Below, piece after piece: positions 1 through 64,000 of a DNA stretch of 64,000 nt (the first letter of the stretch is position 1; every line of letters starts with the position of its first letter). The stretch is from Candidatus Micrarchaeota archaeon (lineage in GTDB: Archaea > Micrarchaeota > Micrarchaeia > Norongarragalinales > Norongarragalinaceae): NCBI GenBank assembly GCA_016207165.1, contig JACQQD010000005.1, forward strand, positions 128,001-192,000, read 5' to 3'. The position numbers and the translations under genes are program-made. The notes below the pieces were generated by a model. It was not told the origin of the DNA. It saw only the letters and a list, made by a program, of their open reading frames with translations, and ran no database searches.

Positions 1-386
1 GGGTTTTTCACAGCCAACGCCACGCCCCGTTTTTCCAGGCGGCGCGTGAGTTGGCGCACGATTTCCGGGGACTGAAATTCAAACGACTTGTCGGAGCGGT
101 TTACTTCCACTTTGACGGGGCCGCCCGCGCTTTCGGCCAGGCGCGCCACGGCGTCTTCCATGCCGGACAAACTCCGCTTTGCGTCGAGGCACTCGGCAAA
201 CCATGACACGCCAAAGACTTTCTCGATTTTCGGTAACGCGGACGCGTCGGCATCCAGAAAGAACCGGTGTTCGACGAGTTTGGCTTTGACGTCCGTGGCG
301 TTCTCCAGGTTGCGCTGCAGCTGCCGCTGGAACACGGGCCTGTTTCGGCCCTTGGTGAACAGTTCTCCGTAGTGGACGACGATCAT
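1..386 (-). CDS. thiI: tRNA 4-thiouridine synthase ThiI, N-terminal part (runs off the window)
   Basis: Manual translation MIVVHYGELFTKGRNRPVFQRQLQRN...VFGVSW...VNRSDKSF matches the ThiI NFLD/THUMP N-terminus; GGTGA RBS upstream. Confidence 0.85.
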   Translation of the reverse strand, partial: MIVVHYGELFTKGRNRPVFQRQLQRNLENATDVKAKLVEHRFFLDADASALPKIEKVFGVSWFAECLDAKRSLSGMEDAVARLAESAGGPVKVEVNRSDKSFEFQSPEIVRQLTRRLEKRGVALAVKN

Positions 387-478
387 TTCTTCTCACCGGG
401 TGTGAGGCGGACTAAGCGCCAGGGGGCGGAGCCCCCGGGGCTTAGGTGCAACAGTTCTCCGTAGTGGACAACGATCAT
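358..478. repeat. Hairpin element copy 1, flanked by a 29-bp direct repeat of the thiI start (358-386 and 450-478, 1 mismatch)
   Basis: aacagttctccgtagtggac(g/a)acgatcat occurs twice; core gaggcggactaagcgccagggggcggagcccccggggcttaggtgc is related to 10164-10217. Confidence 0.9.
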
Positions 479-535
479 GAGGCCCCTTGTGGTCTGGAAA
501 GGGTTTATAGGCTTTCATCGGCACCCAAAAATCCT

Positions 536-1543
536 ATGGCCATCGTGTTGGGGTTGACGGGAGAGAATTGTGCGGGTAAGGGGACCGTCGCCGAATACTT
601 GGAACGAAAAGGATTCCACTATTACTCCTTGTCCGACGTCATCCGCGAGGAACTCGCGGCGGAAGGCGCGGAGATCACGCGCGAGGCCCTCATTGAAAAA
701 GGCAATCTGTTGCGGGAGACGCAGGGTTCCGACGTTCTGGCCCGCAAAACCATGGACAAGCTCTCCCACGAGAGGAACTTTGTCGTTGACTCGTTTCGCA
801 ACCCCCACGAAGTCAAGGCGTTCAAGAACAAAAACAAGAACTTTTTCTTGTTGTACGTCACCGCTTTGCCGGAAGTACGCTTTGAGCGCATGAAGGCCCG
901 CGGCCGCGAGTCGGACCCCAAGACGTTTGACGCGTTTGAGCGCATCGAAAAAAAAGAGCGGGAAAGCGCGTCGGAACAGCACCAAAGCATTTCCGCTTGC
1001 ATCGGGCTTGCCGACCGCACCATTGAAAACAACGCCGACTTTTCGGCGTTGTACGACGCCGTGGACCGAACGCTCGCCGATCTTTCCAAGGAGTTTTCGG
1101 TGGACCGGCCATCTTGGGACGAGTACTTCATGGGCATCGCAAAGATGGCGTCCACGAGGTCCAACTGCATCAAGCGCAAGGTGGCCGCGGTCATCGTCAA
1201 GGACAAGCGCATCATTTCCACGGGCTACAACGGCACCCCCCGGGGAACGAGGAATTGCAACGAAGGGGGTTGTCCGCGCTGCAACAACTTCTCGCCGTCC
1301 GGCGCTTCCCTGGAGGAATGCTTGTGCTCGCACGCGGAGGAGAACGCCATCGTCCAAAGCTCGTACCACGGCGTGTCCATTGCCGGGTCCACGATTTACT
1401 CGACGTTTTCGCCTTGCCTATTGTGCGCGAAAATGATCGTCAATGCGGGAATTCGGGAAGTCGTGTACGTAGCCGAATACAGCGTGTCGGATACCGCGAA
1501 AAAAATGTTGCAGGAAGCCGGCGTGCAGCTGAGGAAAGTCTAG
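536..1543 (+). CDS. P-loop nucleotide kinase-like domain fused to dCMP deaminase
   Basis: N-terminal GLTGENCAGKGT P-loop; C-terminal RPSWDEYFM, STGYNG, HAEENA and PCLLC zinc motifs. Confidence 0.85.
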   Translation: MAIVLGLTGENCAGKGTVAEYLERKGFHYYSLSDVIREELAAEGAEITREALIEKGNLLRETQGSDVLARKTMDKLSHERNFVVDSFRNPHEVKAFKNKNKNFFLLYVTALPEVRFERMKARGRESDPKTFDAFERIEKKERESASEQHQSISACIGLADRTIENNADFSALYDAVDRTLADLSKEFSVDRPSWDEYFMGIAKMASTRSNCIKRKVAAVIVKDKRIISTGYNGTPRGTRNCNEGGCPRCNNFSPSGASLEECLCSHAEENAIVQSSYHGVSIAGSTIYSTFSPCLLCAKMIVNAGIREVVYVAEYSVSDTAKKMLQEAGVQLRKV

Positions 1544-1570
1544 TTTCTACTCGTCCGGTGGCCTTTAATT

Positions 1571-2557
1571 CTACCGCGTCAGCACGATTTTTCCGAACCC
1601 CTTTCCTTCCGACAATTGCTGGAAGGCTTTTTTCGCTTCGGAGAGCGGGTACGTCGACTCGATGACCGGTTCAATGGCGCCTTCTTCCGCCCAGCGGATG
1701 ACTTGCTTGAATTCCTCGAGGGTTCCTTGTTTGGAGCCGATGAACCGGATTTGGTTGGAGTACAGCCAGCGAAGGGGCACCACGACGTCCGGCCCGGAGA
1801 CCGCTCCGCATGTCACGATGGCGCCGCCCTTCCGCACGGACGGCATGGACGCGTTCCACGTCGCGGGGCCCACCAATTCCACCACGACGTCCACGCCTCG
1901 TCCTTGAGTTAATTCCCGCACGCGTTCGGATACGTCTTCGGTTTTGTAGTCAATCACGGGCACGCCAAAGCGTTTCTCCGCGTGGCCTTTTTTTTCCGTG
2001 GACGCGGTGGTGATCACTTTGCATTCCAGGTGCTTTGCGATTTGGATGGCGTAGGAGCCCACGGAACTGGCGGCGCCCCAAACCAACACACTTTGTCCGG
2101 CTTTCAACTCGGCGCGCTTGAGCATGTGGTACGCGGTGACGGCGGCCACGGACAAGCTCCCCGCTTTTTGGGGGTCCAGCGTGGTGGGAACCGCGTTTGG
2201 CTTCGGCACGCTGACGTATTCGGCGTGCGTGCCGTCGCGTTGCGCGCCCAGCGTGGTCGTCACGTCGCAGGAGCTGGTCAATCCCCGAAGGCACGCGTCG
2301 CATTTTCCGCAGAACGTGGACGAGAACAAAGCGACGCGCGCGCCGGTTTCCTCCAGGATTCCGGCGCCGTCGGACCCCAGCACGCGCGGGTATTGGGTTT
2401 TGTAGGAGGGGTGTCCGCGGGCAATCCACAAGTCCAAGTGGTTCAGGGCCGAGGCGTCCAGTTTGACGAGGACTTCCCCGTTTTGGGGCTTCGGTTCGGG
2501 CAAATCCATGTAGCCGCAGTTTTCCAATCCTGGGGCTTTGGCGGCAAACGCTTTCAT
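1571..2557 (-). CDS. Zinc-binding MDR-family alcohol dehydrogenase / quinone oxidoreductase
   Basis: ALNHLD, LGSDGAG, CGKCDAC...C, GAASSVG, GKIVL motifs; probable start MKAFAAK. Confidence 0.85.
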   Translation of the reverse strand: MKAFAAKAPGLENCGYMDLPEPKPQNGEVLVKLDASALNHLDLWIARGHPSYKTQYPRVLGSDGAGILEETGARVALFSSTFCGKCDACLRGLTSSCDVTTTLGAQRDGTHAEYVSVPKPNAVPTTLDPQKAGSLSVAAVTAYHMLKRAELKAGQSVLVWGAASSVGSYAIQIAKHLECKVITTASTEKKGHAEKRFGVPVIDYKTEDVSERVRELTQGRGVDVVVELVGPATWNASMPSVRKGGAIVTCGAVSGPDVVVPLRWLYSNQIRFIGSKQGTLEEFKQVIRWAEEGAIEPVIESTYPLSEAKKAFQQLSEGKGFGKIVLTR

Positions 2558-2710
2558 GAACGCAACGTGCCCCGCAGGGTTTTTCTTTGTTGCGCGGTTT
2601 TTCGCCCCAATGCTTTTATCCATTAAGCGCGCAATGTAATTGGTTGCGTTTTCTTTCGGTTTTGTGACTAACCGGCAAATGGTTGTTTCCGTTTTTTTTC
2701 CCACGCGGCG

Positions 2711-3496
2711 TCAGGGGGTTTTGGTTGGGGCCGTAAACTTCTTTTTCTTGCCCGTCAGCTTGACGGCCAGCTGGTAAGCGGATTCGGCAAGGTTTTCCGC
2801 GAGTTCGTGGACCTGGTTTTCCGCGATGCGTTCGTCGTCCAATTCGGTTTGTTCGTCGGAGGGCCCCGTGTAGTAACACATGCAGTGCTTGGGGATGGTC
2901 CAACCCATGTTGGACATGGTAATGGCCATCAGGCCGGCGGTGTTTTGCGCCCCGTCCTCGTGGCCGATGACGACGAATCCGGCGACTTTGTCCTGGATGA
3001 GGTTCACGCCGAACACGCTTTGCATGTTCTCGATGCAGTTCATCCGCTCGATGATTTTCTTGAACAACGCGGAATACATGCCCCACCGGACCGGCGTGGC
3101 CCAAATGACGACGTCGTTCTCCAACAGCGCCCGGTACACGTTTTTCATGGCGTCGTCCTGGCGGGCAATGGAGGTTTTGCAGGGAAAAATGCATTCGGTT
3201 TGTCCCCGCGAATAATACCCAGCACACTCGTAGATGTTCAGTGTTTTGGCGTCAATCAGACTCGTCTCGGCACCCAAGGCGCCCAGCTTATCCATGACTT
3301 CGGAAAGAATTTTCTTGGAGTGCGAGGACTTGCCGCCGTACTCGGGCCGAGACGACGTGGAGATGCCGACGGCTTTGACGTGGTCGGCGGGCGTAAAGTT
3401 GAAGATGGCGTCCATGAGCGAAGGCGACATGATTTTGGAGTTGACGCCCTTGGCTTCCAATGCGTCCAACGTCTGCTGGTGCAAGGGAATCGGCAT
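2711..3496 (-). CDS. Flavodoxin-like NADPH-dependent FMN reductase / iron-sulfur-flavoprotein-like protein
   Basis: STSSR, IYECAG...CIFPC, DDAM, ATPVRWG motifs. Confidence 0.75.
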   Translation of the reverse strand: MPIPLHQQTLDALEAKGVNSKIMSPSLMDAIFNFTPADHVKAVGISTSSRPEYGGKSSHSKKILSEVMDKLGALGAETSLIDAKTLNIYECAGYYSRGQTECIFPCKTSIARQDDAMKNVYRALLENDVVIWATPVRWGMYSALFKKIIERMNCIENMQSVFGVNLIQDKVAGFVVIGHEDGAQNTAGLMAITMSNMGWTIPKHCMCYYTGPSDEQTELDDERIAENQVHELAENLAESAYQLAVKLTGKKKKFTAPTKTP

Positions 3497-3976
3497 TTAT
3501 TTTTTCCCTCCGGCTTTGGGTGCCAACAGGGCCCCGGCGTCGCCGGGTTTTCCCCGAGTCAAAAAGACGTGCACGTCCCGCAACATGGCTTTGAAGGCCT
3601 GTCGTGTGGAGTCGTGGCCTGAAAACACGCGTTGGAGTTCCTTGAGTGTTTTTGCCGTCAAGGCGTCTTTGAGGTCCGACACTTTCAGGGGTTGTTCCAA
3701 GACAAATCCGGATTTCGCCATGTCCCACGCCACGCCTTGGGCTTCTTCCTTGACGGCGTCGGATTGCAGGAAGCTGGAGTTGACCACGCGGTACAAAAGC
3801 ATTCCGTGTTCGTGGGGCTTGCGGTAGGGGTGTTCCTTGATTTGAAGCGAAATGGAGACTCCCGGTTTTTTTTGGAGCCGGTACTCGATCATGCTGCCCA
3901 TGAACTGGGAGGAAAAACCAATGCCAGCCAAGTGGTCGTGGACGCGTTGGATGTCTTGTAGGACGCTGGCCGGCAT
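3497..3976 (-). CDS. Hypothetical protein
   Basis: 159-aa ATG-started ORF abutting the downstream gene. Confidence 0.55.
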   Translation of the reverse strand: MPASVLQDIQRVHDHLAGIGFSSQFMGSMIEYRLQKKPGVSISLQIKEHPYRKPHEHGMLLYRVVNSSFLQSDAVKEEAQGVAWDMAKSGFVLEQPLKVSDLKDALTAKTLKELQRVFSGHDSTRQAFKAMLRDVHVFLTRGKPGDAGALLAPKAGGKK

Positions 3977-4068
3977 ACGCGTTTTTCAACGGTTCCCGAC
4001 GTTTTATAGGTTTGGCCCCGTGGAAAACGCAAGGGGTATTAAACGAGTTTTTTCAGCAGTTCTGGTGC

Positions 4069-5241
4069 ATGACGGTTTACGACGTCCTGATCATTGGCGC
4101 GGGGCCAGCCGGCGGCTCCACGGCGTTCCACGCCGCCAAAAACGGGCTTAAGACGCTGGTGCTGGAAGAGCATAAGGCCATCGGCGAACCGGTGCACTGC
4201 GGCGAGTGCCTCAGCGAACTGGCGATCCGCCGCATGGGGTGGAGCTTGCCGGATGAGGTAGTCGCCTTGGACGTGCAAGGCGTGCGCGTCCTGTTTCCAG
4301 GCGACACGCAAACCAAGTTGTCGGAACCCGGCTACGTCTTGGACAAGCACCTCTTTGAGCAGTGGATCATGGCCCAGGCGCAATCCCATGGCGCCCAGCT
4401 GCAGTTGTCCAAGAAAGTCGTCTCCCTTTCCAAAGCCAGCGGCGTGTGGACGGTGGCGTGCGCGGACAACACGTCTTACCAAGCCCACGTTTTGGTGGAT
4501 GCTTCCGGCGTGGCGGCAATCGTGTCGCGGCTGTTGGGCCTCAATGAACGCTTCCAAAGCGTGATTGGCATGCAATACGAAATGCTGGACATTCCCACGG
4601 ACGGGTACCTGGATTTCTACATTTGGCCGGACTTGGCGCCGCACGGCTATTTGTGGATGATTCCCAAGAACGACGGCCGCGCCAACGTGGGGCTGGTGAC
4701 CAACCAGAACACGAAAGCCAAACCCTTTCTAGACGAATTCGTCCGCAAGATGGGCTGGCAGGACAAGAAAGTCGTCAAGACTTTTGGCGGACTCATTCCC
4801 TCTTCGGGTCCCTTGAAAAACACGGTGGCTGACGGCTTGATGTTGGTGGGGGATGCCGCCGGCTTTACGTCGCCACTTTTTGAAGGGGGCACGCACTTGG
4901 GCCTCATGTCGGGCCGCTTTGCCGCGCAAGTGGCCCAAGAGGCGCTGGAGAAAAACGACGTGTCCCTGGCGGCCTTGAAAAAATACGACGCCTTGTGGCA
5001 GGCCGAGTTTCCCGATTACAACAAGCTCATTCAAGGCAAGATGGCCCTCTACGATTTTTCCGACGAGGAATTGAGTGCGTTGGGTGGCTTGATGCCGCCT
5101 GAATTGGCCCACTTGGGTTTTTCGCCGAAAGCCAAGTTCGCCGTCGACGTGTTGACGAGGAAACCCGGTTTACTGAAAAAGAACCTGTTCTCAGCGCTCA
5201 AGGCGTTTGGGTACTCGAGGGCAGAATACTACGGATGGTAG
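4069..5241 (+). CDS. Geranylgeranyl reductase family FAD-dependent oxidoreductase
   Basis: DVLIIGAGPAG, PVHCGE, GYLWMIPK, VGDAAG...GG motifs. Confidence 0.88.
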   Translation: MTVYDVLIIGAGPAGGSTAFHAAKNGLKTLVLEEHKAIGEPVHCGECLSELAIRRMGWSLPDEVVALDVQGVRVLFPGDTQTKLSEPGYVLDKHLFEQWIMAQAQSHGAQLQLSKKVVSLSKASGVWTVACADNTSYQAHVLVDASGVAAIVSRLLGLNERFQSVIGMQYEMLDIPTDGYLDFYIWPDLAPHGYLWMIPKNDGRANVGLVTNQNTKAKPFLDEFVRKMGWQDKKVVKTFGGLIPSSGPLKNTVADGLMLVGDAAGFTSPLFEGGTHLGLMSGRFAAQVAQEALEKNDVSLAALKKYDALWQAEFPDYNKLIQGKMALYDFSDEELSALGGLMPPELAHLGFSPKAKFAVDVLTRKPGLLKKNLFSALKAFGYSRAEYYGW

Positions 5242-5244
5242 CCG

Positions 5245-5613
5245 ATGGAAGCCCTGCTCCGCGATTTGAAGCCACTTTTCGAGGAAACCATTGCCCCGGA
5301 ACGGCTTTCCAAGGGAACGCGAATCGCCATCAACTCGGACCACAACCGTTTTTTCCGGACGTCGGAACTGGACGGTTTTGCTACCTCCACGCCGGAGACC
5401 AAATCCGGGGTCACCCTTTGCGGCAAGCTGCGGAGAGGATTTTCCGCCGACGACGTCAAGGTGGTTTTTCAACGCCATCAGGCGGCCCTGGTTTCGGGTC
5501 CCCATGAAACGTCGGCGTATCACCACGACGGCTACGTCGGCATTCAAGTGACCGGCCCCCGCCGGCACGACCGGTTGTATCAACGTCTCCACGAATCGTG
5601 GTACTCCCGTTGA
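5245..5613 (+). CDS. Hypothetical protein
   Basis: 122-aa ORF starting 3 bp after the GGR stop. Confidence 0.5.
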   Translation: MEALLRDLKPLFEETIAPERLSKGTRIAINSDHNRFFRTSELDGFATSTPETKSGVTLCGKLRRGFSADDVKVVFQRHQAALVSGPHETSAYHHDGYVGIQVTGPRRHDRLYQRLHESWYSR

Positions 5614-5722
5614 TTTTTGGGCGCCACGCATCCCTCGTGGGCACTTCGTCGTCCGTCGGCTGGGTCTTGGTTTTTATTCCTTTTCGTGGTCAAGCACTCT
5701 CTGGAGTTGGATGTTCGTGGGC

Positions 5723-7657
5723 ATGAACTTGACGCACAAAATCATTTCCGAGCACCTCGTCGACGGCCAAATGGTGGTGGGCGAGGAAATCGGCATCAAA
5801 GTGGACCAGACCCTCACCCAGGATGCCACGGGCACCATGTCGTTTTTGCAGTTTGAAGCTCTGGGCCTGCCCCGCGTCCAAACCGAAGTGGCCGTTTCCT
5901 ACGTCGACCACAACATGCTTCAGACGAGTTTCGAGAACGCCGACGACCACCGGTACTTGCAAAGCGTGGCCCAAAAGTACGGCGTGTACTTTTCACGCCC
6001 CGGAAACGGCATCTGCCACCAAGTGCACTTGGAGCGCTTTTCCGTTCCTGGCAAATTCATGCTGGGTTCCGACTCGCATACCCCCACGTGCGGCGGCATG
6101 GGGATGCTTGCCATTGGGGCCGGCGGCTTGGATGTCGCTGTAGCCATGGGCGGCGGACCGTTTTACACCAAAATGCCGAAAGTCCTGGGCATCCAGTTGA
6201 AAGGCAAGCTCCAACGCCACGTGGCCGCCAAAGACATCATCCTGGAGGTACTCCGACGGCTGACTGTCAAGGGAGGCGTGGGGAAAGTCATCGAGTACTA
6301 CGGCGAAGGCGTCAAGTCGCTGGACGTGTACCAGCGCTCCACCATCACCAACATGGGCGCGGAACTGGGTTCCACCACTTCGATTTTTCCGACGGACGAA
6401 AAAACGCGGGAGTTCCTCAAGCGCCAAGGTCGTGAAGACGCCTACCAGGAAGTTGGCCCCGACGCCGATGCGACGTACGATGAGCATCTTGAAATCGACT
6501 TGAACACCTTGGAGCCCCTTATCGCCAAGCCGCAAAGCCCGGACAACGTTGTTCCGGTTCGGGAAGTAGAAGGCTTGGCCGTCCAGCAGGTGCTCGTCGG
6601 CTCCTGCACGAATTCCTCTTTGAAGGACCTCATGACTGTAGCGACGTATTTGAAGGGCAAGAAAGTGCATTCCGACGTCTCCATGGCCCTCTCACCGGGC
6701 TCCAAACAGGTCTTCCAGGAAATCGCGCGCAACGGCGCTTTGGCGGATTTCATCAACGCCGGCGTCCGCGTTCTGGAAAGCGCGTGCGGTCCCTGCATCG
6801 GCATGGGACAAGCTCCTGGAAGTGACATGGTTTCCCTGCGAACATTCAACCGCAACTTCGCCGGACGCTCCGGCACCAAGAACGACAAAGTGTACTTGTG
6901 TTCGCCGGAGGTCGCCGTCGCGTCAGCCATCACCGGCAAAGTCACGGACCCCCGAAGCCTTCCGGACCTCGCCATCCACGTGCCCACCGAGATTGTGATT
7001 GACGACTCCATGATTCTGGCGCCGTCGGACGACCCCGACTCCGTGGAAGTCTTGCGCGGCCCCAACATCAAGCCCGTGCCCCTCAAGGAGCCCGTAACCA
7101 ATGCGTTGGATGGCGTGGTGCTCATCAAGACGGGCGACAACGTCACCACGGACCACATCATGCCTGCCGGCGCCAAAATCCTTCCCTTGCGCTCCAACGT
7201 GCCCGCGATTTCCGAATTCGTGTTCTGCAACGTGGACGCCGATTTCGTCAAACGCGCCAAGGAAAACCACGGCGGTTTCATCGTCGGCGGCGAAAACTAC
7301 GGACAGGGGTCCTCCCGCGAGCACGCGGCCCTGGCGCCGATGTACTTGGGTGTCAAGGCCGTGTTCGCCAAGAACTTCGCCCGCATCCACAAGGACAATT
7401 TGGTGAACTTCGGCATCGTTCCCCTTGAAATTGACGGGAGCACGTACGACGACCTCCAGCAAGGGCACGTGTTGTCCATGGAGGGCGTGCGCGAGGCCCT
7501 AGAGTTGGGGTCCACCAGCGTGGAATTGGCCAACTCGTCAAGCAAGAAGAAATACGCCGCGAAACTCAACTTGACGCCGCGCCAGCGCCACATCATCCTG
7601 GCGGGCGGCACACTGAACTGGACGCGGGCAAACGCGCCCCAAGCCAGCCTGGCGTGA
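5723..7657 (+). CDS. acn: Aconitate hydratase (short ~645-aa type)
   Basis: QDATG, GICHQ, GSDSHT, GSCTN, CGPCIG, TTDHI, GSSREHA motifs. Confidence 0.93.
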   Translation: MNLTHKIISEHLVDGQMVVGEEIGIKVDQTLTQDATGTMSFLQFEALGLPRVQTEVAVSYVDHNMLQTSFENADDHRYLQSVAQKYGVYFSRPGNGICHQVHLERFSVPGKFMLGSDSHTPTCGGMGMLAIGAGGLDVAVAMGGGPFYTKMPKVLGIQLKGKLQRHVAAKDIILEVLRRLTVKGGVGKVIEYYGEGVKSLDVYQRSTITNMGAELGSTTSIFPTDEKTREFLKRQGREDAYQEVGPDADATYDEHLEIDLNTLEPLIAKPQSPDNVVPVREVEGLAVQQVLVGSCTNSSLKDLMTVATYLKGKKVHSDVSMALSPGSKQVFQEIARNGALADFINAGVRVLESACGPCIGMGQAPGSDMVSLRTFNRNFAGRSGTKNDKVYLCSPEVAVASAITGKVTDPRSLPDLAIHVPTEIVIDDSMILAPSDDPDSVEVLRGPNIKPVPLKEPVTNALDGVVLIKTGDNVTTDHIMPAGAKILPLRSNVPAISEFVFCNVDADFVKRAKENHGGFIVGGENYGQGSSREHAALAPMYLGVKAVFAKNFARIHKDNLVNFGIVPLEIDGSTYDDLQQGHVLSMEGVREALELGSTSVELANSSSKKKYAAKLNLTPRQRHIILAGGTLNWTRANAPQASLA

Positions 7658-7711
7658 CGGGCGGTTCACGGTTAAAGCAAAGCAACGGTTAGGGAGTGTG
7701 GGATTGAACGC

Positions 7712-8914
7712 ATGGCTGAAAAAATAACGGTGAACAACGGCATTCTGAACGTTCCGGACCACCCCATCATTCCCCTCATTGAGGGCGACGGCGTGGGCGT
7801 GGACATTACGCCGGTCATGACGACCGTCGTTGACGCGGCCGTGGCCAAGGCTTCCGGCGGCAAGAAGAAAATTGAATGGAAGCCGATTCTGGCCGGCGAG
7901 AAAGCCATTGCCAAGACCAATGAACTGTTGCCCCAGGAAAGCATTGACGCCATCCAGGAGTACGTCGTCTCCATCAAGGGTCCCCTGACCACGCCGGTTG
8001 GCGGCGGGTTCCGGAGCCTGAACGTAACGCTTCGCCAGGTGCTGGACTTGTACGCGTGCGTGCGGCCCGTCAAGTGGTATCCCGGCATTCCCAACCCCAT
8101 GAAGCAACCGGAGAAGTTGAACGTCAAAATCTTCCGCGAGAACACGGAAGACGTGTACGCTGGCATCGAGTGGGATGCCGGCAGTGCCGAAGCCAACAAG
8201 CTCATTGAATTTGTCGCCTCCATGGGAAAGAAAATCCGGCCCAACTCGGCGGTGGGCATCAAACCCATCTCGGAATTCGGCTCCAAGCGCATCGTTCGCG
8301 CGGCCATTCACAACGCCATGAAGTACGGCTTGAGCAAGGTCACTTTGGTGCACAAGGGCAACATCATGAAGTTCACCGAAGGCGGATTCCGGAAGTGGGG
8401 CTACGAGGCCGCCAAGGAGTTTTCCAACACGGTTACGGAAGAGGAAGTCGCCAAAGGCGCGTCCGCGGAAGGAAAAATCATCGTCAACGACCGCATTGCT
8501 GACTCCATGTTCCAACAACTTTTGCTCCGCCCCGATGAATACCAGGTGTTGGCGACCATGAACCTCAACGGCGACTACTTGTCGGACGCCGCCGCGGCGC
8601 AAACCGGGGGCCTGGGCATCGCGCCGGGCGCCAACATCAACTACCAGACCGGCGTCGCGTTGTTTGAAGCCACGCACGGAACCGCTCCGAAGTACGCGGG
8701 CCAGGACAAAGTCAACCCCGGTTCGCTGTTGTTGTCCGCCGTCATGATGCTGCGCTACATGGACTGGAAAACAGCCGCCGACTTGGTGGAAAACGCGTTC
8801 CAGAAAACCATCGACCAGAAAATCGTTACCTACGATCTTTCCCGGCAGATGGAAGGCGCCCAAGAAGTTCGGTGCTCGGAATTCGGGGACGCCATCATCC
8901 GGAACATGGATTGA
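7712..8914 (+). CDS. icd: Isocitrate dehydrogenase (NADP-type)
   Basis: [41 protein letters not shown]. Confidence 0.95.
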
Positions 8915-8918
8915 TCGT

Positions 8919-10133
8919 ATGGCTCAACGCGCAATCCGTGAAATCGACGCCAAAAACATTTTGGTCCACGCCGGCGTGGCGAAATGGCACGGCGTCTTGG
9001 TGGACGGGCAAACGGACTGGAAGACGCTTTCCAAAGACCACCCGTGGCTGTTGAAGGAAAAGCTGGTGGTCAAGCCCGACCAATGCTTTGGCCAACGAGG
9101 CAAGCACGGCTTGGTTTTGTTGAACGCCGATTTGAAGGGCGTCGAGCAATTCGTGCGGAAAAACATGAACCGGGTCGTTGAATTAAACGGCGTGAAAGGC
9201 CCCTTGACGCACTTCTTGATCGAGCCGTTTGTCCCGCATCAAGCCGAGTACTACGCCGCCATCCAGACCGAGAAAGACCACGACGTGGTTTTTTTCTCCT
9301 TGAAAGGCGGCGTGGACGTGGAGGAAAACTGGGACCGCATCCAACCATTCAAAGTCGGAGTCCTTGACGACTTGGATTCGGTGTCCTTTGGCTTGCCCAA
9401 GATGCCGGAGCGCGACGCGGTCCACGCGTTTCTCAAGAAACTCTACCGCGTCTTTGCCGAGAACGACTTTTCGTTTTTGGAGTTGAACCCTTTTTGCATG
9501 GTGGACGGAAAGCCGGTGCTGCTGGATGCCGTGGCGCGGCTGGACGACACGGCGGCCTTCAAAGGCAAGTGGAACGTCGAGTTCCCGGCGCCTTTTGGCC
9601 GGACGTTGTCCAAGGAGGAAGCCTACATCAAGTCGTTGGACGAGAAAACCGGTGCGTCATTGAAGCTGACCGTCTTGAACCCGAAGGGAAAAATCTGGAC
9701 GCTGGTCGCCGGCGGCGGAGCGTCCGTGGTGTACGCCGACACCATCGTCGACTTGGGCTTCCAAAAAGAGCTGGCCAACTACGGAGAGTATTCCGGCAAT
9801 CCCAACGACGAAGAAACCTACCTTTACACCAAAACCGTGCTGGAATTGTTGGTCAAAGGAAACGGGCAGATTCTTTTGATTGGCGGCGGCATCGCCAACT
9901 TCACCGACGTGGCCAAGACCTTCAAAGGCATCATCCAGGCGCTGAGCGAATTTGCGCCGGCGCTCAAGAAAAAAGGCGTGAAAATATACGTTCGCCGCGG
10001 GGGTCCCAACTACCAGCAAGGCTTGGAACACATGCGGCAACTGGGCGAGAAAACGGGTTTGTCCATCCAAGTCTTTGGCCCGGAAACGCATATGACGAAG
10101 ATCGTTCCCATGGCGCTTGAGGAGCTGAAATGA
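8919..10133 (+). CDS. aclB: ATP citrate lyase, ATP-grasp/citrate-binding subunit
   Basis: LVVKPDQ, VAGGGASVVYADT, NYGEYSG, GGGIANFT, RRGGPNYQ. Confidence 0.93.
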   Translation: MAQRAIREIDAKNILVHAGVAKWHGVLVDGQTDWKTLSKDHPWLLKEKLVVKPDQCFGQRGKHGLVLLNADLKGVEQFVRKNMNRVVELNGVKGPLTHFLIEPFVPHQAEYYAAIQTEKDHDVVFFSLKGGVDVEENWDRIQPFKVGVLDDLDSVSFGLPKMPERDAVHAFLKKLYRVFAENDFSFLELNPFCMVDGKPVLLDAVARLDDTAAFKGKWNVEFPAPFGRTLSKEEAYIKSLDEKTGASLKLTVLNPKGKIWTLVAGGGASVVYADTIVDLGFQKELANYGEYSGNPNDEETYLYTKTVLELLVKGNGQILLIGGGIANFTDVAKTFKGIIQALSEFAPALKKKGVKIYVRRGGPNYQQGLEHMRQLGEKTGLSIQVFGPETHMTKIVPMALEELK

Positions 10134-10257
10134 ATGCGTTTACATGAGTTTAGGGAAAGGGGCGAGGCGGAGCAAGCGCCAGGGGAAAACCGTAGGTTTG
10201 CCCCGGGGCTTGCATGCACGAAGATCGTTCCCATGGCGCTTGAGGAGCTGAAGTGAA
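10095..10257. repeat. Hairpin element copy 2, flanked by a 40-bp direct repeat of the aclB end / aclA start (10095-10134 and 10218-10257, 1 mismatch)
   Basis: acgaagatcgttcccatggcgcttgaggagctgaa(a/g)tgaa occurs twice; core gaggcggagcaagcgccaggggaaaaccgtaggtttgccccggggcttgcatgc. Confidence 0.9.
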
Positions 10258-12070
10258 AAAGTTTATGACTCTTTTCGACGAAAACACGCAGGCCATCATC
10301 TTCGGCATGCAAGCCCAAGTCGTCCAACGCATGCTGGATTTCGACTTCATGTGCGGCCGGAAAACCCCGTCGGTGGCCGCCGTGGTCAACCCTTCGGACA
10401 CTCGGATGCTGGCCGTCTTTTTCGGTTCCAAGCAAGTCTTGGTTCCTGTGTACGCGTCCACGAAAGAAGCCTTTCAAAAACATCCCGTTGCCTCGGTGTT
10501 CATCAACTTTGCTTCGTTCCGCTCCGCGTTTGACACCACGTGGGATGCCTTGGATTTGCCGCAAGTTTTGTCCGTGGCCGTGATTGCCGAAGGCATGCCT
10601 GAGCGCGACACCCGGAGGCTTGCGGCGAAAGCCAAAAAACTTTCCAAGCCCTTCATCGGCCCGGCCACCGTCGGCGGCCTGACGGCGGGTTGCTTCAAGA
10701 TTGGCAACACCGGCGGTGCCGTGGACGCCATGATCGACGCGAAACTCTACCGCTCCGGCTCCGTGGGATTCGTTTCCAAGTCCGGCGGCATGTCCAACGA
10801 ATTGTTCAACCTGCTTTCCCACCACACCGACGGCGTCTGCGAAGGCATCGCCATCGGCGGCGACCGCTTCCCCGGCACCACGCTTTACGACCACGTGCAA
10901 CGGTTCGAGAAGGATCCCAAAATCAAGCTCATCGTCGTCTTGGGTGAATTGGGGGGAACCGACGAGTACGACATCGCCGACGCGGTGGCGAAAAAGAAGA
11001 TCAAAAAGCCGGTGGTGGCCTGGGTCACCGGCACCTGCGCGGCGCTTTTTGCCACCGAAGTCCAATTCGGCCATGCGGGCGCCAAGAGCGGTTCCAAGAA
11101 GGAAAGTGCGCAAGAAAAAAACGAGGCCCTAAAAAAAGCGGGGGTCTTCGTTCCGAAAAGCTACGACGACTTCGGTGAACTCATCCAAAAAGTATTCGAG
11201 AAGCACGTGGGAAAAATTCCCGCGGAAACGCAAAACCCCCCCGTCATTCCGGAAGACTTTTCCGTGGCGGTAAAGAAAAACCGAGTCCGCCGGCCCGCCT
11301 CCATCGTGTCCAGCATCTCGGATGACCGCGGCGAAGACGTGCTGTACCACGGCGAGACCCTGACTTCCCTTCTGGAAAGAAAAGCCAGCCTGGGGGACGT
11401 CATCGCTTTGTTGTGGTTCAAAAAGAAGCTTCCCGCCTGGGCCACTGAGTTTATGGAAATGACGCTCAAAATCACGGCCGACCACGGGCCCGCTGTTTCC
11501 GGGGCGCACAACGCCATCGTCGCCTCGCGCGCCGGCAAGGACTTGGTTTCGTGCCTGGCTTCGGGTTTGTTGACCATCGGCCCCCGTTTTGGAGGCGCCA
11601 TTGACGATGCGGCCCGCTACTGGCAAGCGGCCGTCTCTCAAGGACAGGCGCCCAAGGCGTTCGTGGATGAAATGAAAGCCAAGAACGTCTTGATTCCCGG
11701 CATTGGCCACCGCGTCAAATCCATCCAAAACCCCGACGCCCGCGTGGCCGCGCTCAAGGCCTACGCCCAAAAGCATTTCCCGTCCACCCAGCACCTGCAA
11801 TTCGCCTTGGACGTCGAGAAACTGACCACCCAGAAGAAAGGCAACCTGATTCTCAACGTGGACGGCTGCATTGCCGCCTTGTTTCTGGACCTTTTCGATT
11901 CCTGCCCCGAGTTTTCCGGCGAGGAAAAAAGACAGCTGGTGGACATTGGGGTCCTGAATGCCTTTTTTGCTTTGGGGCGAAGCATTGGCATGATTGGGCA
12001 CGCCATCGACCAAAAACGCCTGCAACAGCCCTTGTACCGGCACGACTGGGACGACGTGCTGTACCTCTAA
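10253..12070 (+). CDS. aclA: ATP citrate lyase, CoA-binding/citryl-CoA lyase subunit
   Basis: INFASFRSA, IGPATVGG, KSGGMSNE, QFGHAGA (phospho-His), ADHGPAVSGAHN, YRHDWDD. Confidence 0.94.
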   Translation: MKKFMTLFDENTQAIIFGMQAQVVQRMLDFDFMCGRKTPSVAAVVNPSDTRMLAVFFGSKQVLVPVYASTKEAFQKHPVASVFINFASFRSAFDTTWDALDLPQVLSVAVIAEGMPERDTRRLAAKAKKLSKPFIGPATVGGLTAGCFKIGNTGGAVDAMIDAKLYRSGSVGFVSKSGGMSNELFNLLSHHTDGVCEGIAIGGDRFPGTTLYDHVQRFEKDPKIKLIVVLGELGGTDEYDIADAVAKKKIKKPVVAWVTGTCAALFATEVQFGHAGAKSGSKKESAQEKNEALKKAGVFVPKSYDDFGELIQKVFEKHVGKIPAETQNPPVIPEDFSVAVKKNRVRRPASIVSSISDDRGEDVLYHGETLTSLLERKASLGDVIALLWFKKKLPAWATEFMEMTLKITADHGPAVSGAHNAIVASRAGKDLVSCLASGLLTIGPRFGGAIDDAARYWQAAVSQGQAPKAFVDEMKAKNVLIPGIGHRVKSIQNPDARVAALKAYAQKHFPSTQHLQFALDVEKLTTQKKGNLILNVDGCIAALFLDLFDSCPEFSGEEKRQLVDIGVLNAFFALGRSIGMIGHAIDQKRLQQPLYRHDWDDVLYL

Positions 12071-12210
12071 ATCCTAGGCCCACTCGGAAAAAAAGTTTCC
12101 ATTCATCGACGGTCTCATCTACGTTCTTGCCGTTCAATTGGATTAGCCTCTTTTGTCGGGTAGTGGGCTTCGGTTCTGATGGTTCAAGGACAAGCCCCCT
12201 CCGAGGCGAT

Positions 12211-12221
12211 ACCTTTAAAAG
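12211..12221 (+). promoter_or_regulatory. Putative TATA box of the rpo operon
   Basis: ACCTTTAAAAG; the same motif lies upstream of tuf (~33091) and a similar CTTTAAAAA upstream of rpl30e (~27118). Confidence 0.55.
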
Positions 12222-12297
12222 GGTTTTGTGCTATAAGGAGTAATCCGGTCGGAACCTTCTTGGTTTAGTGGTCGCCTTGGCGAATTTTAGCGGTGGG

Positions 12298-12540
12298 ATG
12301 GGTACGGATACAATCAAAACGGTCAACAACTTTTTAGTGCCTAAAGCCCAGAAGGCATCCGTTGATGACGTCAAGAAACTCTGTGACCAATTCCGCATCA
12401 CGGCCCAACAACTGCCCCGCGTCCTTTCTTCAGACCCCGGCGTGTCCGGTTTAAGCGTGCAGGAAGGCGACGTGGTGAAGTTCACGCGCAAAAGCTGGGT
12501 CACCGGAAAACCCGAGGACTATTACCGTTTGGTGATCTAG
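12298..12540 (+). CDS. rpoH: RNA polymerase subunit H (Rpo5)
   Basis: LVPK, QLPRV, SDP, GDVVKFTRKS, YYRLV; first gene of the rpo operon. Confidence 0.92.
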   Translation: MGTDTIKTVNNFLVPKAQKASVDDVKKLCDQFRITAQQLPRVLSSDPGVSGLSVQEGDVVKFTRKSWVTGKPEDYYRLVI

Positions 12541-12545
12541 GGTAA

Positions 12546-14012
12546 ATGGTGTACCTCGAACTCACGGAAAGCTACCTGCGCCAGAAAAGCCTGGTCCAGC
12601 AGAACTTGGACTCCTACAACCGCTTTCTTGAAGAAAAAATGCAGGAAATCGTGGAAGCCCAAGGGCAAATCGAGCCCCAAGTGGAAGGCTACCTCATCAA
12701 ACTCGGCAAGATTCGCGCCGAAAAACCCATGGTCACCGAAGCCGACGGTTCCCGTCGCCCCCTGCTTCCCATGGAGGCCCGCATGCGCGACTTGTCCTAC
12801 ACGGCGCCCTTGTTTTTGGAAATGACGCAGGTCGTCAACGGCGTTGAAAAGCGTCCGGAAGACGTGTTCATCGGCGAATTGCCCGTCATGCTGAAAAGCA
12901 AGTTGTGCTACCTGCACGGCAAAAACCACTCGGAATTGGAGTTGGCCGGCGAGGACGCCAAGGACTCGGGCGGGTACTTCATCATCAACGGCACCGAAAA
13001 AAGTTTGATGACGCTGGAAGACTTGGCGCCCAACCGCATCATGGTCTCCCGCGAAAAAGACAAGGAAGTCGTGCAAGGCAAGATTTTTTCCACCCGCACG
13101 GGTTTCCGCGGACGCTGTACCGTGGACCGCTCCCGCGAAGGCAAGCTCACCGTGACGTTGCCTTCCTACAACAAGTCCCTGGAACTCATCTTGGTGTTGT
13201 ACGCCTTGGGCTTGGACTCCGAGGAGAAAGTCGTCTCCGCTTTCGGAAAAGAAAAGGAAGTCCACAACGATTTGCTTTTGAATTTCGAACTCAACCCCGT
13301 CAAAAACAAGAAAGACGCCCTGGAGACCATCGGCAAACGCGCGGCGCCCGGCCAACCCGTCGACTACCAGCTCAAACGCGCCGAATTGTTGTTGGACCGC
13401 TACTTGTTGCCGCACATCGGCGTGACGCAAAAAGACCGCCTCAGCAAGGCGTACTTCTTGTCCCGCATGTCGGAACGCGTGATTTTGGTTGCGCACAAGA
13501 AACGCGCGGTGGAAGACAAGGACCACTACGCCAACAAACGCCTCAAGATCGCCGGCAAACTCATGGAGGAACTCTTCCGCTACGCCTTCGGATTTCTCGT
13601 CAAGGACGTCGCCTACCAAATCGAGCGCGCCAACGTCCGAGGACGTCGGATGAGCATGTTCGCCTTGGTCCGTCCCGACGCGTTAACCGACCGCATCAAG
13701 TACGCCATGGCCACCGGCAACTGGGTGGGAGGCCACACCGGCGTGTCCCAACCCATGGACCGCTACAACTTCATTTCCGCCGCTTCATTCTTAAAGCGCG
13801 TCACGTCGCCTTTGGCCAAAAAACACCCGCACTACAAGGCCCGCGACCTGAACGGCACGCACTGGGGGCGCCTGGATCCCAACGAGACGCCGGAAGGCCC
13901 CAACTGCGGCCTGGTCAAAAACCTCGCGCTGTACTGCGAAGTCACCACCGGAATTAAAGAACAAGCCGTTGAAGCCACGCTGAAGAAAATGGGGTTGACC
14001 ATGCGCGTATGA
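12546..14012 (+). CDS. rpoB2: RNA polymerase subunit B'' (Rpo2N)
   Basis: PMEARMRDLSY, GGYFIING, DKDHYANKRL, ETPEGPNCGLVKN. Confidence 0.96.
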   Translation: MVYLELTESYLRQKSLVQQNLDSYNRFLEEKMQEIVEAQGQIEPQVEGYLIKLGKIRAEKPMVTEADGSRRPLLPMEARMRDLSYTAPLFLEMTQVVNGVEKRPEDVFIGELPVMLKSKLCYLHGKNHSELELAGEDAKDSGGYFIINGTEKSLMTLEDLAPNRIMVSREKDKEVVQGKIFSTRTGFRGRCTVDRSREGKLTVTLPSYNKSLELILVLYALGLDSEEKVVSAFGKEKEVHNDLLLNFELNPVKNKKDALETIGKRAAPGQPVDYQLKRAELLLDRYLLPHIGVTQKDRLSKAYFLSRMSERVILVAHKKRAVEDKDHYANKRLKIAGKLMEELFRYAFGFLVKDVAYQIERANVRGRRMSMFALVRPDALTDRIKYAMATGNWVGGHTGVSQPMDRYNFISAASFLKRVTSPLAKKHPHYKARDLNGTHWGRLDPNETPEGPNCGLVKNLALYCEVTTGIKEQAVEATLKKMGLTMRV

Positions 14013-15817
14013 AGTGCAGCGTTTTTCTGAACGGGCGTTTTGCCGGCTTTCACGACAACGGCGACAAGCTGGCCGAGGAACTCCGCAAAAAGCGCCGCGC
14101 CGGCGAAGTCAGCGCCCAAATGAATGTCGCGTACTACAAGCGGACGGACGAAGTCTTCATCAACACGGATTCCGGCCGCGCCCGCCGGCCGCTTTTGGTC
14201 GCCAAATCCGGTTCCCCCCTGTTGACCAACGAACACCTCGAGAAACTGGAGAAAAAGGAACTTACCTGGAACGACTTGGTAAACGAAGGCATCATTGAAT
14301 ACTTGGACGCCGAGGAAGAGGAAAACGCCTACGTGGCCTTGTACAAAGAGGACCTCAAGCCCGAGCACACGCACCTGGAAATCGACCCGTCCATGATCCT
14401 GGGCTACGCTTCCAGCCAAGTTCCGTTTCCCGAATACAACATGGCGCCCCGTGTGTTGATGGCCGCCCAGCACACCAAGCAATCCCTGGGCCTGTATGCT
14501 TCCAACTTCAACCTGCGCACCGACACCCTGGCCCACGTGTTGCACTACCCCCAACAACCCCTGGTGCAGACGCGCGTGTACAAGGCGTTGGAAAACCAGA
14601 AACGCTCTTCCGGCCAGAACTTCGTCGTCGCCGTTTTGTCCTACGAAGGCTTCAACATGAACGACGCCGTGGTCCTCAACAAGAACGCGGTGGAGCGCTC
14701 CATGGGCCGCAGCACCTTCTTTAGAACCTACAACGCCGAAGAACGCCGATACCCGGGCGGACAGCGCGACAAGATGGGCCGCCCCGAGGAATTCGTGCAA
14801 GGATATCTGGGTGAAGAAGCCTACATGCACTTGGATGCCGACGGCATCGTTCCTCCGGAAACCCCGGTGGAAGGCAACGCCGTCCTGGTGGGAAAAACCT
14901 CGCCCCCCCGCTTCTTGAAGGAAATCTCGGCGTTGGACGTGGAAACCGAAAAACGCCGCGAGTCCTCCATCACCGTCCGCTCCAACGAGAAAGGCATCGT
15001 CGACTCCGTCATGTTGTCGGAATCCACGGCCGGCAACAAGTTCATCAAGATTCGGTTGCGCCGCACCATGATTCCCGAAATCGGCGACAAGTTTGCCAGC
15101 CGTTTCGGCCAGAAAGGCGTCGTGTCCCTCATGGTGCCCCAGGAGGACATGCCGTACACCCGCGACGGCGTGGTTCCCGACTTGATCATCAACCCCCACG
15201 CCATCCCCGGCCGCATGACGGCAGGGCATTTGTTGGAAATGCTGGCAGGCAAGTCCTCGGCGTTGGATGGACAAACCAAGGACGGCACCGCTTTCTCTGG
15301 AAACACGCAGGAAGACTTCGAAAACGCGCTTCGCAACGCCGGCTTTCACTACTCCGGCCGCGAAGTGTTGTACGACGGCAAAAGCGGCAAGCGCATCTAC
15401 GCCAAAATCTTCATGGGCGTCATCTACTACCAGCGCCTGCACCACTTGGTCTCCCTCAAAATGCACGCCCGTTCCCGCGGCCCCGTGCAAATGCTCACGC
15501 ACCAGCCCACCGAAGGCCGCGCCCGCGAAGGAGGGCTGCGCCTTGGAGAAATGGAGCGCGACTGCTTCATCGGATTCGGCGCCGCATCGCTTCTGAAAGA
15601 ACGCATGATTGACTCGTCCGACAAAACCGTCCAATTGGTCTGCACCAAATGCGGTTGTCTGGCGGTGTACGACAAAATCAAGAACAAGCGGTATTGCCCG
15701 CTCTGCGAGTCGTCGGAGACCACGGAAGTCGAAATGAGTTACGCGTTCAAGCTGCTGCTGGATGAAATGAAGGCCATCGGGATTTTCCCGCAAATGAAAC
15801 TCAAGGAGAGGGCATGA
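14009..15817 (+). CDS. rpoB1: RNA polymerase subunit B' (Rpo2C)
   Basis: GDKFASR-GQKG, PDLIINPH, GGLRLGEMERDC, C-terminal zinc ribbon. Confidence 0.96.
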   Translation: MKCSVFLNGRFAGFHDNGDKLAEELRKKRRAGEVSAQMNVAYYKRTDEVFINTDSGRARRPLLVAKSGSPLLTNEHLEKLEKKELTWNDLVNEGIIEYLDAEEEENAYVALYKEDLKPEHTHLEIDPSMILGYASSQVPFPEYNMAPRVLMAAQHTKQSLGLYASNFNLRTDTLAHVLHYPQQPLVQTRVYKALENQKRSSGQNFVVAVLSYEGFNMNDAVVLNKNAVERSMGRSTFFRTYNAEERRYPGGQRDKMGRPEEFVQGYLGEEAYMHLDADGIVPPETPVEGNAVLVGKTSPPRFLKEISALDVETEKRRESSITVRSNEKGIVDSVMLSESTAGNKFIKIRLRRTMIPEIGDKFASRFGQKGVVSLMVPQEDMPYTRDGVVPDLIINPHAIPGRMTAGHLLEMLAGKSSALDGQTKDGTAFSGNTQEDFENALRNAGFHYSGREVLYDGKSGKRIYAKIFMGVIYYQRLHHLVSLKMHARSRGPVQMLTHQPTEGRAREGGLRLGEMERDCFIGFGAASLLKERMIDSSDKTVQLVCTKCGCLAVYDKIKNKRYCPLCESSETTEVEMSYAFKLLLDEMKAIGIFPQMKLKERA

Positions 15818-18800
15818 AAATGAAAGTAATCGGCGGACTGCATTTCACGTTGTTTTCTCCAGAACAGATTCGGTCCCTGAGCTCCATCAAGATCACCGTT
15901 CCGGACACGTACGACGAGGACGGCTACCCCATTTCCGGCGGCTTGGCCGACCAGCGCCTCGGCGTCATCGACCCGGGCTTGAAGTGCAAGACCTGCGGAG
16001 GCCGGATGCGCGACTGCACCGGCCATTTCGGGCACATCGAATTGGTTCGACCCGTGGCCCACGCGGGATTTGCCAAAGCCGTCTACCAGTTTTTAAAAGC
16101 GTGCTGCCGCAAATGCGGGCGCCTCATGCATCCGGCCAATTCCTTGTCCAAAGTCAAGAAAGCCTCGGAATGCCCCCACTGCGGCGAAAAACAGCGCCCC
16201 ATCAAGTTCGTCAAGCCCACGGCCTTTTTCGAGGAAGACCGAAAACTGTTGCCCAACGAAGTCCGCGAACGGCTCGAACGCATCCAAGACGAGGACCTCG
16301 CCGTTTTAGGCGTCAAGGTCCGGCCCGAATGGATGGTTTTAACTGTTTTGATCGTGCCGCCCGTGACGGTCCGGCCCTCCATCACCCTGGAGACCGGCGA
16401 ACGCTCGGAAGACGACTTGACGCACAAACTCGTCGACATCATCCGCATCAACCAACGCCTGGAAGAAAACGTGGAAGCCGGCGCACCGCAACTGATCATC
16501 GAGGACCTCTGGGAACTTCTGCAATACCACGTGTCCACCTACTTTGACAATGAAATCGCCGGCATTCCCCCTGCCCGCCACCGGTCCGGCCGGCAACTCA
16601 AGACGTTGTTCCAGCGCTTGAAAGGAAAAGAAGGCCGCTTCCGCTACAACTTGTCCGGCAAACGCGTCAACTTCTCCGCCCGCACCGTCGTCTCGCCGGA
16701 CCCGACGCTGGGCATCAACGAACTGGGAGTGCCTGAGGAAATCGCCCGCGAACTGACGCTGCCGGTCTCCGTCACGGAATGGAACGCCGAAAACCTCCGC
16801 CAACTCATCCGCGTTCATCCCGAAAAAATCAATTACGTCATCCGCCCCGACGGAAAACGCAAAAAAATCACGGTCGCCAACCTCAACGAAGTCCTCGAAG
16901 AGTTGTCCGCCGGCTACGTCGTCGAACGCCAGCTCATGGACGGCGACTTGGTCATCTTCAACCGCCAACCCTCGCTTCACCGCGTGTCCATGATGTGCCA
17001 CTCCGTCAAAGTCCTGCCTGGCAAGACCTTCCGGTTCAACGTCGCGGACTGCCGCCCCTACAACGCCGACTTTGACGGCGACGAAATGAACGTGCACGTG
17101 CCCCAAAACGAGGAGGCGCAAAGCGAAGCCGAACTCTTGATGAAAGTCGAAGACCAACTGCTCTCCCCGCGCAACGGCGACCCCATCATTTCTCCGGATC
17201 TTGACCAAGTCACCGGCTTGTACATCCTGACGCAACCCGAATTGGTTTTCGACCGCGCCGACGCGTCCTGGCTCATCAGCGTGGCGGGCGTCGACGGCGA
17301 GTTCTCCAAGTCCAAAGTCTCCGGCCAGGAAATCTTGTCCAAACTCTTGCCGGAAAACCTGTCCGCGTTCTTCCACGCCAAACGCTGCAAGTTCAGAAAA
17401 GTGGAAGGCGAATGCGAGAACCCCAGTTGCGTAAAGATCACCAACGGCAAAATCGCTCGAGGAGTCGTCGACGCCAAGATCAGCGACGACTTGGTGTCCT
17501 TGATCGCCCGCGAACACGGCGGCGAGGCCGGCCGCAAATACATCGACGCCGTCTCCAAACTCACCGTGCATTTGGCCACCCGCTACGGCCTGTCGCTTTC
17601 CTTGGACGATTACTACTTGCCCGCTGAAGCCAAGACGCAAGTCATCGACTTGTACAAAGAGGCCCGAAAACAAGTGCGCGTTTTGCTCCAGCAATACCGC
17701 TCCAACCGCCTCAAGCGCTTGCCGGGCAAGACGCTCAAGGAAACCCTGGAAGAACAAGTCATGGAACTCGTGGAAAAAGTCCGCCACGACTGCTGGAAAA
17801 TCGTCCGCAAACACATCAAGTCCTCGACCGTCCAAGCGCCCCTATCCCAATTCCAGCACAACCCCGCCATTTTGATGGCGCAAGCCGGGGTCAAGAACAA
17901 GCCCATCAACGTCGTACAGATGTCGGCTCTGGTCGGCCAGCAAGCCGTTCGCGGGAAGCGCATGACCTCCGGATTCCGACGCCGCATCCTGCCGCACTTC
18001 CGCCGCGGGGACCTCAATGATGACGCCCGAGGCTTTGTGCGGTCCAGCTACAAGCAAGGACTTTCCCCCACCGAATACTTCTTCCACGCCGCCGGCGGCC
18101 GGGACTCGGTGGTCGACAAAGGCGTCAACCCCGCCAAGACGGGGTACATGCAGCGCCGGCTGATCAACGCCCTTCAAGACCTCATCGTCCAGAAAGACCT
18201 GTCCGTCCGCGACTCCTCGCACCGCGTCGTCCAATTCACGTACGGCGACGACGCCTTGGACCCCATGGACCGCAAAACCATTTCCTACGGCGAACCCGTT
18301 GGCGTGGTCGCCGCGCAAAGCATTGGCGAGCCCGGCACCCAAATGACGTTGCGCACCTTCCACTACGCCGGCGTGGCCTCCTTGGCGCAACTGGGCTTTA
18401 CCCGCATGGTCGAATTGGTCGACGCCCGAAAGACGCCCAAGAAACCCGTCATGGAAATCTACTTGAAATCTCCGTACAACAAGGACTGGGAGAAAGCCAA
18501 AGACGTGGCCGCCTCCATCGAGGAAGTCACCTTGGACAAAGTCGCCTCCATCGAAGAGAACTTCACCCGCAAAGCCGTCACCATCACCTTGAACCGCTCG
18601 CTGTTGAGGGAAAAGAACATCCGGGAACCGGACGTGTTAAGCAAAGTCAAGGAAATCGCGGGCGAGTACGAGCCGGACAAAGACGGCAACGAAATCTACA
18701 TCAAACCGAAGAACGACTCGCTGAAAAACATCCGCAAAATGACCACCAAGCTCCGCGACGTCCACCTGAAAGGCATTCCAGGCATCAAGCGCGTCATCAT

Positions 18801-19278
18801 CGTCGAGAAAGAGGAAGGCGACAAGAAGATCTTGACGTTGGCCACGGAAGGCTCCAACCTCGAAAAAGTCTTTGAAGTGGAAGAAGTCGACACCGAGCAC
18901 ACCACCACCAACGACATCCAGGAAATCGCGAAAACCCTGGGCATTGAAGCCGGACGCAACGCCATCATCTTTGAAGTCAACAAAGTCTTGGAAGCCCAAG
19001 GCCTCGCCGTGGATGCCCGCCACATCATGCTGATTGCCGACGCCATGACGGCCGAAGGCGCCATTCAAAGTGTGGGCCGCCATGGCCTCGCCGGACACAA
19101 ATCCTCGGTCCTGGCGCGCGCCGCTTTCGAGGAAACCGGCAAGCACCTCGTCAACGCCTGTTTGTACGGCGAAGACGACGACTTGCACGGCATCATCGAA
19201 AACATCATCGCTGGCCAAATCATCCCCTGCGGCACCGGCAAAGTCCGACTCGTCATGGAAAGCGAGTACCTCAAGTAA
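15814..19278 (+). CDS. rpoA: RNA polymerase largest subunit, fused A'+A'' (Rpo1)
   Basis: NADFDGDEMN catalytic motif, then QSIGEPGTQMTLRTFH and SVLARAAFE (A'' motifs) in one 1154-aa ORF. Confidence 0.96.
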   Translation: MKMKVIGGLHFTLFSPEQIRSLSSIKITVPDTYDEDGYPISGGLADQRLGVIDPGLKCKTCGGRMRDCTGHFGHIELVRPVAHAGFAKAVYQFLKACCRKCGRLMHPANSLSKVKKASECPHCGEKQRPIKFVKPTAFFEEDRKLLPNEVRERLERIQDEDLAVLGVKVRPEWMVLTVLIVPPVTVRPSITLETGERSEDDLTHKLVDIIRINQRLEENVEAGAPQLIIEDLWELLQYHVSTYFDNEIAGIPPARHRSGRQLKTLFQRLKGKEGRFRYNLSGKRVNFSARTVVSPDPTLGINELGVPEEIARELTLPVSVTEWNAENLRQLIRVHPEKINYVIRPDGKRKKITVANLNEVLEELSAGYVVERQLMDGDLVIFNRQPSLHRVSMMCHSVKVLPGKTFRFNVADCRPYNADFDGDEMNVHVPQNEEAQSEAELLMKVEDQLLSPRNGDPIISPDLDQVTGLYILTQPELVFDRADASWLISVAGVDGEFSKSKVSGQEILSKLLPENLSAFFHAKRCKFRKVEGECENPSCVKITNGKIARGVVDAKISDDLVSLIAREHGGEAGRKYIDAVSKLTVHLATRYGLSLSLDDYYLPAEAKTQVIDLYKEARKQVRVLLQQYRSNRLKRLPGKTLKETLEEQVMELVEKVRHDCWKIVRKHIKSSTVQAPLSQFQHNPAILMAQAGVKNKPINVVQMSALVGQQAVRGKRMTSGFRRRILPHFRRGDLNDDARGFVRSSYKQGLSPTEYFFHAAGGRDSVVDKGVNPAKTGYMQRRLINALQDLIVQKDLSVRDSSHRVVQFTYGDDALDPMDRKTISYGEPVGVVAAQSIGEPGTQMTLRTFHYAGVASLAQLGFTRMVELVDARKTPKKPVMEIYLKSPYNKDWEKAKDVAASIEEVTLDKVASIEENFTRKAVTITLNRSLLREKNIREPDVLSKVKEIAGEYEPDKDGNEIYIKPKNDSLKNIRKMTTKLRDVHLKGIPGIKRVIIVEKEEGDKKILTLATEGSNLEKVFEVEEVDTEHTTTNDIQEIAKTLGIEAGRNAIIFEVNKVLEAQGLAVDARHIMLIADAMTAEGAIQSVGRHGLAGHKSSVLARAAFEETGKHLVNACLYGEDDDLHGIIENIIAGQIIPCGTGKVRLVMESEYLK

Positions 19279-19310
19279 ACCCCCCGCCTTTCCAACTTTT
19301 TTTTGTACGC

Positions 19311-20351
19311 TTACTTGGAAATTGTTCCCAGCAATTTGACGACTTGCGGCTCGTACCAACCCGTTTCCGTGTTGTATCGCAAGTACACGATGTTCTCCGA
19401 CAACTCCGGGTCTATCAGATCCCCCAATGAACGGTGGTAGGATTCCAACGTCTGCCGGCGAAGCGTGGGTTCCTGCAAGTGCTCGACCAATCCGGCGTGG
19501 TAGGGAGCGAAGTAAATGCTGCCGTTCACGCGTCGCCCGGCCTCCGCGAACTGCTTCATGAGCGCCCGCGTCTTCTCCGCCACCACGGCATTGCGCAAAT
19601 CAATGGCGGCCCCCACCGACGAAAAATCGGAAAGCAGGCGGCGCTCCACCTCTCTTACCCCCGAAATCTCGCCGTCTACCGTCAAATGATCCGCCATGGC
19701 ACTACGCACAACGCCCTCGTGCTTGAAAAACGACCCAAGAGTCGTACCCGCGGCCAACAATGTACTGGACGCCAACAGCGTTTTCAGGAAACGCCTCCGC
19801 CCCGGCGAAAAACCCTTGCCTGAACCGACGTCTTTCCTTGAAATCTTCAGCCACGGCAAAACCGACAAAAAGGCGCTGGACGCCTGCACCCAAACCCCCC
19901 GCTTCCGTCCCCGCGCTTCACGCTGGTCTTGCTCCAACTTCATGGCGGGCCGCTTCACCACGTCAACGAACACCAAATCCGGCGTGTGAACGGCCACCTC
20001 TTTTTGGAACCGCGTCAAATGCCCCCGTCGATCCTCTCGATGTTCCCAAAGCATGTGGTTGATGTTTACCGCCAACATCGGCCCAAAGCGTTCCCGGAAA
20101 AACTTTTCCCTCACTTCGGCAGCGGCACTTCGGATTTCGGCAGGCAACGCCAAACTTAACTCCAGCAACACCACGTTTTGGCCTTCCAGTGACGCATGCG
20201 GATTCGGAAAACCAATCACGCTCCCGCTGGGAAACCCGTTTACATCCAGCGGCCGCGTATCCTTGAACCGCTCGGCTTCCTCCAGACTATGGTGGCGCAC
20301 CAACGCCACCCGCATGACGCCTTCCGGAAACCCAAGCGTTTTGATCCCCAT
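19311..20351 (-). CDS. Hypothetical protein with internal twin-arginine-like motif
   Basis: 346-aa ORF; internal SPGRRRFLKTLLASSTLLAAG. Confidence 0.65.
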   Translation of the reverse strand: MGIKTLGFPEGVMRVALVRHHSLEEAERFKDTRPLDVNGFPSGSVIGFPNPHASLEGQNVVLLELSLALPAEIRSAAAEVREKFFRERFGPMLAVNINHMLWEHREDRRGHLTRFQKEVAVHTPDLVFVDVVKRPAMKLEQDQREARGRKRGVWVQASSAFLSVLPWLKISRKDVGSGKGFSPGRRRFLKTLLASSTLLAAGTTLGSFFKHEGVVRSAMADHLTVDGEISGVREVERRLLSDFSSVGAAIDLRNAVVAEKTRALMKQFAEAGRRVNGSIYFAPYHAGLVEHLQEPTLRRQTLESYHRSLGDLIDPELSENIVYLRYNTETGWYEPQVVKLLGTISK

Positions 20352-20495
20352 TTACGTAACCCTCTTTTCAAAGCCCAGCGACTCGGCTTTGCCCCCGATT
20401 CATGTCCAACGCCCGACGTTTGTGTGAGTATTTAACCCATTAAATCCATTGCTTTAATCGGTCCAATCCATGATTCCAATGCGAGATGCGGTTTT

Positions 20496-22733
20496 GTGAA
20501 CATCAAACTCCTATTCATCTTATTCGTCCCGCTTTTGTTGATGGGCTGCACCACCATCCAACCGCCTCCAACCCCAAGTCCCGTTGTGTCGATTCCCCCT
20601 ATCGTTTCCCCCAGTCCAAGCCCGGCTCCCACGTGCCCGCCCATCGCCATGCCGGACTGCATCAACGGTTTCCTGACGTACCCCAACGGCGAAACCGACC
20701 AAAACAATTGCCCCGTCTCTCCGGTCTGCGCGGCCTGCCCCGTCATCGCCGTTCCCGACTGCATCAACGCGGAACTGACGTACCCCAACGGCGAGCGCGA
20801 CGTGAACGGCTGCCAACTTGCTCCCGTCTGCACGTCCTACCCGACTCCAACCACCGACCGCCTGGATTTTTCCACAGGCAAGCAAGCGTTCAACATCCAG
20901 CAAGACGACGCCGTCCAACCTGACGTATCCTTGTCTTTCGTCCGCATCCAATCTTCTCTGACGCGCCCGGACCAAAAGCCGTTCGTCGTGGACGAAGCCA
21001 ACGACCTCCGCGTGGACACGCTGTACTACGTCACGGACTCCCGAAAAACGGGAGGCATCGCGCAAGGAACCATTCTCTATCAGGACCCAGGAAGTTCGTT
21101 TTACAACGTGTTCGTCCATCCCGACGCCCAAGTACAATCCAGTCGCCGCGTCACGAAAAACCACGTCCGCTACCGTTTTGCCGACGCACCCCAAGACGTG
21201 CTCTGGGACTTCAACGCCAACGCCATCGAATCCAACCAACCCGCCGACTTACAGGACTTCGTCATCGTTCTTCCCGATGCGACGTTTGCCGCTTCGCCGG
21301 ACGGATTCTTTGAAATCGACGTGGGCAACGGTGACTCCGACCAGCCACGCTTCAACGCCGCTTCGGGCCCAGGCGGCATTGCATACCGCGGCGTCTTGCG
21401 CCAGCCTGGATTCGTCTCGCCCCGCGATAGCCAAATCGCCTTGTACGACTTGTATCACGTTCAAATCGACTACGCGGTGGATGAACGTCTTCAAGGCGTT
21501 TTCCTGAAAGAAGGCCAGCAACTCGCCGTCCTCCAATCCAACATCCAACCCGTCCACGCGGTACTGACGGAACTGGAAGCCGACGGCACCGCGCATTTTG
21601 ACCTGCGTGAAGGCCCGGTTCAAGGCTCAACTCTGTTTGCTCAAACCACGATTGAGCCGGATAACAAGTACATCGACGTAACCAAGAACGTACAATTAGA
21701 CTACCTCCGCTTTGAACCCGATTTTGAAGGCGGGCCCTACGCCAAAGCCTCGTTCAACGTGCACGACACCAACGTGGTTCCCTCCCCCACGCCGTCGCCC
21801 ACTCCTTCGCCTTTCCCCGCGTCCGTGACGAAAGCCAAGTTCTTCGTTTTCGACCGCGCGCAAACCTGCTTGGTCGGCGACGCATGCACCAGCGGCAACT
21901 GCTGCACGTTCGGCAGCCTCCGCGTCGAAAACAACGCCAACCTGCGCCTGGCCACGCCCACGCAAGCCGCGTCGCTTTCCACCGCCGTCAAACAATGCGG
22001 GTCGTCAGAAATTGACGCCGCGGAATTTTCGCGAATCCAAAACCAGGTCCAGAATTTCTCGAACTTCGTCCGCACGCAAACCCACGGCGCGCTCAACGTG
22101 GAAACGGAGATCATTCACCTTGACTCGGAGCTTGAATTGACGAAAGTCATGGAGTGCCGCTACTATCCAGGCCCCTGGAACGTGCGCAACCTTCTTTCGC
22201 CGCACGTGAAACCCGACACGGACTTTGAATTCGTCATTTACGACGAAGACTATTCATTCGGCCAAGTCCAAGCCGGGTCCGCCTGGACGTTGGCCCTGGA
22301 TTCTCTGGGCCCGGACTCCATCGGCGGCGCCGGTTATTCCTCCATCACCAAGAACATGGATTTCGGCTCCGAACCGCTGGTCAACTTCATCACCAACGAG
22401 TGGGGCTGGCAGTTCATGGCCGCCCTGAAAACCAAAGTCACGGACCCGAAAACCACGCGCATTTACGCGGCCGAAGACCGGTTGCCGGCCTGCGGCCAAC
22501 CCGAAGCCGATTACCTGCCCACCATAGAATCCTGCGGGTTTGACCCCGATTATCCGGCGTGCAGTCAATCCGTTTGCCCGGACACGCAAGCCTACCGCGG
22601 CCACGTACTATCGGAACACTACAACCCGGCGTGGAAGTTCATTGGCAACCACTGCCGCGACGGCAAAAAGGATTTCGGCGAACAAGGAATCGACTGCGGC
22701 GGCCAATGCCCGGCATGCATTATCGTTGACTGA
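20496..22733 (+). CDS. Secreted lipoprotein/surface protein with Cys-rich repeats
   Basis: Signal peptide ending LLMGC, PT linkers, two 34-aa Cys repeats, C-terminal CRDGKKDFGEQGIDCGGQCPAC. Confidence 0.75.
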   Translation: MNIKLLFILFVPLLLMGCTTIQPPPTPSPVVSIPPIVSPSPSPAPTCPPIAMPDCINGFLTYPNGETDQNNCPVSPVCAACPVIAVPDCINAELTYPNGERDVNGCQLAPVCTSYPTPTTDRLDFSTGKQAFNIQQDDAVQPDVSLSFVRIQSSLTRPDQKPFVVDEANDLRVDTLYYVTDSRKTGGIAQGTILYQDPGSSFYNVFVHPDAQVQSSRRVTKNHVRYRFADAPQDVLWDFNANAIESNQPADLQDFVIVLPDATFAASPDGFFEIDVGNGDSDQPRFNAASGPGGIAYRGVLRQPGFVSPRDSQIALYDLYHVQIDYAVDERLQGVFLKEGQQLAVLQSNIQPVHAVLTELEADGTAHFDLREGPVQGSTLFAQTTIEPDNKYIDVTKNVQLDYLRFEPDFEGGPYAKASFNVHDTNVVPSPTPSPTPSPFPASVTKAKFFVFDRAQTCLVGDACTSGNCCTFGSLRVENNANLRLATPTQAASLSTAVKQCGSSEIDAAEFSRIQNQVQNFSNFVRTQTHGALNVETEIIHLDSELELTKVMECRYYPGPWNVRNLLSPHVKPDTDFEFVIYDEDYSFGQVQAGSAWTLALDSLGPDSIGGAGYSSITKNMDFGSEPLVNFITNEWGWQFMAALKTKVTDPKTTRIYAAEDRLPACGQPEADYLPTIESCGFDPDYPACSQSVCPDTQAYRGHVLSEHYNPAWKFIGNHCRDGKKDFGEQGIDCGGQCPACIIVD
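20634..20831 (+). repeat. Tandem 102-bp coding repeat (2 copies)
   Basis: CPPIAMPDCINGFLTYPNGETDQNNCPVSPVC vs CPVIAVPDCINAELTYPNGERDVNGCQLAPVC. Confidence 0.85.
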
Positions 22734-22735
22734 TT

Positions 22736-24439
22736 TTAACGCACGACCGGTTTGGCTTTCCCAAGCACCAAGGCGGCGACGAAGAACAGCAAAATGCTTT
22801 CCAGCCACAGCATGGATGCCGAGAGTTCCACGAACCCGCCGCCGGAAAGAAGTGAACTTACGTTGGGAAGCACGCCGTACAAGGACACGTACTTCATGGC
22901 GTTGATGCCGAACGTGATGGGCAATAGAGACGTGGTTTGCTGGAGCACGGACGGCATCAACTCGTAGGGAATCACCAATCCGGAGACGAACGTCAGCGGA
23001 ATGACGAGGGCCACGACGGTCAGAATCGCGGAATTTTCCGACCGCGTCAACGAGCCAATCACGAGTCCCACGGCGACGAACGCCGAAGCCAACAACAACG
23101 CAAACGCGAACACCAGCGCCAGGTTCTGGAACTTGACGCCGAATGCGAAGAACGCCACGGACAAGACCACGCCCGTCTGCACGGCTACAACCAGAAGCGT
23201 GGCCAACAACTTTCCAAACGCTTGCGAGAATCCGCCGATGGGGGTGAGCGCCACGCGCACAAACGCGCCGGAATTGCGTTCGCGCACGAAGTTGAGCGCC
23301 GACAAAAGCATGCTGGTCAAGATGACGATGAGCGCCAGAATGCCGTAAATGACGAAATCCAGTTGACGGTACTGAGCGTAGTCAAACACGTTCACGGTGT
23401 TCAGGCGGATGGGGTTGACGACGTCGGAGGCGTCCTTGGAAGAGAAAAACTGGGCTTCGCGGCGCGCCTCCTGGATCTGCGTTTGCGCGTCATCCAACTT
23501 CACGATGACGCCGTCAATGTCGGAGACGACTTGGTCCACGGTGTTCAACGCATTCTGCTTGAAGGAGGAATACGCGCCCAATTCCTGGGTGGTGGCGGTC
23601 AACTGGTTTTTGGCCTGGGCCATCTGGGGTTTGAGGCCAAGCACGGAATTGCGCATTTGCTGCGTCAAGGCGATGCCTTGCTGGGCTTCCGTTGACGACC
23701 CGTTGGCTGAAAGTGCTTGGAATAATTGTTGCGCTGTCAACGCGGAGGCGGCCACGCCATCCAATGCTACTTCGGCGCTGGTCAACGCATTGGACGCGTC
23801 TTGAAGCGAGCCCACGTCCGGCAGTTGGTTTAGTTCCGCGCGGACTTCCGCCATGGTCTGGCGCGAGTCCGCCATGGAATTCCGCACGGGCCCCAACTCT
23901 TTTTCAATGGCTTCCAACTTTTTGTCCGCGTCCCTAATCTTCTCCAAGACGCGGCCCACGAACTGCGACGCGGCCAACGTGGAGGCCTCGCTGGTCACCG
24001 CCTGCACGTACTGGCTTTGGAAGCCGACGAGTCCCGCGTTGGAGTTGTCCAAAAAGAATTCCAGGGACTGGCTTTGGCCTTGCGCGATTTTCTCCGTGAA
24101 GTCAAGCGGGAACACCATGCCCATGCCGAACGACCCGCGCCGGATGTTGGACTGCAAAAAGTTTCTGCAATCCGATGGGTTGGGGTACGCCGGCGCGTAG
24201 TCCACCACGTTAAGCAGGGTGTACGAGGAGAGCGCCTGGGCGTAGGCTTTGCCCACCACGCCTTGGTCGTGGTTGCATACCGCTACGGGAAGGGAGCGGT
24301 TGGCCGCATCGCCTCCCCCGAATAAAACCCCCAAGAACAAGATGATGAAAAGCGGCGAAACCAGCAACAACGCCGTCGTGCTTTTCCTTCGGTAAAACAG
24401 CGTCAACTCCTTTTTCATGACGTGCCAAAAGTTAACCAT
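22736..24439 (-). CDS. ABC-2 type permease with long extracellular coiled coil (YhgE/Pip-like)
   Basis: N-terminal TM, helical ectodomain, RERNSG, multi-TM C-terminus. Confidence 0.85.
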   Translation of the reverse strand: MVNFWHVMKKELTLFYRRKSTTALLLVSPLFIILFLGVLFGGGDAANRSLPVAVCNHDQGVVGKAYAQALSSYTLLNVVDYAPAYPNPSDCRNFLQSNIRRGSFGMGMVFPLDFTEKIAQGQSQSLEFFLDNSNAGLVGFQSQYVQAVTSEASTLAASQFVGRVLEKIRDADKKLEAIEKELGPVRNSMADSRQTMAEVRAELNQLPDVGSLQDASNALTSAEVALDGVAASALTAQQLFQALSANGSSTEAQQGIALTQQMRNSVLGLKPQMAQAKNQLTATTQELGAYSSFKQNALNTVDQVVSDIDGVIVKLDDAQTQIQEARREAQFFSSKDASDVVNPIRLNTVNVFDYAQYRQLDFVIYGILALIVILTSMLLSALNFVRERNSGAFVRVALTPIGGFSQAFGKLLATLLVVAVQTGVVLSVAFFAFGVKFQNLALVFAFALLLASAFVAVGLVIGSLTRSENSAILTVVALVIPLTFVSGLVIPYELMPSVLQQTTSLLPITFGINAMKYVSLYGVLPNVSSLLSGGGFVELSASMLWLESILLFFVAALVLGKAKPVVR

Positions 24440-25391
24440 TTTTCTTCTCCTTCATCTGCTCCTGGGTTTTCTGCGTCACCAAAAAGAAGACGTCGTTAAA
24501 CGACGGCTCCTGCACGTCCAAGAACTCGACGCTTTCCTTGGTGGTCTTCAAGAACGCGTACACGGCGGCAATGACTTTTCTCGGCTCTTTCGCCGAAATC
24601 AGGAGCCCCTTTGGGTCCTGCACCACCGAGGAAACCAGTTGGCTTTGCTTTAACCGAGTGGCCAGGGTTTTCAACACCAACGGGTCGCCCGGCTTGGTGG
24701 TCACGCGAATCAACTCATCCGGCACGAATTGTTGGCGGAGCGCTTGGACGGATCCCAAGGCCTTGACTTGGCCCTCGTGCAAAATCGCCACGCGGTCGCA
24801 CAAACTCTCGGCCTCGAACATGTAATGCGTGGTGAACACCACCGTCGTTTTCGTCCGCTGTAACGCCTTGATCAAGTCCCAAATGCTTTGGCGGGTGGTG
24901 GGGTCCAAGCCCACCGTCGGCTCGTCGACCAACAAAATCGGCGGTTGCGCCAAAAGCGCGAGCCACAAATTCAACCGCCTTTTTTGGCCTCCGGACAATT
25001 GTTTGGCGTAATGGTTTTCAAATCCGGTCAACCCCACGGCTTTTCCGATGATTTCGTCCTGGTCCGCGATGTCAGCTCCGCTAAGTCCCATGAGCTTGCC
25101 GAAGTAGTCCACGTTCTCGCGCACGGTCAACTCCTCGTAAAACGAGTCGTACTGCGTGGCAAACCCGATGTCAAGCCTCCCGCGGTTCGGCGGCTTTCCC
25201 AGGATGGACAATTCCCCGGATTGCATGGAGCGAAGCCCCGTACACAAGTTCAAGAACGTGGACTTGCCGCAACCCGACGGCCCAAGCAGTCCCAGAATCT
25301 CGTTTTGCTCGACGTCCAAGGAAAAATCGCGGAGAACGCTTTGGTCCCGGAAGGAAAAACCGATTTGGTTCGCGGAAATCACGGGGGCCAT
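24432..25391 (-). CDS. ABC transporter ATP-binding protein
   Basis: GPSGCGKST, LSGGQ, VDEPTVGLD, TTH. Confidence 0.93.
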   Translation of the reverse strand: MAPVISANQIGFSFRDQSVLRDFSLDVEQNEILGLLGPSGCGKSTFLNLCTGLRSMQSGELSILGKPPNRGRLDIGFATQYDSFYEELTVRENVDYFGKLMGLSGADIADQDEIIGKAVGLTGFENHYAKQLSGGQKRRLNLWLALLAQPPILLVDEPTVGLDPTTRQSIWDLIKALQRTKTTVVFTTHYMFEAESLCDRVAILHEGQVKALGSVQALRQQFVPDELIRVTTKPGDPLVLKTLATRLKQSQLVSSVVQDPKGLLISAKEPRKVIAAVYAFLKTTKESVEFLDVQEPSFNDVFFLVTQKTQEQMKEKKNG

Positions 25392-25450
25392 GGCGCGTCC
25401 ACCATTAGGAGGCGCGCCAATAAAAACCGGTTTTTTCAAACAAACCCATC

Positions 25451-26359
25451 ATGCGTCACGCCTTACTGTTCATTCTGGCCATTCTGGCCGTTTCGCTGTT
25501 CTTTTCCGGGTGCCTGGAAAACGTGCTCCGCCCCGAACCCCTCGACACTCCAAAGACCGCGTCCGCCCCCAATTCACTCGCGGCAAGCCCCTTGCATTCC
25601 CCAACGCCTGTACCCAGTCCCACTTCAACGCCCGCCGTGCCTTCGGCAACAACGCCCGCCATTTTAGAGCCCTTTACGCCTTCTCCAACCGCCGCACCTC
25701 CTATCCGAGTCACAACGCCTCTGGCGATCTCCCCGTCGCCTCCCGCATCACTTGGCGCGTCTGCGACTCCCGCGGCCCTCCGCTTGGCGTTGCCGGTTTC
25801 CGAAGTCGTGTTGAAGTCCGGCGACCGCGTGGAACTTGACCACGGCGTGACCGTCGAACTGGTGTTGATCAACGTCTTGACCGTTGACGGCGTGACCCAG
25901 CGCTCCGTTTCCCTCTTGGAATACCCCACCGGTTCTCGCCCCCAAAGCCCCACGTCCGTTCACTTGCTTTCCGGCCAAACCCAAGACTTTTCCAGCACCC
26001 GTGTTGGAGTGCTTCGCATCAGCGACCAAAATGCGGCGTTGTCCATGTACGCCAAGCCAACGTTGACCCCTTCAGCCAGCCCGGTTCCCACGCCCCTATT
26101 CTTGGAAGCCATGGCCGCAGGCCAAACCGTGACGGCCCCCAACGGCTACGAAGTCACCTTGTCCTCCATTTACTTGAACCAAACCAACTCTACGGCTACT
26201 TTCCTGATTCATGATCAAGGAGGCCGGCTCCTGGATTCGGCGGTCCTTTTCGAACACGGCTCCTACCAAAAAAACGACCTTAAAATCGATTTGGCGTTGA
26301 TACTCAGCGGCTTGGGTCCCACGAACTTCGCGCAAGTCACCCTGACGAAAATCCCGTGA
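25451..26359 (+). CDS. Putative lipoprotein with Pro/Ser/Thr-rich linker
   Basis: Signal peptide ending FSGC, PT-rich region, two small beta-rich domains. Confidence 0.7.
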   Translation: MRHALLFILAILAVSLFFSGCLENVLRPEPLDTPKTASAPNSLAASPLHSPTPVPSPTSTPAVPSATTPAILEPFTPSPTAAPPIRVTTPLAISPSPPASLGASATPAALRLALPVSEVVLKSGDRVELDHGVTVELVLINVLTVDGVTQRSVSLLEYPTGSRPQSPTSVHLLSGQTQDFSSTRVGVLRISDQNAALSMYAKPTLTPSASPVPTPLFLEAMAAGQTVTAPNGYEVTLSSIYLNQTNSTATFLIHDQGGRLLDSAVLFEHGSYQKNDLKIDLALILSGLGPTNFAQVTLTKIP

Positions 26360-26418
26360 TGCGTTTCGCACTCGTGGACCAGGAACCCTTTTTATCCGCC
26401 TTTCCCCTTTGAATTTCC

Positions 26419-26988
26419 ATGCGCATCAACCCCTGGCACACGTTCTTCACTCTCTTGTTTTTCGCGCTTCTGTACTCGTTTGCCAACGCCCCCGAAGAAC
26501 TCGCCGTCCTTTTGGTGGTGGCCTACCTCTTGGCAAGACTGACGTTTTTTCCCATCAAGCGCTTTTTCTTCAGGAAAGCCGTGGCCTTTGACATGGGAGG
26601 GGTGGTGACGAAAGGCGACTTTTACACCGAGGAACTTGTGGAAATGGAGGGAACCCGCGACTTGGTCGAGCGCCTCAAAGTCGGCCACAAAGTGGCCTTG
26701 TTGACGAACAACAACGCCCTGGCTTTCGGGGCTTTTGACCGAAAATTCGGGTTGAGCCAGTTGTTTGACGTGGTCATCGTCTCCGGAAAAGAAGGCGCCA
26801 AGAAACCCGACGAAGCTTTGTTCAAGATCGCGTTGAGAAAACTCCACGTGCGCTCCCACGACTTGTACTTCTTGGATGACGCGCCGGCCAACGTGGAAGC
26901 CGCGAAAAAGCTGGGCATCCACGGCATCGTGTTTAAAGACGCCACACAAGCGGAAGCCGAACTCAAAAAGGCGGGCCTGAGGTTCTGA
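26419..26988 (+). CDS. HAD-superfamily hydrolase with N-terminal membrane anchor
   Basis: Two hydrophobic helices, then AFDMGGV, LTN, KPD, LDD...NV motifs. Confidence 0.82.
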   Translation: MRINPWHTFFTLLFFALLYSFANAPEELAVLLVVAYLLARLTFFPIKRFFFRKAVAFDMGGVVTKGDFYTEELVEMEGTRDLVERLKVGHKVALLTNNNALAFGAFDRKFGLSQLFDVVIVSGKEGAKKPDEALFKIALRKLHVRSHDLYFLDDAPANVEAAKKLGIHGIVFKDATQAEAELKKAGLRF

Positions 26989-26991
26989 CGT

Positions 26992-27123
26992 ATGAACAAA
27001 AAAATCGAAATTCACTTGGTCCGATTGAAAATTCTCCAGGAGCAAACCGAAATGTTCCAAAAAGGCCAACGGTATCTTTCCGAGGAAGAGGCACTGGCTT
27101 GCTACCGCGAGGCCAAGCTTTAA
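26992..27123 (+). CDS. Small 43-aa ORF, antitoxin-like C-terminus
   Basis: MNKKIEIHLVRLKILQEQTEMFQKGQRYLSEEEALACYREAKL; below the ORF-track length cutoff. Confidence 0.4.
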   Translation: MNKKIEIHLVRLKILQEQTEMFQKGQRYLSEEEALACYREAKL

Positions 27124-27236
27124 AAACCGTTTTTGCCATTCAAGTTAACGCTTCTTTTGCATTCCGATGCAAACCGATGGGGAGAAGGATCCGGTTCAAC
27201 GCTGGATAGAGAACCATCATTCACGTGATTTCAATT

Positions 27237-27542
27237 ATGGACATCGATCGATCCATTCGCTTGGCCGTGGACTCCGGAAAGGTTACCCTCGGCAGCCAAA
27301 AAAGCATCAAGCATGCGCTCAACGGCGACGCGAAGCTGTTGGTGTTGGCGGAAAACTGCCCGGAAACGGTAGCGGACGACGTCAAAGAGTACTGCAAGCT
27401 GTCGGAAATCCGCGTGGTGCGGTTTCCCGGCACCAGCGTCAAATTGGGCACGGTGTGCGGCAAACCGTTCCCCGTGAGCGTGTTGAGCGTGATTGAGGAA
27501 GGGGATTCCGACATTTTGAACGTGGAATCTCCAGAGGGTTAA
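27237..27542 (+). CDS. rpl30e: 50S ribosomal protein L30e
   Basis: AVDSGKVTLG, LAENCP, LGTVCGKPF, GDSDI. Confidence 0.95.
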   Translation: MDIDRSIRLAVDSGKVTLGSQKSIKHALNGDAKLLVLAENCPETVADDVKEYCKLSEIRVVRFPGTSVKLGTVCGKPFPVSVLSVIEEGDSDILNVESPEG

Positions 27543-27546
27543 CGCA

Positions 27547-27960
27547 ATGCGCACGCTTTCGACAGCCGACTTCCAGTTGCTGAACCTGTTGGAGGACAAG
27601 ACCGGTGTGAGGGCTTTGGACGTGTTCCAAGCCGAATCCGCTTTGGTTTTCGTCGTTCCGTCCGGCAGCGCCGGAAAAGTGTTGGGCAAGCAGGGGTCCA
27701 ACCGGCTTCGCTTGGAGCGCTTCGTGGGAAAATCCGTGGACGTGGTGGAACAGTCCGAAACCCTGGAGGGGTTTGCGAGAAACTGCTTCCGCCCCGCGGA
27801 AATTCGGCAAGTGGATGTGAAGGAACAAGGAAAAAAAGTCATCGTGAAAGTGGACGCTTCGCAGCGGGGGTTGGCCATTGGCCGAAGCGGTGAGCGCATC
27901 AAGCGCGCCCGCCTGCTGTTGAAGCGGTACTTTGACGTCGACGACGTAAAACTGGTGTGA
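27547..27960 (+). CDS. nusA: Archaeal NusA (two KH domains)
   Basis: LGKQGSN and AIGRSGERIKRA; conserved position between L30e and S12. Confidence 0.9.
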   Translation: MRTLSTADFQLLNLLEDKTGVRALDVFQAESALVFVVPSGSAGKVLGKQGSNRLRLERFVGKSVDVVEQSETLEGFARNCFRPAEIRQVDVKEQGKKVIVKVDASQRGLAIGRSGERIKRARLLLKRYFDVDDVKLV

Positions 27961-27966
27961 ACATAT

Positions 27967-28395
27967 ATGGCTCGAGGAGAATTCGCTTCAAGAAAACTCA
28001 AGAAAGACCGCAAACGCCACCGACGGCTTGAAAAAGCGTGGAAGCGGCGCGCGTACGGCATCAAGGACCGCTACGACCCGTTGGAAGGCGCGCCCCAAGC
28101 CAGGGGCTTGGTCATCAAAAAGGAAGGCAAGGAACAGAAACAGCCTCACTCCGGCATCGTCAAGTGCGTTCGCGTGCAGCTCGCCAAAAACGGCCGGAAA
28201 GTCTCGGCGCACGTGCCCCGCGACAAGGCCATCACCAAGATTGACGAGCACGACGAAGTCGTCATCGAAGGACTTGGGGGAAGCCAGCGCGGCCAAATGG
28301 GTTCGATTCCCGGCGTGCGTTTCCGCGTCGTGTCGGTCAACGGCGTGTCGCTGGAAGAACTGCGTACTGGCCGAAAGGAGAAGCCGAAGAGGTAG
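27967..28395 (+). CDS. rps12: 30S ribosomal protein S12 (uS12)
   Basis: PLEGAPQARG, KQPHSG, KCVRVQL, IPGVRF. Confidence 0.95.
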   Translation: MARGEFASRKLKKDRKRHRRLEKAWKRRAYGIKDRYDPLEGAPQARGLVIKKEGKEQKQPHSGIVKCVRVQLAKNGRKVSAHVPRDKAITKIDEHDEVVIEGLGGSQRGQMGSIPGVRFRVVSVNGVSLEELRTGRKEKPKR

Positions 28396-28401
28396 ACGTT
28401 C

Positions 28402-29007
28402 ATGGAATTGAAATTGTTCGGAAAATACGCGTACGACGGCGTGACGGTGAAAGACCGAAGCATGCAGCGCTATTTGAGCCTCAAGCCCGTGGTTTTGCCG
28501 CATACGTTTGCAAGGCACGCCAACCAGCCGTTCGCCAAGGCGCAAGTCAACATCGTCGAACGCTTGGCCAACAAGCTCATGCGCGGCGGAACCGGCGAAA
28601 AGATTTCCGGCAAGATTATCCGCACGCACGGAAAACTCCAAGGCAAGAAAACCAAGGTCATCAAGGCCATTGAAACCGCGTTTGACGCCATCGCCAAGAA
28701 AACCGGCAAGAACCCCATCCAAGTCTTGGTGGACGCATTGGAAAACGTCGCGCCCCGGGAAGACATCACCCGCGTGCGCTTCGGCGGCGTGGCCTACCAA
28801 GTGGCTGTCGACATTTCCGCGCAACGCCGCCTGGATTTGGCTCTGCACAATTTGGCCATTGCCGCGGTCTTGGCTTCGTTTGACAAAAAAGACACGTTGA
28901 GCGACGCGTTGACCAACGAAATCATTCTGGCTTCGCAGAACAACCCCGACAGCTACTCCGTCAAGCGCAAAAACGAAATCGAGCGCATGGCGCGCAGTGC
29001 CAGGTAG
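28402..29007 (+). CDS. rps7: 30S ribosomal protein S7 (uS7)
   Basis: IVERLANKLM, NPIQVL, APRED, ERMARSAR. Confidence 0.96.
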   Translation: MELKLFGKYAYDGVTVKDRSMQRYLSLKPVVLPHTFARHANQPFAKAQVNIVERLANKLMRGGTGEKISGKIIRTHGKLQGKKTKVIKAIETAFDAIAKKTGKNPIQVLVDALENVAPREDITRVRFGGVAYQVAVDISAQRRLDLALHNLAIAAVLASFDKKDTLSDALTNEIILASQNNPDSYSVKRKNEIERMARSAR

Positions 29008-29014
29008 TCAAGCC

Positions 29015-29209
29015 ATGCCTAAGAAACGCCTTCACCTCTCCTCCACGGACAAGACGTTTCTTGGAGTGTGCGGTGGCCTGGCCGAATACTTGAATGCAGA
29101 TCCCACCGTCGTCCGGCTGGTCTGGGTTATCGTGACGTTGTTTACCGGCATCGTGCCCGGCATCCTGGCGTACTTTTTGGCTTGGGCCGTGATGCCTAAG
29201 AAGGGTTGA
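29015..29209 (+). CDS. PspC-domain membrane protein
   Basis: DKTFLGVCGGLAEYLNADPTVVRL...YFLAWAVMP. Confidence 0.88.
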   Translation: MPKKRLHLSSTDKTFLGVCGGLAEYLNADPTVVRLVWVIVTLFTGIVPGILAYFLAWAVMPKKG

Positions 29210-29218
29210 TGGGTATAT

Positions 29219-31408
29219 ATGGCTCGGAAAGAAGTCGTCGTGGAAGAAGTCGCCCGTCTCATGAGCAACCCCAAGAACATCCGCAACATGGGCATCGTGG
29301 CGCACGTGGACCACGGCAAGACGACTTTAAGCGATTCGTTGGTTGCGCGGGCAGGACTGATTTCCAAGGAATTGGCTGGCGAGCAGCGCGTGCTGGATTT
29401 TGATCCCCAGGAACAAGCCCGCGGCATCACGATTAAGGCCGCCAACATTTCCCTGGGGTTCACCCACGTCGACGGCCAGGAATACTTGATCAACCTCATC
29501 GACACCCCGGGCCACGTGGATTTCGGCGGCCACGTCACGCGCGCCATGCGGGCCGTGGACGGAGCGGTGGTCGTTGTCGACTCCGTGGAAGGCATCATGC
29601 CGCAAACCGAGACGGTACTGCGCCAAGCGCTGAAAGAAAAAGTGCGGCCCGTTTTGTTCATCAACAAGATTGACCGCCTCATGAACGAACTCAAGCTGGA
29701 TGCCAAAGGCATGCAAGACAAGTTTTTGAAAGTCATGATGGGCGTCAACAAGCTCATCGAACAGTACGGCCCCGAGGAATTCAAGAAGGACTGGATGATT
29801 GAAGTCCAGAAAGGAAACGTGGCGTTCGGCTCCGGTTTTCACAAGTGGGCCCTCTCCGCGGGCACCATGAAGAAATTCGGCATCAGCTTTAAAGACATGT
29901 ACGACTTGTGCGTCGCCGAAAACCACAAGGAACTCCAAACCAAGGCGCCCTTGGACGAAGTCATTTTGGGCATGGTCGTGGAACATCTTCCCTCCCCTGA
30001 CCAAGCGCAAAAATACCGCATTCCCGTCATCTGGCACGGCGACAAAGAAAGCGTTCACGGCAAAGCCATGCTGACGTGTGACCCGCAGGGCCCAGCCACG
30101 TTCATGATTACCGCCATCCAAGTGGACCCGCACGCCGGCGACGTCGCCGTGGGCCGCATCTACTCCGGCAAGCTCAAGAAAGGCTCGGAACTGTATTTGG
30201 CCTCCCAGTTCAAGTCGGAAAAAATCCAGGGCGTCGCCATCTACATGGGTCCCGACCGCGTGCTGGTCAATGAAGCCATGCCCGGAAACATCGTGGCCCT
30301 GGTCGGCCTCAAGGAGCAATACGCCGGTGAAACCCTTTCCGAAGGCGAGATGACGGCATTCGAGCAAATCAAGCACCATTCTGAGCCGGTGGTCACCAAG
30401 AGCATCGAAGCCAAGAACCCCCGAGACTTGGCCAAACTCGTCGACGTGTTGCGCAAAATCGGTAAAGAGGATCCCACCCTTCGGGTGGAAATCAACCACG
30501 AGACCGGCGAGCACCTCATGTCCGGCATGGGCGAATTGCATTTGGAAATCATCGAGTACAAGATCAAAAACGAGCGGGGCGTCGACATCACCACCTCGCC
30601 GCCCATCGTCGTGTACCACGAGACGATTGTCAGCGAAGGGCCGGAACTGGAAGGAAAATCGCCCAACAAGCACAACAAGTTCAAGTTGTACGTACAGCCC
30701 CTGGAGAAAAGCGTCCAGGAGGCCTTCGTGGAAGGCAAGATCACCGCCTCCATGAAAGGAAAGGACTTGGCGGACCGCCTCATCGAAGCCGGCCTTCCCC
30801 GCGACGAAGCCAAAAAGGTGCTGAAGATCTCCGGCGAAAACATTTTCATCGACGCCACCAAAGGCGTCCAGTACCTCCAGGACATCCGCGAACTCGTGGT
30901 GGAAGCCTTCGAGCAAGCCATGAAAAGCGGCCCGCTGGCCAAGGAAAATTGCGTCGGCGTCAAGGTATTGTTGACGGACGCCAACATCCACGTCGACCCC
31001 GCCCACCGCGGACCCGCGCAAATCATTCCCGCCATCCGCCGGCCGATTTACGCCTCCATGCTGCACGCCGGCTGCGTCCTACAGGAACCCAAGCAGAAGC
31101 TCTTCGTCAGTACTCCGACCGATTACATGAGCGGCATCATCAACTTGATTCAAGGCCGCCGAGGCCAAGTGTTGAACATGACTCAAGAGGGAGAAGCCAT
31201 GCAGATCGACTCGAAAGTGCCTGTTTCAGCCATGTTCGGCTTCGCCTCCGAAATCCGGGGCGCCTCCCAAGGCCGGGCCGCGTGGTACTACGAGTACGCG
31301 GGCTACGAGCAGTTGCCCAAGTCGCTTCAAAACCAAGTCATCACGGAAATCAGGAAGCGCAAGGGCGAGCCGGAGACGCCGCCGACGGCCAGAGACTTCG
31401 TGGACTGA
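29219..31408 (+). CDS. fusA: Elongation factor 2
   Basis: AHVDHGKTT, RGITI, DTPGH, NKID, diphthamide loop AHRGPAQ. Confidence 0.97.
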   Translation: MARKEVVVEEVARLMSNPKNIRNMGIVAHVDHGKTTLSDSLVARAGLISKELAGEQRVLDFDPQEQARGITIKAANISLGFTHVDGQEYLINLIDTPGHVDFGGHVTRAMRAVDGAVVVVDSVEGIMPQTETVLRQALKEKVRPVLFINKIDRLMNELKLDAKGMQDKFLKVMMGVNKLIEQYGPEEFKKDWMIEVQKGNVAFGSGFHKWALSAGTMKKFGISFKDMYDLCVAENHKELQTKAPLDEVILGMVVEHLPSPDQAQKYRIPVIWHGDKESVHGKAMLTCDPQGPATFMITAIQVDPHAGDVAVGRIYSGKLKKGSELYLASQFKSEKIQGVAIYMGPDRVLVNEAMPGNIVALVGLKEQYAGETLSEGEMTAFEQIKHHSEPVVTKSIEAKNPRDLAKLVDVLRKIGKEDPTLRVEINHETGEHLMSGMGELHLEIIEYKIKNERGVDITTSPPIVVYHETIVSEGPELEGKSPNKHNKFKLYVQPLEKSVQEAFVEGKITASMKGKDLADRLIEAGLPRDEAKKVLKISGENIFIDATKGVQYLQDIRELVVEAFEQAMKSGPLAKENCVGVKVLLTDANIHVDPAHRGPAQIIPAIRRPIYASMLHAGCVLQEPKQKLFVSTPTDYMSGIINLIQGRRGQVLNMTQEGEAMQIDSKVPVSAMFGFASEIRGASQGRAAWYYEYAGYEQLPKSLQNQVITEIRKRKGEPETPPTARDFVD

Positions 31409-31469
31409 AAAGGGTTTTTTCCTTTTCGGTTTCTTTTTTTCAATTCGTCCTGTGCAACGCCTTTGCCGC

Positions 31470-32333
31470 TTAAAACCCGCGGGTTCTCACTTCCGAGGCA
31501 ATGACTCCCAGTTCCCAAGACGGCCCAAAACTGCACATGACGTCCCGCGCTTTTTCTCCTCGGTCGCGCGCAATGAGGTGGATGCCGCTTTCGCTGCGGA
31601 ACAACTCGCGGGCGTCGTCGTCTTCCAAGTCAACGCGTTGGCCTTGGGGAATGCCGAAGCGCGCGTCCGGCAAAAACCAGCGGTTTTCCGGCGGAACATT
31701 TTTTCCAGGGTTGTCCAAACCCAGGGACGGAAAATCGTAGACGCACTTGACGTTCGTTTCGTCGGATACCGCGACGTAGACGGTGTTGCCGCGGCCGGAA
31801 GCCATTGCGAAAAAAGGTTTTCCTTGTTCGTCAAAGCCGTGTTCCAACACGAGTACGGCATTTCGTTCGTTGCGGAATGCTTCAGGCACAGGGAACTTGT
31901 ACGTCGTGCCGGTCTCCGGGTCTTTGAAGGCCACGAAGCGTCCGCCTTCTTTCTTGTTGGCTTCCACGAACGATTTTCCGGGCTTGACGTACGCCACCAG
32001 CGTTCCGGTCCACACCGGAAACACGTTCTTGAGGGGATCCTGCGTGGCCGTGTCCGAACTCAACACGTGCCGGGGTTTGTCGCGTTTGGGCGGGTACTGC
32101 CACAAGTCCTCCAACAATTCGTCGACGTGCTTGTTGGAAAAAAGCGTGTACCCCATTTGGTTGGCCCTGAACAGGGCTTCTTCCATGGATAGCCTCTTTT
32201 GGCGCGCCATGGCGAACACCGTCGGCTCAAGTGCAGGCTTTTTTGGCGTTTCGCCGAGGACCTCTTTTTTGAACCAATCCGCGATTTTTTCCATGGCCTG
32301 CTTTTCCCAACGAATTTCCATGACGCCCTGCAC
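31470..32333 (-). CDS. Hypothetical protein
   Basis: 287-aa ORF with WTGTLVAY and DPETG-Y-FPVP motifs; start uncertain. Confidence 0.7.
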   Translation of the reverse strand: MQGVMEIRWEKQAMEKIADWFKKEVLGETPKKPALEPTVFAMARQKRLSMEEALFRANQMGYTLFSNKHVDELLEDLWQYPPKRDKPRHVLSSDTATQDPLKNVFPVWTGTLVAYVKPGKSFVEANKKEGGRFVAFKDPETGTTYKFPVPEAFRNERNAVLVLEHGFDEQGKPFFAMASGRGNTVYVAVSDETNVKCVYDFPSLGLDNPGKNVPPENRWFLPDARFGIPQGQRVDLEDDDARELFRSESGIHLIARDRGEKARDVMCSFGPSWELGVIASEVRTRGF

Positions 32334-32390
32334 CTACTTAAGCCCGCGTTTGCGAAGGCTTTAAACGAAGTTTCGCCGTTGTCTTTCCGT

Positions 32391-33086
32391 ATGGACCATC
32401 TTGCTTCCTCCATCCGCGGCAAACTTTCAGACCTCGGCTTGTTCCGATCCCCCAATTCCAGCAATCCAGCGCGCGGCGGCACGCTGGCGCTTCTTTCCAA
32501 GCATCACTTGGCCATCCAGGAAGCCGGTGGCCCCTTTCAGTTGAACAACGACTTGCGCCGCAACTTGCGGGACCGCGGCGTGGTACTCACTGAAGAAAGC
32601 GGTCAGACTTACTTGTACTTGCACGGGCTATCCCTCTTGAAGGGAGCGTCTTTCAAGGAGGCGAGAACCGATTTTCTTTCAAACGCGTTGAGGCTGAAGG
32701 AACTGTTGGCCGCGTCCGGCCTAGAAGCGCACGTGCACGCGTCGACGTACCGCACCACGGAAGAAAACGAGTTGTCCTCGTTGATGGGACGCCACTTCGA
32801 CGGCTTCTGGAAGGCGTTGACCCGGTACGCCCGCCATTTCACCGGAGTGCACTCTCTGGTCTTGCGCGTCCAAGTCCCCTCCGAATCGGCCCCGGCCTTA
32901 GAGCAGGCCCTCCGAAGCTGGAGGGACACCGCGTCGCTTAAAAACCGTCAACGCGACCTGGGCCTCCACACGCTCTTGTCGTGCCTGGTTTCCACGCCCA
33001 CGCGTGTGTCCGAGCGCCGCGGAGACGTTCACGTGCAAGTCACGCCGCGCCGGAGGCGTTTTCGGCGAAGGGGCGCGTCCGCCTAG
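32391..33086 (+). CDS. Hypothetical protein
   Basis: ORF from MDHLASS with a TTTAAA box ~25 bp upstream. Confidence 0.55.
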   Translation: MDHLASSIRGKLSDLGLFRSPNSSNPARGGTLALLSKHHLAIQEAGGPFQLNNDLRRNLRDRGVVLTEESGQTYLYLHGLSLLKGASFKEARTDFLSNALRLKELLAASGLEAHVHASTYRTTEENELSSLMGRHFDGFWKALTRYARHFTGVHSLVLRVQVPSESAPALEQALRSWRDTASLKNRQRDLGLHTLLSCLVSTPTRVSERRGDVHVQVTPRRRRFRRRGASA

Positions 33087-33230
33087 GAAAACCTTTAAAA
33101 GAGGTTGAAACACCACTTTAGATACGTCAGCTGACAGGCTTACCATGGCTGCTTTTGCGTGGATTTGAACCGCTTTTCAGGCGCTTAATTCCGCGGTTGG
33201 AAACAATTTGTTTAAATGGAGGAATGAAGA

Positions 33231-34502
33231 ATGGCTGCGAAACCACACTTGAACTTGATTTTTGCGGGTCACGTCGACCACGGCAAATCCACGCTGGTCG
33301 GCCGCGTGCTTTACGACACCGGCGCGTTAAGCGAAAACGACTTGCGCAAGCTCAAGGAAGAGGCGGCCAAAGTCGGCAAACAAACGTTTGAATTCGCGTT
33401 CGCCATGGACTCCCTGAAAGAGGAACGCGAGCGCGGCGTGACCATCGACATTGCGCACAAGGACTTCAACACGCAGAAGTATTACTTCACCATCATTGAC
33501 GCGCCCGGCCACAAAGACTTCGTCAAGAACATGATTACCGGCGCGTCGCAGGCCGACGCCGCCGTTTTGGTTTGTAGCGCAAAAGAAGGCGTGCAGGCGC
33601 AGACCATCGAGCACGCCTTTTTGTTGAAAGTGTTGGGCGTGGGACAGTTCATCGTCGCCATCAACAAGATGGATTCCGTGAACTACGACCAAGCCAAATA
33701 CAAGGAAACCGTGGACGCGCTGACGGCCAAAATCAAGCCCATGGGTTACCCCGTGGACAAAATCTCGTTCATCCCCACGTCGGCGTACATGGGCGACAAC
33801 ATCGCCAAGAAATCCGCCAAGACGCCGTGGTACAACGGCCCCTGCCTCGTGGAGGCCTTTGACAACCTCATTGAACCCAAAAAGCCGTTGGACAAGCCGC
33901 TGCGCTTGCCCATCCAGGAAGTCTTCACCATCACGGGCCAGGGAACGGTTCCGGTGGGCCGCGTGGAAGCCGGCGTCATGAAGCCGGGCCAAGCCATCAT
34001 CATCATGCCGGAAGGCGTGGCGGGCGAAGTCAAGAGCATTGAAATGCACCACCAGCAACTCGCTGAGGCTGTACCCGGTGACAACGTCGGCTTTGCGCTT
34101 AAAAACGTGGACAAGAAAGCCATCAAGCGGGGAAGCGTGGTCGGCGACCCCGCCAAGCCGCCGACGGTGGCCGAGGAATTCAAGGCCCAAATCGTTGTGC
34201 TGAACCACCCCACCGCCATCGGCAAAAACTACACGCCCGTCTTCCACTTGCACACCGCCCAGTTGGCGTGCACGATCACGGAAATTTTGGAAAAGAAGGA
34301 CCCCAAGACGGGCCAGACGGCGCAAGCCAACCCCGACTTTTTGAAGACCGGTGACGTGGCGATCGTCAAGATCAAGCCGACCCGTCCTGTTGTCGCGGAG
34401 AAATACCAGGACTTTCCGGCGTTGGGCCGGTTTGCCATGCGCGACATGGGCCAGACGGTGGCCGCCGGCGTGATTTTGGAAGTCACGCCGCGCAAGGCTT
34501 AA
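33231..34502 (+). CDS. tuf: Elongation factor 1-alpha
   Basis: [37 protein letters not shown]. Confidence 0.97.
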
Positions 34503-34569
34503 AAGCGGTTGACGGCACTCTAGGGGATACTCCCCATTTACATTTTATTTTTTCAAAGGGTTTTTTTTC

Positions 34570-34875
34570 ATGACGAAGGCGCGCATCAAGCTGGAAAGCA
34601 AGGACGTCAAGGAGCTAGACGAAGTCTGCGTCAGCATCAAGGACATTTCCAGCAAGGCGGGACTTCCCATGAAGGGACCCGTTCCGTTACCGACCAAGAG
34701 GCTCCGCATTTCCACGCGGAAAACCCCGTGCGGCGACGGAACGGACACGTACGAAAAATGGGAGTTGCGCGTCCACAAGCGCTTGATTGAAGTGGACGCC
34801 AACGACCGCGTCCTAAGAGAAATCATGCGCATCAAAATCCCTTCTTCAGTCAACGTCGAAATGACGTTGGGCTGA
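34570..34875 (+). CDS. rps10: 30S ribosomal protein S10 (uS10)
   Basis: GPVPLPTK, RKTPCGDG, VHKRLI. Confidence 0.96.
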   Translation: MTKARIKLESKDVKELDEVCVSIKDISSKAGLPMKGPVPLPTKRLRISTRKTPCGDGTDTYEKWELRVHKRLIEVDANDRVLREIMRIKIPSSVNVEMTLG

Positions 34876-34913
34876 TTTTTTCACTTCGCAAGAAAGCAAG
34901 CAAACTCGTTTTA

Positions 34914-34988
34914 TAGCAAACCCCGCAAATTTCACGACGAATAGGCGGGGTTTGCTAGACAGTAAACCACGATTTCGTGGTTCACTGT
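34914..34988. repeat. Two adjacent inverted repeats between convergent genes
   Basis: Perfect 13-bp tagcaaaccccgc/gcggggtttgcta, then acagtaaaccacga-tt-tcgtggttcactgt. Confidence 0.75.
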
Positions 34989-34990
34989 AT

Positions 34991-35938
34991 CTAACTGCTT
35001 CCGTTCCGCTTTTTCCTCTCGCGCGTCAATTTTTTGAATGTTCCTTCGGTCACGGGGACGTCGGGAACAGGAGGCTTCTTTGAGGCGTCACTCATTTTCC
35101 TCCGTGGCAGCCGGGGCAGTTTGAACAGTCCGGCGGCGTTTTGTATGACGACGTCGCTTTCGTGTTCGGATATCTTTCCCGAAAGAAGCACTTTGACCCC
35201 CCGTCGGTATTCCTCCTGCTCGGTTTTCGTTTTTTGTACGTACCTTTCAGGTTCCCGGTGCACGAGGTAATGGTGGATGAATGCATCCAGTTCCTCGGGC
35301 CTTCGAATCATTTCCTCATGATGGGCGTCTCCGATGAACGCAAGCAAGTCATACAGCGAGGCTTGGTGACTCAATTCGCGACGGCTCCTCGTGCTCTTGG
35401 CTACATCCATGAAGATCAATGGATCGTTGGGCTGGTCCTGCGTGTACAATATGTTCTTGAGTTTCAAGTCATTGTGCGCCACGCTCTGTCGGTGAAGCAA
35501 GCCAATGCCCCGCGCGCACTCGCGCAACAATTTCAAGCGTTCCCCATTTCCCAAGGATCTAAAGTTGATGTTCTTCAATGGAATGGCGTTGTCCTCAAAC
35601 AAGGTATACAAGTGGCCTGTGCCGTCCCCGTGGTCCACGTACCCCACCGGCGTCACGGAACGGACGCCCTCTAAGTCCTCATACATCCTATAGTTTCCAA
35701 ATTCACGCCGCACGGAAGCCTCGGTTCCCGACTTGACGACGATCTGCGTCGGCGTCTCCTGGCTTCGTCGTTCATCGGGGTTATTCACCGTGGTACGCAG
35801 TACTTCGGCATTGCTTTTCCCCGCCAATCGGATTTCCTCCCGTTGGCGGTCCCAAGCCTGTCGCATCAAGTTCTCGTATTCGGGACGGTAGTATAGAATC
35901 CATTTTCCCCCTTTGACGCAACGCACTCGTTCTGTCAT
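34991..35938 (-). CDS. Protein-kinase-like fold protein (Kdo/RIO-like)
   Basis: IVVK, E helix, LH...HNDLKLKNIL, FMD motifs. Confidence 0.7.
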   Translation of the reverse strand: MTERVRCVKGGKWILYYRPEYENLMRQAWDRQREEIRLAGKSNAEVLRTTVNNPDERRSQETPTQIVVKSGTEASVRREFGNYRMYEDLEGVRSVTPVGYVDHGDGTGHLYTLFEDNAIPLKNINFRSLGNGERLKLLRECARGIGLLHRQSVAHNDLKLKNILYTQDQPNDPLIFMDVAKSTRSRRELSHQASLYDLLAFIGDAHHEEMIRRPEELDAFIHHYLVHREPERYVQKTKTEQEEYRRGVKVLLSGKISEHESDVVIQNAAGLFKLPRLPRRKMSDASKKPPVPDVPVTEGTFKKLTRERKKRNGSS

Positions 35939-35989
35939 GATCCAGTGCTCTTTAGTCGCTTGGCTTAATATTGCCGCAGGTATTCCCGG

Positions 35990-36757
35990 TCACCAAAGCG
36001 GTAGCGCGTCACGTGTTTCCCGGACTTTCTTTAACTCAATGTCGGCGTAGCCGATGCCCTCGGATTTTCCGTCCAACTCCACCAATGCCGTGCCCCACGG
36101 GTCAATGACGGCCGAGAATCCCGCCATCGCCATGTCGTCTGTTCCAACTCGGTCGCATCCAACGGCAAAGCACTGGTTTTCAATTGCCCTTGCCCGAAGT
36201 AGGGCCCTCCAGTGCTCGGCCCGCGGCTTTCCCCACGCCGTCGGGTAAAAAAGAATTTCCGCGCCCTTTTCCGCCAAGTCCCGCGCTTGGTTGGGGTACC
36301 GCAAGTCAAAGCATATCTGCAAGCCGAATCGGCCGTACTTGGTCCGGATCACGTCCGCCCCGTCGCCCTTCAAGAACACGTCGTTTTCATCCACGGGCTT
36401 TCCGGGAAACAACTGGTTCTTGCGGTACTTTCCTGGAACCCGCCCGTTTTCGTCGACCACGTACGCGGAGTTATAGATGCCTTCCGGGGTTTTCTCGGGC
36501 AGTCCCGCCACAATGACTACGTCCAAGGCTTTCGCGGTCTCCTGCAAGGCGTTCAGGGGTTCGTCGGACACCTTGGACTTTAGATCCCGCAAATAGTACC
36601 CGGTGGAGAAAAGTTCCGGCAAACACGCCACGTGGGCCCCGTTTTCCGCGGCTTGCTGGACTCTTTTCAAGCCCTTTTCCACGTTCTTGGCGACTTCGGC
36701 AACGCAATGCATTTGGATGACGGCGACTTTGAAGTTTACTTGACCCACGTCAGCCAC
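35990..36757 (-). CDS. Carbon-nitrogen hydrolase (nitrilase/omega-amidase family)
   Basis: LPELF, YRK, ICFDLRYP, ARAIENQ. Confidence 0.9.
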   Translation of the reverse strand: MADVGQVNFKVAVIQMHCVAEVAKNVEKGLKRVQQAAENGAHVACLPELFSTGYYLRDLKSKVSDEPLNALQETAKALDVVIVAGLPEKTPEGIYNSAYVVDENGRVPGKYRKNQLFPGKPVDENDVFLKGDGADVIRTKYGRFGLQICFDLRYPNQARDLAEKGAEILFYPTAWGKPRAEHWRALLRARAIENQCFAVGCDRVGTDDMAMAGFSAVIDPWGTALVELDGKSEGIGYADIELKKVRETRDALPLW

Positions 36758-37653
36758 GACTCGTACTTCTTGGTTTTGCCGCGCACCGCGTCGGCGTACG
36801 CGGACTGGATTTTTCCGGTGACGGGCCCGCGTTTCCCGGAGCCGATGTTTCGCCCGTCAATTTCGCGGACTCCCACGACTTCCGCGGCCGTTCCCGTGAA
36901 GAACACTTCTTCCGCGCCATACAGTTGGTCGCGCGTCACGTGTTCTTCCCGGACTTCAAATCCCAAGTCCCGGGCCACCGTGATGACGGATTCGCGCGTG
37001 ATGCCTTCTAGAATGGTTTCCTTGGGCGGCGTGTACACGATTTGGTTTTGGACTAAAAAAATGTTTTCCCCGGATCCCTCCGATACGCGGCCCAACGCAT
37101 CCAGCATGATGGCTTCCTCGCATCCGGCGTCCTCGGCTTCCTGCTTGGCCAAAATCGAGTTGACGTAGTTGCCCGCGATTTTCGCCTTGGTCATGACGGA
37201 GTTTTGGTGCGGGCGAATGAACGACGAAACTTTGGCTTTCACTCCCTTTTTCACGCTTTCCTGACCCAAGTAGTCCTTCCACGCCCACACAGCGACAATC
37301 ACGTGCACCGGCGTTTTTCGGTGAGTCAAGTTGAATCCGCCTTCGCCCCCGAAAATCAGCGGTCTGACGTAACACTCCTTCAATTCGTTGTCCTTGACCG
37401 TTTCAAGCACCGCGCCGCACATTTGCTTGACGGAGTACGGCATGTTCATGCCGAAAATGCGGATGGATTGGTCAAACCGCTGCATGTGGTCTTCCAAGCG
37501 GAAAACCGCGGACCCGTTCGGGGTGTCGTAGCACCGGACGCCTTCAAAAACAGCGGAACCGTAGTGCAATCCTTGGACCAAGACGTGCGTGGTCGCCTTT
37601 CCCCATTCAACGAGTTTCCCGTCCATCCAAATGCTCTTGGTTTTCTCAGGCAT
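36736..37653 (-). CDS. ilvE: Branched-chain amino acid aminotransferase
   Basis: LHYG..VFEG, KIAGNY, EGSGEN, LEGITR, GTAAE. Confidence 0.95.
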   Translation of the reverse strand: MPEKTKSIWMDGKLVEWGKATTHVLVQGLHYGSAVFEGVRCYDTPNGSAVFRLEDHMQRFDQSIRIFGMNMPYSVKQMCGAVLETVKDNELKECYVRPLIFGGEGGFNLTHRKTPVHVIVAVWAWKDYLGQESVKKGVKAKVSSFIRPHQNSVMTKAKIAGNYVNSILAKQEAEDAGCEEAIMLDALGRVSEGSGENIFLVQNQIVYTPPKETILEGITRESVITVARDLGFEVREEHVTRDQLYGAEEVFFTGTAAEVVGVREIDGRNIGSGKRGPVTGKIQSAYADAVRGKTKKYESWLTWVK

Positions 37654-37659
37654 ACCGCT

Positions 37660-39342
37660 TTACTCCATCATTGCGCCAAAACACGCTTCGGTGGCGTGTT
37701 TGGCGTACTTGGACAGGATGCCGGACGCATAAAGCGGTTGGGGTGCCGTCCATTTTTTTTTCCGCGCCCCAAGAATGCTCTCCTCCACGTGCAGGTCGAG
37801 GGTTTTGGCTTTCAAGTCCAGCGTGATTTCGTCTCCGTCCACCACCAACGCAATGGATCCCCCGTTTTGCGCTTCTGGACAGACGTGGCATACCCCCATG
37901 CGCGTTCCGCCGGAAAAGCGTCCATCGGTGACCACCAACACTTTTTCATGCAGGCCCCGGCCCGCCAAGGCGGCCGTCACGGACAATTGTTCCCGCATGC
38001 CGGGCCCGCCGCGGGGGCCCTCGTACCTCGTAACCATGACGTCGCCTTCCTTGACTTTTCCGTCCATGACGGCTTTCATGGCTTGCTCCTCTTTTTCAAA
38101 CACGCGCGCCGGGCCCGTGAAGGTTTCATGCGGCCACGAACCGATCTTGAACACGGCGCCCAAGGGCGCCAAGTTACCGTAGACCACCCGGAAGTGCCCC
38201 CTGGGTTTGATGGGCTCGTCCAAGGGCCGGATGACTTCCTGGCCGTGCGTTAACTTGGGCGCGCGTTCCAGGTTTTCTTCCAGCGTCTTTCCCGTCACGG
38301 TCAACGCGTCTTTGTGAAGCCATTCTGCTTCCAACATCAACTTCATTACCGCTTGAACGCCCCCGACGCGGTGCAAGTCCGCCATGACGAACCGTCCCGA
38401 CGGCTTGAGGTCCGCCAACGTCGGCGTCCTTTCGCGGATGCGCTCGAAATCCGACAACGACAAGTTCACGCCCGCGCGCTTTGCAATGGCCGGCAAATGC
38501 AGGAATGCGTTGGTGGACCCGGCCAACACCGTCATCACCGCAATCGCGTTTTCAAACGCCTTTTTCGTCAAGATGTCCTTTGGGCGGATGCCTTGCTCCA
38601 AAAGCCGGGTGACGGCCACGGCGGATTCGTACGCCTCGACTTTCTTTCGCGGATCCACCGCCGGCGTGGACGCGCTTCCGGGCAGACTCATGCCCAACGC
38701 TTCGGTGCAGGACGCCATGGTGTTGGCCGTGTACATGCCGCCGCACGCCCCCGCACTCGGACACGCCTCGCACTCCATTTCCACCAGTTCGCCTTCCCTG
38801 ATTTTTCCGAGGGCCACTTGCCCCACGCCTTCAAACATGGACACGATGTCAACGGGTTTTCCCTTGTGGTGACCGGGTTCGATGGTGCCGCCGTACAAAT
38901 AGACGGCCGGCATGTTCAGCGTCGCCATGGCCATGAGCATGCCGGGCGTCGTCTTGTCGCACCCGCCGATGCCGACGAAACAATCCGCCCCAACGCTTTT
39001 GGCGGAGACTTCCGCCGAATCCGCGATCACGTCGCGGCTGGGAAGCGAGAACTTCATGACTTCGTTTCCCATCGCCGTGCCGTCGGTGACCATGGCCGTG
39101 CGCGCGCGGTGCACCACCCAGCCTTTGTCCGCGAAGGCTTTCGCCGCGGACTCCGCCAACTCCCCCAGATGCATGTTGCACGTGGTTGACGCGTTGTGCG
39201 CGTCCACGACGATGCCAAACGGTTTTGCCAGCTGATCGCCGCTGAACCCGGCTCCCCGCATCATGGCTCGGCCCGGCGCCCGCTCTAAGCCCTCGGTTAA
39301 TTTCGCGCTTTCGTGTTTCAACGCCAACGCCATCGTTTTCAC
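37660..39342 (-). CDS. ilvD: Dihydroxy-acid dehydratase
   Basis: CNMH, SRDVIAD, GCDKT, CGGMYTANTM, TDGRFSG. Confidence 0.95.
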   Translation of the reverse strand: MKTMALALKHESAKLTEGLERAPGRAMMRGAGFSGDQLAKPFGIVVDAHNASTTCNMHLGELAESAAKAFADKGWVVHRARTAMVTDGTAMGNEVMKFSLPSRDVIADSAEVSAKSVGADCFVGIGGCDKTTPGMLMAMATLNMPAVYLYGGTIEPGHHKGKPVDIVSMFEGVGQVALGKIREGELVEMECEACPSAGACGGMYTANTMASCTEALGMSLPGSASTPAVDPRKKVEAYESAVAVTRLLEQGIRPKDILTKKAFENAIAVMTVLAGSTNAFLHLPAIAKRAGVNLSLSDFERIRERTPTLADLKPSGRFVMADLHRVGGVQAVMKLMLEAEWLHKDALTVTGKTLEENLERAPKLTHGQEVIRPLDEPIKPRGHFRVVYGNLAPLGAVFKIGSWPHETFTGPARVFEKEEQAMKAVMDGKVKEGDVMVTRYEGPRGGPGMREQLSVTAALAGRGLHEKVLVVTDGRFSGGTRMGVCHVCPEAQNGGSIALVVDGDEITLDLKAKTLDLHVEESILGARKKKWTAPQPLYASGILSKYAKHATEACFGAMME

Positions 39343-40346
39343 CGCACCATGTTCCGCCGGATGGTGGACCCGACGATTTCAATGGGGTGCTTTTGGCCTT
39401 CTTCCTTTAAGGCGTTGAACTTCGTCATGCCGGCGCGGTACTCCGCCACCCACTCTTTCGCGAATTCGCCGTTCTCGATGGCATCCAGTAAGTCGTTCAT
39501 GGCTTGCCTGGTTTGGGGGGTGACCAAGGCCTTGCCGCGCGTGCGGCCGCCGTAGCGAGCCGTCTCGGACACCCGCTCCCACATGTTCTCAATGCCTCCC
39601 TCCTGGATGAGGTCCACGATGAGTTTGAGTTCGTGCAACACTTCAAAGTACGCCATTTCAGGAGGATAGCCTCTGGCCACCAACGTGTCAAAGCCGGCCT
39701 TGATCAACTCGGTTGTGCCGCCGCAAAGCACCGCCTGTTCGCCGAACAAGTCGGAATGCGTTTCCTGGTCAAAAAAGCATTCAAACGCGCCGGCACGGGT
39801 TAACTTCATGGCTTTCGCGAGCGTCAACGCTTTTTGCAACGCGTGGCCGGACGCGTCCTGCGCCACGGAGACCAGGCACGGAATCGGCGAGGTGGCGGGG
39901 TTCTTAAAATCCGTTAAGTGCAGAAACGCTTGGCGGACTTTGGCGCCTGGCGCCTTGGGGGCCACCATGATGACATCCACTCCGGGAGGCGGTTGAATTA
40001 GTTTGTACGTGACGGCAAAGCCGTGGGAAAAGTACAGCGTCTTTCCTTCCCTCAAATTGGGTTTTACGTGTTGCGCGTAAATTTGGGGGTGCGTCATGTC
40101 CGGCGTCAGCATGCAAATCACGTCCCCCCGTTGGCATGCCTCGGCCACCGTCATGACGTTCATGCCGTCTTGCTTGGCTTGATTCCAGCTTTTGCCTTCC
40201 GGCCGCAAGCCCACCACCACGCGATAGCCCGCATCTTTGAAGCACTGGGCCTGAGCAGCGCCTTGAATGCCGTAACCCAAGACGGCGATGGTCTTCGCCT
40301 TGAGCTCCGCGTCATCGGTGATGTCCGCGTCGTAGTAGATCTTCAT
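39339..40346 (-). CDS. ilvC: Ketol-acid reductoisomerase
   Basis: GYGIQG, FSHGF, APKAPG, DLFGEQAVLCGG, YFEVLHE. Confidence 0.95.
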   Translation of the reverse strand: MKIYYDADITDDAELKAKTIAVLGYGIQGAAQAQCFKDAGYRVVVGLRPEGKSWNQAKQDGMNVMTVAEACQRGDVICMLTPDMTHPQIYAQHVKPNLREGKTLYFSHGFAVTYKLIQPPPGVDVIMVAPKAPGAKVRQAFLHLTDFKNPATSPIPCLVSVAQDASGHALQKALTLAKAMKLTRAGAFECFFDQETHSDLFGEQAVLCGGTTELIKAGFDTLVARGYPPEMAYFEVLHELKLIVDLIQEGGIENMWERVSETARYGGRTRGKALVTPQTRQAMNDLLDAIENGEFAKEWVAEYRAGMTKFNALKEEGQKHPIEIVGSTIRRNMVR

Positions 40347-40365
40347 TTCAAATCCCTCGTTTTCG

Positions 40366-40614
40366 TCATGGAACCAAGTCCAACAGTTTCTCGATTTGCC
40401 GCTCGATGTGTTCGCGCATGCGCTCGTCGGCCTCGAACGACACCTGCACTTCCGTCAACCCATTGGGCCGGCCGTTGAAGTAAAACTGCGTCAAGTACAG
40501 CCCCCTCCGCGAGAAAATGCCGGTGATGCGCTGGAGCACTCCGTGGTTGTTCTGTACGTGGAAGACCAAGGTATGCATCCTCCTGGATTCCAGTTGAACG
40601 GTTTGCATTCTCAT
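40366..40614 (-). CDS. ilvH: Acetolactate synthase small subunit (single ACT domain)
   Basis: NNHGVLQRITGIFSRRG...QIEKL; between ilvB and ilvC. Confidence 0.82.
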   Translation of the reverse strand: MRMQTVQLESRRMHTLVFHVQNNHGVLQRITGIFSRRGLYLTQFYFNGRPNGLTEVQVSFEADERMREHIERQIEKLLDLVP

Positions 40615-40619
40615 GGCCT

Positions 40620-42335
40620 CTATCTCACCCCAAAATAGTTTCTTTCCACGGTCGGACACGATTGCCCCAGCGCCATCTCCGTGTTGCTTCCAAGTGGAGG
40701 CACCAGAGGCATGCCCGCGTCGGAGGAATCCGTGATCACGTCCAGCAAAAACAATTCCTCGCTTCGGGCCGCCTCCTTGATGGCGTCCCCCAATTCGGAC
40801 GGCCGCGTCACGCGCAACGCCCTGCCTCCAAACGATTCCGTGAGCTTGACCCAGTCCGGCACGTCGCCGAGTTTGGAAGCAATGTACCGGCCGTCATAGA
40901 ACAGCTTCTGCCACTGCTTGACAATCGCGTACCAGCCGTTGTTCAAGTTGCACACGCTCACCGGCAACTTTTCCGTGACGGCCGTCGCCATTTCCTGGCA
41001 CACCATCACGAGGCTGCCTTCGCTGCCCACGTCGATTACGGGCTGTTCGGGCTTGGCGGCCTTGGCTCCAATGGCCGCCGGCAAGCCAAACCCCATGGTG
41101 CCCGCTCCCGCGCTGGTGATAAAGTGGCGGGGTTTCCGGGATTTGAAAAAGTGCGTGGCGTACATCTGGTGGTGGCCCACTTCCGTGCACACGATCGCAT
41201 TTTCGGGTAAATGCCGGTTAAGCTCATGGATGACGCGCTCGGCGCGAATGGGCACTTCGTCGCGCGCGATGTCGCAAGAACACTGGCGGTCCAGTTCCTT
41301 TACTTTCTCCCGCCACGCCTTGCTTCGGTCCGAGCGCTGGGCGGCCAAAACGTGGCGCAACAACTCCTTCAAACCCGGTTTGGCGTCCGCGGCAATGGCC
41401 AAAAACGCGTCGACGTTCTTGTTGAATTCCGACGGGTCGATGTCCACGTGAATGACTTTTGCATGGGGAGCAAACGACTCGATGCGGCCGGTGATGCGAT
41501 CGGAAAACCGCGTGCCTACGGCCAGCAATACGTCGCAGTTGGCAATGGCGTGGTTGGTCACCTGCCTTCCGTGCATGCCCAGTTGTCCCAAGCAAAGCGG
41601 GTGGTCGCCGGGAATCACCCCCTTGGCGGTGATGGTCGTGGCGGCAAAACACATGAGCGCTTCAGCCAATGCCGTGAACTCCGCGCCCGCGTTGGCAATG
41701 GTCACGCCGCCGCCGGCCAACATCATGGGCCGCTCCGCCTCCAATAGCATCAACGCGGCTTGGCGGATTTTGTCCTGGTTGGGTTCGGATGGCACGTAGT
41801 AATTTAACGCCAGTTCCCGGTCACCCCATTCCGTGACGGGTGCCGTCAGCGCGTCTTTCGTCATTTCAATGGCTACGGGCCCCGGCCTTCCGGTGTTGGC
41901 GATGCGGTACGCGCTTTTCACCACCGATGGAAACTGGCTGGCTTGCATCACTTTGAAGCTGTGCTTGGTCAAAGGCAACGTCATGGAAAACACGTCGGTT
42001 TCCTGGAACGCGTCTTTCCCCAGCAATTGCGACGGCACCTGGCCCATCAAGGCGATGATGTTCGTGGAATCCATGTACGCGTCGGCAATGCCGGTCACCA
42101 AGTTGGTGGCTCCCGGCCCGCTGGTGCCGATGCAGACGCCCGTTTGGCCGGATGCCCGCGCAAAGCCTTGGGCGGCGTGGACCGCCCCCTGTTCGTGGCG
42201 GGTAAACACGTGCCGCACGTCGGACTGCTGCGAAAGCGCGTCGTACAACGGCAAAACGGCTCCGCCGGGAATCCCAAAAAGGGTCTTCTGGCCCTGAGCC
42301 CGCATGGATTCAATGAGTGCCTGGGACCCGTTCAT
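40620..42335 (-). CDS. ilvB: Acetolactate synthase large subunit
   Basis: FGIPGG, RHEQ, TSGPGATN, DAFQE, GTMGFG. Confidence 0.95.
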   Translation of the reverse strand: MNGSQALIESMRAQGQKTLFGIPGGAVLPLYDALSQQSDVRHVFTRHEQGAVHAAQGFARASGQTGVCIGTSGPGATNLVTGIADAYMDSTNIIALMGQVPSQLLGKDAFQETDVFSMTLPLTKHSFKVMQASQFPSVVKSAYRIANTGRPGPVAIEMTKDALTAPVTEWGDRELALNYYVPSEPNQDKIRQAALMLLEAERPMMLAGGGVTIANAGAEFTALAEALMCFAATTITAKGVIPGDHPLCLGQLGMHGRQVTNHAIANCDVLLAVGTRFSDRITGRIESFAPHAKVIHVDIDPSEFNKNVDAFLAIAADAKPGLKELLRHVLAAQRSDRSKAWREKVKELDRQCSCDIARDEVPIRAERVIHELNRHLPENAIVCTEVGHHQMYATHFFKSRKPRHFITSAGAGTMGFGLPAAIGAKAAKPEQPVIDVGSEGSLVMVCQEMATAVTEKLPVSVCNLNNGWYAIVKQWQKLFYDGRYIASKLGDVPDWVKLTESFGGRALRVTRPSELGDAIKEAARSEELFLLDVITDSSDAGMPLVPPLGSNTEMALGQSCPTVERNYFGVR

Positions 42336-44182
42336 TTGGAAAACCCCTGGTTTTTCGCGTAAAGGATGTTGTATCCGTCTTGGAACGCCTTGATGCTCGC
42401 GACAATGATGTCCGGGCTGGTGCCCATGGTGGTCACCTTGTTTCTTTTTTCGTCCTCCAACGTGATGCGCACGTCCACCGTCGCGTCCGTGTTCTTCGTG
42501 TTGATGGCCACCTTGTAGTCCACCAACTCAAAAGCCAATTCGCCTTCCACCGTCTTTTTCACGGCGTTGATCACGGCATCCACGGGCCCCACGCCCTGCG
42601 CCGTTTTCTCGACTTCTTTTCCGTGCACGCGGACTTTCGCTGTGGCCTCGGGTTTCTGCGTTTTGGCCGTCTTCACCGTGAAGTCCAAAATGTCAAGCGC
42701 ACGATACTCCAGCCGCCCGCGTTGAAGGGCTTCCTCGACAATGAGCTTCAAGTCGTTCTTGGTCAAGTGCTTGCCTTTCTCCAAAAAGCCGTTGACTTCC
42801 CCCACGCAGAACGCCACGTCGGCCTTGGACGGAGACACGTCAAACTCCGACTGGATCAACGCCAGTAACTGGTCCTCAAAAAGAGCCTGGGTGATGAGGG
42901 CTCCCTTGGATTGTGAGCCGTTGTAGTCCGCGCAAATCTTGTAATAGTTGTAGTCCAACAGCTTCTGCACTTCCGCCAAATCCGGTTCCACCGACGGCGG
43001 CGAAGGCAAAACCTTGAGTGCGGATGTGGGGTCCTTAAGTCCCGTACCGGTCATGACCAGAACGACTTCCTCGCTTCCGTCTACCTGCCCCGCGTCCAGC
43101 ATGTTTTTGAGGGTCGCGAGATTCAATGCCGCCGCGGGTTCCACAAACACGGCCTCGGTTTTGGCCAGCCATTTCTGGGCCTCCAAAATTTCATGGTCCG
43201 AAGCCGTGGCCGCGCTTCCCCCCGATTCCCGAAGTGCAGCCAAGAGTTTGTGCGCGTCCGACGGGTTGCCCACGCACACCGCTCCCGCCACCGTCTGCGG
43301 CTTGACCACCGGCTCCAAAGGCTCGTTTTGATTGAACGCCTTAACGATGGGCGCCACGTTTTCAGGCTGGACGGCAACCATCTTCGGTAAGCTATCCGTC
43401 AGACCGAACCACTCGAATTCCTTGAAGCCCTTCCAGATCGCCGATGCATTCGTGCCATTGCCTACGGGCACCATGACTAAATCCGGACTGCGCCAACCCA
43501 GTTGCTCTACGACTTCAAAGGATTGGCTTTTCTGGCCCTCCAAGCGGAACGCGTAGTCGCCCGCCAAAAAAAAGCCGTCCATTCGGCTCAGGCCCGTTGT
43601 CAGTTCCACGGCGTCGTCATACGTTCCGCGGACCTGCACCACGCGCGATCCGAATGCCAGCGTCTGAGCCATCTTGCCCAAAGGCGTTCCTTCCGGCACA
43701 ATGATGTAACAAGGCAGGCCCGCCACCGCCGCGTACGCCGACACGCTGGCGGCCATGTTGCCCGTTGAAGCGCACGTCACCGTCTTGGCCCCCAGTTCCA
43801 AGGCTTTCGTCAACTCCACCAACGACCCCCGGTCCTTGAACCCGCCGGTGGGATTGGAGCCCTCGAACTTGATCCACAGCCGCTTCAACCCCAGTTGTTT
43901 TTCCAGTTTCCTGGCTCGGTACAAAGGCGTTCCGCCTTCGTTCAGGGACACGACGCGCCGCAAATTCGCCAACGGATACAAGTCCAAGTACTTCGTGGCG
44001 GCCATGGGCGCGGTTTTCATCACGTGGACGTTGAAGTGTTCGGCGATGCGCTCGTAATCGTACTTTACTTCCAACGACTGCTGGCACCACGGACACGTGG
44101 TGTAGCTTTGCGTCTCGACGACCGTCTTTTTGCAGGAAGAACACGCCAGCCAGTACTCGTCGCTGAGCGTCTGCGTCTTCAT
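42332..44182 (-). CDS. thrC: Threonine synthase family PLP enzyme fused to a LeuA/CimA-type allosteric domain
   Basis: EGSNPTGGFKDRG, ASTGN, PVGNG, TGTGLKD; C-terminal G-GPVDA...ELVDYKV...DA-VDV...DIIVAS; ATGA overlap with upstream gene. Confidence 0.88.
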   Translation of the reverse strand: MKTQTLSDEYWLACSSCKKTVVETQSYTTCPWCQQSLEVKYDYERIAEHFNVHVMKTAPMAATKYLDLYPLANLRRVVSLNEGGTPLYRARKLEKQLGLKRLWIKFEGSNPTGGFKDRGSLVELTKALELGAKTVTCASTGNMAASVSAYAAVAGLPCYIIVPEGTPLGKMAQTLAFGSRVVQVRGTYDDAVELTTGLSRMDGFFLAGDYAFRLEGQKSQSFEVVEQLGWRSPDLVMVPVGNGTNASAIWKGFKEFEWFGLTDSLPKMVAVQPENVAPIVKAFNQNEPLEPVVKPQTVAGAVCVGNPSDAHKLLAALRESGGSAATASDHEILEAQKWLAKTEAVFVEPAAALNLATLKNMLDAGQVDGSEEVVLVMTGTGLKDPTSALKVLPSPPSVEPDLAEVQKLLDYNYYKICADYNGSQSKGALITQALFEDQLLALIQSEFDVSPSKADVAFCVGEVNGFLEKGKHLTKNDLKLIVEEALQRGRLEYRALDILDFTVKTAKTQKPEATAKVRVHGKEVEKTAQGVGPVDAVINAVKKTVEGELAFELVDYKVAINTKNTDATVDVRITLEDEKRNKVTTMGTSPDIIVASIKAFQDGYNILYAKNQGFSK

Positions 44183-44484
44183 CCGAGTTTCTCCAAGAAT
44201 TCCGATCCCCTCATACCCACTGTAGCGCCTTTTTGTTCGGCTTTCGGTGACAACGCCTTGACTTCCGCTTCCAACATGTCCTTGAAACTGTCTACGCCAG
44301 AAACAATGGCCATGGCATGATTCCATTTTTCCGCCCGCGTCACGTCCACGTACCCGCACGCCAGAATCGTGTCAGGATGCGCTTCGCTGACGATGACCAA
44401 CAATGCCGGGCCTTCCAACTGCATGCGCATGGCCGTAAACGTCTTGCCGCCCAGCGTAAGTTTTTCCGCGGTTACCCGTTCCAT
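44179..44484 (-). CDS. YunC/DUF1805 family protein
   Basis: LACGY, AIVSGV..FKDML, GM-G-E-L motifs. Confidence 0.8.
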   Translation of the reverse strand: MERVTAEKLTLGGKTFTAMRMQLEGPALLVIVSEAHPDTILACGYVDVTRAEKWNHAMAIVSGVDSFKDMLEAEVKALSPKAEQKGATVGMRGSEFLEKLG

Positions 44485-44780
44485 GCGCACCGACTCCCCC
44501 CTAGGGCGAATTGCTTCAACGATTCAAAGGCCTCCAGCCGAGGCTGGAACGCAAAAAAAGCAAACTCAACGTTCGGCGAAACCGTGTTATTGATAGGACA
44601 TGGGGGTCGGTGAGGGGCCAATCCGCAGCAACCGTAACAGGCATGCGCTAGCAAGCAGCAAAGCCTGCGGTTCTGACCACCTCCCTTCAACCACGGACAC
44701 CGACTCCCAAGGTTTGGTTCACCATACAATAATGTAAATTCGTTAAGTGACGAATATTTCACTCCTCTTATTTAAACGTT
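44485..44780 (-). promoter_or_regulatory. Long structured 5' leader of the thrC-ilv operon, candidate attenuator
   Basis: TTTAAATA box near 44769-44776; GGGAGTCGGTG present twice with a near-complement in between; Leu-rich uORF 44587-44694; T7 tract. Confidence 0.6.
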
Positions 44781-44808
44781 TTGGAATCCCACGTTTTTTT
44801 CGCGAATT

Positions 44809-45546
44809 TTAATCCACGAAAATGACGTTGCAGTTCTCGTCGACTTCCACGAAGTGGTTGGCGGACACGCCGAATTCCGGACACTGGTTTTCCGGCAAAT
44901 CATCCACCGGCTGGCGCGGGTCGTGCGCCACGTCGCACACCCAGTCCTTGAACTGGGGGTTCCATTGGCCTTTGAAGTCGTCGTAGCGCGGCGGTGTTGG
45001 GCCCATGGCGCTCAAGCATGGCCCCTTTGTCAAGTCGTACTCCGCGGTTCCGTAGTTCTGGTAAACGTATTGCGCCGTTTGGCAAAAAGAAACGCACAAG
45101 TCCTGGGCTCTCTGGGAAACCGACGGCAGGTTTTCGGGGCGATAACATTTTCCCACGATGTCTCCCGGTTTGAGGTATGGCACCAGTCCCTCACAACATT
45201 TGCCGTAGTCAAACGGGGCATCGGTGGGCACGGCATCATTGAGGTATCCGCCTTCCTCCGCGCACTTGGCGGCTCTCCCGCATTCTCCCGTGTACGCCTG
45301 GACTGCACCGGCCTGTTTTAAGTGACACGTGCTGGAATAGGTTTTCTTGTCTCTGCCGCAAACCGGTTCATAGATTTCCGGGCACGCGTCAATGGTCGGT
45401 GCAGGGGTTGGAGTCGCTAGAGCCGTTGGGCTGGACGTTGGCGCAGGCGGAATTGAAACGGAGATGCTTGGGGACGGTACGGGACCGGGTTGCGTGACGC
45501 ACCCGAAAAACAGGATGGCCGCAATCAACACGAATACGTGTCTCAT
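44809..45546 (-). CDS. Lipoprotein with Kazal-type domain and further Cys-rich domains
   Basis: Signal peptide ending FFGC, PT linker, CPEIYEPVCGRDKKTYSSTC. Confidence 0.8.
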   Translation of the reverse strand: MRHVFVLIAAILFFGCVTQPGPVPSPSISVSIPPAPTSSPTALATPTPAPTIDACPEIYEPVCGRDKKTYSSTCHLKQAGAVQAYTGECGRAAKCAEEGGYLNDAVPTDAPFDYGKCCEGLVPYLKPGDIVGKCYRPENLPSVSQRAQDLCVSFCQTAQYVYQNYGTAEYDLTKGPCLSAMGPTPPRYDDFKGQWNPQFKDWVCDVAHDPRQPVDDLPENQCPEFGVSANHFVEVDENCNVIFVD

Positions 45547-45587
45547 GGCTAAGACGAAGTCCGGTTGGATTATTATTTCATCCGGTT

Positions 45588-45842
45588 TCATGCCAGAACA
45601 AGGATTTGACCACGGCCAAAGGCGTTCTTGTTGTTGAAGCCTTCAAACCAGATGCCGACCATGTCGCCGGTTCCTGCTTGCGAAACCATTTCGTGTTTTT
45701 TCTCGATGCCGGCCACCTTGTGTTTCACGCCTTCCAATTCCACTTCCTGGCCCACCAAGACTGGGCCCTCTTGGACTTGGCCGACGAACAGGACGCCCCG
45801 ATTCGACACATCAAACGCGCCCTGGACCGTGAACTTCCCCAT
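45588..45842 (-). CDS. Stand-alone EF-Tu domain-II-like beta-barrel protein
   Basis: MGKFTVQGAFDVSNRGVLFVGQVQEG...IEKKHEMVSQAGTGDMVGI; only the distal part of the 292-aa track ORF. Confidence 0.75.
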   Translation of the reverse strand: MGKFTVQGAFDVSNRGVLFVGQVQEGPVLVGQEVELEGVKHKVAGIEKKHEMVSQAGTGDMVGIWFEGFNNKNAFGRGQILVLA

Positions 45843-45905
45843 GTGCCGTGTTACTTCCACGTTCCTTAAATGGGTTTTTATCTGTCCGAACGCTTTTTTC
45901 CTAGT

Positions 45906-46559
45906 ATGTGGGTGGCTGAATTCAAGGTCTGGCACAAAGGCTCGGCGGCGCGGGAAGTCACCAACCAATTTGACGTGACGTTGGAGAGCCACTACCTGAA
46001 CGTCTTCATGGAAAAGGGAACCGAGTACATCACCGGCGTCATGGTGGTGCGCGGAAAAGACGCGGACGCGGCGACGGCGGCTTTCATCGACGGCATCACC
46101 AAGCAAGGCGTGCGGCAAATCAAGCGGGAAGGCAACCAGTTGTTCTACATCGTTCCTTCGGTCAAGCAGTTTCACTCCTCGGTCTTGAACGCCAACGTGT
46201 TCTTCATTAAACCTCAATTCATCCAGGAAGGGTTCGCTTTTTGGACCGTGGCCTCCTTTGAAAAAAAGCACTTGATGGAATTGTACCATTCCATTGGGAG
46301 ACTCCGAAAATCCACGGCCACCATTGAATTGTTGTCGCTCAAACAGCAACCCGCTCCCGTGTTTTCCTCTTCGCACTTGCACCAGCTCACCGAAAAACAG
46401 CGCCAGGCCTTCCAATCCGCGTGCCGGGAAGGCTATTACGCCTGCCCCCGCAAGATTTCCCTTCAAGGACTAGCCGACAAATTGGGACTGGCGTACACCA
46501 CGTTCAAGGACCGTTTGCGTTCCGCCGAGGAGAAGCTGTGGCCCGCCCTGGCGCCGTAG
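45906..46559 (+). CDS. Bacterio-opsin-activator-type (HTH-10) transcriptional regulator, paralog 1
   Basis: MWVAEFKVWH; C-terminal LTEKQ...GYY..PR...LA..LG.....DRLRSAEEK. Confidence 0.85.
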   Translation: MWVAEFKVWHKGSAAREVTNQFDVTLESHYLNVFMEKGTEYITGVMVVRGKDADAATAAFIDGITKQGVRQIKREGNQLFYIVPSVKQFHSSVLNANVFFIKPQFIQEGFAFWTVASFEKKHLMELYHSIGRLRKSTATIELLSLKQQPAPVFSSSHLHQLTEKQRQAFQSACREGYYACPRKISLQGLADKLGLAYTTFKDRLRSAEEKLWPALAP

Positions 46560-46609
46560 CCGCCAAGTAGCGGAAAAAGCTTTAAGCCCTCCATTGCCCC
46601 CATCATGCC

Positions 46610-48094
46610 ATGGTAACATTCCCGAAGGATTTGGAAATCGCCAAAAAACTTCCATGGGCTCCGTACGCGGGAAGAAATTTGTCGTACTATTTCACGTACA
46701 TGCATTTGCGCGACACGTACGGCACGTTTTATGAACAACTGTTGGGCGTGCGCTTTGCCGCGCTTTTTGTCACGGCGGAAGGTTCCAAATGGCAGATGTA
46801 CCGCTCGCCGAAGGAATCCGAGCGACTCGAAAAACACGTGTACGCCGCTTCGGAGGACCCCGCCTACGTCCAGCGCGTCTTGGACCACACGCAAAAAACG
46901 TACGACGCGTTGGAGAACACCTGCCATCAGTACTTGAACCTGGACTTTACCGCCATGTCCAACGGTGAACTGGCAAAGCGGCTTGACGCCTTCCGTGACG
47001 TATACTTGAACGCCGTCGCCAGCATCTCCTGTTCCATCATTTTTGCCTCCGCCTTGTCCCAACGCATCGGCAAAGACGTTCCGGAGAACGATTTGCTCAA
47101 GATGGCCCTTCCATTGAAAAAGACCATTCCGCTTGAAGAGGAACTGGCTTTTTGGCAATTGGTGGCAACACTCCAAATACAAGACGCGTTTCCCATCGCG
47201 TCCCTGGAAACACTTTCTCCGAGCACCCGCGCGTTGGTCCAAAAACACTTCGACGCGTACTTGTGGCTGGAAGCGTACGAGAACGACCCGATTTGGCGCA
47301 TGCAGGACTTCGTTTCGCGGTTGAACGACGCCGCCAACCAAGACGCATCCGCCAAACGCAGCCACCTTGAACGCCGCCACGACGAGCAAGACCAGGAAAT
47401 CGAGGCGCTCCGGAAAAAACACGGCGTGGACGCCCTCCCACTCAACCAGTTCCGCCAAGCCATGTACTACCGCATCCTGGGCGAAAGCCTGGTGGGCCTG
47501 GCCAACCACGCCACGCAGAAACTGTTTGCCGCCATTGCCAAGAAACTGTTTTTGCCGTTGAACCAAATCAAGTGGTTCTCCGACGAGGAACTCACCTCCG
47601 CGCTTCGCGGCCACCTGGACCTGGACGTGCTGTCCGGCCGGCTTTCTCAACGCCAGCAAATCTACCTCATTGCCTTGGGCGAGAAAAACGTGCACGCCTT
47701 TGAAGGCCGCCGCGACGTCAAATCCATTCTGGACCAGTTCGACGTGGAGGAACCCGAACTTGAACCAGTCACGGAAATCCGCGGCGTTTCAGCTTACCCT
47801 GGAAAAGTCCAAGGCATCGCCCGCGTCGTGCATGACGTGAGCGAACTGGAAAAAGTAAAGCAAGGCGACATCCTCGTCACCCTGAACACCACGCCTTCGT
47901 TTGTGTTGGCCATGAAGCGTTCTGCCGCTATCGTCACCGACGAAGGTGGCATCACGTGTCACGCCGCCATCGTTTCGCGGGAACTGGGCATCCCCTGCAT
48001 CATTGGCACCAAAGCCGGCACGCGCCTGATCCGCGACGGCGCTAAAATCGAAGTGGACGCCGCGTCGGGCCTCGTTCGTCACTTGGACGATTAG
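46610..48094 (+). CDS. Helical domain + PEP-utilising phospho-His swivel domain protein, paralog 1
   Basis: C-terminal TDEGGITCHAAIVSRELGIPCIIGT; no ATP-grasp or TIM barrel. Confidence 0.85.
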   Translation: MVTFPKDLEIAKKLPWAPYAGRNLSYYFTYMHLRDTYGTFYEQLLGVRFAALFVTAEGSKWQMYRSPKESERLEKHVYAASEDPAYVQRVLDHTQKTYDALENTCHQYLNLDFTAMSNGELAKRLDAFRDVYLNAVASISCSIIFASALSQRIGKDVPENDLLKMALPLKKTIPLEEELAFWQLVATLQIQDAFPIASLETLSPSTRALVQKHFDAYLWLEAYENDPIWRMQDFVSRLNDAANQDASAKRSHLERRHDEQDQEIEALRKKHGVDALPLNQFRQAMYYRILGESLVGLANHATQKLFAAIAKKLFLPLNQIKWFSDEELTSALRGHLDLDVLSGRLSQRQQIYLIALGEKNVHAFEGRRDVKSILDQFDVEEPELEPVTEIRGVSAYPGKVQGIARVVHDVSELEKVKQGDILVTLNTTPSFVLAMKRSAAIVTDEGGITCHAAIVSRELGIPCIIGTKAGTRLIRDGAKIEVDAASGLVRHLDD

Positions 48095-48115
48095 GCGTCC
48101 ATTGGTCATGCATCC

Positions 48116-48247
48116 ATGGCGTTGACGTGCGCGTTTGAACTCGTCGTCATCCTCGTCGTATCCTACTTTTTCTGGGGCATGATTGGCAACCGCGACCGGC
48201 CGGAGCGGAAGCCCGAGCCCTGGGTAAGGAAAATAAACTGGAAGTGA
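48116..48247 (+). CDS. Small single-TM protein (43 aa)
   Basis: MALTCAFELVVILVVSYFFWGMIGNRDRPERKPEPWVRKINWK fills the intergenic gap. Confidence 0.55.
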   Translation: MALTCAFELVVILVVSYFFWGMIGNRDRPERKPEPWVRKINWK

Positions 48248-48290
48248 CTTCCGTCAGGAAAAACCCATTAAAATCCCGTTGCCTACGTTC

Positions 48291-49856
48291 ATGCCTATGA
48301 AATGGTTCGTGATGGAGGTCTGCCCCCGCAGCCACCCCCTCATGCTGGTGCCGCCCATGATTGGCTTTGCGGACTTGCGTGAATTCGGCGCTCCGGTGCC
48401 CATCGACTATTCGCTCATCGACAGCCGCCGCGGCGACGAGAAACTTATTTTCCCCCGTGAACCCTTCTCCAAAGCCGGCCACGCCATTCTGGAAAAGCTG
48501 TTGGCGAACACCGAGTGGGGTTTGGAGCATAACCAGTCCATTACCGCCTATGGAGAAAAATTTCTCAAAAAAACCGACGAGTTGCTCAAGGACGTGGACG
48601 TCAAGTCCAAAACCAATGAGGAACTCGCCAGCATTTACGAGACGCTCTATGAGTTCCAACGCAAGTCCCACGTGTCCGGCTTGGTCTGGGTGGTGCTGGA
48701 ATTCGATCATCAACTGCTCACCCGTTACCTGGTGGATTACCTCAAGCAAACCATCCAATCCAACCACCTTACGCTGAAGGCCGCCGAAGCCTTCTCGGTT
48801 TTGACTACGCCCACCAAAGACAGCTTCGCCCAACGCGAAGAACGCTCGCTTCTCGAAACCGCTTCCCAAGTCCAAGACGTCCGCCTCAAGAACCTCTTCG
48901 CCTCCACCGACTTGGACGCCTTGGACGTCAAGCTCCCCAAAATGCATCCGTCCCTTTCAAGGCAAATCGACGACCACGTCAAGCATTTTGCCTGGTTGCC
49001 CTACATGTACGAAGGACCGGCCTGGAACCGCAAATACTTCCTGCAAGTCCTTCAAGGCCTGCTCAAAGAGGACGTAGCCGCGCTTTTGGAAACCGCGAGA
49101 ACCCGCCACGAGAAAACCCGCGCCCGCCAGCAAGAAATCCTGCAATGGCTTGAACTAGACGAAAAACACGAAACCCTCTTGGAAGTGGCCCAAGGAATGG
49201 TGTTTACCAAGGGCTACCGAAAAGACGTGTTGTACCACTTCTTCTGGAAAATGGAGCCGTACCTCAAGGAAGTCGGAAAACGCCTGGGGTTGACCGTCAA
49301 GCAAGTCCGGCGCTTGATGCCCTGGGAAATCCCCGCCGCCCTGCGAGGGCAACCCGTGGACGCCAATGAACTCAACTCCCGCTTCGAGCATTACGTGCAA
49401 TACGTCCACGCCGGAAAACGAGAAATTTATTCCGGAAAAGCCGCCGAAAAATTCCTGGAACGCTTCGACTTGGAAACCATGAATGCCGCTTCCGGCGTCC
49501 GCGAATTGAAAGGCGATTGTGCGTGCCCCGGCCGCGCCCGAGGAGCCGTTAAAATCATAGAGTCCCCGGCGGATATGGCCAAGTTCAACTCCGGCGACGT
49601 GTTGGTGGCCCACGCCACCAATCCCGACGTGGTTCCCGCCATGAAAAAAGCGTCCGCCATTGTCACGGACATGGGCGGCATCACGTGCCACGCCGCCATC
49701 GTTTCCAGAGAACTAAAGATTCCCTGCGTGATCGGCACGAAAATCGCTACCGCCGCTTTAAGAGACGGCGACGTGGTGGATGTGGACGCCAACCATGGTT
49801 TGGTGTGCAAGCTTGATTCCAATGCCAGCCATGGCCTGGCTCTTAAAATCCGTTGA
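48291..49856 (+). CDS. Helical domain + phospho-His swivel domain protein, paralog 2
   Basis: TDMGGITCHAAIVSRELKIPCVIGT. Confidence 0.85.
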   Translation: MPMKWFVMEVCPRSHPLMLVPPMIGFADLREFGAPVPIDYSLIDSRRGDEKLIFPREPFSKAGHAILEKLLANTEWGLEHNQSITAYGEKFLKKTDELLKDVDVKSKTNEELASIYETLYEFQRKSHVSGLVWVVLEFDHQLLTRYLVDYLKQTIQSNHLTLKAAEAFSVLTTPTKDSFAQREERSLLETASQVQDVRLKNLFASTDLDALDVKLPKMHPSLSRQIDDHVKHFAWLPYMYEGPAWNRKYFLQVLQGLLKEDVAALLETARTRHEKTRARQQEILQWLELDEKHETLLEVAQGMVFTKGYRKDVLYHFFWKMEPYLKEVGKRLGLTVKQVRRLMPWEIPAALRGQPVDANELNSRFEHYVQYVHAGKREIYSGKAAEKFLERFDLETMNAASGVRELKGDCACPGRARGAVKIIESPADMAKFNSGDVLVAHATNPDVVPAMKKASAIVTDMGGITCHAAIVSRELKIPCVIGTKIATAALRDGDVVDVDANHGLVCKLDSNASHGLALKIR

Positions 49857-49920
49857 CCCGTCATGTGGCGTCCAAAGAATCAAAAAGCAATCCCAACACC
49901 CTTGTAACGGTGTTTTCTCC

Positions 49921-50862
49921 ATGAGCTTCATTCTTCCATTTACTCAGTTGTCCAAAGACCACGTCTCCATTGCCGGCGGCAAGGGAGCCCAATTGGGAGA
50001 AATGACGCAAGCTGGCATTTCCGTGCCTCCAGGCTTCGTCGTCCTGACGGCCTCCTTTGACGAAATGCTGGAGGAAAACAACCTCAAAAACAGCATCCAG
50101 GAAATCCTCAAGAGCGTGGACCCCAAGAACACGGAAACCGTCAACTTGGCCTCCGAACAAATCCGGCACATCATCTCCAAAGCGCATGTGCCGCACAACG
50201 TGGAAAAGGAAATCCACTCCGCCTTCGACGCGTTGGACGCCATGTTCGTGGCCGTCCGTTCCAGCGCCACCGCCGAAGACGCCTCCACGGCGTCGTGGGC
50301 CGGGGAACTGGAAACCTACTTGAACGTAGAGCGCGACGGCCTGATTGCCGCCGTCAAGAAATGCTGGTCCTCTCTTTTTACTCCCCGCGCGATTTTTTAC
50401 CGATTCGAAAAAGGCATGGCGCACTTGGACATTTCGGTAGCGGTGGTCGTCCAGAAAATGGTGCAGAGCGAGGTTTCCGGCGTGGCGTTCACCGTTCACC
50501 CCGTCACCAAGGACCCAAACCAGTTGGTCATCGAGGCGGGCTGGGGATTGGGGGAAGCCGTGGTCGGCGGCCTCATTACTCCGGACAACTACGTGGTGGA
50601 CAAGGCCGAAGAGCTGATTTTGGACGTGACGGTCAACTCCCAAGACAAGATGATTGCCAAAGACAAAACCGGCCAAACCCATGAAGTTCCGGTGCCCCCG
50701 GAAAAACGCGAGAAACAGAAACTCGACGGAAAAACCATCATGAAGTTGGCGGCCTTGTTCCAGCGCATCGAGCACCACTACGGAAAGCCGCAGGACATCG
50801 AGTGGGCCTGGGAAAAAGGCGAGACGTTCGTCGTGCAAACCCGGCCAATTACCACCCTCTGA
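49921..50862 (+). CDS. Stand-alone PEP synthase/PPDK N-terminal ATP-grasp domain
   Basis: GGKGAQLGE, VPPGF, AVRSSATAED, SGVAFT, GLGEAVV, PQDIEW, ends QTRPITTL-stop. Confidence 0.92.
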   Translation: MSFILPFTQLSKDHVSIAGGKGAQLGEMTQAGISVPPGFVVLTASFDEMLEENNLKNSIQEILKSVDPKNTETVNLASEQIRHIISKAHVPHNVEKEIHSAFDALDAMFVAVRSSATAEDASTASWAGELETYLNVERDGLIAAVKKCWSSLFTPRAIFYRFEKGMAHLDISVAVVVQKMVQSEVSGVAFTVHPVTKDPNQLVIEAGWGLGEAVVGGLITPDNYVVDKAEELILDVTVNSQDKMIAKDKTGQTHEVPVPPEKREKQKLDGKTIMKLAALFQRIEHHYGKPQDIEWAWEKGETFVVQTRPITTL

Positions 50863-50975
50863 ATATTCTTTTAAGAATATTTTTTGTTTACTTTATTCTG
50901 TCTTTGCCCTTTCCGCAACATATAAATACCGACGGCCATATCATTGTTACTAAAAAGTAGTAACAAGTGAGCTTC

Positions 50976-51149
50976 ATGGTTTTGGAAAGCATTGCCTTTG
51001 CCTTGGTCTTCGGCGGCGCCGTTTTTGCGTGGCAGATGTTCACGCAACCCCTCAAGACACGCTCCGCCAGAACCAACTACGGCGCGGCCGAAATGTACCC
51101 CCACGCCAAATTCCGGGACTACAAGCCCTACGCCCACGCCGACTACTAG
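50976..51149 (+). CDS. Small single-TM protein
   Basis: MVLESIAFALVFGGAVFAWQ... with TATAAATA box upstream. Confidence 0.55.
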   Translation: MVLESIAFALVFGGAVFAWQMFTQPLKTRSARTNYGAAEMYPHAKFRDYKPYAHADY

Positions 51150-51226
51150 TCGGAACCCATTCCATTACTTTCTTACCCCCCGCCCCAGCGTCAGCTCTTT
51201 AACCGCCTTTAGCCATTCTCCCTATC

Positions 51227-51871
51227 ATGTGGGTGGCTACTTTCAAAGCGTGGCACGAATCGCGTTTTTTGCGCCTCACGGAACGCCTCGACGTGCGCAT
51301 GACGGCCTACTACTTGAATACCTTTCGGGAGCGCGGCCAAACCGTGATCAACCGCCTGACGTTCGTGGAGGGCCCGGACGCCGAAAAAGCCATCCAATCC
51401 ATTCTAGAGGAGCCGCGCATCAAAGTCGTTGAACGCACCGGCAACCAGCTCATCTACCAATTGCCGGAACTTCGGGGCTTTCACAACGTGGTGGCCGACC
51501 GCCGGTTCATCTTCGTCAAACCCATGTACGTGGAAAACGGTTTTGAGTATTGGACCGTGGCGTCGCTTCGCAAGAAAGACTTGCTTTCGTTGTACCGCAA
51601 TCTCAAGAAACTCAAGTTCAAAGCCACGGTGGACCTCTTGTCCATCCACCCGCAAACCCCGCGCTTCATGCACTACGGGTTGTTGACGGATTTGACCGAC
51701 AAACAGCGAAAGGTGCTGGATGCCGCGTTTGCCTTGGGGTATTATTCCTATCCCCGGCGCACCGACGCACGGGGCCTGGCCAAGGCACTGGGCATTCCGT
51801 ACACGACCTGCATGGAGCACCTGCGGAAAGCCGAGTCCAAGGTTATGGAGGCCCTATCCGGAAAGCCGTAA
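51227..51871 (+). CDS. HTH-10 transcriptional regulator, paralog 2
   Basis: MWVATFKAWH; LTDKQ...GYYSYPR...EHLRKAESK. Confidence 0.87.
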   Translation: MWVATFKAWHESRFLRLTERLDVRMTAYYLNTFRERGQTVINRLTFVEGPDAEKAIQSILEEPRIKVVERTGNQLIYQLPELRGFHNVVADRRFIFVKPMYVENGFEYWTVASLRKKDLLSLYRNLKKLKFKATVDLLSIHPQTPRFMHYGLLTDLTDKQRKVLDAAFALGYYSYPRRTDARGLAKALGIPYTTCMEHLRKAESKVMEALSGKP

Positions 51872-51916
51872 TAGTACGGCACCACTTTTTTATTCCGCTC
51901 CAGCCACCGCAAACCC

Positions 51917-53344
51917 ATGGAATTGGAAGTCCTGGAGCACGAGTTCAACGCCGCACCGTTTCCCATTTTCTGCGTGGGTGAAGCCGTCACCACGCGATGG
52001 AAGCCTCACCTGGGCCGAAACGTGGACGTGTTCGCCATGGACTTGGACGGCACGAAACTCCGCTGGATTCTGTCGATGGATTCCTGGAACGCCTGCGCCG
52101 ACGCGTTGTTCGACGTTTTCTCCAAAGACCCCGATTCCTTTTGGATTCTGGAAAAAAACGTCCGACGCACCGTGTCTGAACTTTGGGACTTCGCCAAAGA
52201 CTGGAAGACGCGCGACTTCTCGGCGTGCGCCCACCCCGAACTTTTTTCCCTCTACGCCGGTTTTCTGCAACGGCTCCGCACCACCTTTGAATACGGCGTA
52301 CTGCTGAGCATCGCCGATTTTAACCCGCCCAAGCTGACGTTGCACCTGCAAGCCATCGCGCAAAAGCGCTTCGGCGAAAACGCCAACGCCGCGTTTACCA
52401 CCCTGACGACCAACGTCGACGAGCACACCTACCAAAAGGACGAGGAACTGGATTTCCTGCGCATTCTAGCGCTTCCGGAAAGCCGCCGCCCCGACGCCAT
52501 CCGCGAACACGCCGAACGATTTGGGTTTCTCTCGTACGGATATCGGGGGCCCGTGACGTGGACGGAAGCCTACTTTGCGGAATTGGTGGCGGCGAGTGCC
52601 ACCCCGGGCTTGGGCCCCGCGCAAAAGCTGAAGCAACATGAGTACGACGCCCAAAAAACCCGGGAAGCCATCCACGTCCTTGAATCCAAATTGTCCGACG
52701 AAGAAAAAAAGTGGTTTTCCATTGGAAGAAAACTCGTATTCTTGAAGCCTTGGCGCAAGGAAAGCCAAATTAGGACCTATCCATTGGCTGAACGGCTTTT
52801 GCGGGAAATCGCCAAACGCCTCGACGTTCCACTGGAAGCCACCAAGTACCTCACGGAAGACGAAATGAAGACGGCGTTGCTGGATGGCCGCGTGGATGTG
52901 GATGAACTCATGGCCCGCAAAAAACGGTGCTTCGTCTTGAGTCAGAACGGCCGAACCGCGATTTACTCCGGCGAAAGAGCCGAAGCGTGGTCCGCCCAAG
53001 TCAAGCCCGAAGAGATTCCCGACGTTCAATTTCTTTCCGGCACTCCGGCCACCGTCGGCCACGTGAAAGGAACGGTATGCATCGTGAACGCGCCCGAGGA
53101 CATCGCCAAAATGAAGGAGGGCTTTATTCTTCTCAGCGTGGCCACCAACCCCTTCCTCATGCCGGCCATCAAGAAAGCGGCGGCCATCGTCACCGACCAA
53201 GGCGGGCTGACGTGCCACGCCGCCATCGTTTCGCGGGAATTCAACATTCCGTGCGTGGTGGGCACGCGTCATGCCACCCGCATCTTTAAAGACGGCGATT
53301 CCATCGAAGTGGACGCCAAGCTTGGCATCGTCAAAAAGGTGTAA
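51917..53344 (+). CDS. Helical domain + phospho-His swivel domain protein, paralog 3
   Basis: TDQGGLTCHAAIVSREFNIPCVVGT. Confidence 0.85.
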   Translation: MELEVLEHEFNAAPFPIFCVGEAVTTRWKPHLGRNVDVFAMDLDGTKLRWILSMDSWNACADALFDVFSKDPDSFWILEKNVRRTVSELWDFAKDWKTRDFSACAHPELFSLYAGFLQRLRTTFEYGVLLSIADFNPPKLTLHLQAIAQKRFGENANAAFTTLTTNVDEHTYQKDEELDFLRILALPESRRPDAIREHAERFGFLSYGYRGPVTWTEAYFAELVAASATPGLGPAQKLKQHEYDAQKTREAIHVLESKLSDEEKKWFSIGRKLVFLKPWRKESQIRTYPLAERLLREIAKRLDVPLEATKYLTEDEMKTALLDGRVDVDELMARKKRCFVLSQNGRTAIYSGERAEAWSAQVKPEEIPDVQFLSGTPATVGHVKGTVCIVNAPEDIAKMKEGFILLSVATNPFLMPAIKKAAAIVTDQGGLTCHAAIVSREFNIPCVVGTRHATRIFKDGDSIEVDAKLGIVKKV

Positions 53345-53364
53345 CTCGGCGTGAAGCCCGTCAT

Positions 53365-53685
53365 TCAGTGTCGTGAAGGCCCTGGAGTATTCCGAATGGC
53401 TGCAGAAGCAATGCGCTTGACCAATTCTTTGCGATTGCCTTTATCAATGAACGGATGACAAACGACTTCGACTTTCGGTATGTGCCGCAAAGCAGACTGG
53501 ACTTCCATCCAATCCCAGAATTCATGCAAGACCTTCTCAGTCCAGCCAGAAAAAGTTTTGATGGGTTCTGCCGCAAGCTGCTGTTCGAGCCGGACTGGTT
53601 TTCCGCCCTTCAAAATCCGATTCCGCACTTCCAAATGCAAGTTCCCTGAACCCGCATCTTCTCTTAACGCAATATAGACGTGCAT
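53365..53685 (-). CDS. Hypothetical protein
   Basis: 106-aa ATG-started ORF filling the gap before hutH. Confidence 0.4.
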   Translation of the reverse strand: MHVYIALREDAGSGNLHLEVRNRILKGGKPVRLEQQLAAEPIKTFSGWTEKVLHEFWDWMEVQSALRHIPKVEVVCHPFIDKGNRKELVKRIASAAIRNTPGPSRH

Positions 53686-53757
53686 TGGGTTCCAACGACT
53701 TATTCATTCCGCAGCCTTAAAATGCTTTCATTCACAAGTTTGGCTCAGGTGGGAAGA

Positions 53758-55272
53758 TTGATCGAACTAGGCCAACGCCTTCTTACAGTTGAAGACATCG
53801 TCCACGTAGCGCGCGAAAACGAAAAAGTCGAGTTGTCCCCCCTTGCGCGCCAACGCATCCAATCCGCCCGAAAAGTCGTCGACGACACGTTAGCCTCAGG
53901 AATTGTGGCGTACGCCATCAACACCGGGTTTGGCGCACTCAAAAACAAGGTCATCAACCTCCAAGACCAGGAACAACTCCAGAAAAATTTCCTGGCCAGC
54001 CACGCCGTCGGCGTTGGAACCGCGTTTCCGGAAGAAGTCAGCCGCGCCATGCTGTTGATTCACGCCAACTCCTTGGCTTTGGGCCACTCCGGCATCCGCC
54101 TTCAAACCGTTGAAACCATGTTGAAACTTCTCAATAAGGGCGTCCACCCCATCATTCCGGAGAAAGGCTCGGTGGGAGCCAGCGGCGACTTGGCTCCACA
54201 GGCCCACATGGCGCAAGTGCTCACCGGACAAGGCGAGGCCGCCTACAAAAGCCAACGCATGCCCGCCAATGAAGCAATGAACGCCGCCGGAATTGCCCCC
54301 ATTATACTGGAAGCCAAGGAGGGCCTGTCCCTTTCCAACGGCACCGCCGCCATGACCGCCGTTGGGGCGCTGTGCGTTTTTGACGCTGAAGTGCTGGCCG
54401 AAACCGCGGACGTGACCGCCGCCATGTCGCTGGAGGCGTTGATGGGAACCGACGCGGCCTTGGATGAGAAAATCCACGCCCTAAAGCCTCACGCCGGACA
54501 AAAAATCGTTGCCGCCCACATGGGGTCCCTTACCAAGGACAGTCAAATCATGGCTTCCCACAAAGACTGCGACCGCGTCCAAGACGCGTACAGTCTCCGC
54601 TGCATTCCGCAGGTTCACGGCGCGTCGCGCGACGCGATTGCCTACGCAAAAAAAGTGGTGGAAACCGAGATGAACTCGGCGACGGACAACCCACTCATCT
54701 TCGAAAACGGCCAAGTCATTTCCGGAGGCAACTTCCACGGCCAGCCCGTGGCCTTGGCCATGGACTTTTTGGGCATTGCCGTGGCCGAGCTGGGCAGCAT
54801 TTCCGAGCGGCGCACCTTCCGTTTGGTGGACCCCAAGCTCAACGAAGGCCTTCCCCCCTTTTTGGTAAAAGACAGCGGTTTGAACACCGGGTACATGATC
54901 CTGCAATACACGGCCGCCGCCTTGGTTTCGGAAAACAAGGTTCTTTCCCACCCCGCATCCGTGGACTCCATTCCCACGTGCGCCAACCAAGAAGACCACG
55001 TCAGCATGGGCACCATCGCCGCCCGGAAAGCCGCGCAAATCATTGACCACGTCCAGCACGTCGCTGCCGTTGAAGCGCTGTGCGCCGCCCAAGCCCTGGA
55101 TTTCCGCTTGCCCTTGAAATCCGGGGAAGGCACCCGCAAGGCGCATGCCTGCGTGCGCGCAAAGGTGCCTCACATGGAAAACGACCGTCCCGTGCAACCC
55201 GACGTGTTACGCGTTCTGGAATTGATCAAAACCGGCCAACTGTTGCAATCCACGAAACAAAAAAGGGGTTGA
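53758..55272 (+). CDS. hutH: Histidine ammonia-lyase
   Basis: [16 protein letters not shown] (MIO), [22 protein letters not shown]; start (TTG after AGGTG) uncertain. Confidence 0.95.
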
Positions 55273-55277
55273 CCTTC

Positions 55278-56975
55278 ATGTCTCGGCCCATGTTTTACGA
55301 AGAACGCCCCGCCAAACCGGTTTACCCCAACACGGAAAAGGTTTGCAAGACGTGGGAAGCCGAAGCCGCATTGCGCATGCTGCAGAACAACGTCAGCCCG
55401 CCCATCGCCGTGCAACCCGAGGAACTCATCGTGTACGGCGGATCGGGCCGGGCCTCCCGAAACTGGCGCGCCTACAACGACATCGTCAAGTGCCTTGAAA
55501 AATTGGAGCCCGATGAAACCCTCTTGGTGCAATCCGGAAAACCGGTCGCCGTTTTCCAGACTTTCGACCACGCGCCCCGGGTCTTGATCGCCAACTCGAA
55601 TTTGGTTCCGCACTGGGCCACGCAAGCCGAGTTTGACCGACTGGATTTAATGGGTTTGACGATGTACGGACAGATGACGGCCGGGTCCTGGATTTACATC
55701 GGCACGCAAGGCATCCTGCAAGGCACCTATGAAACCTTTTCAGCCCTGGCCAAAAAACACTTCGGCGCCTCCAGCTTGAAAGGCAAATTCGTCTTGACGG
55801 CCGGAATGGGCGGCATGTCCGGCGCACAACCCCACGCCGTCACCTTCAACGAAGGCGTGGTTCTGGATGTGGAAGTTCGGCCCGAACGTGTAAAGCGAAA
55901 GGTCAAGGAAGGTTATTGCGACCAAATGACGGAAAACCTGGATGAAGCCCTGTCTTGGGTGACGTCTGCCCAAAACCAAGGGACCCCGCTTTCCGTTGGT
56001 CTGGTGGGCAACGCCGCCACCATTCACGCCGAACTGGTGCGCCGCAACGTCACCCCCGACATCGTCACCGACCAAACCTCGGCCCACGACCTCCTCTCTT
56101 ACGTCCCGGAAGGGCCCTTGCAGGAAATGGACCGCCTCCGCGAAAAAAATCCAGATGAATACCGCCGGCAGTCCCTGGCATCCATCCAAAAACAGGTGGC
56201 CGCGATTTTGGAAATGCAAAAACGCGGCTCCATTTGCTTTGACTACGGCAATAATCTGCGCCGCCAAGCCGAAATTGCGGGCGTGCAAGGAATTCGAAAA
56301 ACCGACGGCACCGGGCAGTGGGCCTATCCCGGTTTTGTTCTCGAATATGTTCGCCCGCTGTTTTGTGAAGGCAAAGGCCCGTTCCGCTGGGCGGCGCTTT
56401 CCGGCAACCCCAAAGACATTCAAGTCATTGACGACGCTCTTCTGGACACGTTTCCGGACGACAAAGCGCTGGCCCGCTGGATCCAATTGGCCCAAAAGAA
56501 GGTGCCGCAAATCGGTCTTCCTTGCCGCGTCTGCTGGCTGGGCTTTGGTGAACGCGCAAAATTCGGCAAAACCATCAACTCGCTTGTCGCCTCCGGCGAA
56601 GTAAGCGCCCCCATCGTGATCGGCCGCGACCATTTGGACTCGGGGTCCGTGGCCTCGCCCAACCGGGAAACGGAAGGCATGAAGGACGGCTCGGACGCCA
56701 TCGCGGACTGGCCCATTTTAAACGCCTTGATCAACACGGCCGCGGGCGCGGACTGGGTGTCGTTTCACCACGGCGGAGGCGTCGGCATCGGCTACAGTCT
56801 GCATGCCGGCATGGTCGTGGTGGCCACCGGCACCACGGAAAAAGAAAAACGGCTGGAACGCGTCCTGACTACGGATCCCGGCATGGGCATCGCGCGACAC
56901 GCCGACGCGGGCTACGACATCGCCATCAAGACGGCGAAAAGAAAAGGCGTCAAGATTCCAAGAATCACGGTCTAA
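55278..56975 (+). CDS. hutU: Urocanate hydratase
   Basis: [36 protein letters not shown]. Confidence 0.96.
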
Positions 56976-57589
56976 CGCTTGGAATAAACAATTTTCAACA
57001 TCGAATTTTTCTGGTTTTCCGCTTTTTCCAGGTTCGCCGCCAATTGCGTTCTGACTTCGTTGACGAACGGTTCGTCCTTGATGGCCGCCAAATTGATTTT
57101 CACGTTGTACCCCGCGCCTTGCAACCCCGCGTACGTCATCTGGATGCCGGTGCCCACATCGGAGGCCACGTTCGGGCTGGAAAGTTGGGCAATAGTTTGT
57201 CCGGCCTCCAAGACGCTCAACGCGCACTGCATCGTTTCCAGCGGAGCGGTTGCGGCGTTTTTGAAAGCGGATTGGATGGCGGCAACGCGTTTGTTTTTTT
57301 CTTCTTCCGAGTTTTTCGGCAACGCAAACGCGGCCATAACCTGTTTGAACGCCTCGGTGTCTTCGTCCACCAACTTCATCAATCGTTCTCTTTCTTTTTC
57401 CAGTTGGGGCAACAAGTCGGACAAGGCGGCGTTGGCCTCTTTTTTCGTGGAAATGCGAATCGCCATGCACAGCAAGCCCGCGCCCAGTGCCGCAGACAAG
57501 GCCGCGACCGAGCCGCCGCCGGGAGCCGGCGAATCGGAGGCCACGGCGTCAACGAAGTCGAGGACTTTTTTTTCAACGAGTTTTTCCAT
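56972..57589 (-). CDS. Formiminotetrahydrofolate cyclodeaminase
   Basis: [24 protein letters not shown]. Confidence 0.88.
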
Positions 57590-57607
57590 GCCGTGTTACA
57601 CTCCGGT

Positions 57608-58510
57608 TCACTCGATCAAACGAGCTTCAATGACTTGATCGGACGTGAAGCTTTCCAGCTTCAAATAGAATGCCGACGTGTCCACCAACGCCTGCAGCGG
57701 GACCATGCCCACGATTTCGCTCTCGGTGATTTGTACGCCGTGCTTTTCGGCTTCTTTCTTTACGGCTTCAAAGGCCTTGAAGATGGGTGTTTCCAAATAG
57801 TTGACCAAGTTCATGGACACCTGCACGATGCCTTTTTCCCTGATTTCAAAGCCCATGGCCTTGACGTGCGGCAAGCCGCCGTCTTTCTCCCGCACGGCTT
57901 TGGCAATCGCCTTGGCAATGGACACGTCCGCTGTAGCCAAATTGACGTTGAATGCAATCAATGGCATGCGCGCGCCAACCGCGGTGAAACCCGCGCTTGC
58001 ATGCATTCGGGTTGGGCCGTAGTCCGGTTTGCGGGACGGATTCGTCTGGAATTCGGCTTTGATGCCTTCGTACTCTCCGCGGCGCACGTCCGCCAAATTG
58101 GTGCGTGCCGGGGTTTTGGCCGCGGATTCGTACAAGTACACTGGAATACGTAGTTCGTCACCGATTCTTTTTCCGACCTCGTTGGCGTATTGCACGCACT
58201 CTGCCATGGACACGTTTTGAATGGGTATGAAAGGGATGACGTCCGTGGCGCCCATCCGGGGATGCTGTCCGCGGTGTTTTTCCATGTCGATGAGTTCCGC
58301 GGCTTTCTTGCACGCCAAAAAAGCCGCTTGCTTGACTGCCTCCGGTTCGCCCAAGTACGAGACGTCCAACCGGTTGTGGTCTGCATCCGCGAGACTGGAT
58401 AGTACCGTGATTCCGGGAACGGATTGAATTTCCGCGATGATGGAGTCCATGACGGCCTGGTTTCTTCCTTCGCTGAAGTTGGGAACGCATTCCACGATTT
58501 TTTTGGCCAT
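57608..58510 (-). CDS. ftcd: Glutamate formiminotransferase
   Basis: VECVPNFSEGR, DHNR, HPRMGATDVIPF, QVSMNL. Confidence 0.94.
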   Translation of the reverse strand: MAKKIVECVPNFSEGRNQAVMDSIIAEIQSVPGITVLSSLADADHNRLDVSYLGEPEAVKQAAFLACKKAAELIDMEKHRGQHPRMGATDVIPFIPIQNVSMAECVQYANEVGKRIGDELRIPVYLYESAAKTPARTNLADVRRGEYEGIKAEFQTNPSRKPDYGPTRMHASAGFTAVGARMPLIAFNVNLATADVSIAKAIAKAVREKDGGLPHVKAMGFEIREKGIVQVSMNLVNYLETPIFKAFEAVKKEAEKHGVQITESEIVGMVPLQALVDTSAFYLKLESFTSDQVIEARLIE

Positions 58511-58607
58511 AACACCCCAAACCCAAAAAGACAAGTCGGCGCAAGGCGCGCTTGAGTTTTGTTGGATGGCCACCGTTTTTAAGGATTGCAGGGCGCTACA
58601 TTGTAGA

Positions 58608-59864
58608 ATGGCCAAAATCAAAGCCGACGTGGTAATCCAAAATGCCGGCGAACTTGTCACCGTGGCCTCCAAAGGAAAACCGCTTGCCGGAAAGAACGCC
58701 GGCCACATTGGAGTCATTCCCGACGGCGCCCTGGCCATCGCCGGCCATCGAATCATCGCCGTGGGCACCACGAGCGCCGTGTTGAAAAACGTGGATGCCG
58801 CCGATGCCCAAATCTTTGACGCTTCCGGAAAGACCGTGCTACCCGGTTTCGTGGACTGCCACACGCATCTGGTGTTCGCCGGCTCGCGCGAAGACGAGCT
58901 TGAACTCAAAGCCCAGGGCGTGCCTTACTTGGAAATCCTCAAAAGAGGCGGCGGAATCCTCCAGACGGTCCGGCAAACCCGCGCCGCATCAAAAGGCCAA
59001 CTCGTCGAAAATGCCGTGCGGACCTTGAACACCATGCTGGAACACGGCACCACCACAATCGAGGCCAAATCCGGCTACGGGTTGGAAGTAAAAACCGAGA
59101 TGAAAATCCTCGACGCGGCAACCCAAGCCGCCAAGCGTTCGCCCGTGGAAATCGTCAACACGTTTTTGGGCGCGCACGCCGTGCCGCCGGATGCGACGGC
59201 CGACCAATACACGAAAACCGTCATTGAAGAAATGATTCCGCAAGCCGTTGGTAAAGCCGAGTACGGCGACGTGTTCTGCGAAAAGGACGTTTTTTCCGTG
59301 GACCAAAGCCGCCGCATTTTAAAGGCCGGAAAAAAAGTCGGTCTAAAGACGCGAATTCATGCGGACCAACTCAACAGGACCGGCGGCGCGGAACTGGCCG
59401 CTGAAGTCAACGCCGTGTCCGCCGACCACCTCATCCACGCCTCGACAGACGGCATCCGTCGGATGGCCCAAAGCGGCACCGTCGCCGTCCTTTTGCCCGC
59501 CACCGGACTGTCTTCCATGCTGCCGTACGCACAAGCCCGAGCCTTCATCGACGCCGGCGTTCCAGTCGCCCTTGGAACGGACTTTAATCCCAACTGTTGG
59601 TGCGAATCCATGCCGTTTTCCATGGCGTTGGCCTGCCGCTACCTCAAGATGACGGCGGCTGAAGCCATCGCCGCGTCCACGATCAACGCCGCCCATTCCT
59701 TGAACCGCGCGGACCGAATCGGCAGCCTGGAAGTCGGCAAACAGGCCGACGCCGTCATCCTGGACGCGCCCAACCACCAATTTGTTCCTTACCAATTCGG
59801 CGTCAACCGCGTCCAAACCGTCATCAAGAAAGGCAACGTCGTGGTCCAGAAATCCAACGAGTGA
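58608..59864 (+). CDS. hutI: Imidazolonepropionase
   Basis: DCHTHLVF, GGGI, EAKSGYG, HADQL, SADH, TDFNP. Confidence 0.95.
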   Translation: MAKIKADVVIQNAGELVTVASKGKPLAGKNAGHIGVIPDGALAIAGHRIIAVGTTSAVLKNVDAADAQIFDASGKTVLPGFVDCHTHLVFAGSREDELELKAQGVPYLEILKRGGGILQTVRQTRAASKGQLVENAVRTLNTMLEHGTTTIEAKSGYGLEVKTEMKILDAATQAAKRSPVEIVNTFLGAHAVPPDATADQYTKTVIEEMIPQAVGKAEYGDVFCEKDVFSVDQSRRILKAGKKVGLKTRIHADQLNRTGGAELAAEVNAVSADHLIHASTDGIRRMAQSGTVAVLLPATGLSSMLPYAQARAFIDAGVPVALGTDFNPNCWCESMPFSMALACRYLKMTAAEAIAASTINAAHSLNRADRIGSLEVGKQADAVILDAPNHQFVPYQFGVNRVQTVIKKGNVVVQKSNE

Positions 59865-59873
59865 AACGAACTC

Positions 59874-60542
59874 ATGTGGGTCGCTGAATTCCGCGTCTGG
59901 CACGAATCCTCGCACGTGCTTTCGCTGACCAAGAAATTCAACGTGACGGTCCACAGCGTGTATTTGTCCCTCTACAAGAAAGGCCGCCGCACGCTGATCA
60001 ACAAAGTCTTCTCCGTCAACGGCCCCGACGCGCAAAAATACATTGCGGAAATGAAGAAAGGACACCAACGCTACCGCGTACGGCACGTGGAGCAAAACTA
60101 CGTGTTTTTTTCCATCCCCTTGGACCCCCACGCCATTTCCTACCACGCGTTGGTGCTGGACGACGAAACTTTTTTCGTCCGCCCGTTCGTCCTGAAAGGC
60201 GGATATGAATATTGGACCGTGGCGTCTTGGAACAAAAACGCGTTGACCCAATTGTACAAGAAAACCAAAGCCGCTGGCGAGGCGTCCTCCATCACGCTTT
60301 TGTCCCTCAAAAAAACGCGGGTGGACTTGTTCGTCCCCGACGCCCTCCAGCGCCTCGGCGCCAAGCAAGCCCAGGTTTTGCAATCCGCGGTCTTTATGGG
60401 GTACTATGGTTATCCCCGCAAACTCTCCTTGAAGGTTTTGGCCCGAAAACTCGGCCTCAGCCCGGCCACCGTCCGCGAACACCTGCGAAACGCGGAAGCC
60501 AAGATTTTGCCGGCGGCCACGGAACAGCTGGCGCGGCGTTAA
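59874..60542 (+). CDS. HTH-10 transcriptional regulator, paralog 3
   Basis: MWVAEFRVWH; KQ...GYYGYPRK...EHLRNAEAK. Confidence 0.87.
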   Translation: MWVAEFRVWHESSHVLSLTKKFNVTVHSVYLSLYKKGRRTLINKVFSVNGPDAQKYIAEMKKGHQRYRVRHVEQNYVFFSIPLDPHAISYHALVLDDETFFVRPFVLKGGYEYWTVASWNKNALTQLYKKTKAAGEASSITLLSLKKTRVDLFVPDALQRLGAKQAQVLQSAVFMGYYGYPRKLSLKVLARKLGLSPATVREHLRNAEAKILPAATEQLARR

Positions 60543-60593
60543 ACCGCGCATGCGCGGGTCAAACCCATTTAAGGCCAGACGTTAACCGTTTAA

Positions 60594-62141
60594 ATGGTTT
60601 TCATGCTGCAACACGGTTTTACTCATTTAAACGACGATACGCCGTGGATTTTGGCCGAAGACATTCCGGACATGGACTTGTTCTTCAGCCAGATTTGGAT
60701 CAAAAGCTTCGTCAACAACCTATCCAATTCCTGCGGCAAAAACTACAAGAAAGTCTTGGCGGTATACCGGGGCTACCACCAACAATTCTATTACGGCGAA
60801 AAAGACTGCCACGATTTTGCCAAACACCTTATTTCCAAACTCAAATCCGAACCCGGTTGGGGCGACGCCATCAACGAAAACATCGTTTTATTCTCCGACC
60901 AATTGGCCGCCCACGCCCAAAGCGTTTCCTCCGTGGACCTCAAATCCGCTTCCAACGCCTACCTTTGGCAACAGTACGAAACGCATGTGCGCCTTCACAC
61001 CCAGTTGTACGAATGGGGCTGGCTTCCCAACGCCGTGGACATGTTTTTCCCGGAATTGACCAACCACCTCAAAGCCGTCCTGCGCTCCCACGCCGACAAC
61101 GAAGAACAAGTCAACACGTGGTTCGTTTGCCTGACCACGTCGGAACAGGAAACCATTGCCTCCCACGAACACAAAGACCTCGTCCGGCTTGCCCTCGAAA
61201 TCCGCAACGACGAACGCATGACCCAACTCTTCCAGAAAGGCACGACCCACGCCATGCAACACACGCCCCCCGAAATCAAGAAACAACTTCACGACATTCA
61301 CTCCAAATACAAGCACCTCCAATTCATGTACCACGGCCGCGCCGGAAAACTGGAAGACGTTTTCTTTGCGTTGGAAGCGCTTCTCAACGACAAGAAAGAC
61401 TTGGCCGAGGAACTCAACCGCATCGAAAACCTTTCTAAAAAAACCAAGGCCGCCAAAGGAAAACTCTTTACCGAATTGAAATTGCCTTCAAAACACAAGC
61501 ACCTATTCCACGTGTTCGCGGAATTCATGTACACCAAATGGCACCGCAGAAACGCCCAAATCCTGGCGCTTTACCACTTGGAGCCCCTTCTTTTGGAAAT
61601 CGCGTCCCGCTTGGGGTTGACCCTCCAACACGTCCGCACCCTTTTGTGGTCGGAAGTGAAAGCCGGGCTACTTGAAGACAAACCCATCAAGCCAAAAGAC
61701 GTCGACTCCCGTTTCACCTATTACGCCTACTACGTCGAAAAAGGAAGGGAAGCCATTTTCTTGGGCAACGACGCGGAAGCCCTGGAAAAAAAGGCCAAGA
61801 CTCTCTTTGTCGATGAAAACCTCCAGGAGCTGCGCGGCCAGACCGCGTGCCTGGGCAAAGCCGTCGGCACGGTCAAAATCGTTCTCGGACCCAAGGACCT
61901 CTCCAAAATGAGGAAAGGCGACGTCTTGGTTGCCATCGCCACGGATCCCGACGTGGTGCCAGGCATGAAAATCGCTTCGGCGATTGTCACCGAGCAAGGC
62001 GGAGTGACTTCGCATGCCGCGATCGTCTCCAGAGAACTGGGCGTGCCCTGCCTCATCGGCACGAAAATCGCGACGAAATGGCTGAAAGACGGTGACCGGG
62101 TTGAAGTTGACGCCACGAAAGGTTTGGTCCGAAAACTTTAA
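60594..62141 (+). CDS. Helical domain + phospho-His swivel domain protein, paralog 4
   Basis: TEQGGVTSHAAIVSRELGVPCLIGT. Confidence 0.85.
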   Translation: MVFMLQHGFTHLNDDTPWILAEDIPDMDLFFSQIWIKSFVNNLSNSCGKNYKKVLAVYRGYHQQFYYGEKDCHDFAKHLISKLKSEPGWGDAINENIVLFSDQLAAHAQSVSSVDLKSASNAYLWQQYETHVRLHTQLYEWGWLPNAVDMFFPELTNHLKAVLRSHADNEEQVNTWFVCLTTSEQETIASHEHKDLVRLALEIRNDERMTQLFQKGTTHAMQHTPPEIKKQLHDIHSKYKHLQFMYHGRAGKLEDVFFALEALLNDKKDLAEELNRIENLSKKTKAAKGKLFTELKLPSKHKHLFHVFAEFMYTKWHRRNAQILALYHLEPLLLEIASRLGLTLQHVRTLLWSEVKAGLLEDKPIKPKDVDSRFTYYAYYVEKGREAIFLGNDAEALEKKAKTLFVDENLQELRGQTACLGKAVGTVKIVLGPKDLSKMRKGDVLVAIATDPDVVPGMKIASAIVTEQGGVTSHAAIVSRELGVPCLIGTKIATKWLKDGDRVEVDATKGLVRKL

Positions 62142-62437
62142 GGCTTTGGCACTTCCGCCAACCGTTTTTCCAAGTCCCGGTATTGGTCTTTTCGCTCCAG
62201 AATGCAGACGACGATGACATTGGGTTCCAACACCACGTAGACCAACCGCGAATCGCGTTGCTGGACGTTTAAAGCCACCCGAAACACCTTGGAAAAACGG
62301 TTCGAGTGGAGGCGCTTGAAGCGATACGGGTTTTCTTGTATCAAATCCAGCTTGGACTGGATAATCCGCTTTTCCTTGTGCGTCAAGTCCTTGATTTGCT
62401 CCGCAAAATAAGGCGTCGCTTGTAAGACAAACGTCAT
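62138..62437 (-). CDS. RelE/ParE-like toxin
   Basis: 99 aa, NPYRFKRL...VFRV...RLVY; ATGA overlap with upstream antitoxin. Confidence 0.7.
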   Translation of the reverse strand: MTFVLQATPYFAEQIKDLTHKEKRIIQSKLDLIQENPYRFKRLHSNRFSKVFRVALNVQQRDSRLVYVVLEPNVIVVCILERKDQYRDLEKRLAEVPKP

Positions 62438-62682
62438 GTTTTCAGCAACCTTCGGAGCTCTTTCTCCGAAACCAGGTTGCCTTCCTCCAATGACTTCTGA
62501 ACCAGCTTCTCAACGAGTTCAATTTCCTTGGGCGTCAAATCGTCCTCGTCGTCCAGCACCTTCTCCCGAATGCTGTCCGCGGCCAACTCCTGGATGTTGC
62601 GATACCCGTACTTGTCGGCGTATTGATTCGCCGCCTTGTACAGTTTTTCCGGCATCTTTAGGTTGACTTGCACTGTTTTCAT
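62434..62682 (-). CDS. Ribbon-helix-helix antitoxin
   Basis: MKTVQVNLKMPEKL...YGYRNIQE...IREKV, acidic tail VSEKEL. Confidence 0.7.
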   Translation of the reverse strand: MKTVQVNLKMPEKLYKAANQYADKYGYRNIQELAADSIREKVLDDEDDLTPKEIELVEKLVQKSLEEGNLVSEKELRRLLKT

Positions 62683-62772
62683 GGAATCCTTTAGGTAGCT
62701 TTGGATAATTAAAGCTATCGAAAGGCATTGCAAAGGATATAATGTGTTGGGTGTTTCCACTCATTGCATTCA

Positions 62773-63501
62773 ATGCCCAAAACCCACGCCTTCTACACGG
62801 ATTTGGCCGAGTACTACGACGTGGTCTACCTCTACGTGGACTACCGCCGGCACGCCGACGCGATTTTCTCGCTCATCCAGAAATACAAGAAAAACGACAA
62901 CCCCAAGCTCTTGGACATGGCCTGCGGCACCGGCACGCATGCGAAACTTCTCTCCCCAAAGGGTTTTGTTGTCACCGGCGTGGACATCAGCGAGAACATG
63001 CTGGCCGTGGCCCGGAAGAAAAACCCCGGCATTTTTTTTGTACGCGGCGACATGCGAACGTTTGCTCCAAAGGAAAAATTCGGCGTGGTGTTGTGCTTCC
63101 ACAACGCCATCCTCTACAACCAGGACGAAGCCCAGATGCGCGCCACCCTGTCCAACTTTTTCTCCGCCTTGCAGCCCGGCGGCATCCTCGTATTTGACGC
63201 CGTAGACAAACGCATCGGCGCCACGCCCAAACGCGGCGAGTACCGGTTCAACAGTTCCGACCTCAACTTGTCTTTCAAGCCCCAGTGGGCCTACAACGAA
63301 AAAACCAACCGACTGGACTTGGCCATCGACTTTGACGTCAACGGCAAAACCTTCCACGACCACCACGAAATGGGCGCCTTCACCCTGCAAGAACTCAAAG
63401 ACCACGCAAAAAACGCCGGTTTCGACGTGTTCCTCCTGCAACGCAACTTCGAATTTCCCCGCAAAGAAGAAGCCTTATTCGTCTGCCGCAAACCCCTTTA
63501 A
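62773..63501 (+). CDS. Class I SAM-dependent methyltransferase
   Basis: LLDMACGTG, GVDIS..ML, GDMR, PGGILVFD. Confidence 0.9.
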   Translation: MPKTHAFYTDLAEYYDVVYLYVDYRRHADAIFSLIQKYKKNDNPKLLDMACGTGTHAKLLSPKGFVVTGVDISENMLAVARKKNPGIFFVRGDMRTFAPKEKFGVVLCFHNAILYNQDEAQMRATLSNFFSALQPGGILVFDAVDKRIGATPKRGEYRFNSSDLNLSFKPQWAYNEKTNRLDLAIDFDVNGKTFHDHHEMGAFTLQELKDHAKNAGFDVFLLQRNFEFPRKEEALFVCRKPL

Positions 63502-63531
63502 TTCTGGTTCCGTCACCAAAGAGTTCCACAA

Positions 63532-63640
63532 GCCAGGGTGGCGGAGCGGTTATCGCGCCGGTCTTGAAGGCCCTACGTAATCAAAGGCCCAGAAAACCGG
63601 TGCCCTCACGGGCGCAGGAGTTCGAATCTCCTCCCTGGCG
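63532..63640 (+). tRNA. tRNA-Ser(UGA) with 26-nt intron at position 37/38 (63569-63594)
   Basis: Acceptor GCCAGGG/CCCTGGC-G, anticodon stem CCGGT/ACCGG with CT-TGA-A, long variable arm, GTTCGAATC T-loop, relaxed bulge-helix-bulge. Confidence 0.93.
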
Positions 63641-63706
63641 TTGAGTCCTAGGCTCTGCTCTGCACCATGTACTTTTAAACGGGTGGATGGCCTGAATGGT
63701 AATGAA

Positions 63707-64000
63707 ATGAAGTTGTCACCCAAACAACGCGAAGAACTGCTTGCGACGTTGAAATCCCGGTTTGAGAAGAACATGCGCCGCCACAAGGGCCTGGCTTGGG
63801 CTAACGTCCAAGCCAAACTGGAAGCCAACCCAGGAAAACTGTGGTCGCTCAACGAAATGGAAAGAACGGGCGGAGAGCCGGATGTTGTGGGTCGTGATAA
63901 AAAGGCGGGCGAATACGTTTTTTTTGATTGTTCAGCGGAAAGTCCTAGCGGCCGACGAAGCGTTTGTTACGACCGTGAAGCGCAGGACGCCCGGAAGGAA
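63707..64000 (+). CDS. DUF4256-family protein, partial (runs off the window)
   Basis: LKSRFEKNMRRH...KLWSLNEMERTGGEPDV...DCSAESPSGRRSVCYD. Confidence 0.8.
   Translation, partial: MKLSPKQREELLATLKSRFEKNMRRHKGLAWANVQAKLEANPGKLWSLNEMERTGGEPDVVGRDKKAGEYVFFDCSAESPSGRRSVCYDREAQDARKE

Follow-up and report, generated by a model that had tools for sequence, protein, structure and literature searches.

One stand-alone ATP-grasp protein for many divergent swivel subunits: a likely one-to-many small-molecule dikinase system in an ultra-small archaeon

Why does an ultra-small groundwater archaeon (DPANN, Micrarchaeota-like), with a genome of 1.27 Mb, encode one free-standing ATP-grasp gene among several genes that each end in the same His-swivel domain? 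The window, the whole 64,000-nucleotide stretch of DNA analysed here, holds one stand-alone PPDK_N ATP-grasp gene and four partner genes of 475-521 aa, and Pfam thereby bears out an initial annotation that had listed one such gene and four swivel genes of ~475-520 aa (Table 1). Each partner comprises a divergent N-domain of ~400 aa followed by a conserved C-terminal His-swivel domain (S), an architecture written here as N-S, with A for the ATP-grasp part. With a threshold of E≤0.01, Pfam finds a single family, PF00391 (PEP-utilizers), in each of these partner genes, and a PEP/pyruvate-binding domain, already reported missing, is absent from all of them. The PF01326 match sits in an open reading frame at 49780-50862, in which the first Met ahead of the domain coincides with the start chosen in the initial annotation. 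Subunit 2, whose start is given as 48279 or 48291, is separated by 64 bp from the ATP-grasp gene that follows it, and subunit 4 is about 10 kb from that gene. Histidine-utilisation genes, absent from the earlier description, occupy part of the interval between subunits 3 and 4.

Table 1. Genes of the split system and adjoining regulators in the window
Feature	Position	Strand	Evidence
HTH_10 regulator 1	45906..46559	+	PF04967 E 4.1e-16; 50 bp upstream of subunit 1
N-S subunit 1, 494 aa	46610..48094	+	PF00391 residues 417-487, E 1.7e-24; catalytic His451, codon 47960-47962
N-S subunit 2, 521 aa	48291..49856	+	PF00391 E 5.2e-25; catalytic His467, codon 49689-49691
Stand-alone ATP-grasp (PPDK_N) subunit, 313 aa	49921..50862	+	PF01326 E 6.2e-103, 345 bits
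HTH_10 regulator 2	51227..51871	+	PF04967 E 7.6e-21; 45 bp upstream of subunit 3
N-S subunit 3, 475 aa	51917..53344	+	PF00391 residues 400-470, E 3.8e-23; catalytic His434, codon 53216-53218
HTH_10 regulator 3	59874..60542	+	PF04967 E 4.6e-17; 51 bp upstream of subunit 4
N-S subunit 4, 515 aa	60594..62141	+	PF00391 residues 440-510, E 9.8e-25; catalytic His474, codon 62013-62015

The imbalance between the two components extends to the whole genome. Four further full-length paralogues, one short paralogue and one swivel-only ORF are found on other contigs, giving eight full-length N-S genes in what crude clustering ranks as the largest paralogue family of the genome. Matches to PF00391 number 11 genome-wide versus two for PF01326. 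One of these two belongs to an intact PEP synthase (PpsA) of 780 aa encoded elsewhere, which, like the additional paralogues, the initial annotation did not contain; the window gene is the sole stand-alone ATP-grasp. It is 47% identical to the N-terminus of this PpsA, and its matches among PDB sequences include PEP synthase 8a8e (E 6e-72), RPH 5hv6 (E 4.7e-60) and HpeI 9goj (E 2.3e-53).

The swivel motifs of subunits 1, 2, 3 and 4 read, in order, GGITCHAAIVSRE, GGITCHAAIVSRE, GGLTCHAAIVSRE and GGVTSHAAIVSRE; that of subunit 1 contains GGITCH. The pattern GG-x-T/S/L-C/S-H is intact in all nine paralogues that combine a swivel with any N-terminal part, and also in the swivel-only ORF. Over the 28 pairs of full-length paralogues, mean identity is 18.7% for N-domains and 51.6% for swivels (14.4-26.0% versus 47.1-66.3% among the window genes), which agrees with the earlier description of variable N-termini on a conserved swivel. 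The N-domains are nevertheless mutually homologous, most pairs aligning by BLASTP at E 1e-40 to 4e-77 over 310-480 aa. Subunit 1 forms the longest tree branch and matches the N-domain HMM built in this analysis at E 3.9e-91; its orthologue in the congener G001 appears frameshifted. Orthologues in other genera are resolved for each of subunits 2, 3 and 4. Orthologues of subunit 2 reach 81% identity on other Micrarchaeota-labelled contigs, subunit 3 forms a clade with orthologues from G001 and G002 (support 100/100), and subunit 4 does so with orthologues from G001, G002, G025 and G037 (100/100). The N-S family as a whole is a clade of its own, apart from RPH and PRK08296 (100/98).

The N-domain is predicted to have the fold of the rifampin-binding domain of RPH. 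In a Foldseek search with the AlphaFold2 model of subunit 2 (pLDDT 90.7, pTM 0.87), ranks 1-6 were all RPH-Lm (E 2e-13 to 4e-11, TMq 0.41-0.58), and the remaining matches span the swivel alone (TMq ≤0.19). VIA-align superposed model residues 1-509 on residues 326-867 of 5fbt (Z 17.9, rmsd 5.4 Å, 442 residues) and, for the N-domain alone, residues 2-389 on 325-740 of 5hv3 (Z 15.3); RPH is the sole solved structure covering the N-domain (Z 15-18, 327-447 residues aligned). The relation to the RPH substrate domain suspected in the initial annotation is thus upheld at the level of predicted structure. It is also consistent with hhalign (probability 78-79%, E 2e-5, against the RPH central domain) and with a TM of 0.72 between a PPDK_N+Rph_4th+PEP-utilizers cluster and the ESM Atlas model for a homologue at 54% identity. 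A model of a natural fused relative reached pTM 0.52 with a low-confidence linker, and its inter-domain geometry is therefore untrustworthy. By profile, the N-domain alone found nothing in the PDB better than E 0.11 (HMMER) and scored a probability of 0.25% against the HpeH/PpsA-type N region (40 of 118 PRK08296-type proteins retrieved), so the substrate class is not transferable from these relatives.

Two-component small-molecule dikinases in which the ATP-grasp is split from a substrate-plus-swivel protein are already known, namely HpeHI, PpsAB (phenylphosphate synthase) and CreHI (PMC12167813), so novelty does not lie in the split. As in those systems, the second protein here joins an RPH-like substrate domain to a C-terminal His-swivel domain, the separate ATP-grasp protein resembles HpeI, and the same mechanism would be expected, with the β-phosphate of ATP passing to His and on to an acceptor while AMP and Pi are released (PMC12167813). 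On its own, HpeH moves phosphate from one substrate to another, and a His-to-Gln change abolishes its activity (PMC12167813). The known second components are about 600-620 aa long, whereas those described here are shorter and their N-domains are unmatched by PRK08296 models; HpeH, CreH, the PpsA of PpsAB and RPH have Met in the motif, whereas N-S proteins keep the Thr of PEP synthase, GGxT(C/S)H (PMC12167813). The known systems are 1:1 pairs from aromatic-degrading bacteria; here one ATP-grasp gene stands against eight partner genes, the family resides in CPR bacteria and DPANN archaea, and catabolic pathway genes are absent alongside the N-S genes. With the ATP-grasp included, the domain order equals that of RPH (5fbt, 5hv1), and relatives of 810-829 aa with A-N-S in a single chain exist; however, the window system is divided between two genes, identity in structural alignments is 14-17%, and the RPH motif, GGLMTHGAV, differs from that of N-S. 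PEP synthases are the closest in sequence for both the ATP-grasp (8a8e, E 6e-72) and the swivel (E 4e-49), with the genome's own PpsA sharing the N-S motif, but an RPH-like helical domain replaces the PEP/pyruvate-binding domain, and N-S proteins score 99-133 bits on NCBIfam PEP synthase models versus cut-offs of 598-740.

We consider it likely that the locus encodes a hub-and-spoke version of a two-component RPH-type small-molecule dikinase. The single ATP-grasp protein would bind ATP and be docked by the swivel of any N-S subunit (four in the window, eight full-length in the genome). The invariant His would then accept the β-phosphate with release of AMP and Pi, as in PpsAB, HpeHI and RPH, and the swivel would return to its own RPH-like N-domain, where the bound small molecule would be phosphorylated. 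The eight partners probably each take phosphate from one ATP-binding part to tag a different small molecule, with the divergent N-domains setting specificity. Dikinase chemistry, transfer in trans to all paralogues and small molecules as the class of acceptor are all presumed in this scheme, and scavenging, trapping or detoxification may be the role. Four aspects look new: a distinct subfamily whose GGxT(C/S)H motif is of PEP-synthase type; the ratio of one ATP-grasp to several N-S subunits, also in other ultra-small microbes; natural fusions in which a single ATP-grasp is joined to two to four modules; and the size of the family, by crude clustering the largest set of paralogues in this genome. 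No description of the one-to-many form was found in the literature searched.

The ratio holds in further DPANN and CPR genomes, as expected if an ATP-activating subunit is shared in the way the initial annotation envisaged. Among 41 related genomes (Micrarchaeota relatives), 19 have at least two N-domain matches; ten of these 19 carry one PPDK_N in an open frame of 232-441 aa, and none has a second clear stand-alone ATP-grasp. In the other direction, the 14 genomes without an N-domain match have no stand-alone PPDK_N except two contig-end fragments. Each of the eight CPR genomes, which were chosen because the family is present, has a single stand-alone ATP-grasp alongside 3-10 orphan swivels. 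Operon-like arrays also occur: in G004 four N-S genes and then the ATP-grasp gene run head to tail, and CPR arrays hold 2-8 N-S genes together with the ATP-grasp gene. Natural fusions link one ATP-grasp to two to four modules, for instance L020 (1311 aa, A-N'-S-N-S) and L021 (1233 aa, one A and two S), both open under table 11, and P0026 (2309 aa, N-S-N-S-N-S-A-N-S). Gene neighbourhoods are not conserved and indicate no pathway.

These arrays and fusions, together with the recurrent single ATP-grasp, argue against the strongest rival, in which the ATP-grasp protein serves only its neighbours (subunit 2, perhaps subunit 1) and the others receive phosphate from a different donor, for example PpsA through its ATP-grasp domain. 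Characterised systems are indeed all 1:1 gene pairs (PMC12167813), L078 is a PRK08296-type pair of that kind, and the genome's PpsA resembles the system in both its ATP-grasp domain and its nearly identical swivel motif. Moreover, among the 19 relatives that have multiple N-S genes, eight yielded no stand-alone ATP-grasp (assemblies 71-89% complete), yet PpsA-type PPDK_N is present in 41/41; either the gene was missed there or another donor serves. Genome G072, however, combines eight swivel matches with one stand-alone ATP-grasp and lacks any PpsA-type match, and we judge the one-to-one arrangement unlikely. Slightly less probable still is a His phosphorelay, a signalling device in which the N-S His passes phosphate to proteins, for instance receiver domains or the adjacent HTH_10 regulators. 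In PTS enzyme I the same swivel passes phosphate to proteins, an invariant His stands in the conserved N-terminal domain of the regulators, single-domain Response_reg genes occur in two of six CPR arrays examined (L099, L100), and in P0107 a Response_reg separates two N-S modules. Against this, the N-domain has the predicted fold of a small-molecule-binding domain, characterised relatives all phosphorylate small molecules (PMC12167813), the two receiver genes of G000 adjoin no N-S gene, half of the genome's paralogues lack an adjoining regulator, and the regulator HMM matched one weak ORF, at a haloarchaeal locus, among 80 named loci including CPR.

Gene names point to two other readings. The N-S proteins might be true orthologues of rifamycin phosphotransferase (resistance) or phenylphosphate synthase (phenol catabolism): NCBIfam RPH, PRK06241 and PRK08296 models match them, a DPANN paper annotates such genes as phenylphosphate synthase (PMC8091004), and rph-like genes are included in the counts of a resistome study of CPR (PMC8651080). 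Yet the scores are 53-77 bits versus a cut-off of 999 for RIF_Ptrans_rph and 54-106 versus 578-730 for the PRK08296 models, whereas real members reach 1469-1532 (L088, L091) and 994 bits (L078). The matches span the swivel alone or extend from it into the end of the N-domain (residues 262-473 in subunit 3), a UbiD-type carboxylase was not found in G000 (90% complete), and one substrate is impossible for eight divergent paralogues, all of which makes this reading very improbable. The names 'pyruvate, water dikinase' and 'phosphoenolpyruvate synthase' in the sources, a mislabelling the initial annotation had anticipated, would suit function-less fragments or decaying ppsA copies. That explanation, to which we give almost no weight, is refuted by the intact PpsA, the N-domain without counterpart in PEP synthase, and the open frames with dN/dS of 0.10-0.31 versus orthologues in two congeneric genomes, rough values since synonymous sites are saturated (dS 1.3-2.7). 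Three further samples of the same study yielded contigs spanning the region, in which 0-3 bases differ and indels are absent, and the family counts 5188 cluster representatives at E≤1e-3. The N-S genes are under purifying selection and are not pseudogenes; fold, copy-number ratio and gene integrity, all named as checks in the initial annotation, speak for its interpretation.

The bacterial phosphotransferase system (PTS) combines the general components enzyme I and HPr with sugar-specific enzymes II. The preferred hub-and-spoke dikinase may be likened to it, purely by analogy, as one general energy-coupling component for many substrate-specific phosphotransferases, and the N-S swivel and the His domain of enzyme I are homologues. 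The donor, however, is PEP there and would be ATP here, the shared part is a nucleotide-binding subunit with phospho-His on the specific subunits, and membrane components are absent.

Half of the subunits, including three of the four in the window, directly follow an HTH_10 regulator, through which single subunits of such a dikinase would be separately inducible; the initial annotation did not include these regulators. Regulators 1, 2 and 3 belong to one family of five in the genome, four of which directly precede an N-S gene, and the start of regulator 1 was placed at 45906 because the N-terminus MWVAEFKVWH is conserved in all three. Regulator 3 shares 76% identity with its orthologue in G001 (dN/dS 0.17), and its pairing with subunit 4 is conserved in G001 and G002.

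The cluster that begins at 45906 with the start of its first regulator gene contains one stand-alone ATP-grasp gene (PPDK_N) and four genes, numbered 1 to 4, that each join a divergent N-terminal domain to a C-terminal His-swivel domain (N-S genes). In Pfam, this content is borne out exactly as the initial annotation had described it. The swivel domain (PEP-utilizers, PF00391), which is the mobile His domain, carries the motif GG(I/L/V)T(C/S)HAAIVSRE in all four subunits, and the catalytic His, which is H451, H467, H434 and H474 in subunits 1 to 4 respectively, is invariant across alignments A1, A2 and A5. No second Pfam family was found in any of the four subunits at E ≤ 0.01, and at that threshold the subunits and the ATP-grasp protein show only PF00391 or PF01326, in agreement with the earlier remark that a pyruvate-binding barrel is absent. 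The assembly (G000; 1.27 Mb, 12 contigs, 90% complete, G+C about 0.57) also carries further copies, listed here together with the window genes. Close homologues of the window's proteins bear names such as Candidatus Micrarchaeota or Norongarragalinales archaeon, which marks the host as a DPANN archaeon. The sequencing runs that contain the window's DNA are groundwater metagenomes; a search for RNA runs with this region gave no match.

Genes of the dikinase cluster, the histidine-utilisation genes within it, and related genes elsewhere in G000
Feature	Location	Size	Strand	Remarks
HTH_10 regulator 1	45906-46559		+	PF04967; directly before subunit 1
N-S subunit 1	46610-48094	494 aa	+	PEP-utilizers at extreme C-terminus (Pfam)
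N-S subunit 2	48291-49856	521 aa	+	PEP-utilizers at extreme C-terminus (Pfam)
Stand-alone ATP-grasp (PPDK_N)	Met 49921 to 50862	313 aa	+	PF01326 sole domain, E 6.2e-103
HTH_10 regulator 2	51227-51871		+	PF04967; directly before subunit 3
N-S subunit 3	51917-53344	475 aa	+	PEP-utilizers at extreme C-terminus (Pfam)
hutH (Lyase_aromatic)	53680-55272			between subunits 3 and 4
hutU (urocanase)	ends 56975			between subunits 3 and 4
FTCD_C	56972-57589		-	part of formiminotransferase-cyclodeaminase pair
FTCD_N/FTCD	57608 to about 58500		-	part of formiminotransferase-cyclodeaminase pair
hutI-like amidohydrolase	58437-59864			
HTH_10 regulator 3	59874-60542		+	PF04967; directly before subunit 4
N-S subunit 4	60594-62141	515 aa	+	PEP-utilizers at extreme C-terminus (Pfam)
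PpsA (PEP synthase)	contig 8	open frame 794 codons, 780-aa gene call		intact
Four further full-length N-S genes	contigs 1, 8, 9, 11			
Short N-S paralogue	C5:38406-39572 (L001:10407-11573)	388 aa	+	retains just last ~75 N-domain residues
Swivel-only ORF	C7:3319-3645 (L004)	108 aa	-	GGMTSH motif intact

Three of the four window subunits follow a regulator gene at gaps of 45-51 bp. The C-terminal domains of these regulators score 58.9, 74.1 and 62.0 bits in Pfam against a gathering score of 23.1 for HTH_10; their N-terminal ~150 aa have no match in Pfam, NCBIfam or PDB sequences, nor does a profile of the regulators match the PDB. The regulator family has five members in G000; for four of them, namely the three window regulators and C11:69120-69806, the next gene downstream is an N-S gene. 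PADLOC assigned no defence family to the 8 proteins queried. The histidine-utilisation genes at 53680-59864 are not part of the dikinase system; the same cluster occupies the same place in the congener G002 (locus L009). An open frame called on the plus strand at 57044-58153 is spurious, the actual genes there being on the minus strand.

Sequence comparison identifies the N-domain only in part. Profile matches to RPH-type proteins (rifampin phosphotransferases) in NCBIfam and PDB reach about 100-200 residues upstream of the swivel, and an N-domain profile by itself yields chance-level HMMER matches in the PDB (best E 0.11). With hhalign, the N-domain aligns to six RPH/PRK06241 central domains, two of which lie above the curated RPH cut-off, with a probability of 79% (E 1.6e-5, 224 columns), and a profile of 128 N-S family members gives 78% against RPH central domains. 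In the alignment, E346 and R364, both conserved in the family, line up with two residues that do not vary in the RPH set, E400 and R418. Structure prediction settles the assignment. The AlphaFold2 model of subunit 2 (24-row alignment; mean pLDDT 90.7, pTM 0.87) starts with a small beta unit, which is followed by an extended helical domain (~56-366) and the swivel (405-508). In a Foldseek search of the PDB, ranks one to six are all RPH-Lm (E 2.2e-13 to 4.1e-11, TMq 0.41-0.58, 467-563 columns), and the matches below them span the swivel alone (TMq ≤ 0.19). RPH structures align with the model at VIA-align Z scores of 15.3-19.1, spanning model residues 1-509: 5fbt gives Z 17.9 (rmsd 5.4 Å, 442 aligned residues, model 1-509 on chain 326-867), 5hv1 gives Z 17.5, and the N-domain alone (2-389) aligns to residues 325-740 of RPH in 5hv3 with Z 15.3 (rmsd 6.0 Å, 327 aligned). 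The ESM Atlas model of P0010, a 54%-identical homologue, has a neighbour cluster of PPDK_N+Rph_4th+PEP-utilizers architecture (TM 0.72, 479 residues). On these models the N-domain is predicted to have the fold of the rifampin-binding domain of RPH, and the suggested kinship with the RPH substrate domain, whose absence had been named as a refutation, is upheld. Residues conserved in at least 75% of the 128 members (H229, K307, R310, K311, E327, R331, E346 and R364 in subunit 2 numbering) are mostly charged and would fit a common phosphoryl-transfer site next to a variable pocket. RPH is also the best structural match (5hv1, E 1.1e-38) of a fused relative at locus L018, whose model (pLDDT 82.0, pTM 0.52) has a linker (335-399) below pLDDT 50 and an unreliable inter-domain geometry.

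The division of a dikinase into an ATP-grasp protein and a substrate-plus-swivel protein is already known from HpeHI, PpsAB and CreHI. Systems of this class phosphorylate a small molecule with ATP by way of a phospho-His, giving AMP + Pi, and the window proteins would be expected to do likewise. In the characterisation of HpeHI (Dexter et al., J Biol Chem 2025; PMC12167813), the ATP-grasp component is HpeI, for which a crystal structure exists, and HpeH comprises a rifampin-binding-like domain and a swivel. The conserved His of HpeH is essential, HpeH alone passes phosphate between substrates, and HpeH and HpeI formed no stable complex, according to the same study, in which a scavenging or trapping role is put forward for HpeHI (Dexter et al., J Biol Chem 2025). 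The window resembles these systems in having a separate ATP-grasp component homologous to HpeI/PpsB and a second component that is predicted to consist of an RPH-like substrate domain followed by a His-swivel. By phmmer the window ATP-grasp matches 9goj ('Crystal structure of HpeI') at E 2.3e-53 over residues 7-300, although it is nearer to the PEP synthase 8a8e (E 6e-72) and to RPH (E 4.7e-60).

Membership of the second components in the HpeH/PpsA-type family was considered and rejected. The window N-S proteins score 54-106 bits in the NCBIfam PRK08296 models against cut-offs of 578-730, and they match at profile positions ~460-608 alone, which correspond to the swivel; L078, a true PRK08296-type member that adjoins a 357-aa ATP-grasp gene, scores 994 bits. 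Compared by hhalign with the N region of PRK08296-type proteins, the N-domain gives a probability of 0.25%; the control comparison of PRK08296 with RPH central domains reaches just 23%, and these shallow profiles are therefore insensitive. The motif differs as well. HpeH, CreH, PpsA and RPH have Met two residues before the catalytic His (PMC12167813, section 8), as in GGMMSH of L078 and GGLMTH of RPH-type proteins, whereas the window proteins keep the Thr of PEP synthases in GG(I/L/V)T(C/S)H. The motif of the G000 PpsA, GGMTCHAAIVSRE, is that of the window subunits. PEP synthase itself is set apart by its C-terminal PEP/pyruvate-binding domain, which neither the N-S nor the ATP-grasp chains of the window possess, and by scores on TIGR01418/NF005057 of 99-133 bits for the subunits and 342-349 for the ATP-grasp against cut-offs of 598-740. 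The predicted fold of the N-domain is shared with the rifampin-binding domain of RPH; however, the four subunits score 53-77 bits on the RPH models NF041857/NF000283 against a cut-off of 999, the window ATP-grasp alone reaches 292 bits on the rifamycin phosphotransferase model (cut-off 999), and the RPH members L091 and L088 score 1532 and 1469 bits. A maximum likelihood tree of 39 rows, with a midpoint root only and several long branches, places the 35 rows of the N-S family apart from those of RPH and PRK08296 (support 100/98). The PEP synthase regulatory protein PF03618 and a UbiD-type carboxylase were not found in the 90% complete G000. MarK is an unrelated ADP-forming kinase (PMC12624787).

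Within G000, most pairs of N-S paralogues find each other by BLASTP at E 1e-40 to 4e-77 over 310-480 residues. Over the 28 pairs of the eight full-length paralogues in one alignment, identity averages 18.7% (14.0-26.0) in the N-domain versus 51.6% (37.1-68.3) in the swivel, a split between divergent and conserved parts that had been noticed from the sequence of the window. The genome has 11 PEP-utilizers matches against two PPDK_N matches, one of each lying in the intact PpsA. Crude clustering of 1195 greedy ORFs (minimum length 100 aa; BLASTP E 1e-10, 60% coverage, single linkage) makes N-S the largest paralogue family, with seven linked members versus four for each of the next four families. 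The eight full-length N-S genes occupy 0.94% of the G000 DNA, or 1.3% together with the ATP-grasp, short paralogues and regulators. Behind the swivel-only ORF on contig 7 come a 356-aa protein that belongs to no known family and then a HAD hydrolase; a check of the 356-aa ORF ruled it out as an N-domain. No pseudogene signatures, named initially as grounds for refutation, were seen. The window subunits are 53-66% identical to orthologues in two congeneric genomes with dN/dS of 0.10-0.31, and the ATP-grasp is 76-80% identical with dN/dS of 0.10-0.14, ratios that are rough because dS is saturated (1.3-2.7). On contigs of three other samples of the same study, the 16-kb region differs at 0-3 bases and has no indels, which is weak independent support because that study may also be the window's source.

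The ratio of one ATP-grasp to several N-S genes recurs outside G000. Among 41 genomes of the same order (G000 included; these are kin, and their counts are not independent), PPDK_N is present in all 41 and an N-domain match at E ≤ 1e-10 in 27, with up to 11 per genome. Ten of the 19 genomes with at least two N-domain matches have one PPDK_N in an open frame of 232-441 codons (G000, G001, G002, G004, G008, G037, G023, G026, G031 and G038, those of G008 and G037 being cut by contig ends), and none of the 19 has two clear stand-alone ATP-grasps. G017 has just a 133-codon PPDK_N fragment, and no stand-alone ATP-grasp was detected in the remaining eight (G009, G011, G013, G015, G019, G021, G022 and G029; 71-89% complete), which leave room for another donor. 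G025 has a single N-domain match with a stand-alone ATP-grasp adjoining it; the 14 genomes without an N-domain match show no stand-alone ATP-grasp apart from two contig-end fragments (G010 and G039). Where both occur, ATP-grasp and N-S genes are usually linked: in G004 a head-to-tail series of four N-S genes ends in the ATP-grasp gene, regulator-subunit pairs adjoin the ATP-grasp gene at loci L011, L013 and L014, and G001 and G002 repeat the window's gene order with single cassettes that appear to have been gained and lost. The subunit 1 cassette is absent from G002. In G001 the subunit 1 orthologue is split into two overlapping frames (L008:3053-4474 and 4224-4916), one holding part of the N-domain and the other its end and the swivel, the explanation being a frameshifted pseudogene or else an error of assembly. 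In G009 (contig C77), a PpsA-type PPDK_N match falls in two pieces within a 1454-codon open frame, possibly split by an intein, and a LAGLIDADG-domain ORF (L011:8765-9436) lies near the G025 cluster.

The family extends into CPR bacteria. Of 1.84 billion cluster representatives, 5188 match the N-domain profile at E ≤ 1e-3, and 917 of these reach E ≤ 1e-30. Stand-alone ATP-grasps of about 312-317 aa with 58-60% identity are very common (at least 7992 candidates at E ≤ 1e-20, 7992 of the 8000 scored), with named matches from Micrarchaeota and Patescibacteria such as Buchananbacteria. An even sample of 60 further genomes from the phylum of the Buchananbacteria genome gave an N-domain match in 10. 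Eight CPR genomes that were picked for having the N-S family each have exactly one stand-alone ATP-grasp, whose gene belongs to or adjoins a co-directional array of 2-8 N-S genes, together with several orphan swivels (9 in G041, 10 in G042, 8 in G043, 10 in G058, 8 in G072, 6 in G089, 3 in G086 and 6 in G074); one 0.8-Mb genome has ten such modules. The copy-number ratio, which had been proposed as a check across DPANN and CPR genomes, is thereby found in all eight CPR genomes and 10 of the 19 relatives. In the tree, CPR sequences are interspersed with archaeal ones; for instance, a Falkowbacteria protein lies within the subunit 2 clade (99/95), and the partner of the contig-9 paralogue is a fused protein from Peribacteria (100/97). 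Subunits 2, 3 and 4 have orthologues in other genera, and the paralogues are therefore old.

Fusions bring the same components together in single chains. When 146 of the 150 best representatives were classified with purpose-built HMMs, with A for ATP-grasp, the architectures were N-S (124), N-S-N-S (8), N only (8), N-S-N-S-N-S (2) and one each of N-S-N-S-N, N-S-S-N, an 829-aa A-N-S in RPH order and a 2309-aa N-S-N-S-N-S-A-N-S, the last with one PPDK_N and four PEP-utilizers in Pfam. Where representatives are known as protein alone, their fusions may be gene-calling errors. At the DNA level, a Moraniibacteriota locus has an uninterrupted 1311-aa frame (A-N'-S-N-S) and an archaeal locus one of 1233 aa with one A and two S (both table 11); in other bacteria, A-N-S is present as one chain of 810-828 aa. 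None of the fusions seen has more than one ATP-grasp. Three representatives carry additional segments: P0137 (721 aa, seven cluster members) has a HAD hydrolase after N-S, P0107 (1103 aa) a Response_reg between two N-S modules, and P0111 (1219 aa) a weak sub-threshold intein-splicing match (30 versus 35.8 bits).

The fold, the intact motif, the one-to-many ratio, gene linkage, the fusions and the precedent set by HpeHI/PpsAB and RPH are the grounds for a reading in which the ATP-grasp protein would be a shared charging subunit and each N-S protein a substrate-specific phosphotransferase bearing its own phospho-His. The initial interpretation of one ATP subunit serving interchangeable specificity subunits gains in silico support from the RPH-like fold and the ratio. 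The regulator cassettes suggest that single subunits are induced separately, and offer a handle for finding substrates. The kind of system is known; what looks new here is a distinct subfamily, its one-to-many architecture, the regulator cassettes and the expansion in ultra-small genomes. If one ATP-grasp charges all N-S proteins, this would be the first one-to-many dikinase and a ready set of small-molecule kinases that run on ATP and whose specificity domains can be exchanged, and metabolic reconstructions in which N-S genes now count as PEP synthase, PPDK, RPH or phenylphosphate synthase would be corrected. Many biosynthetic pathways are missing from ultra-small CPR and DPANN cells, and the means by which such cells obtain host metabolites are a standing question in the field; by analogy, a scavenging or trapping role might, speculatively, suit a host-dependent cell. 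A broader proposal, to which slightly less than an even chance is given, is that CPR and DPANN share a PTS-like device in which a single general ATP-grasp 'charging' subunit supplies as many as about ten interchangeable specificity subunits, a part of them under individual regulation, that trap or modify host-derived small molecules by phosphorylation. In some 0.8-1.3-Mb genomes no other paralogue family would be as large; the family would also have passed between the two domains of life and would form a main unrecognised metabolite-capture route of ultra-small symbionts.

A literature search found no paper on a one-to-many dikinase or on the N-S family in CPR/DPANN; the supplements of PMC8091004 and PMC8651080 may list family genes. 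The former, a DPANN paper, reports 'phenylphosphate synthase' genes (PMC8091004) and the latter, on the CPR resistome, counts rph-like genes (PMC8651080).

No conserved pathway was apparent in the neighbourhoods of the other paralogues, the relatives or the CPR arrays. In or beside the arrays at L096-L101 (CPR) and L011 (G025) lie genes for a phosphoribosyltransferase, a purine nucleoside phosphorylase, an AdoHcy hydrolase, two NUDIX, HAD and HD hydrolases, two single-domain receivers and a patatin, and in G025 a HAD hydrolase gene directly follows the ATP-grasp gene. These neighbours are anecdotal hints of nucleoside or phospho-metabolite chemistry, or of a relay. Just upstream of the window cluster, a minus-strand gene (44809-45591) encodes a protein with a Kazal-type protease-inhibitor domain, and the G025 counterpart of the cluster has a Kazal + Laminin_G_3 protein (L011:1974-4340) nearby; archaea seldom have Kazal domains. 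ARAGORN finds no tRNA anywhere in the window, and a full-model Rfam tRNA match of 48 bits over the 109-nt stretch 63532-63640 (+) is probably an intron-bearing archaeal tRNA. The window also encodes aconitase, isocitrate dehydrogenase and both ATP-citrate lyase-like subunits consecutively (5711-12070) and ilv genes (36736-42335), a notable metabolic capacity for a 1.27-Mb DPANN genome.
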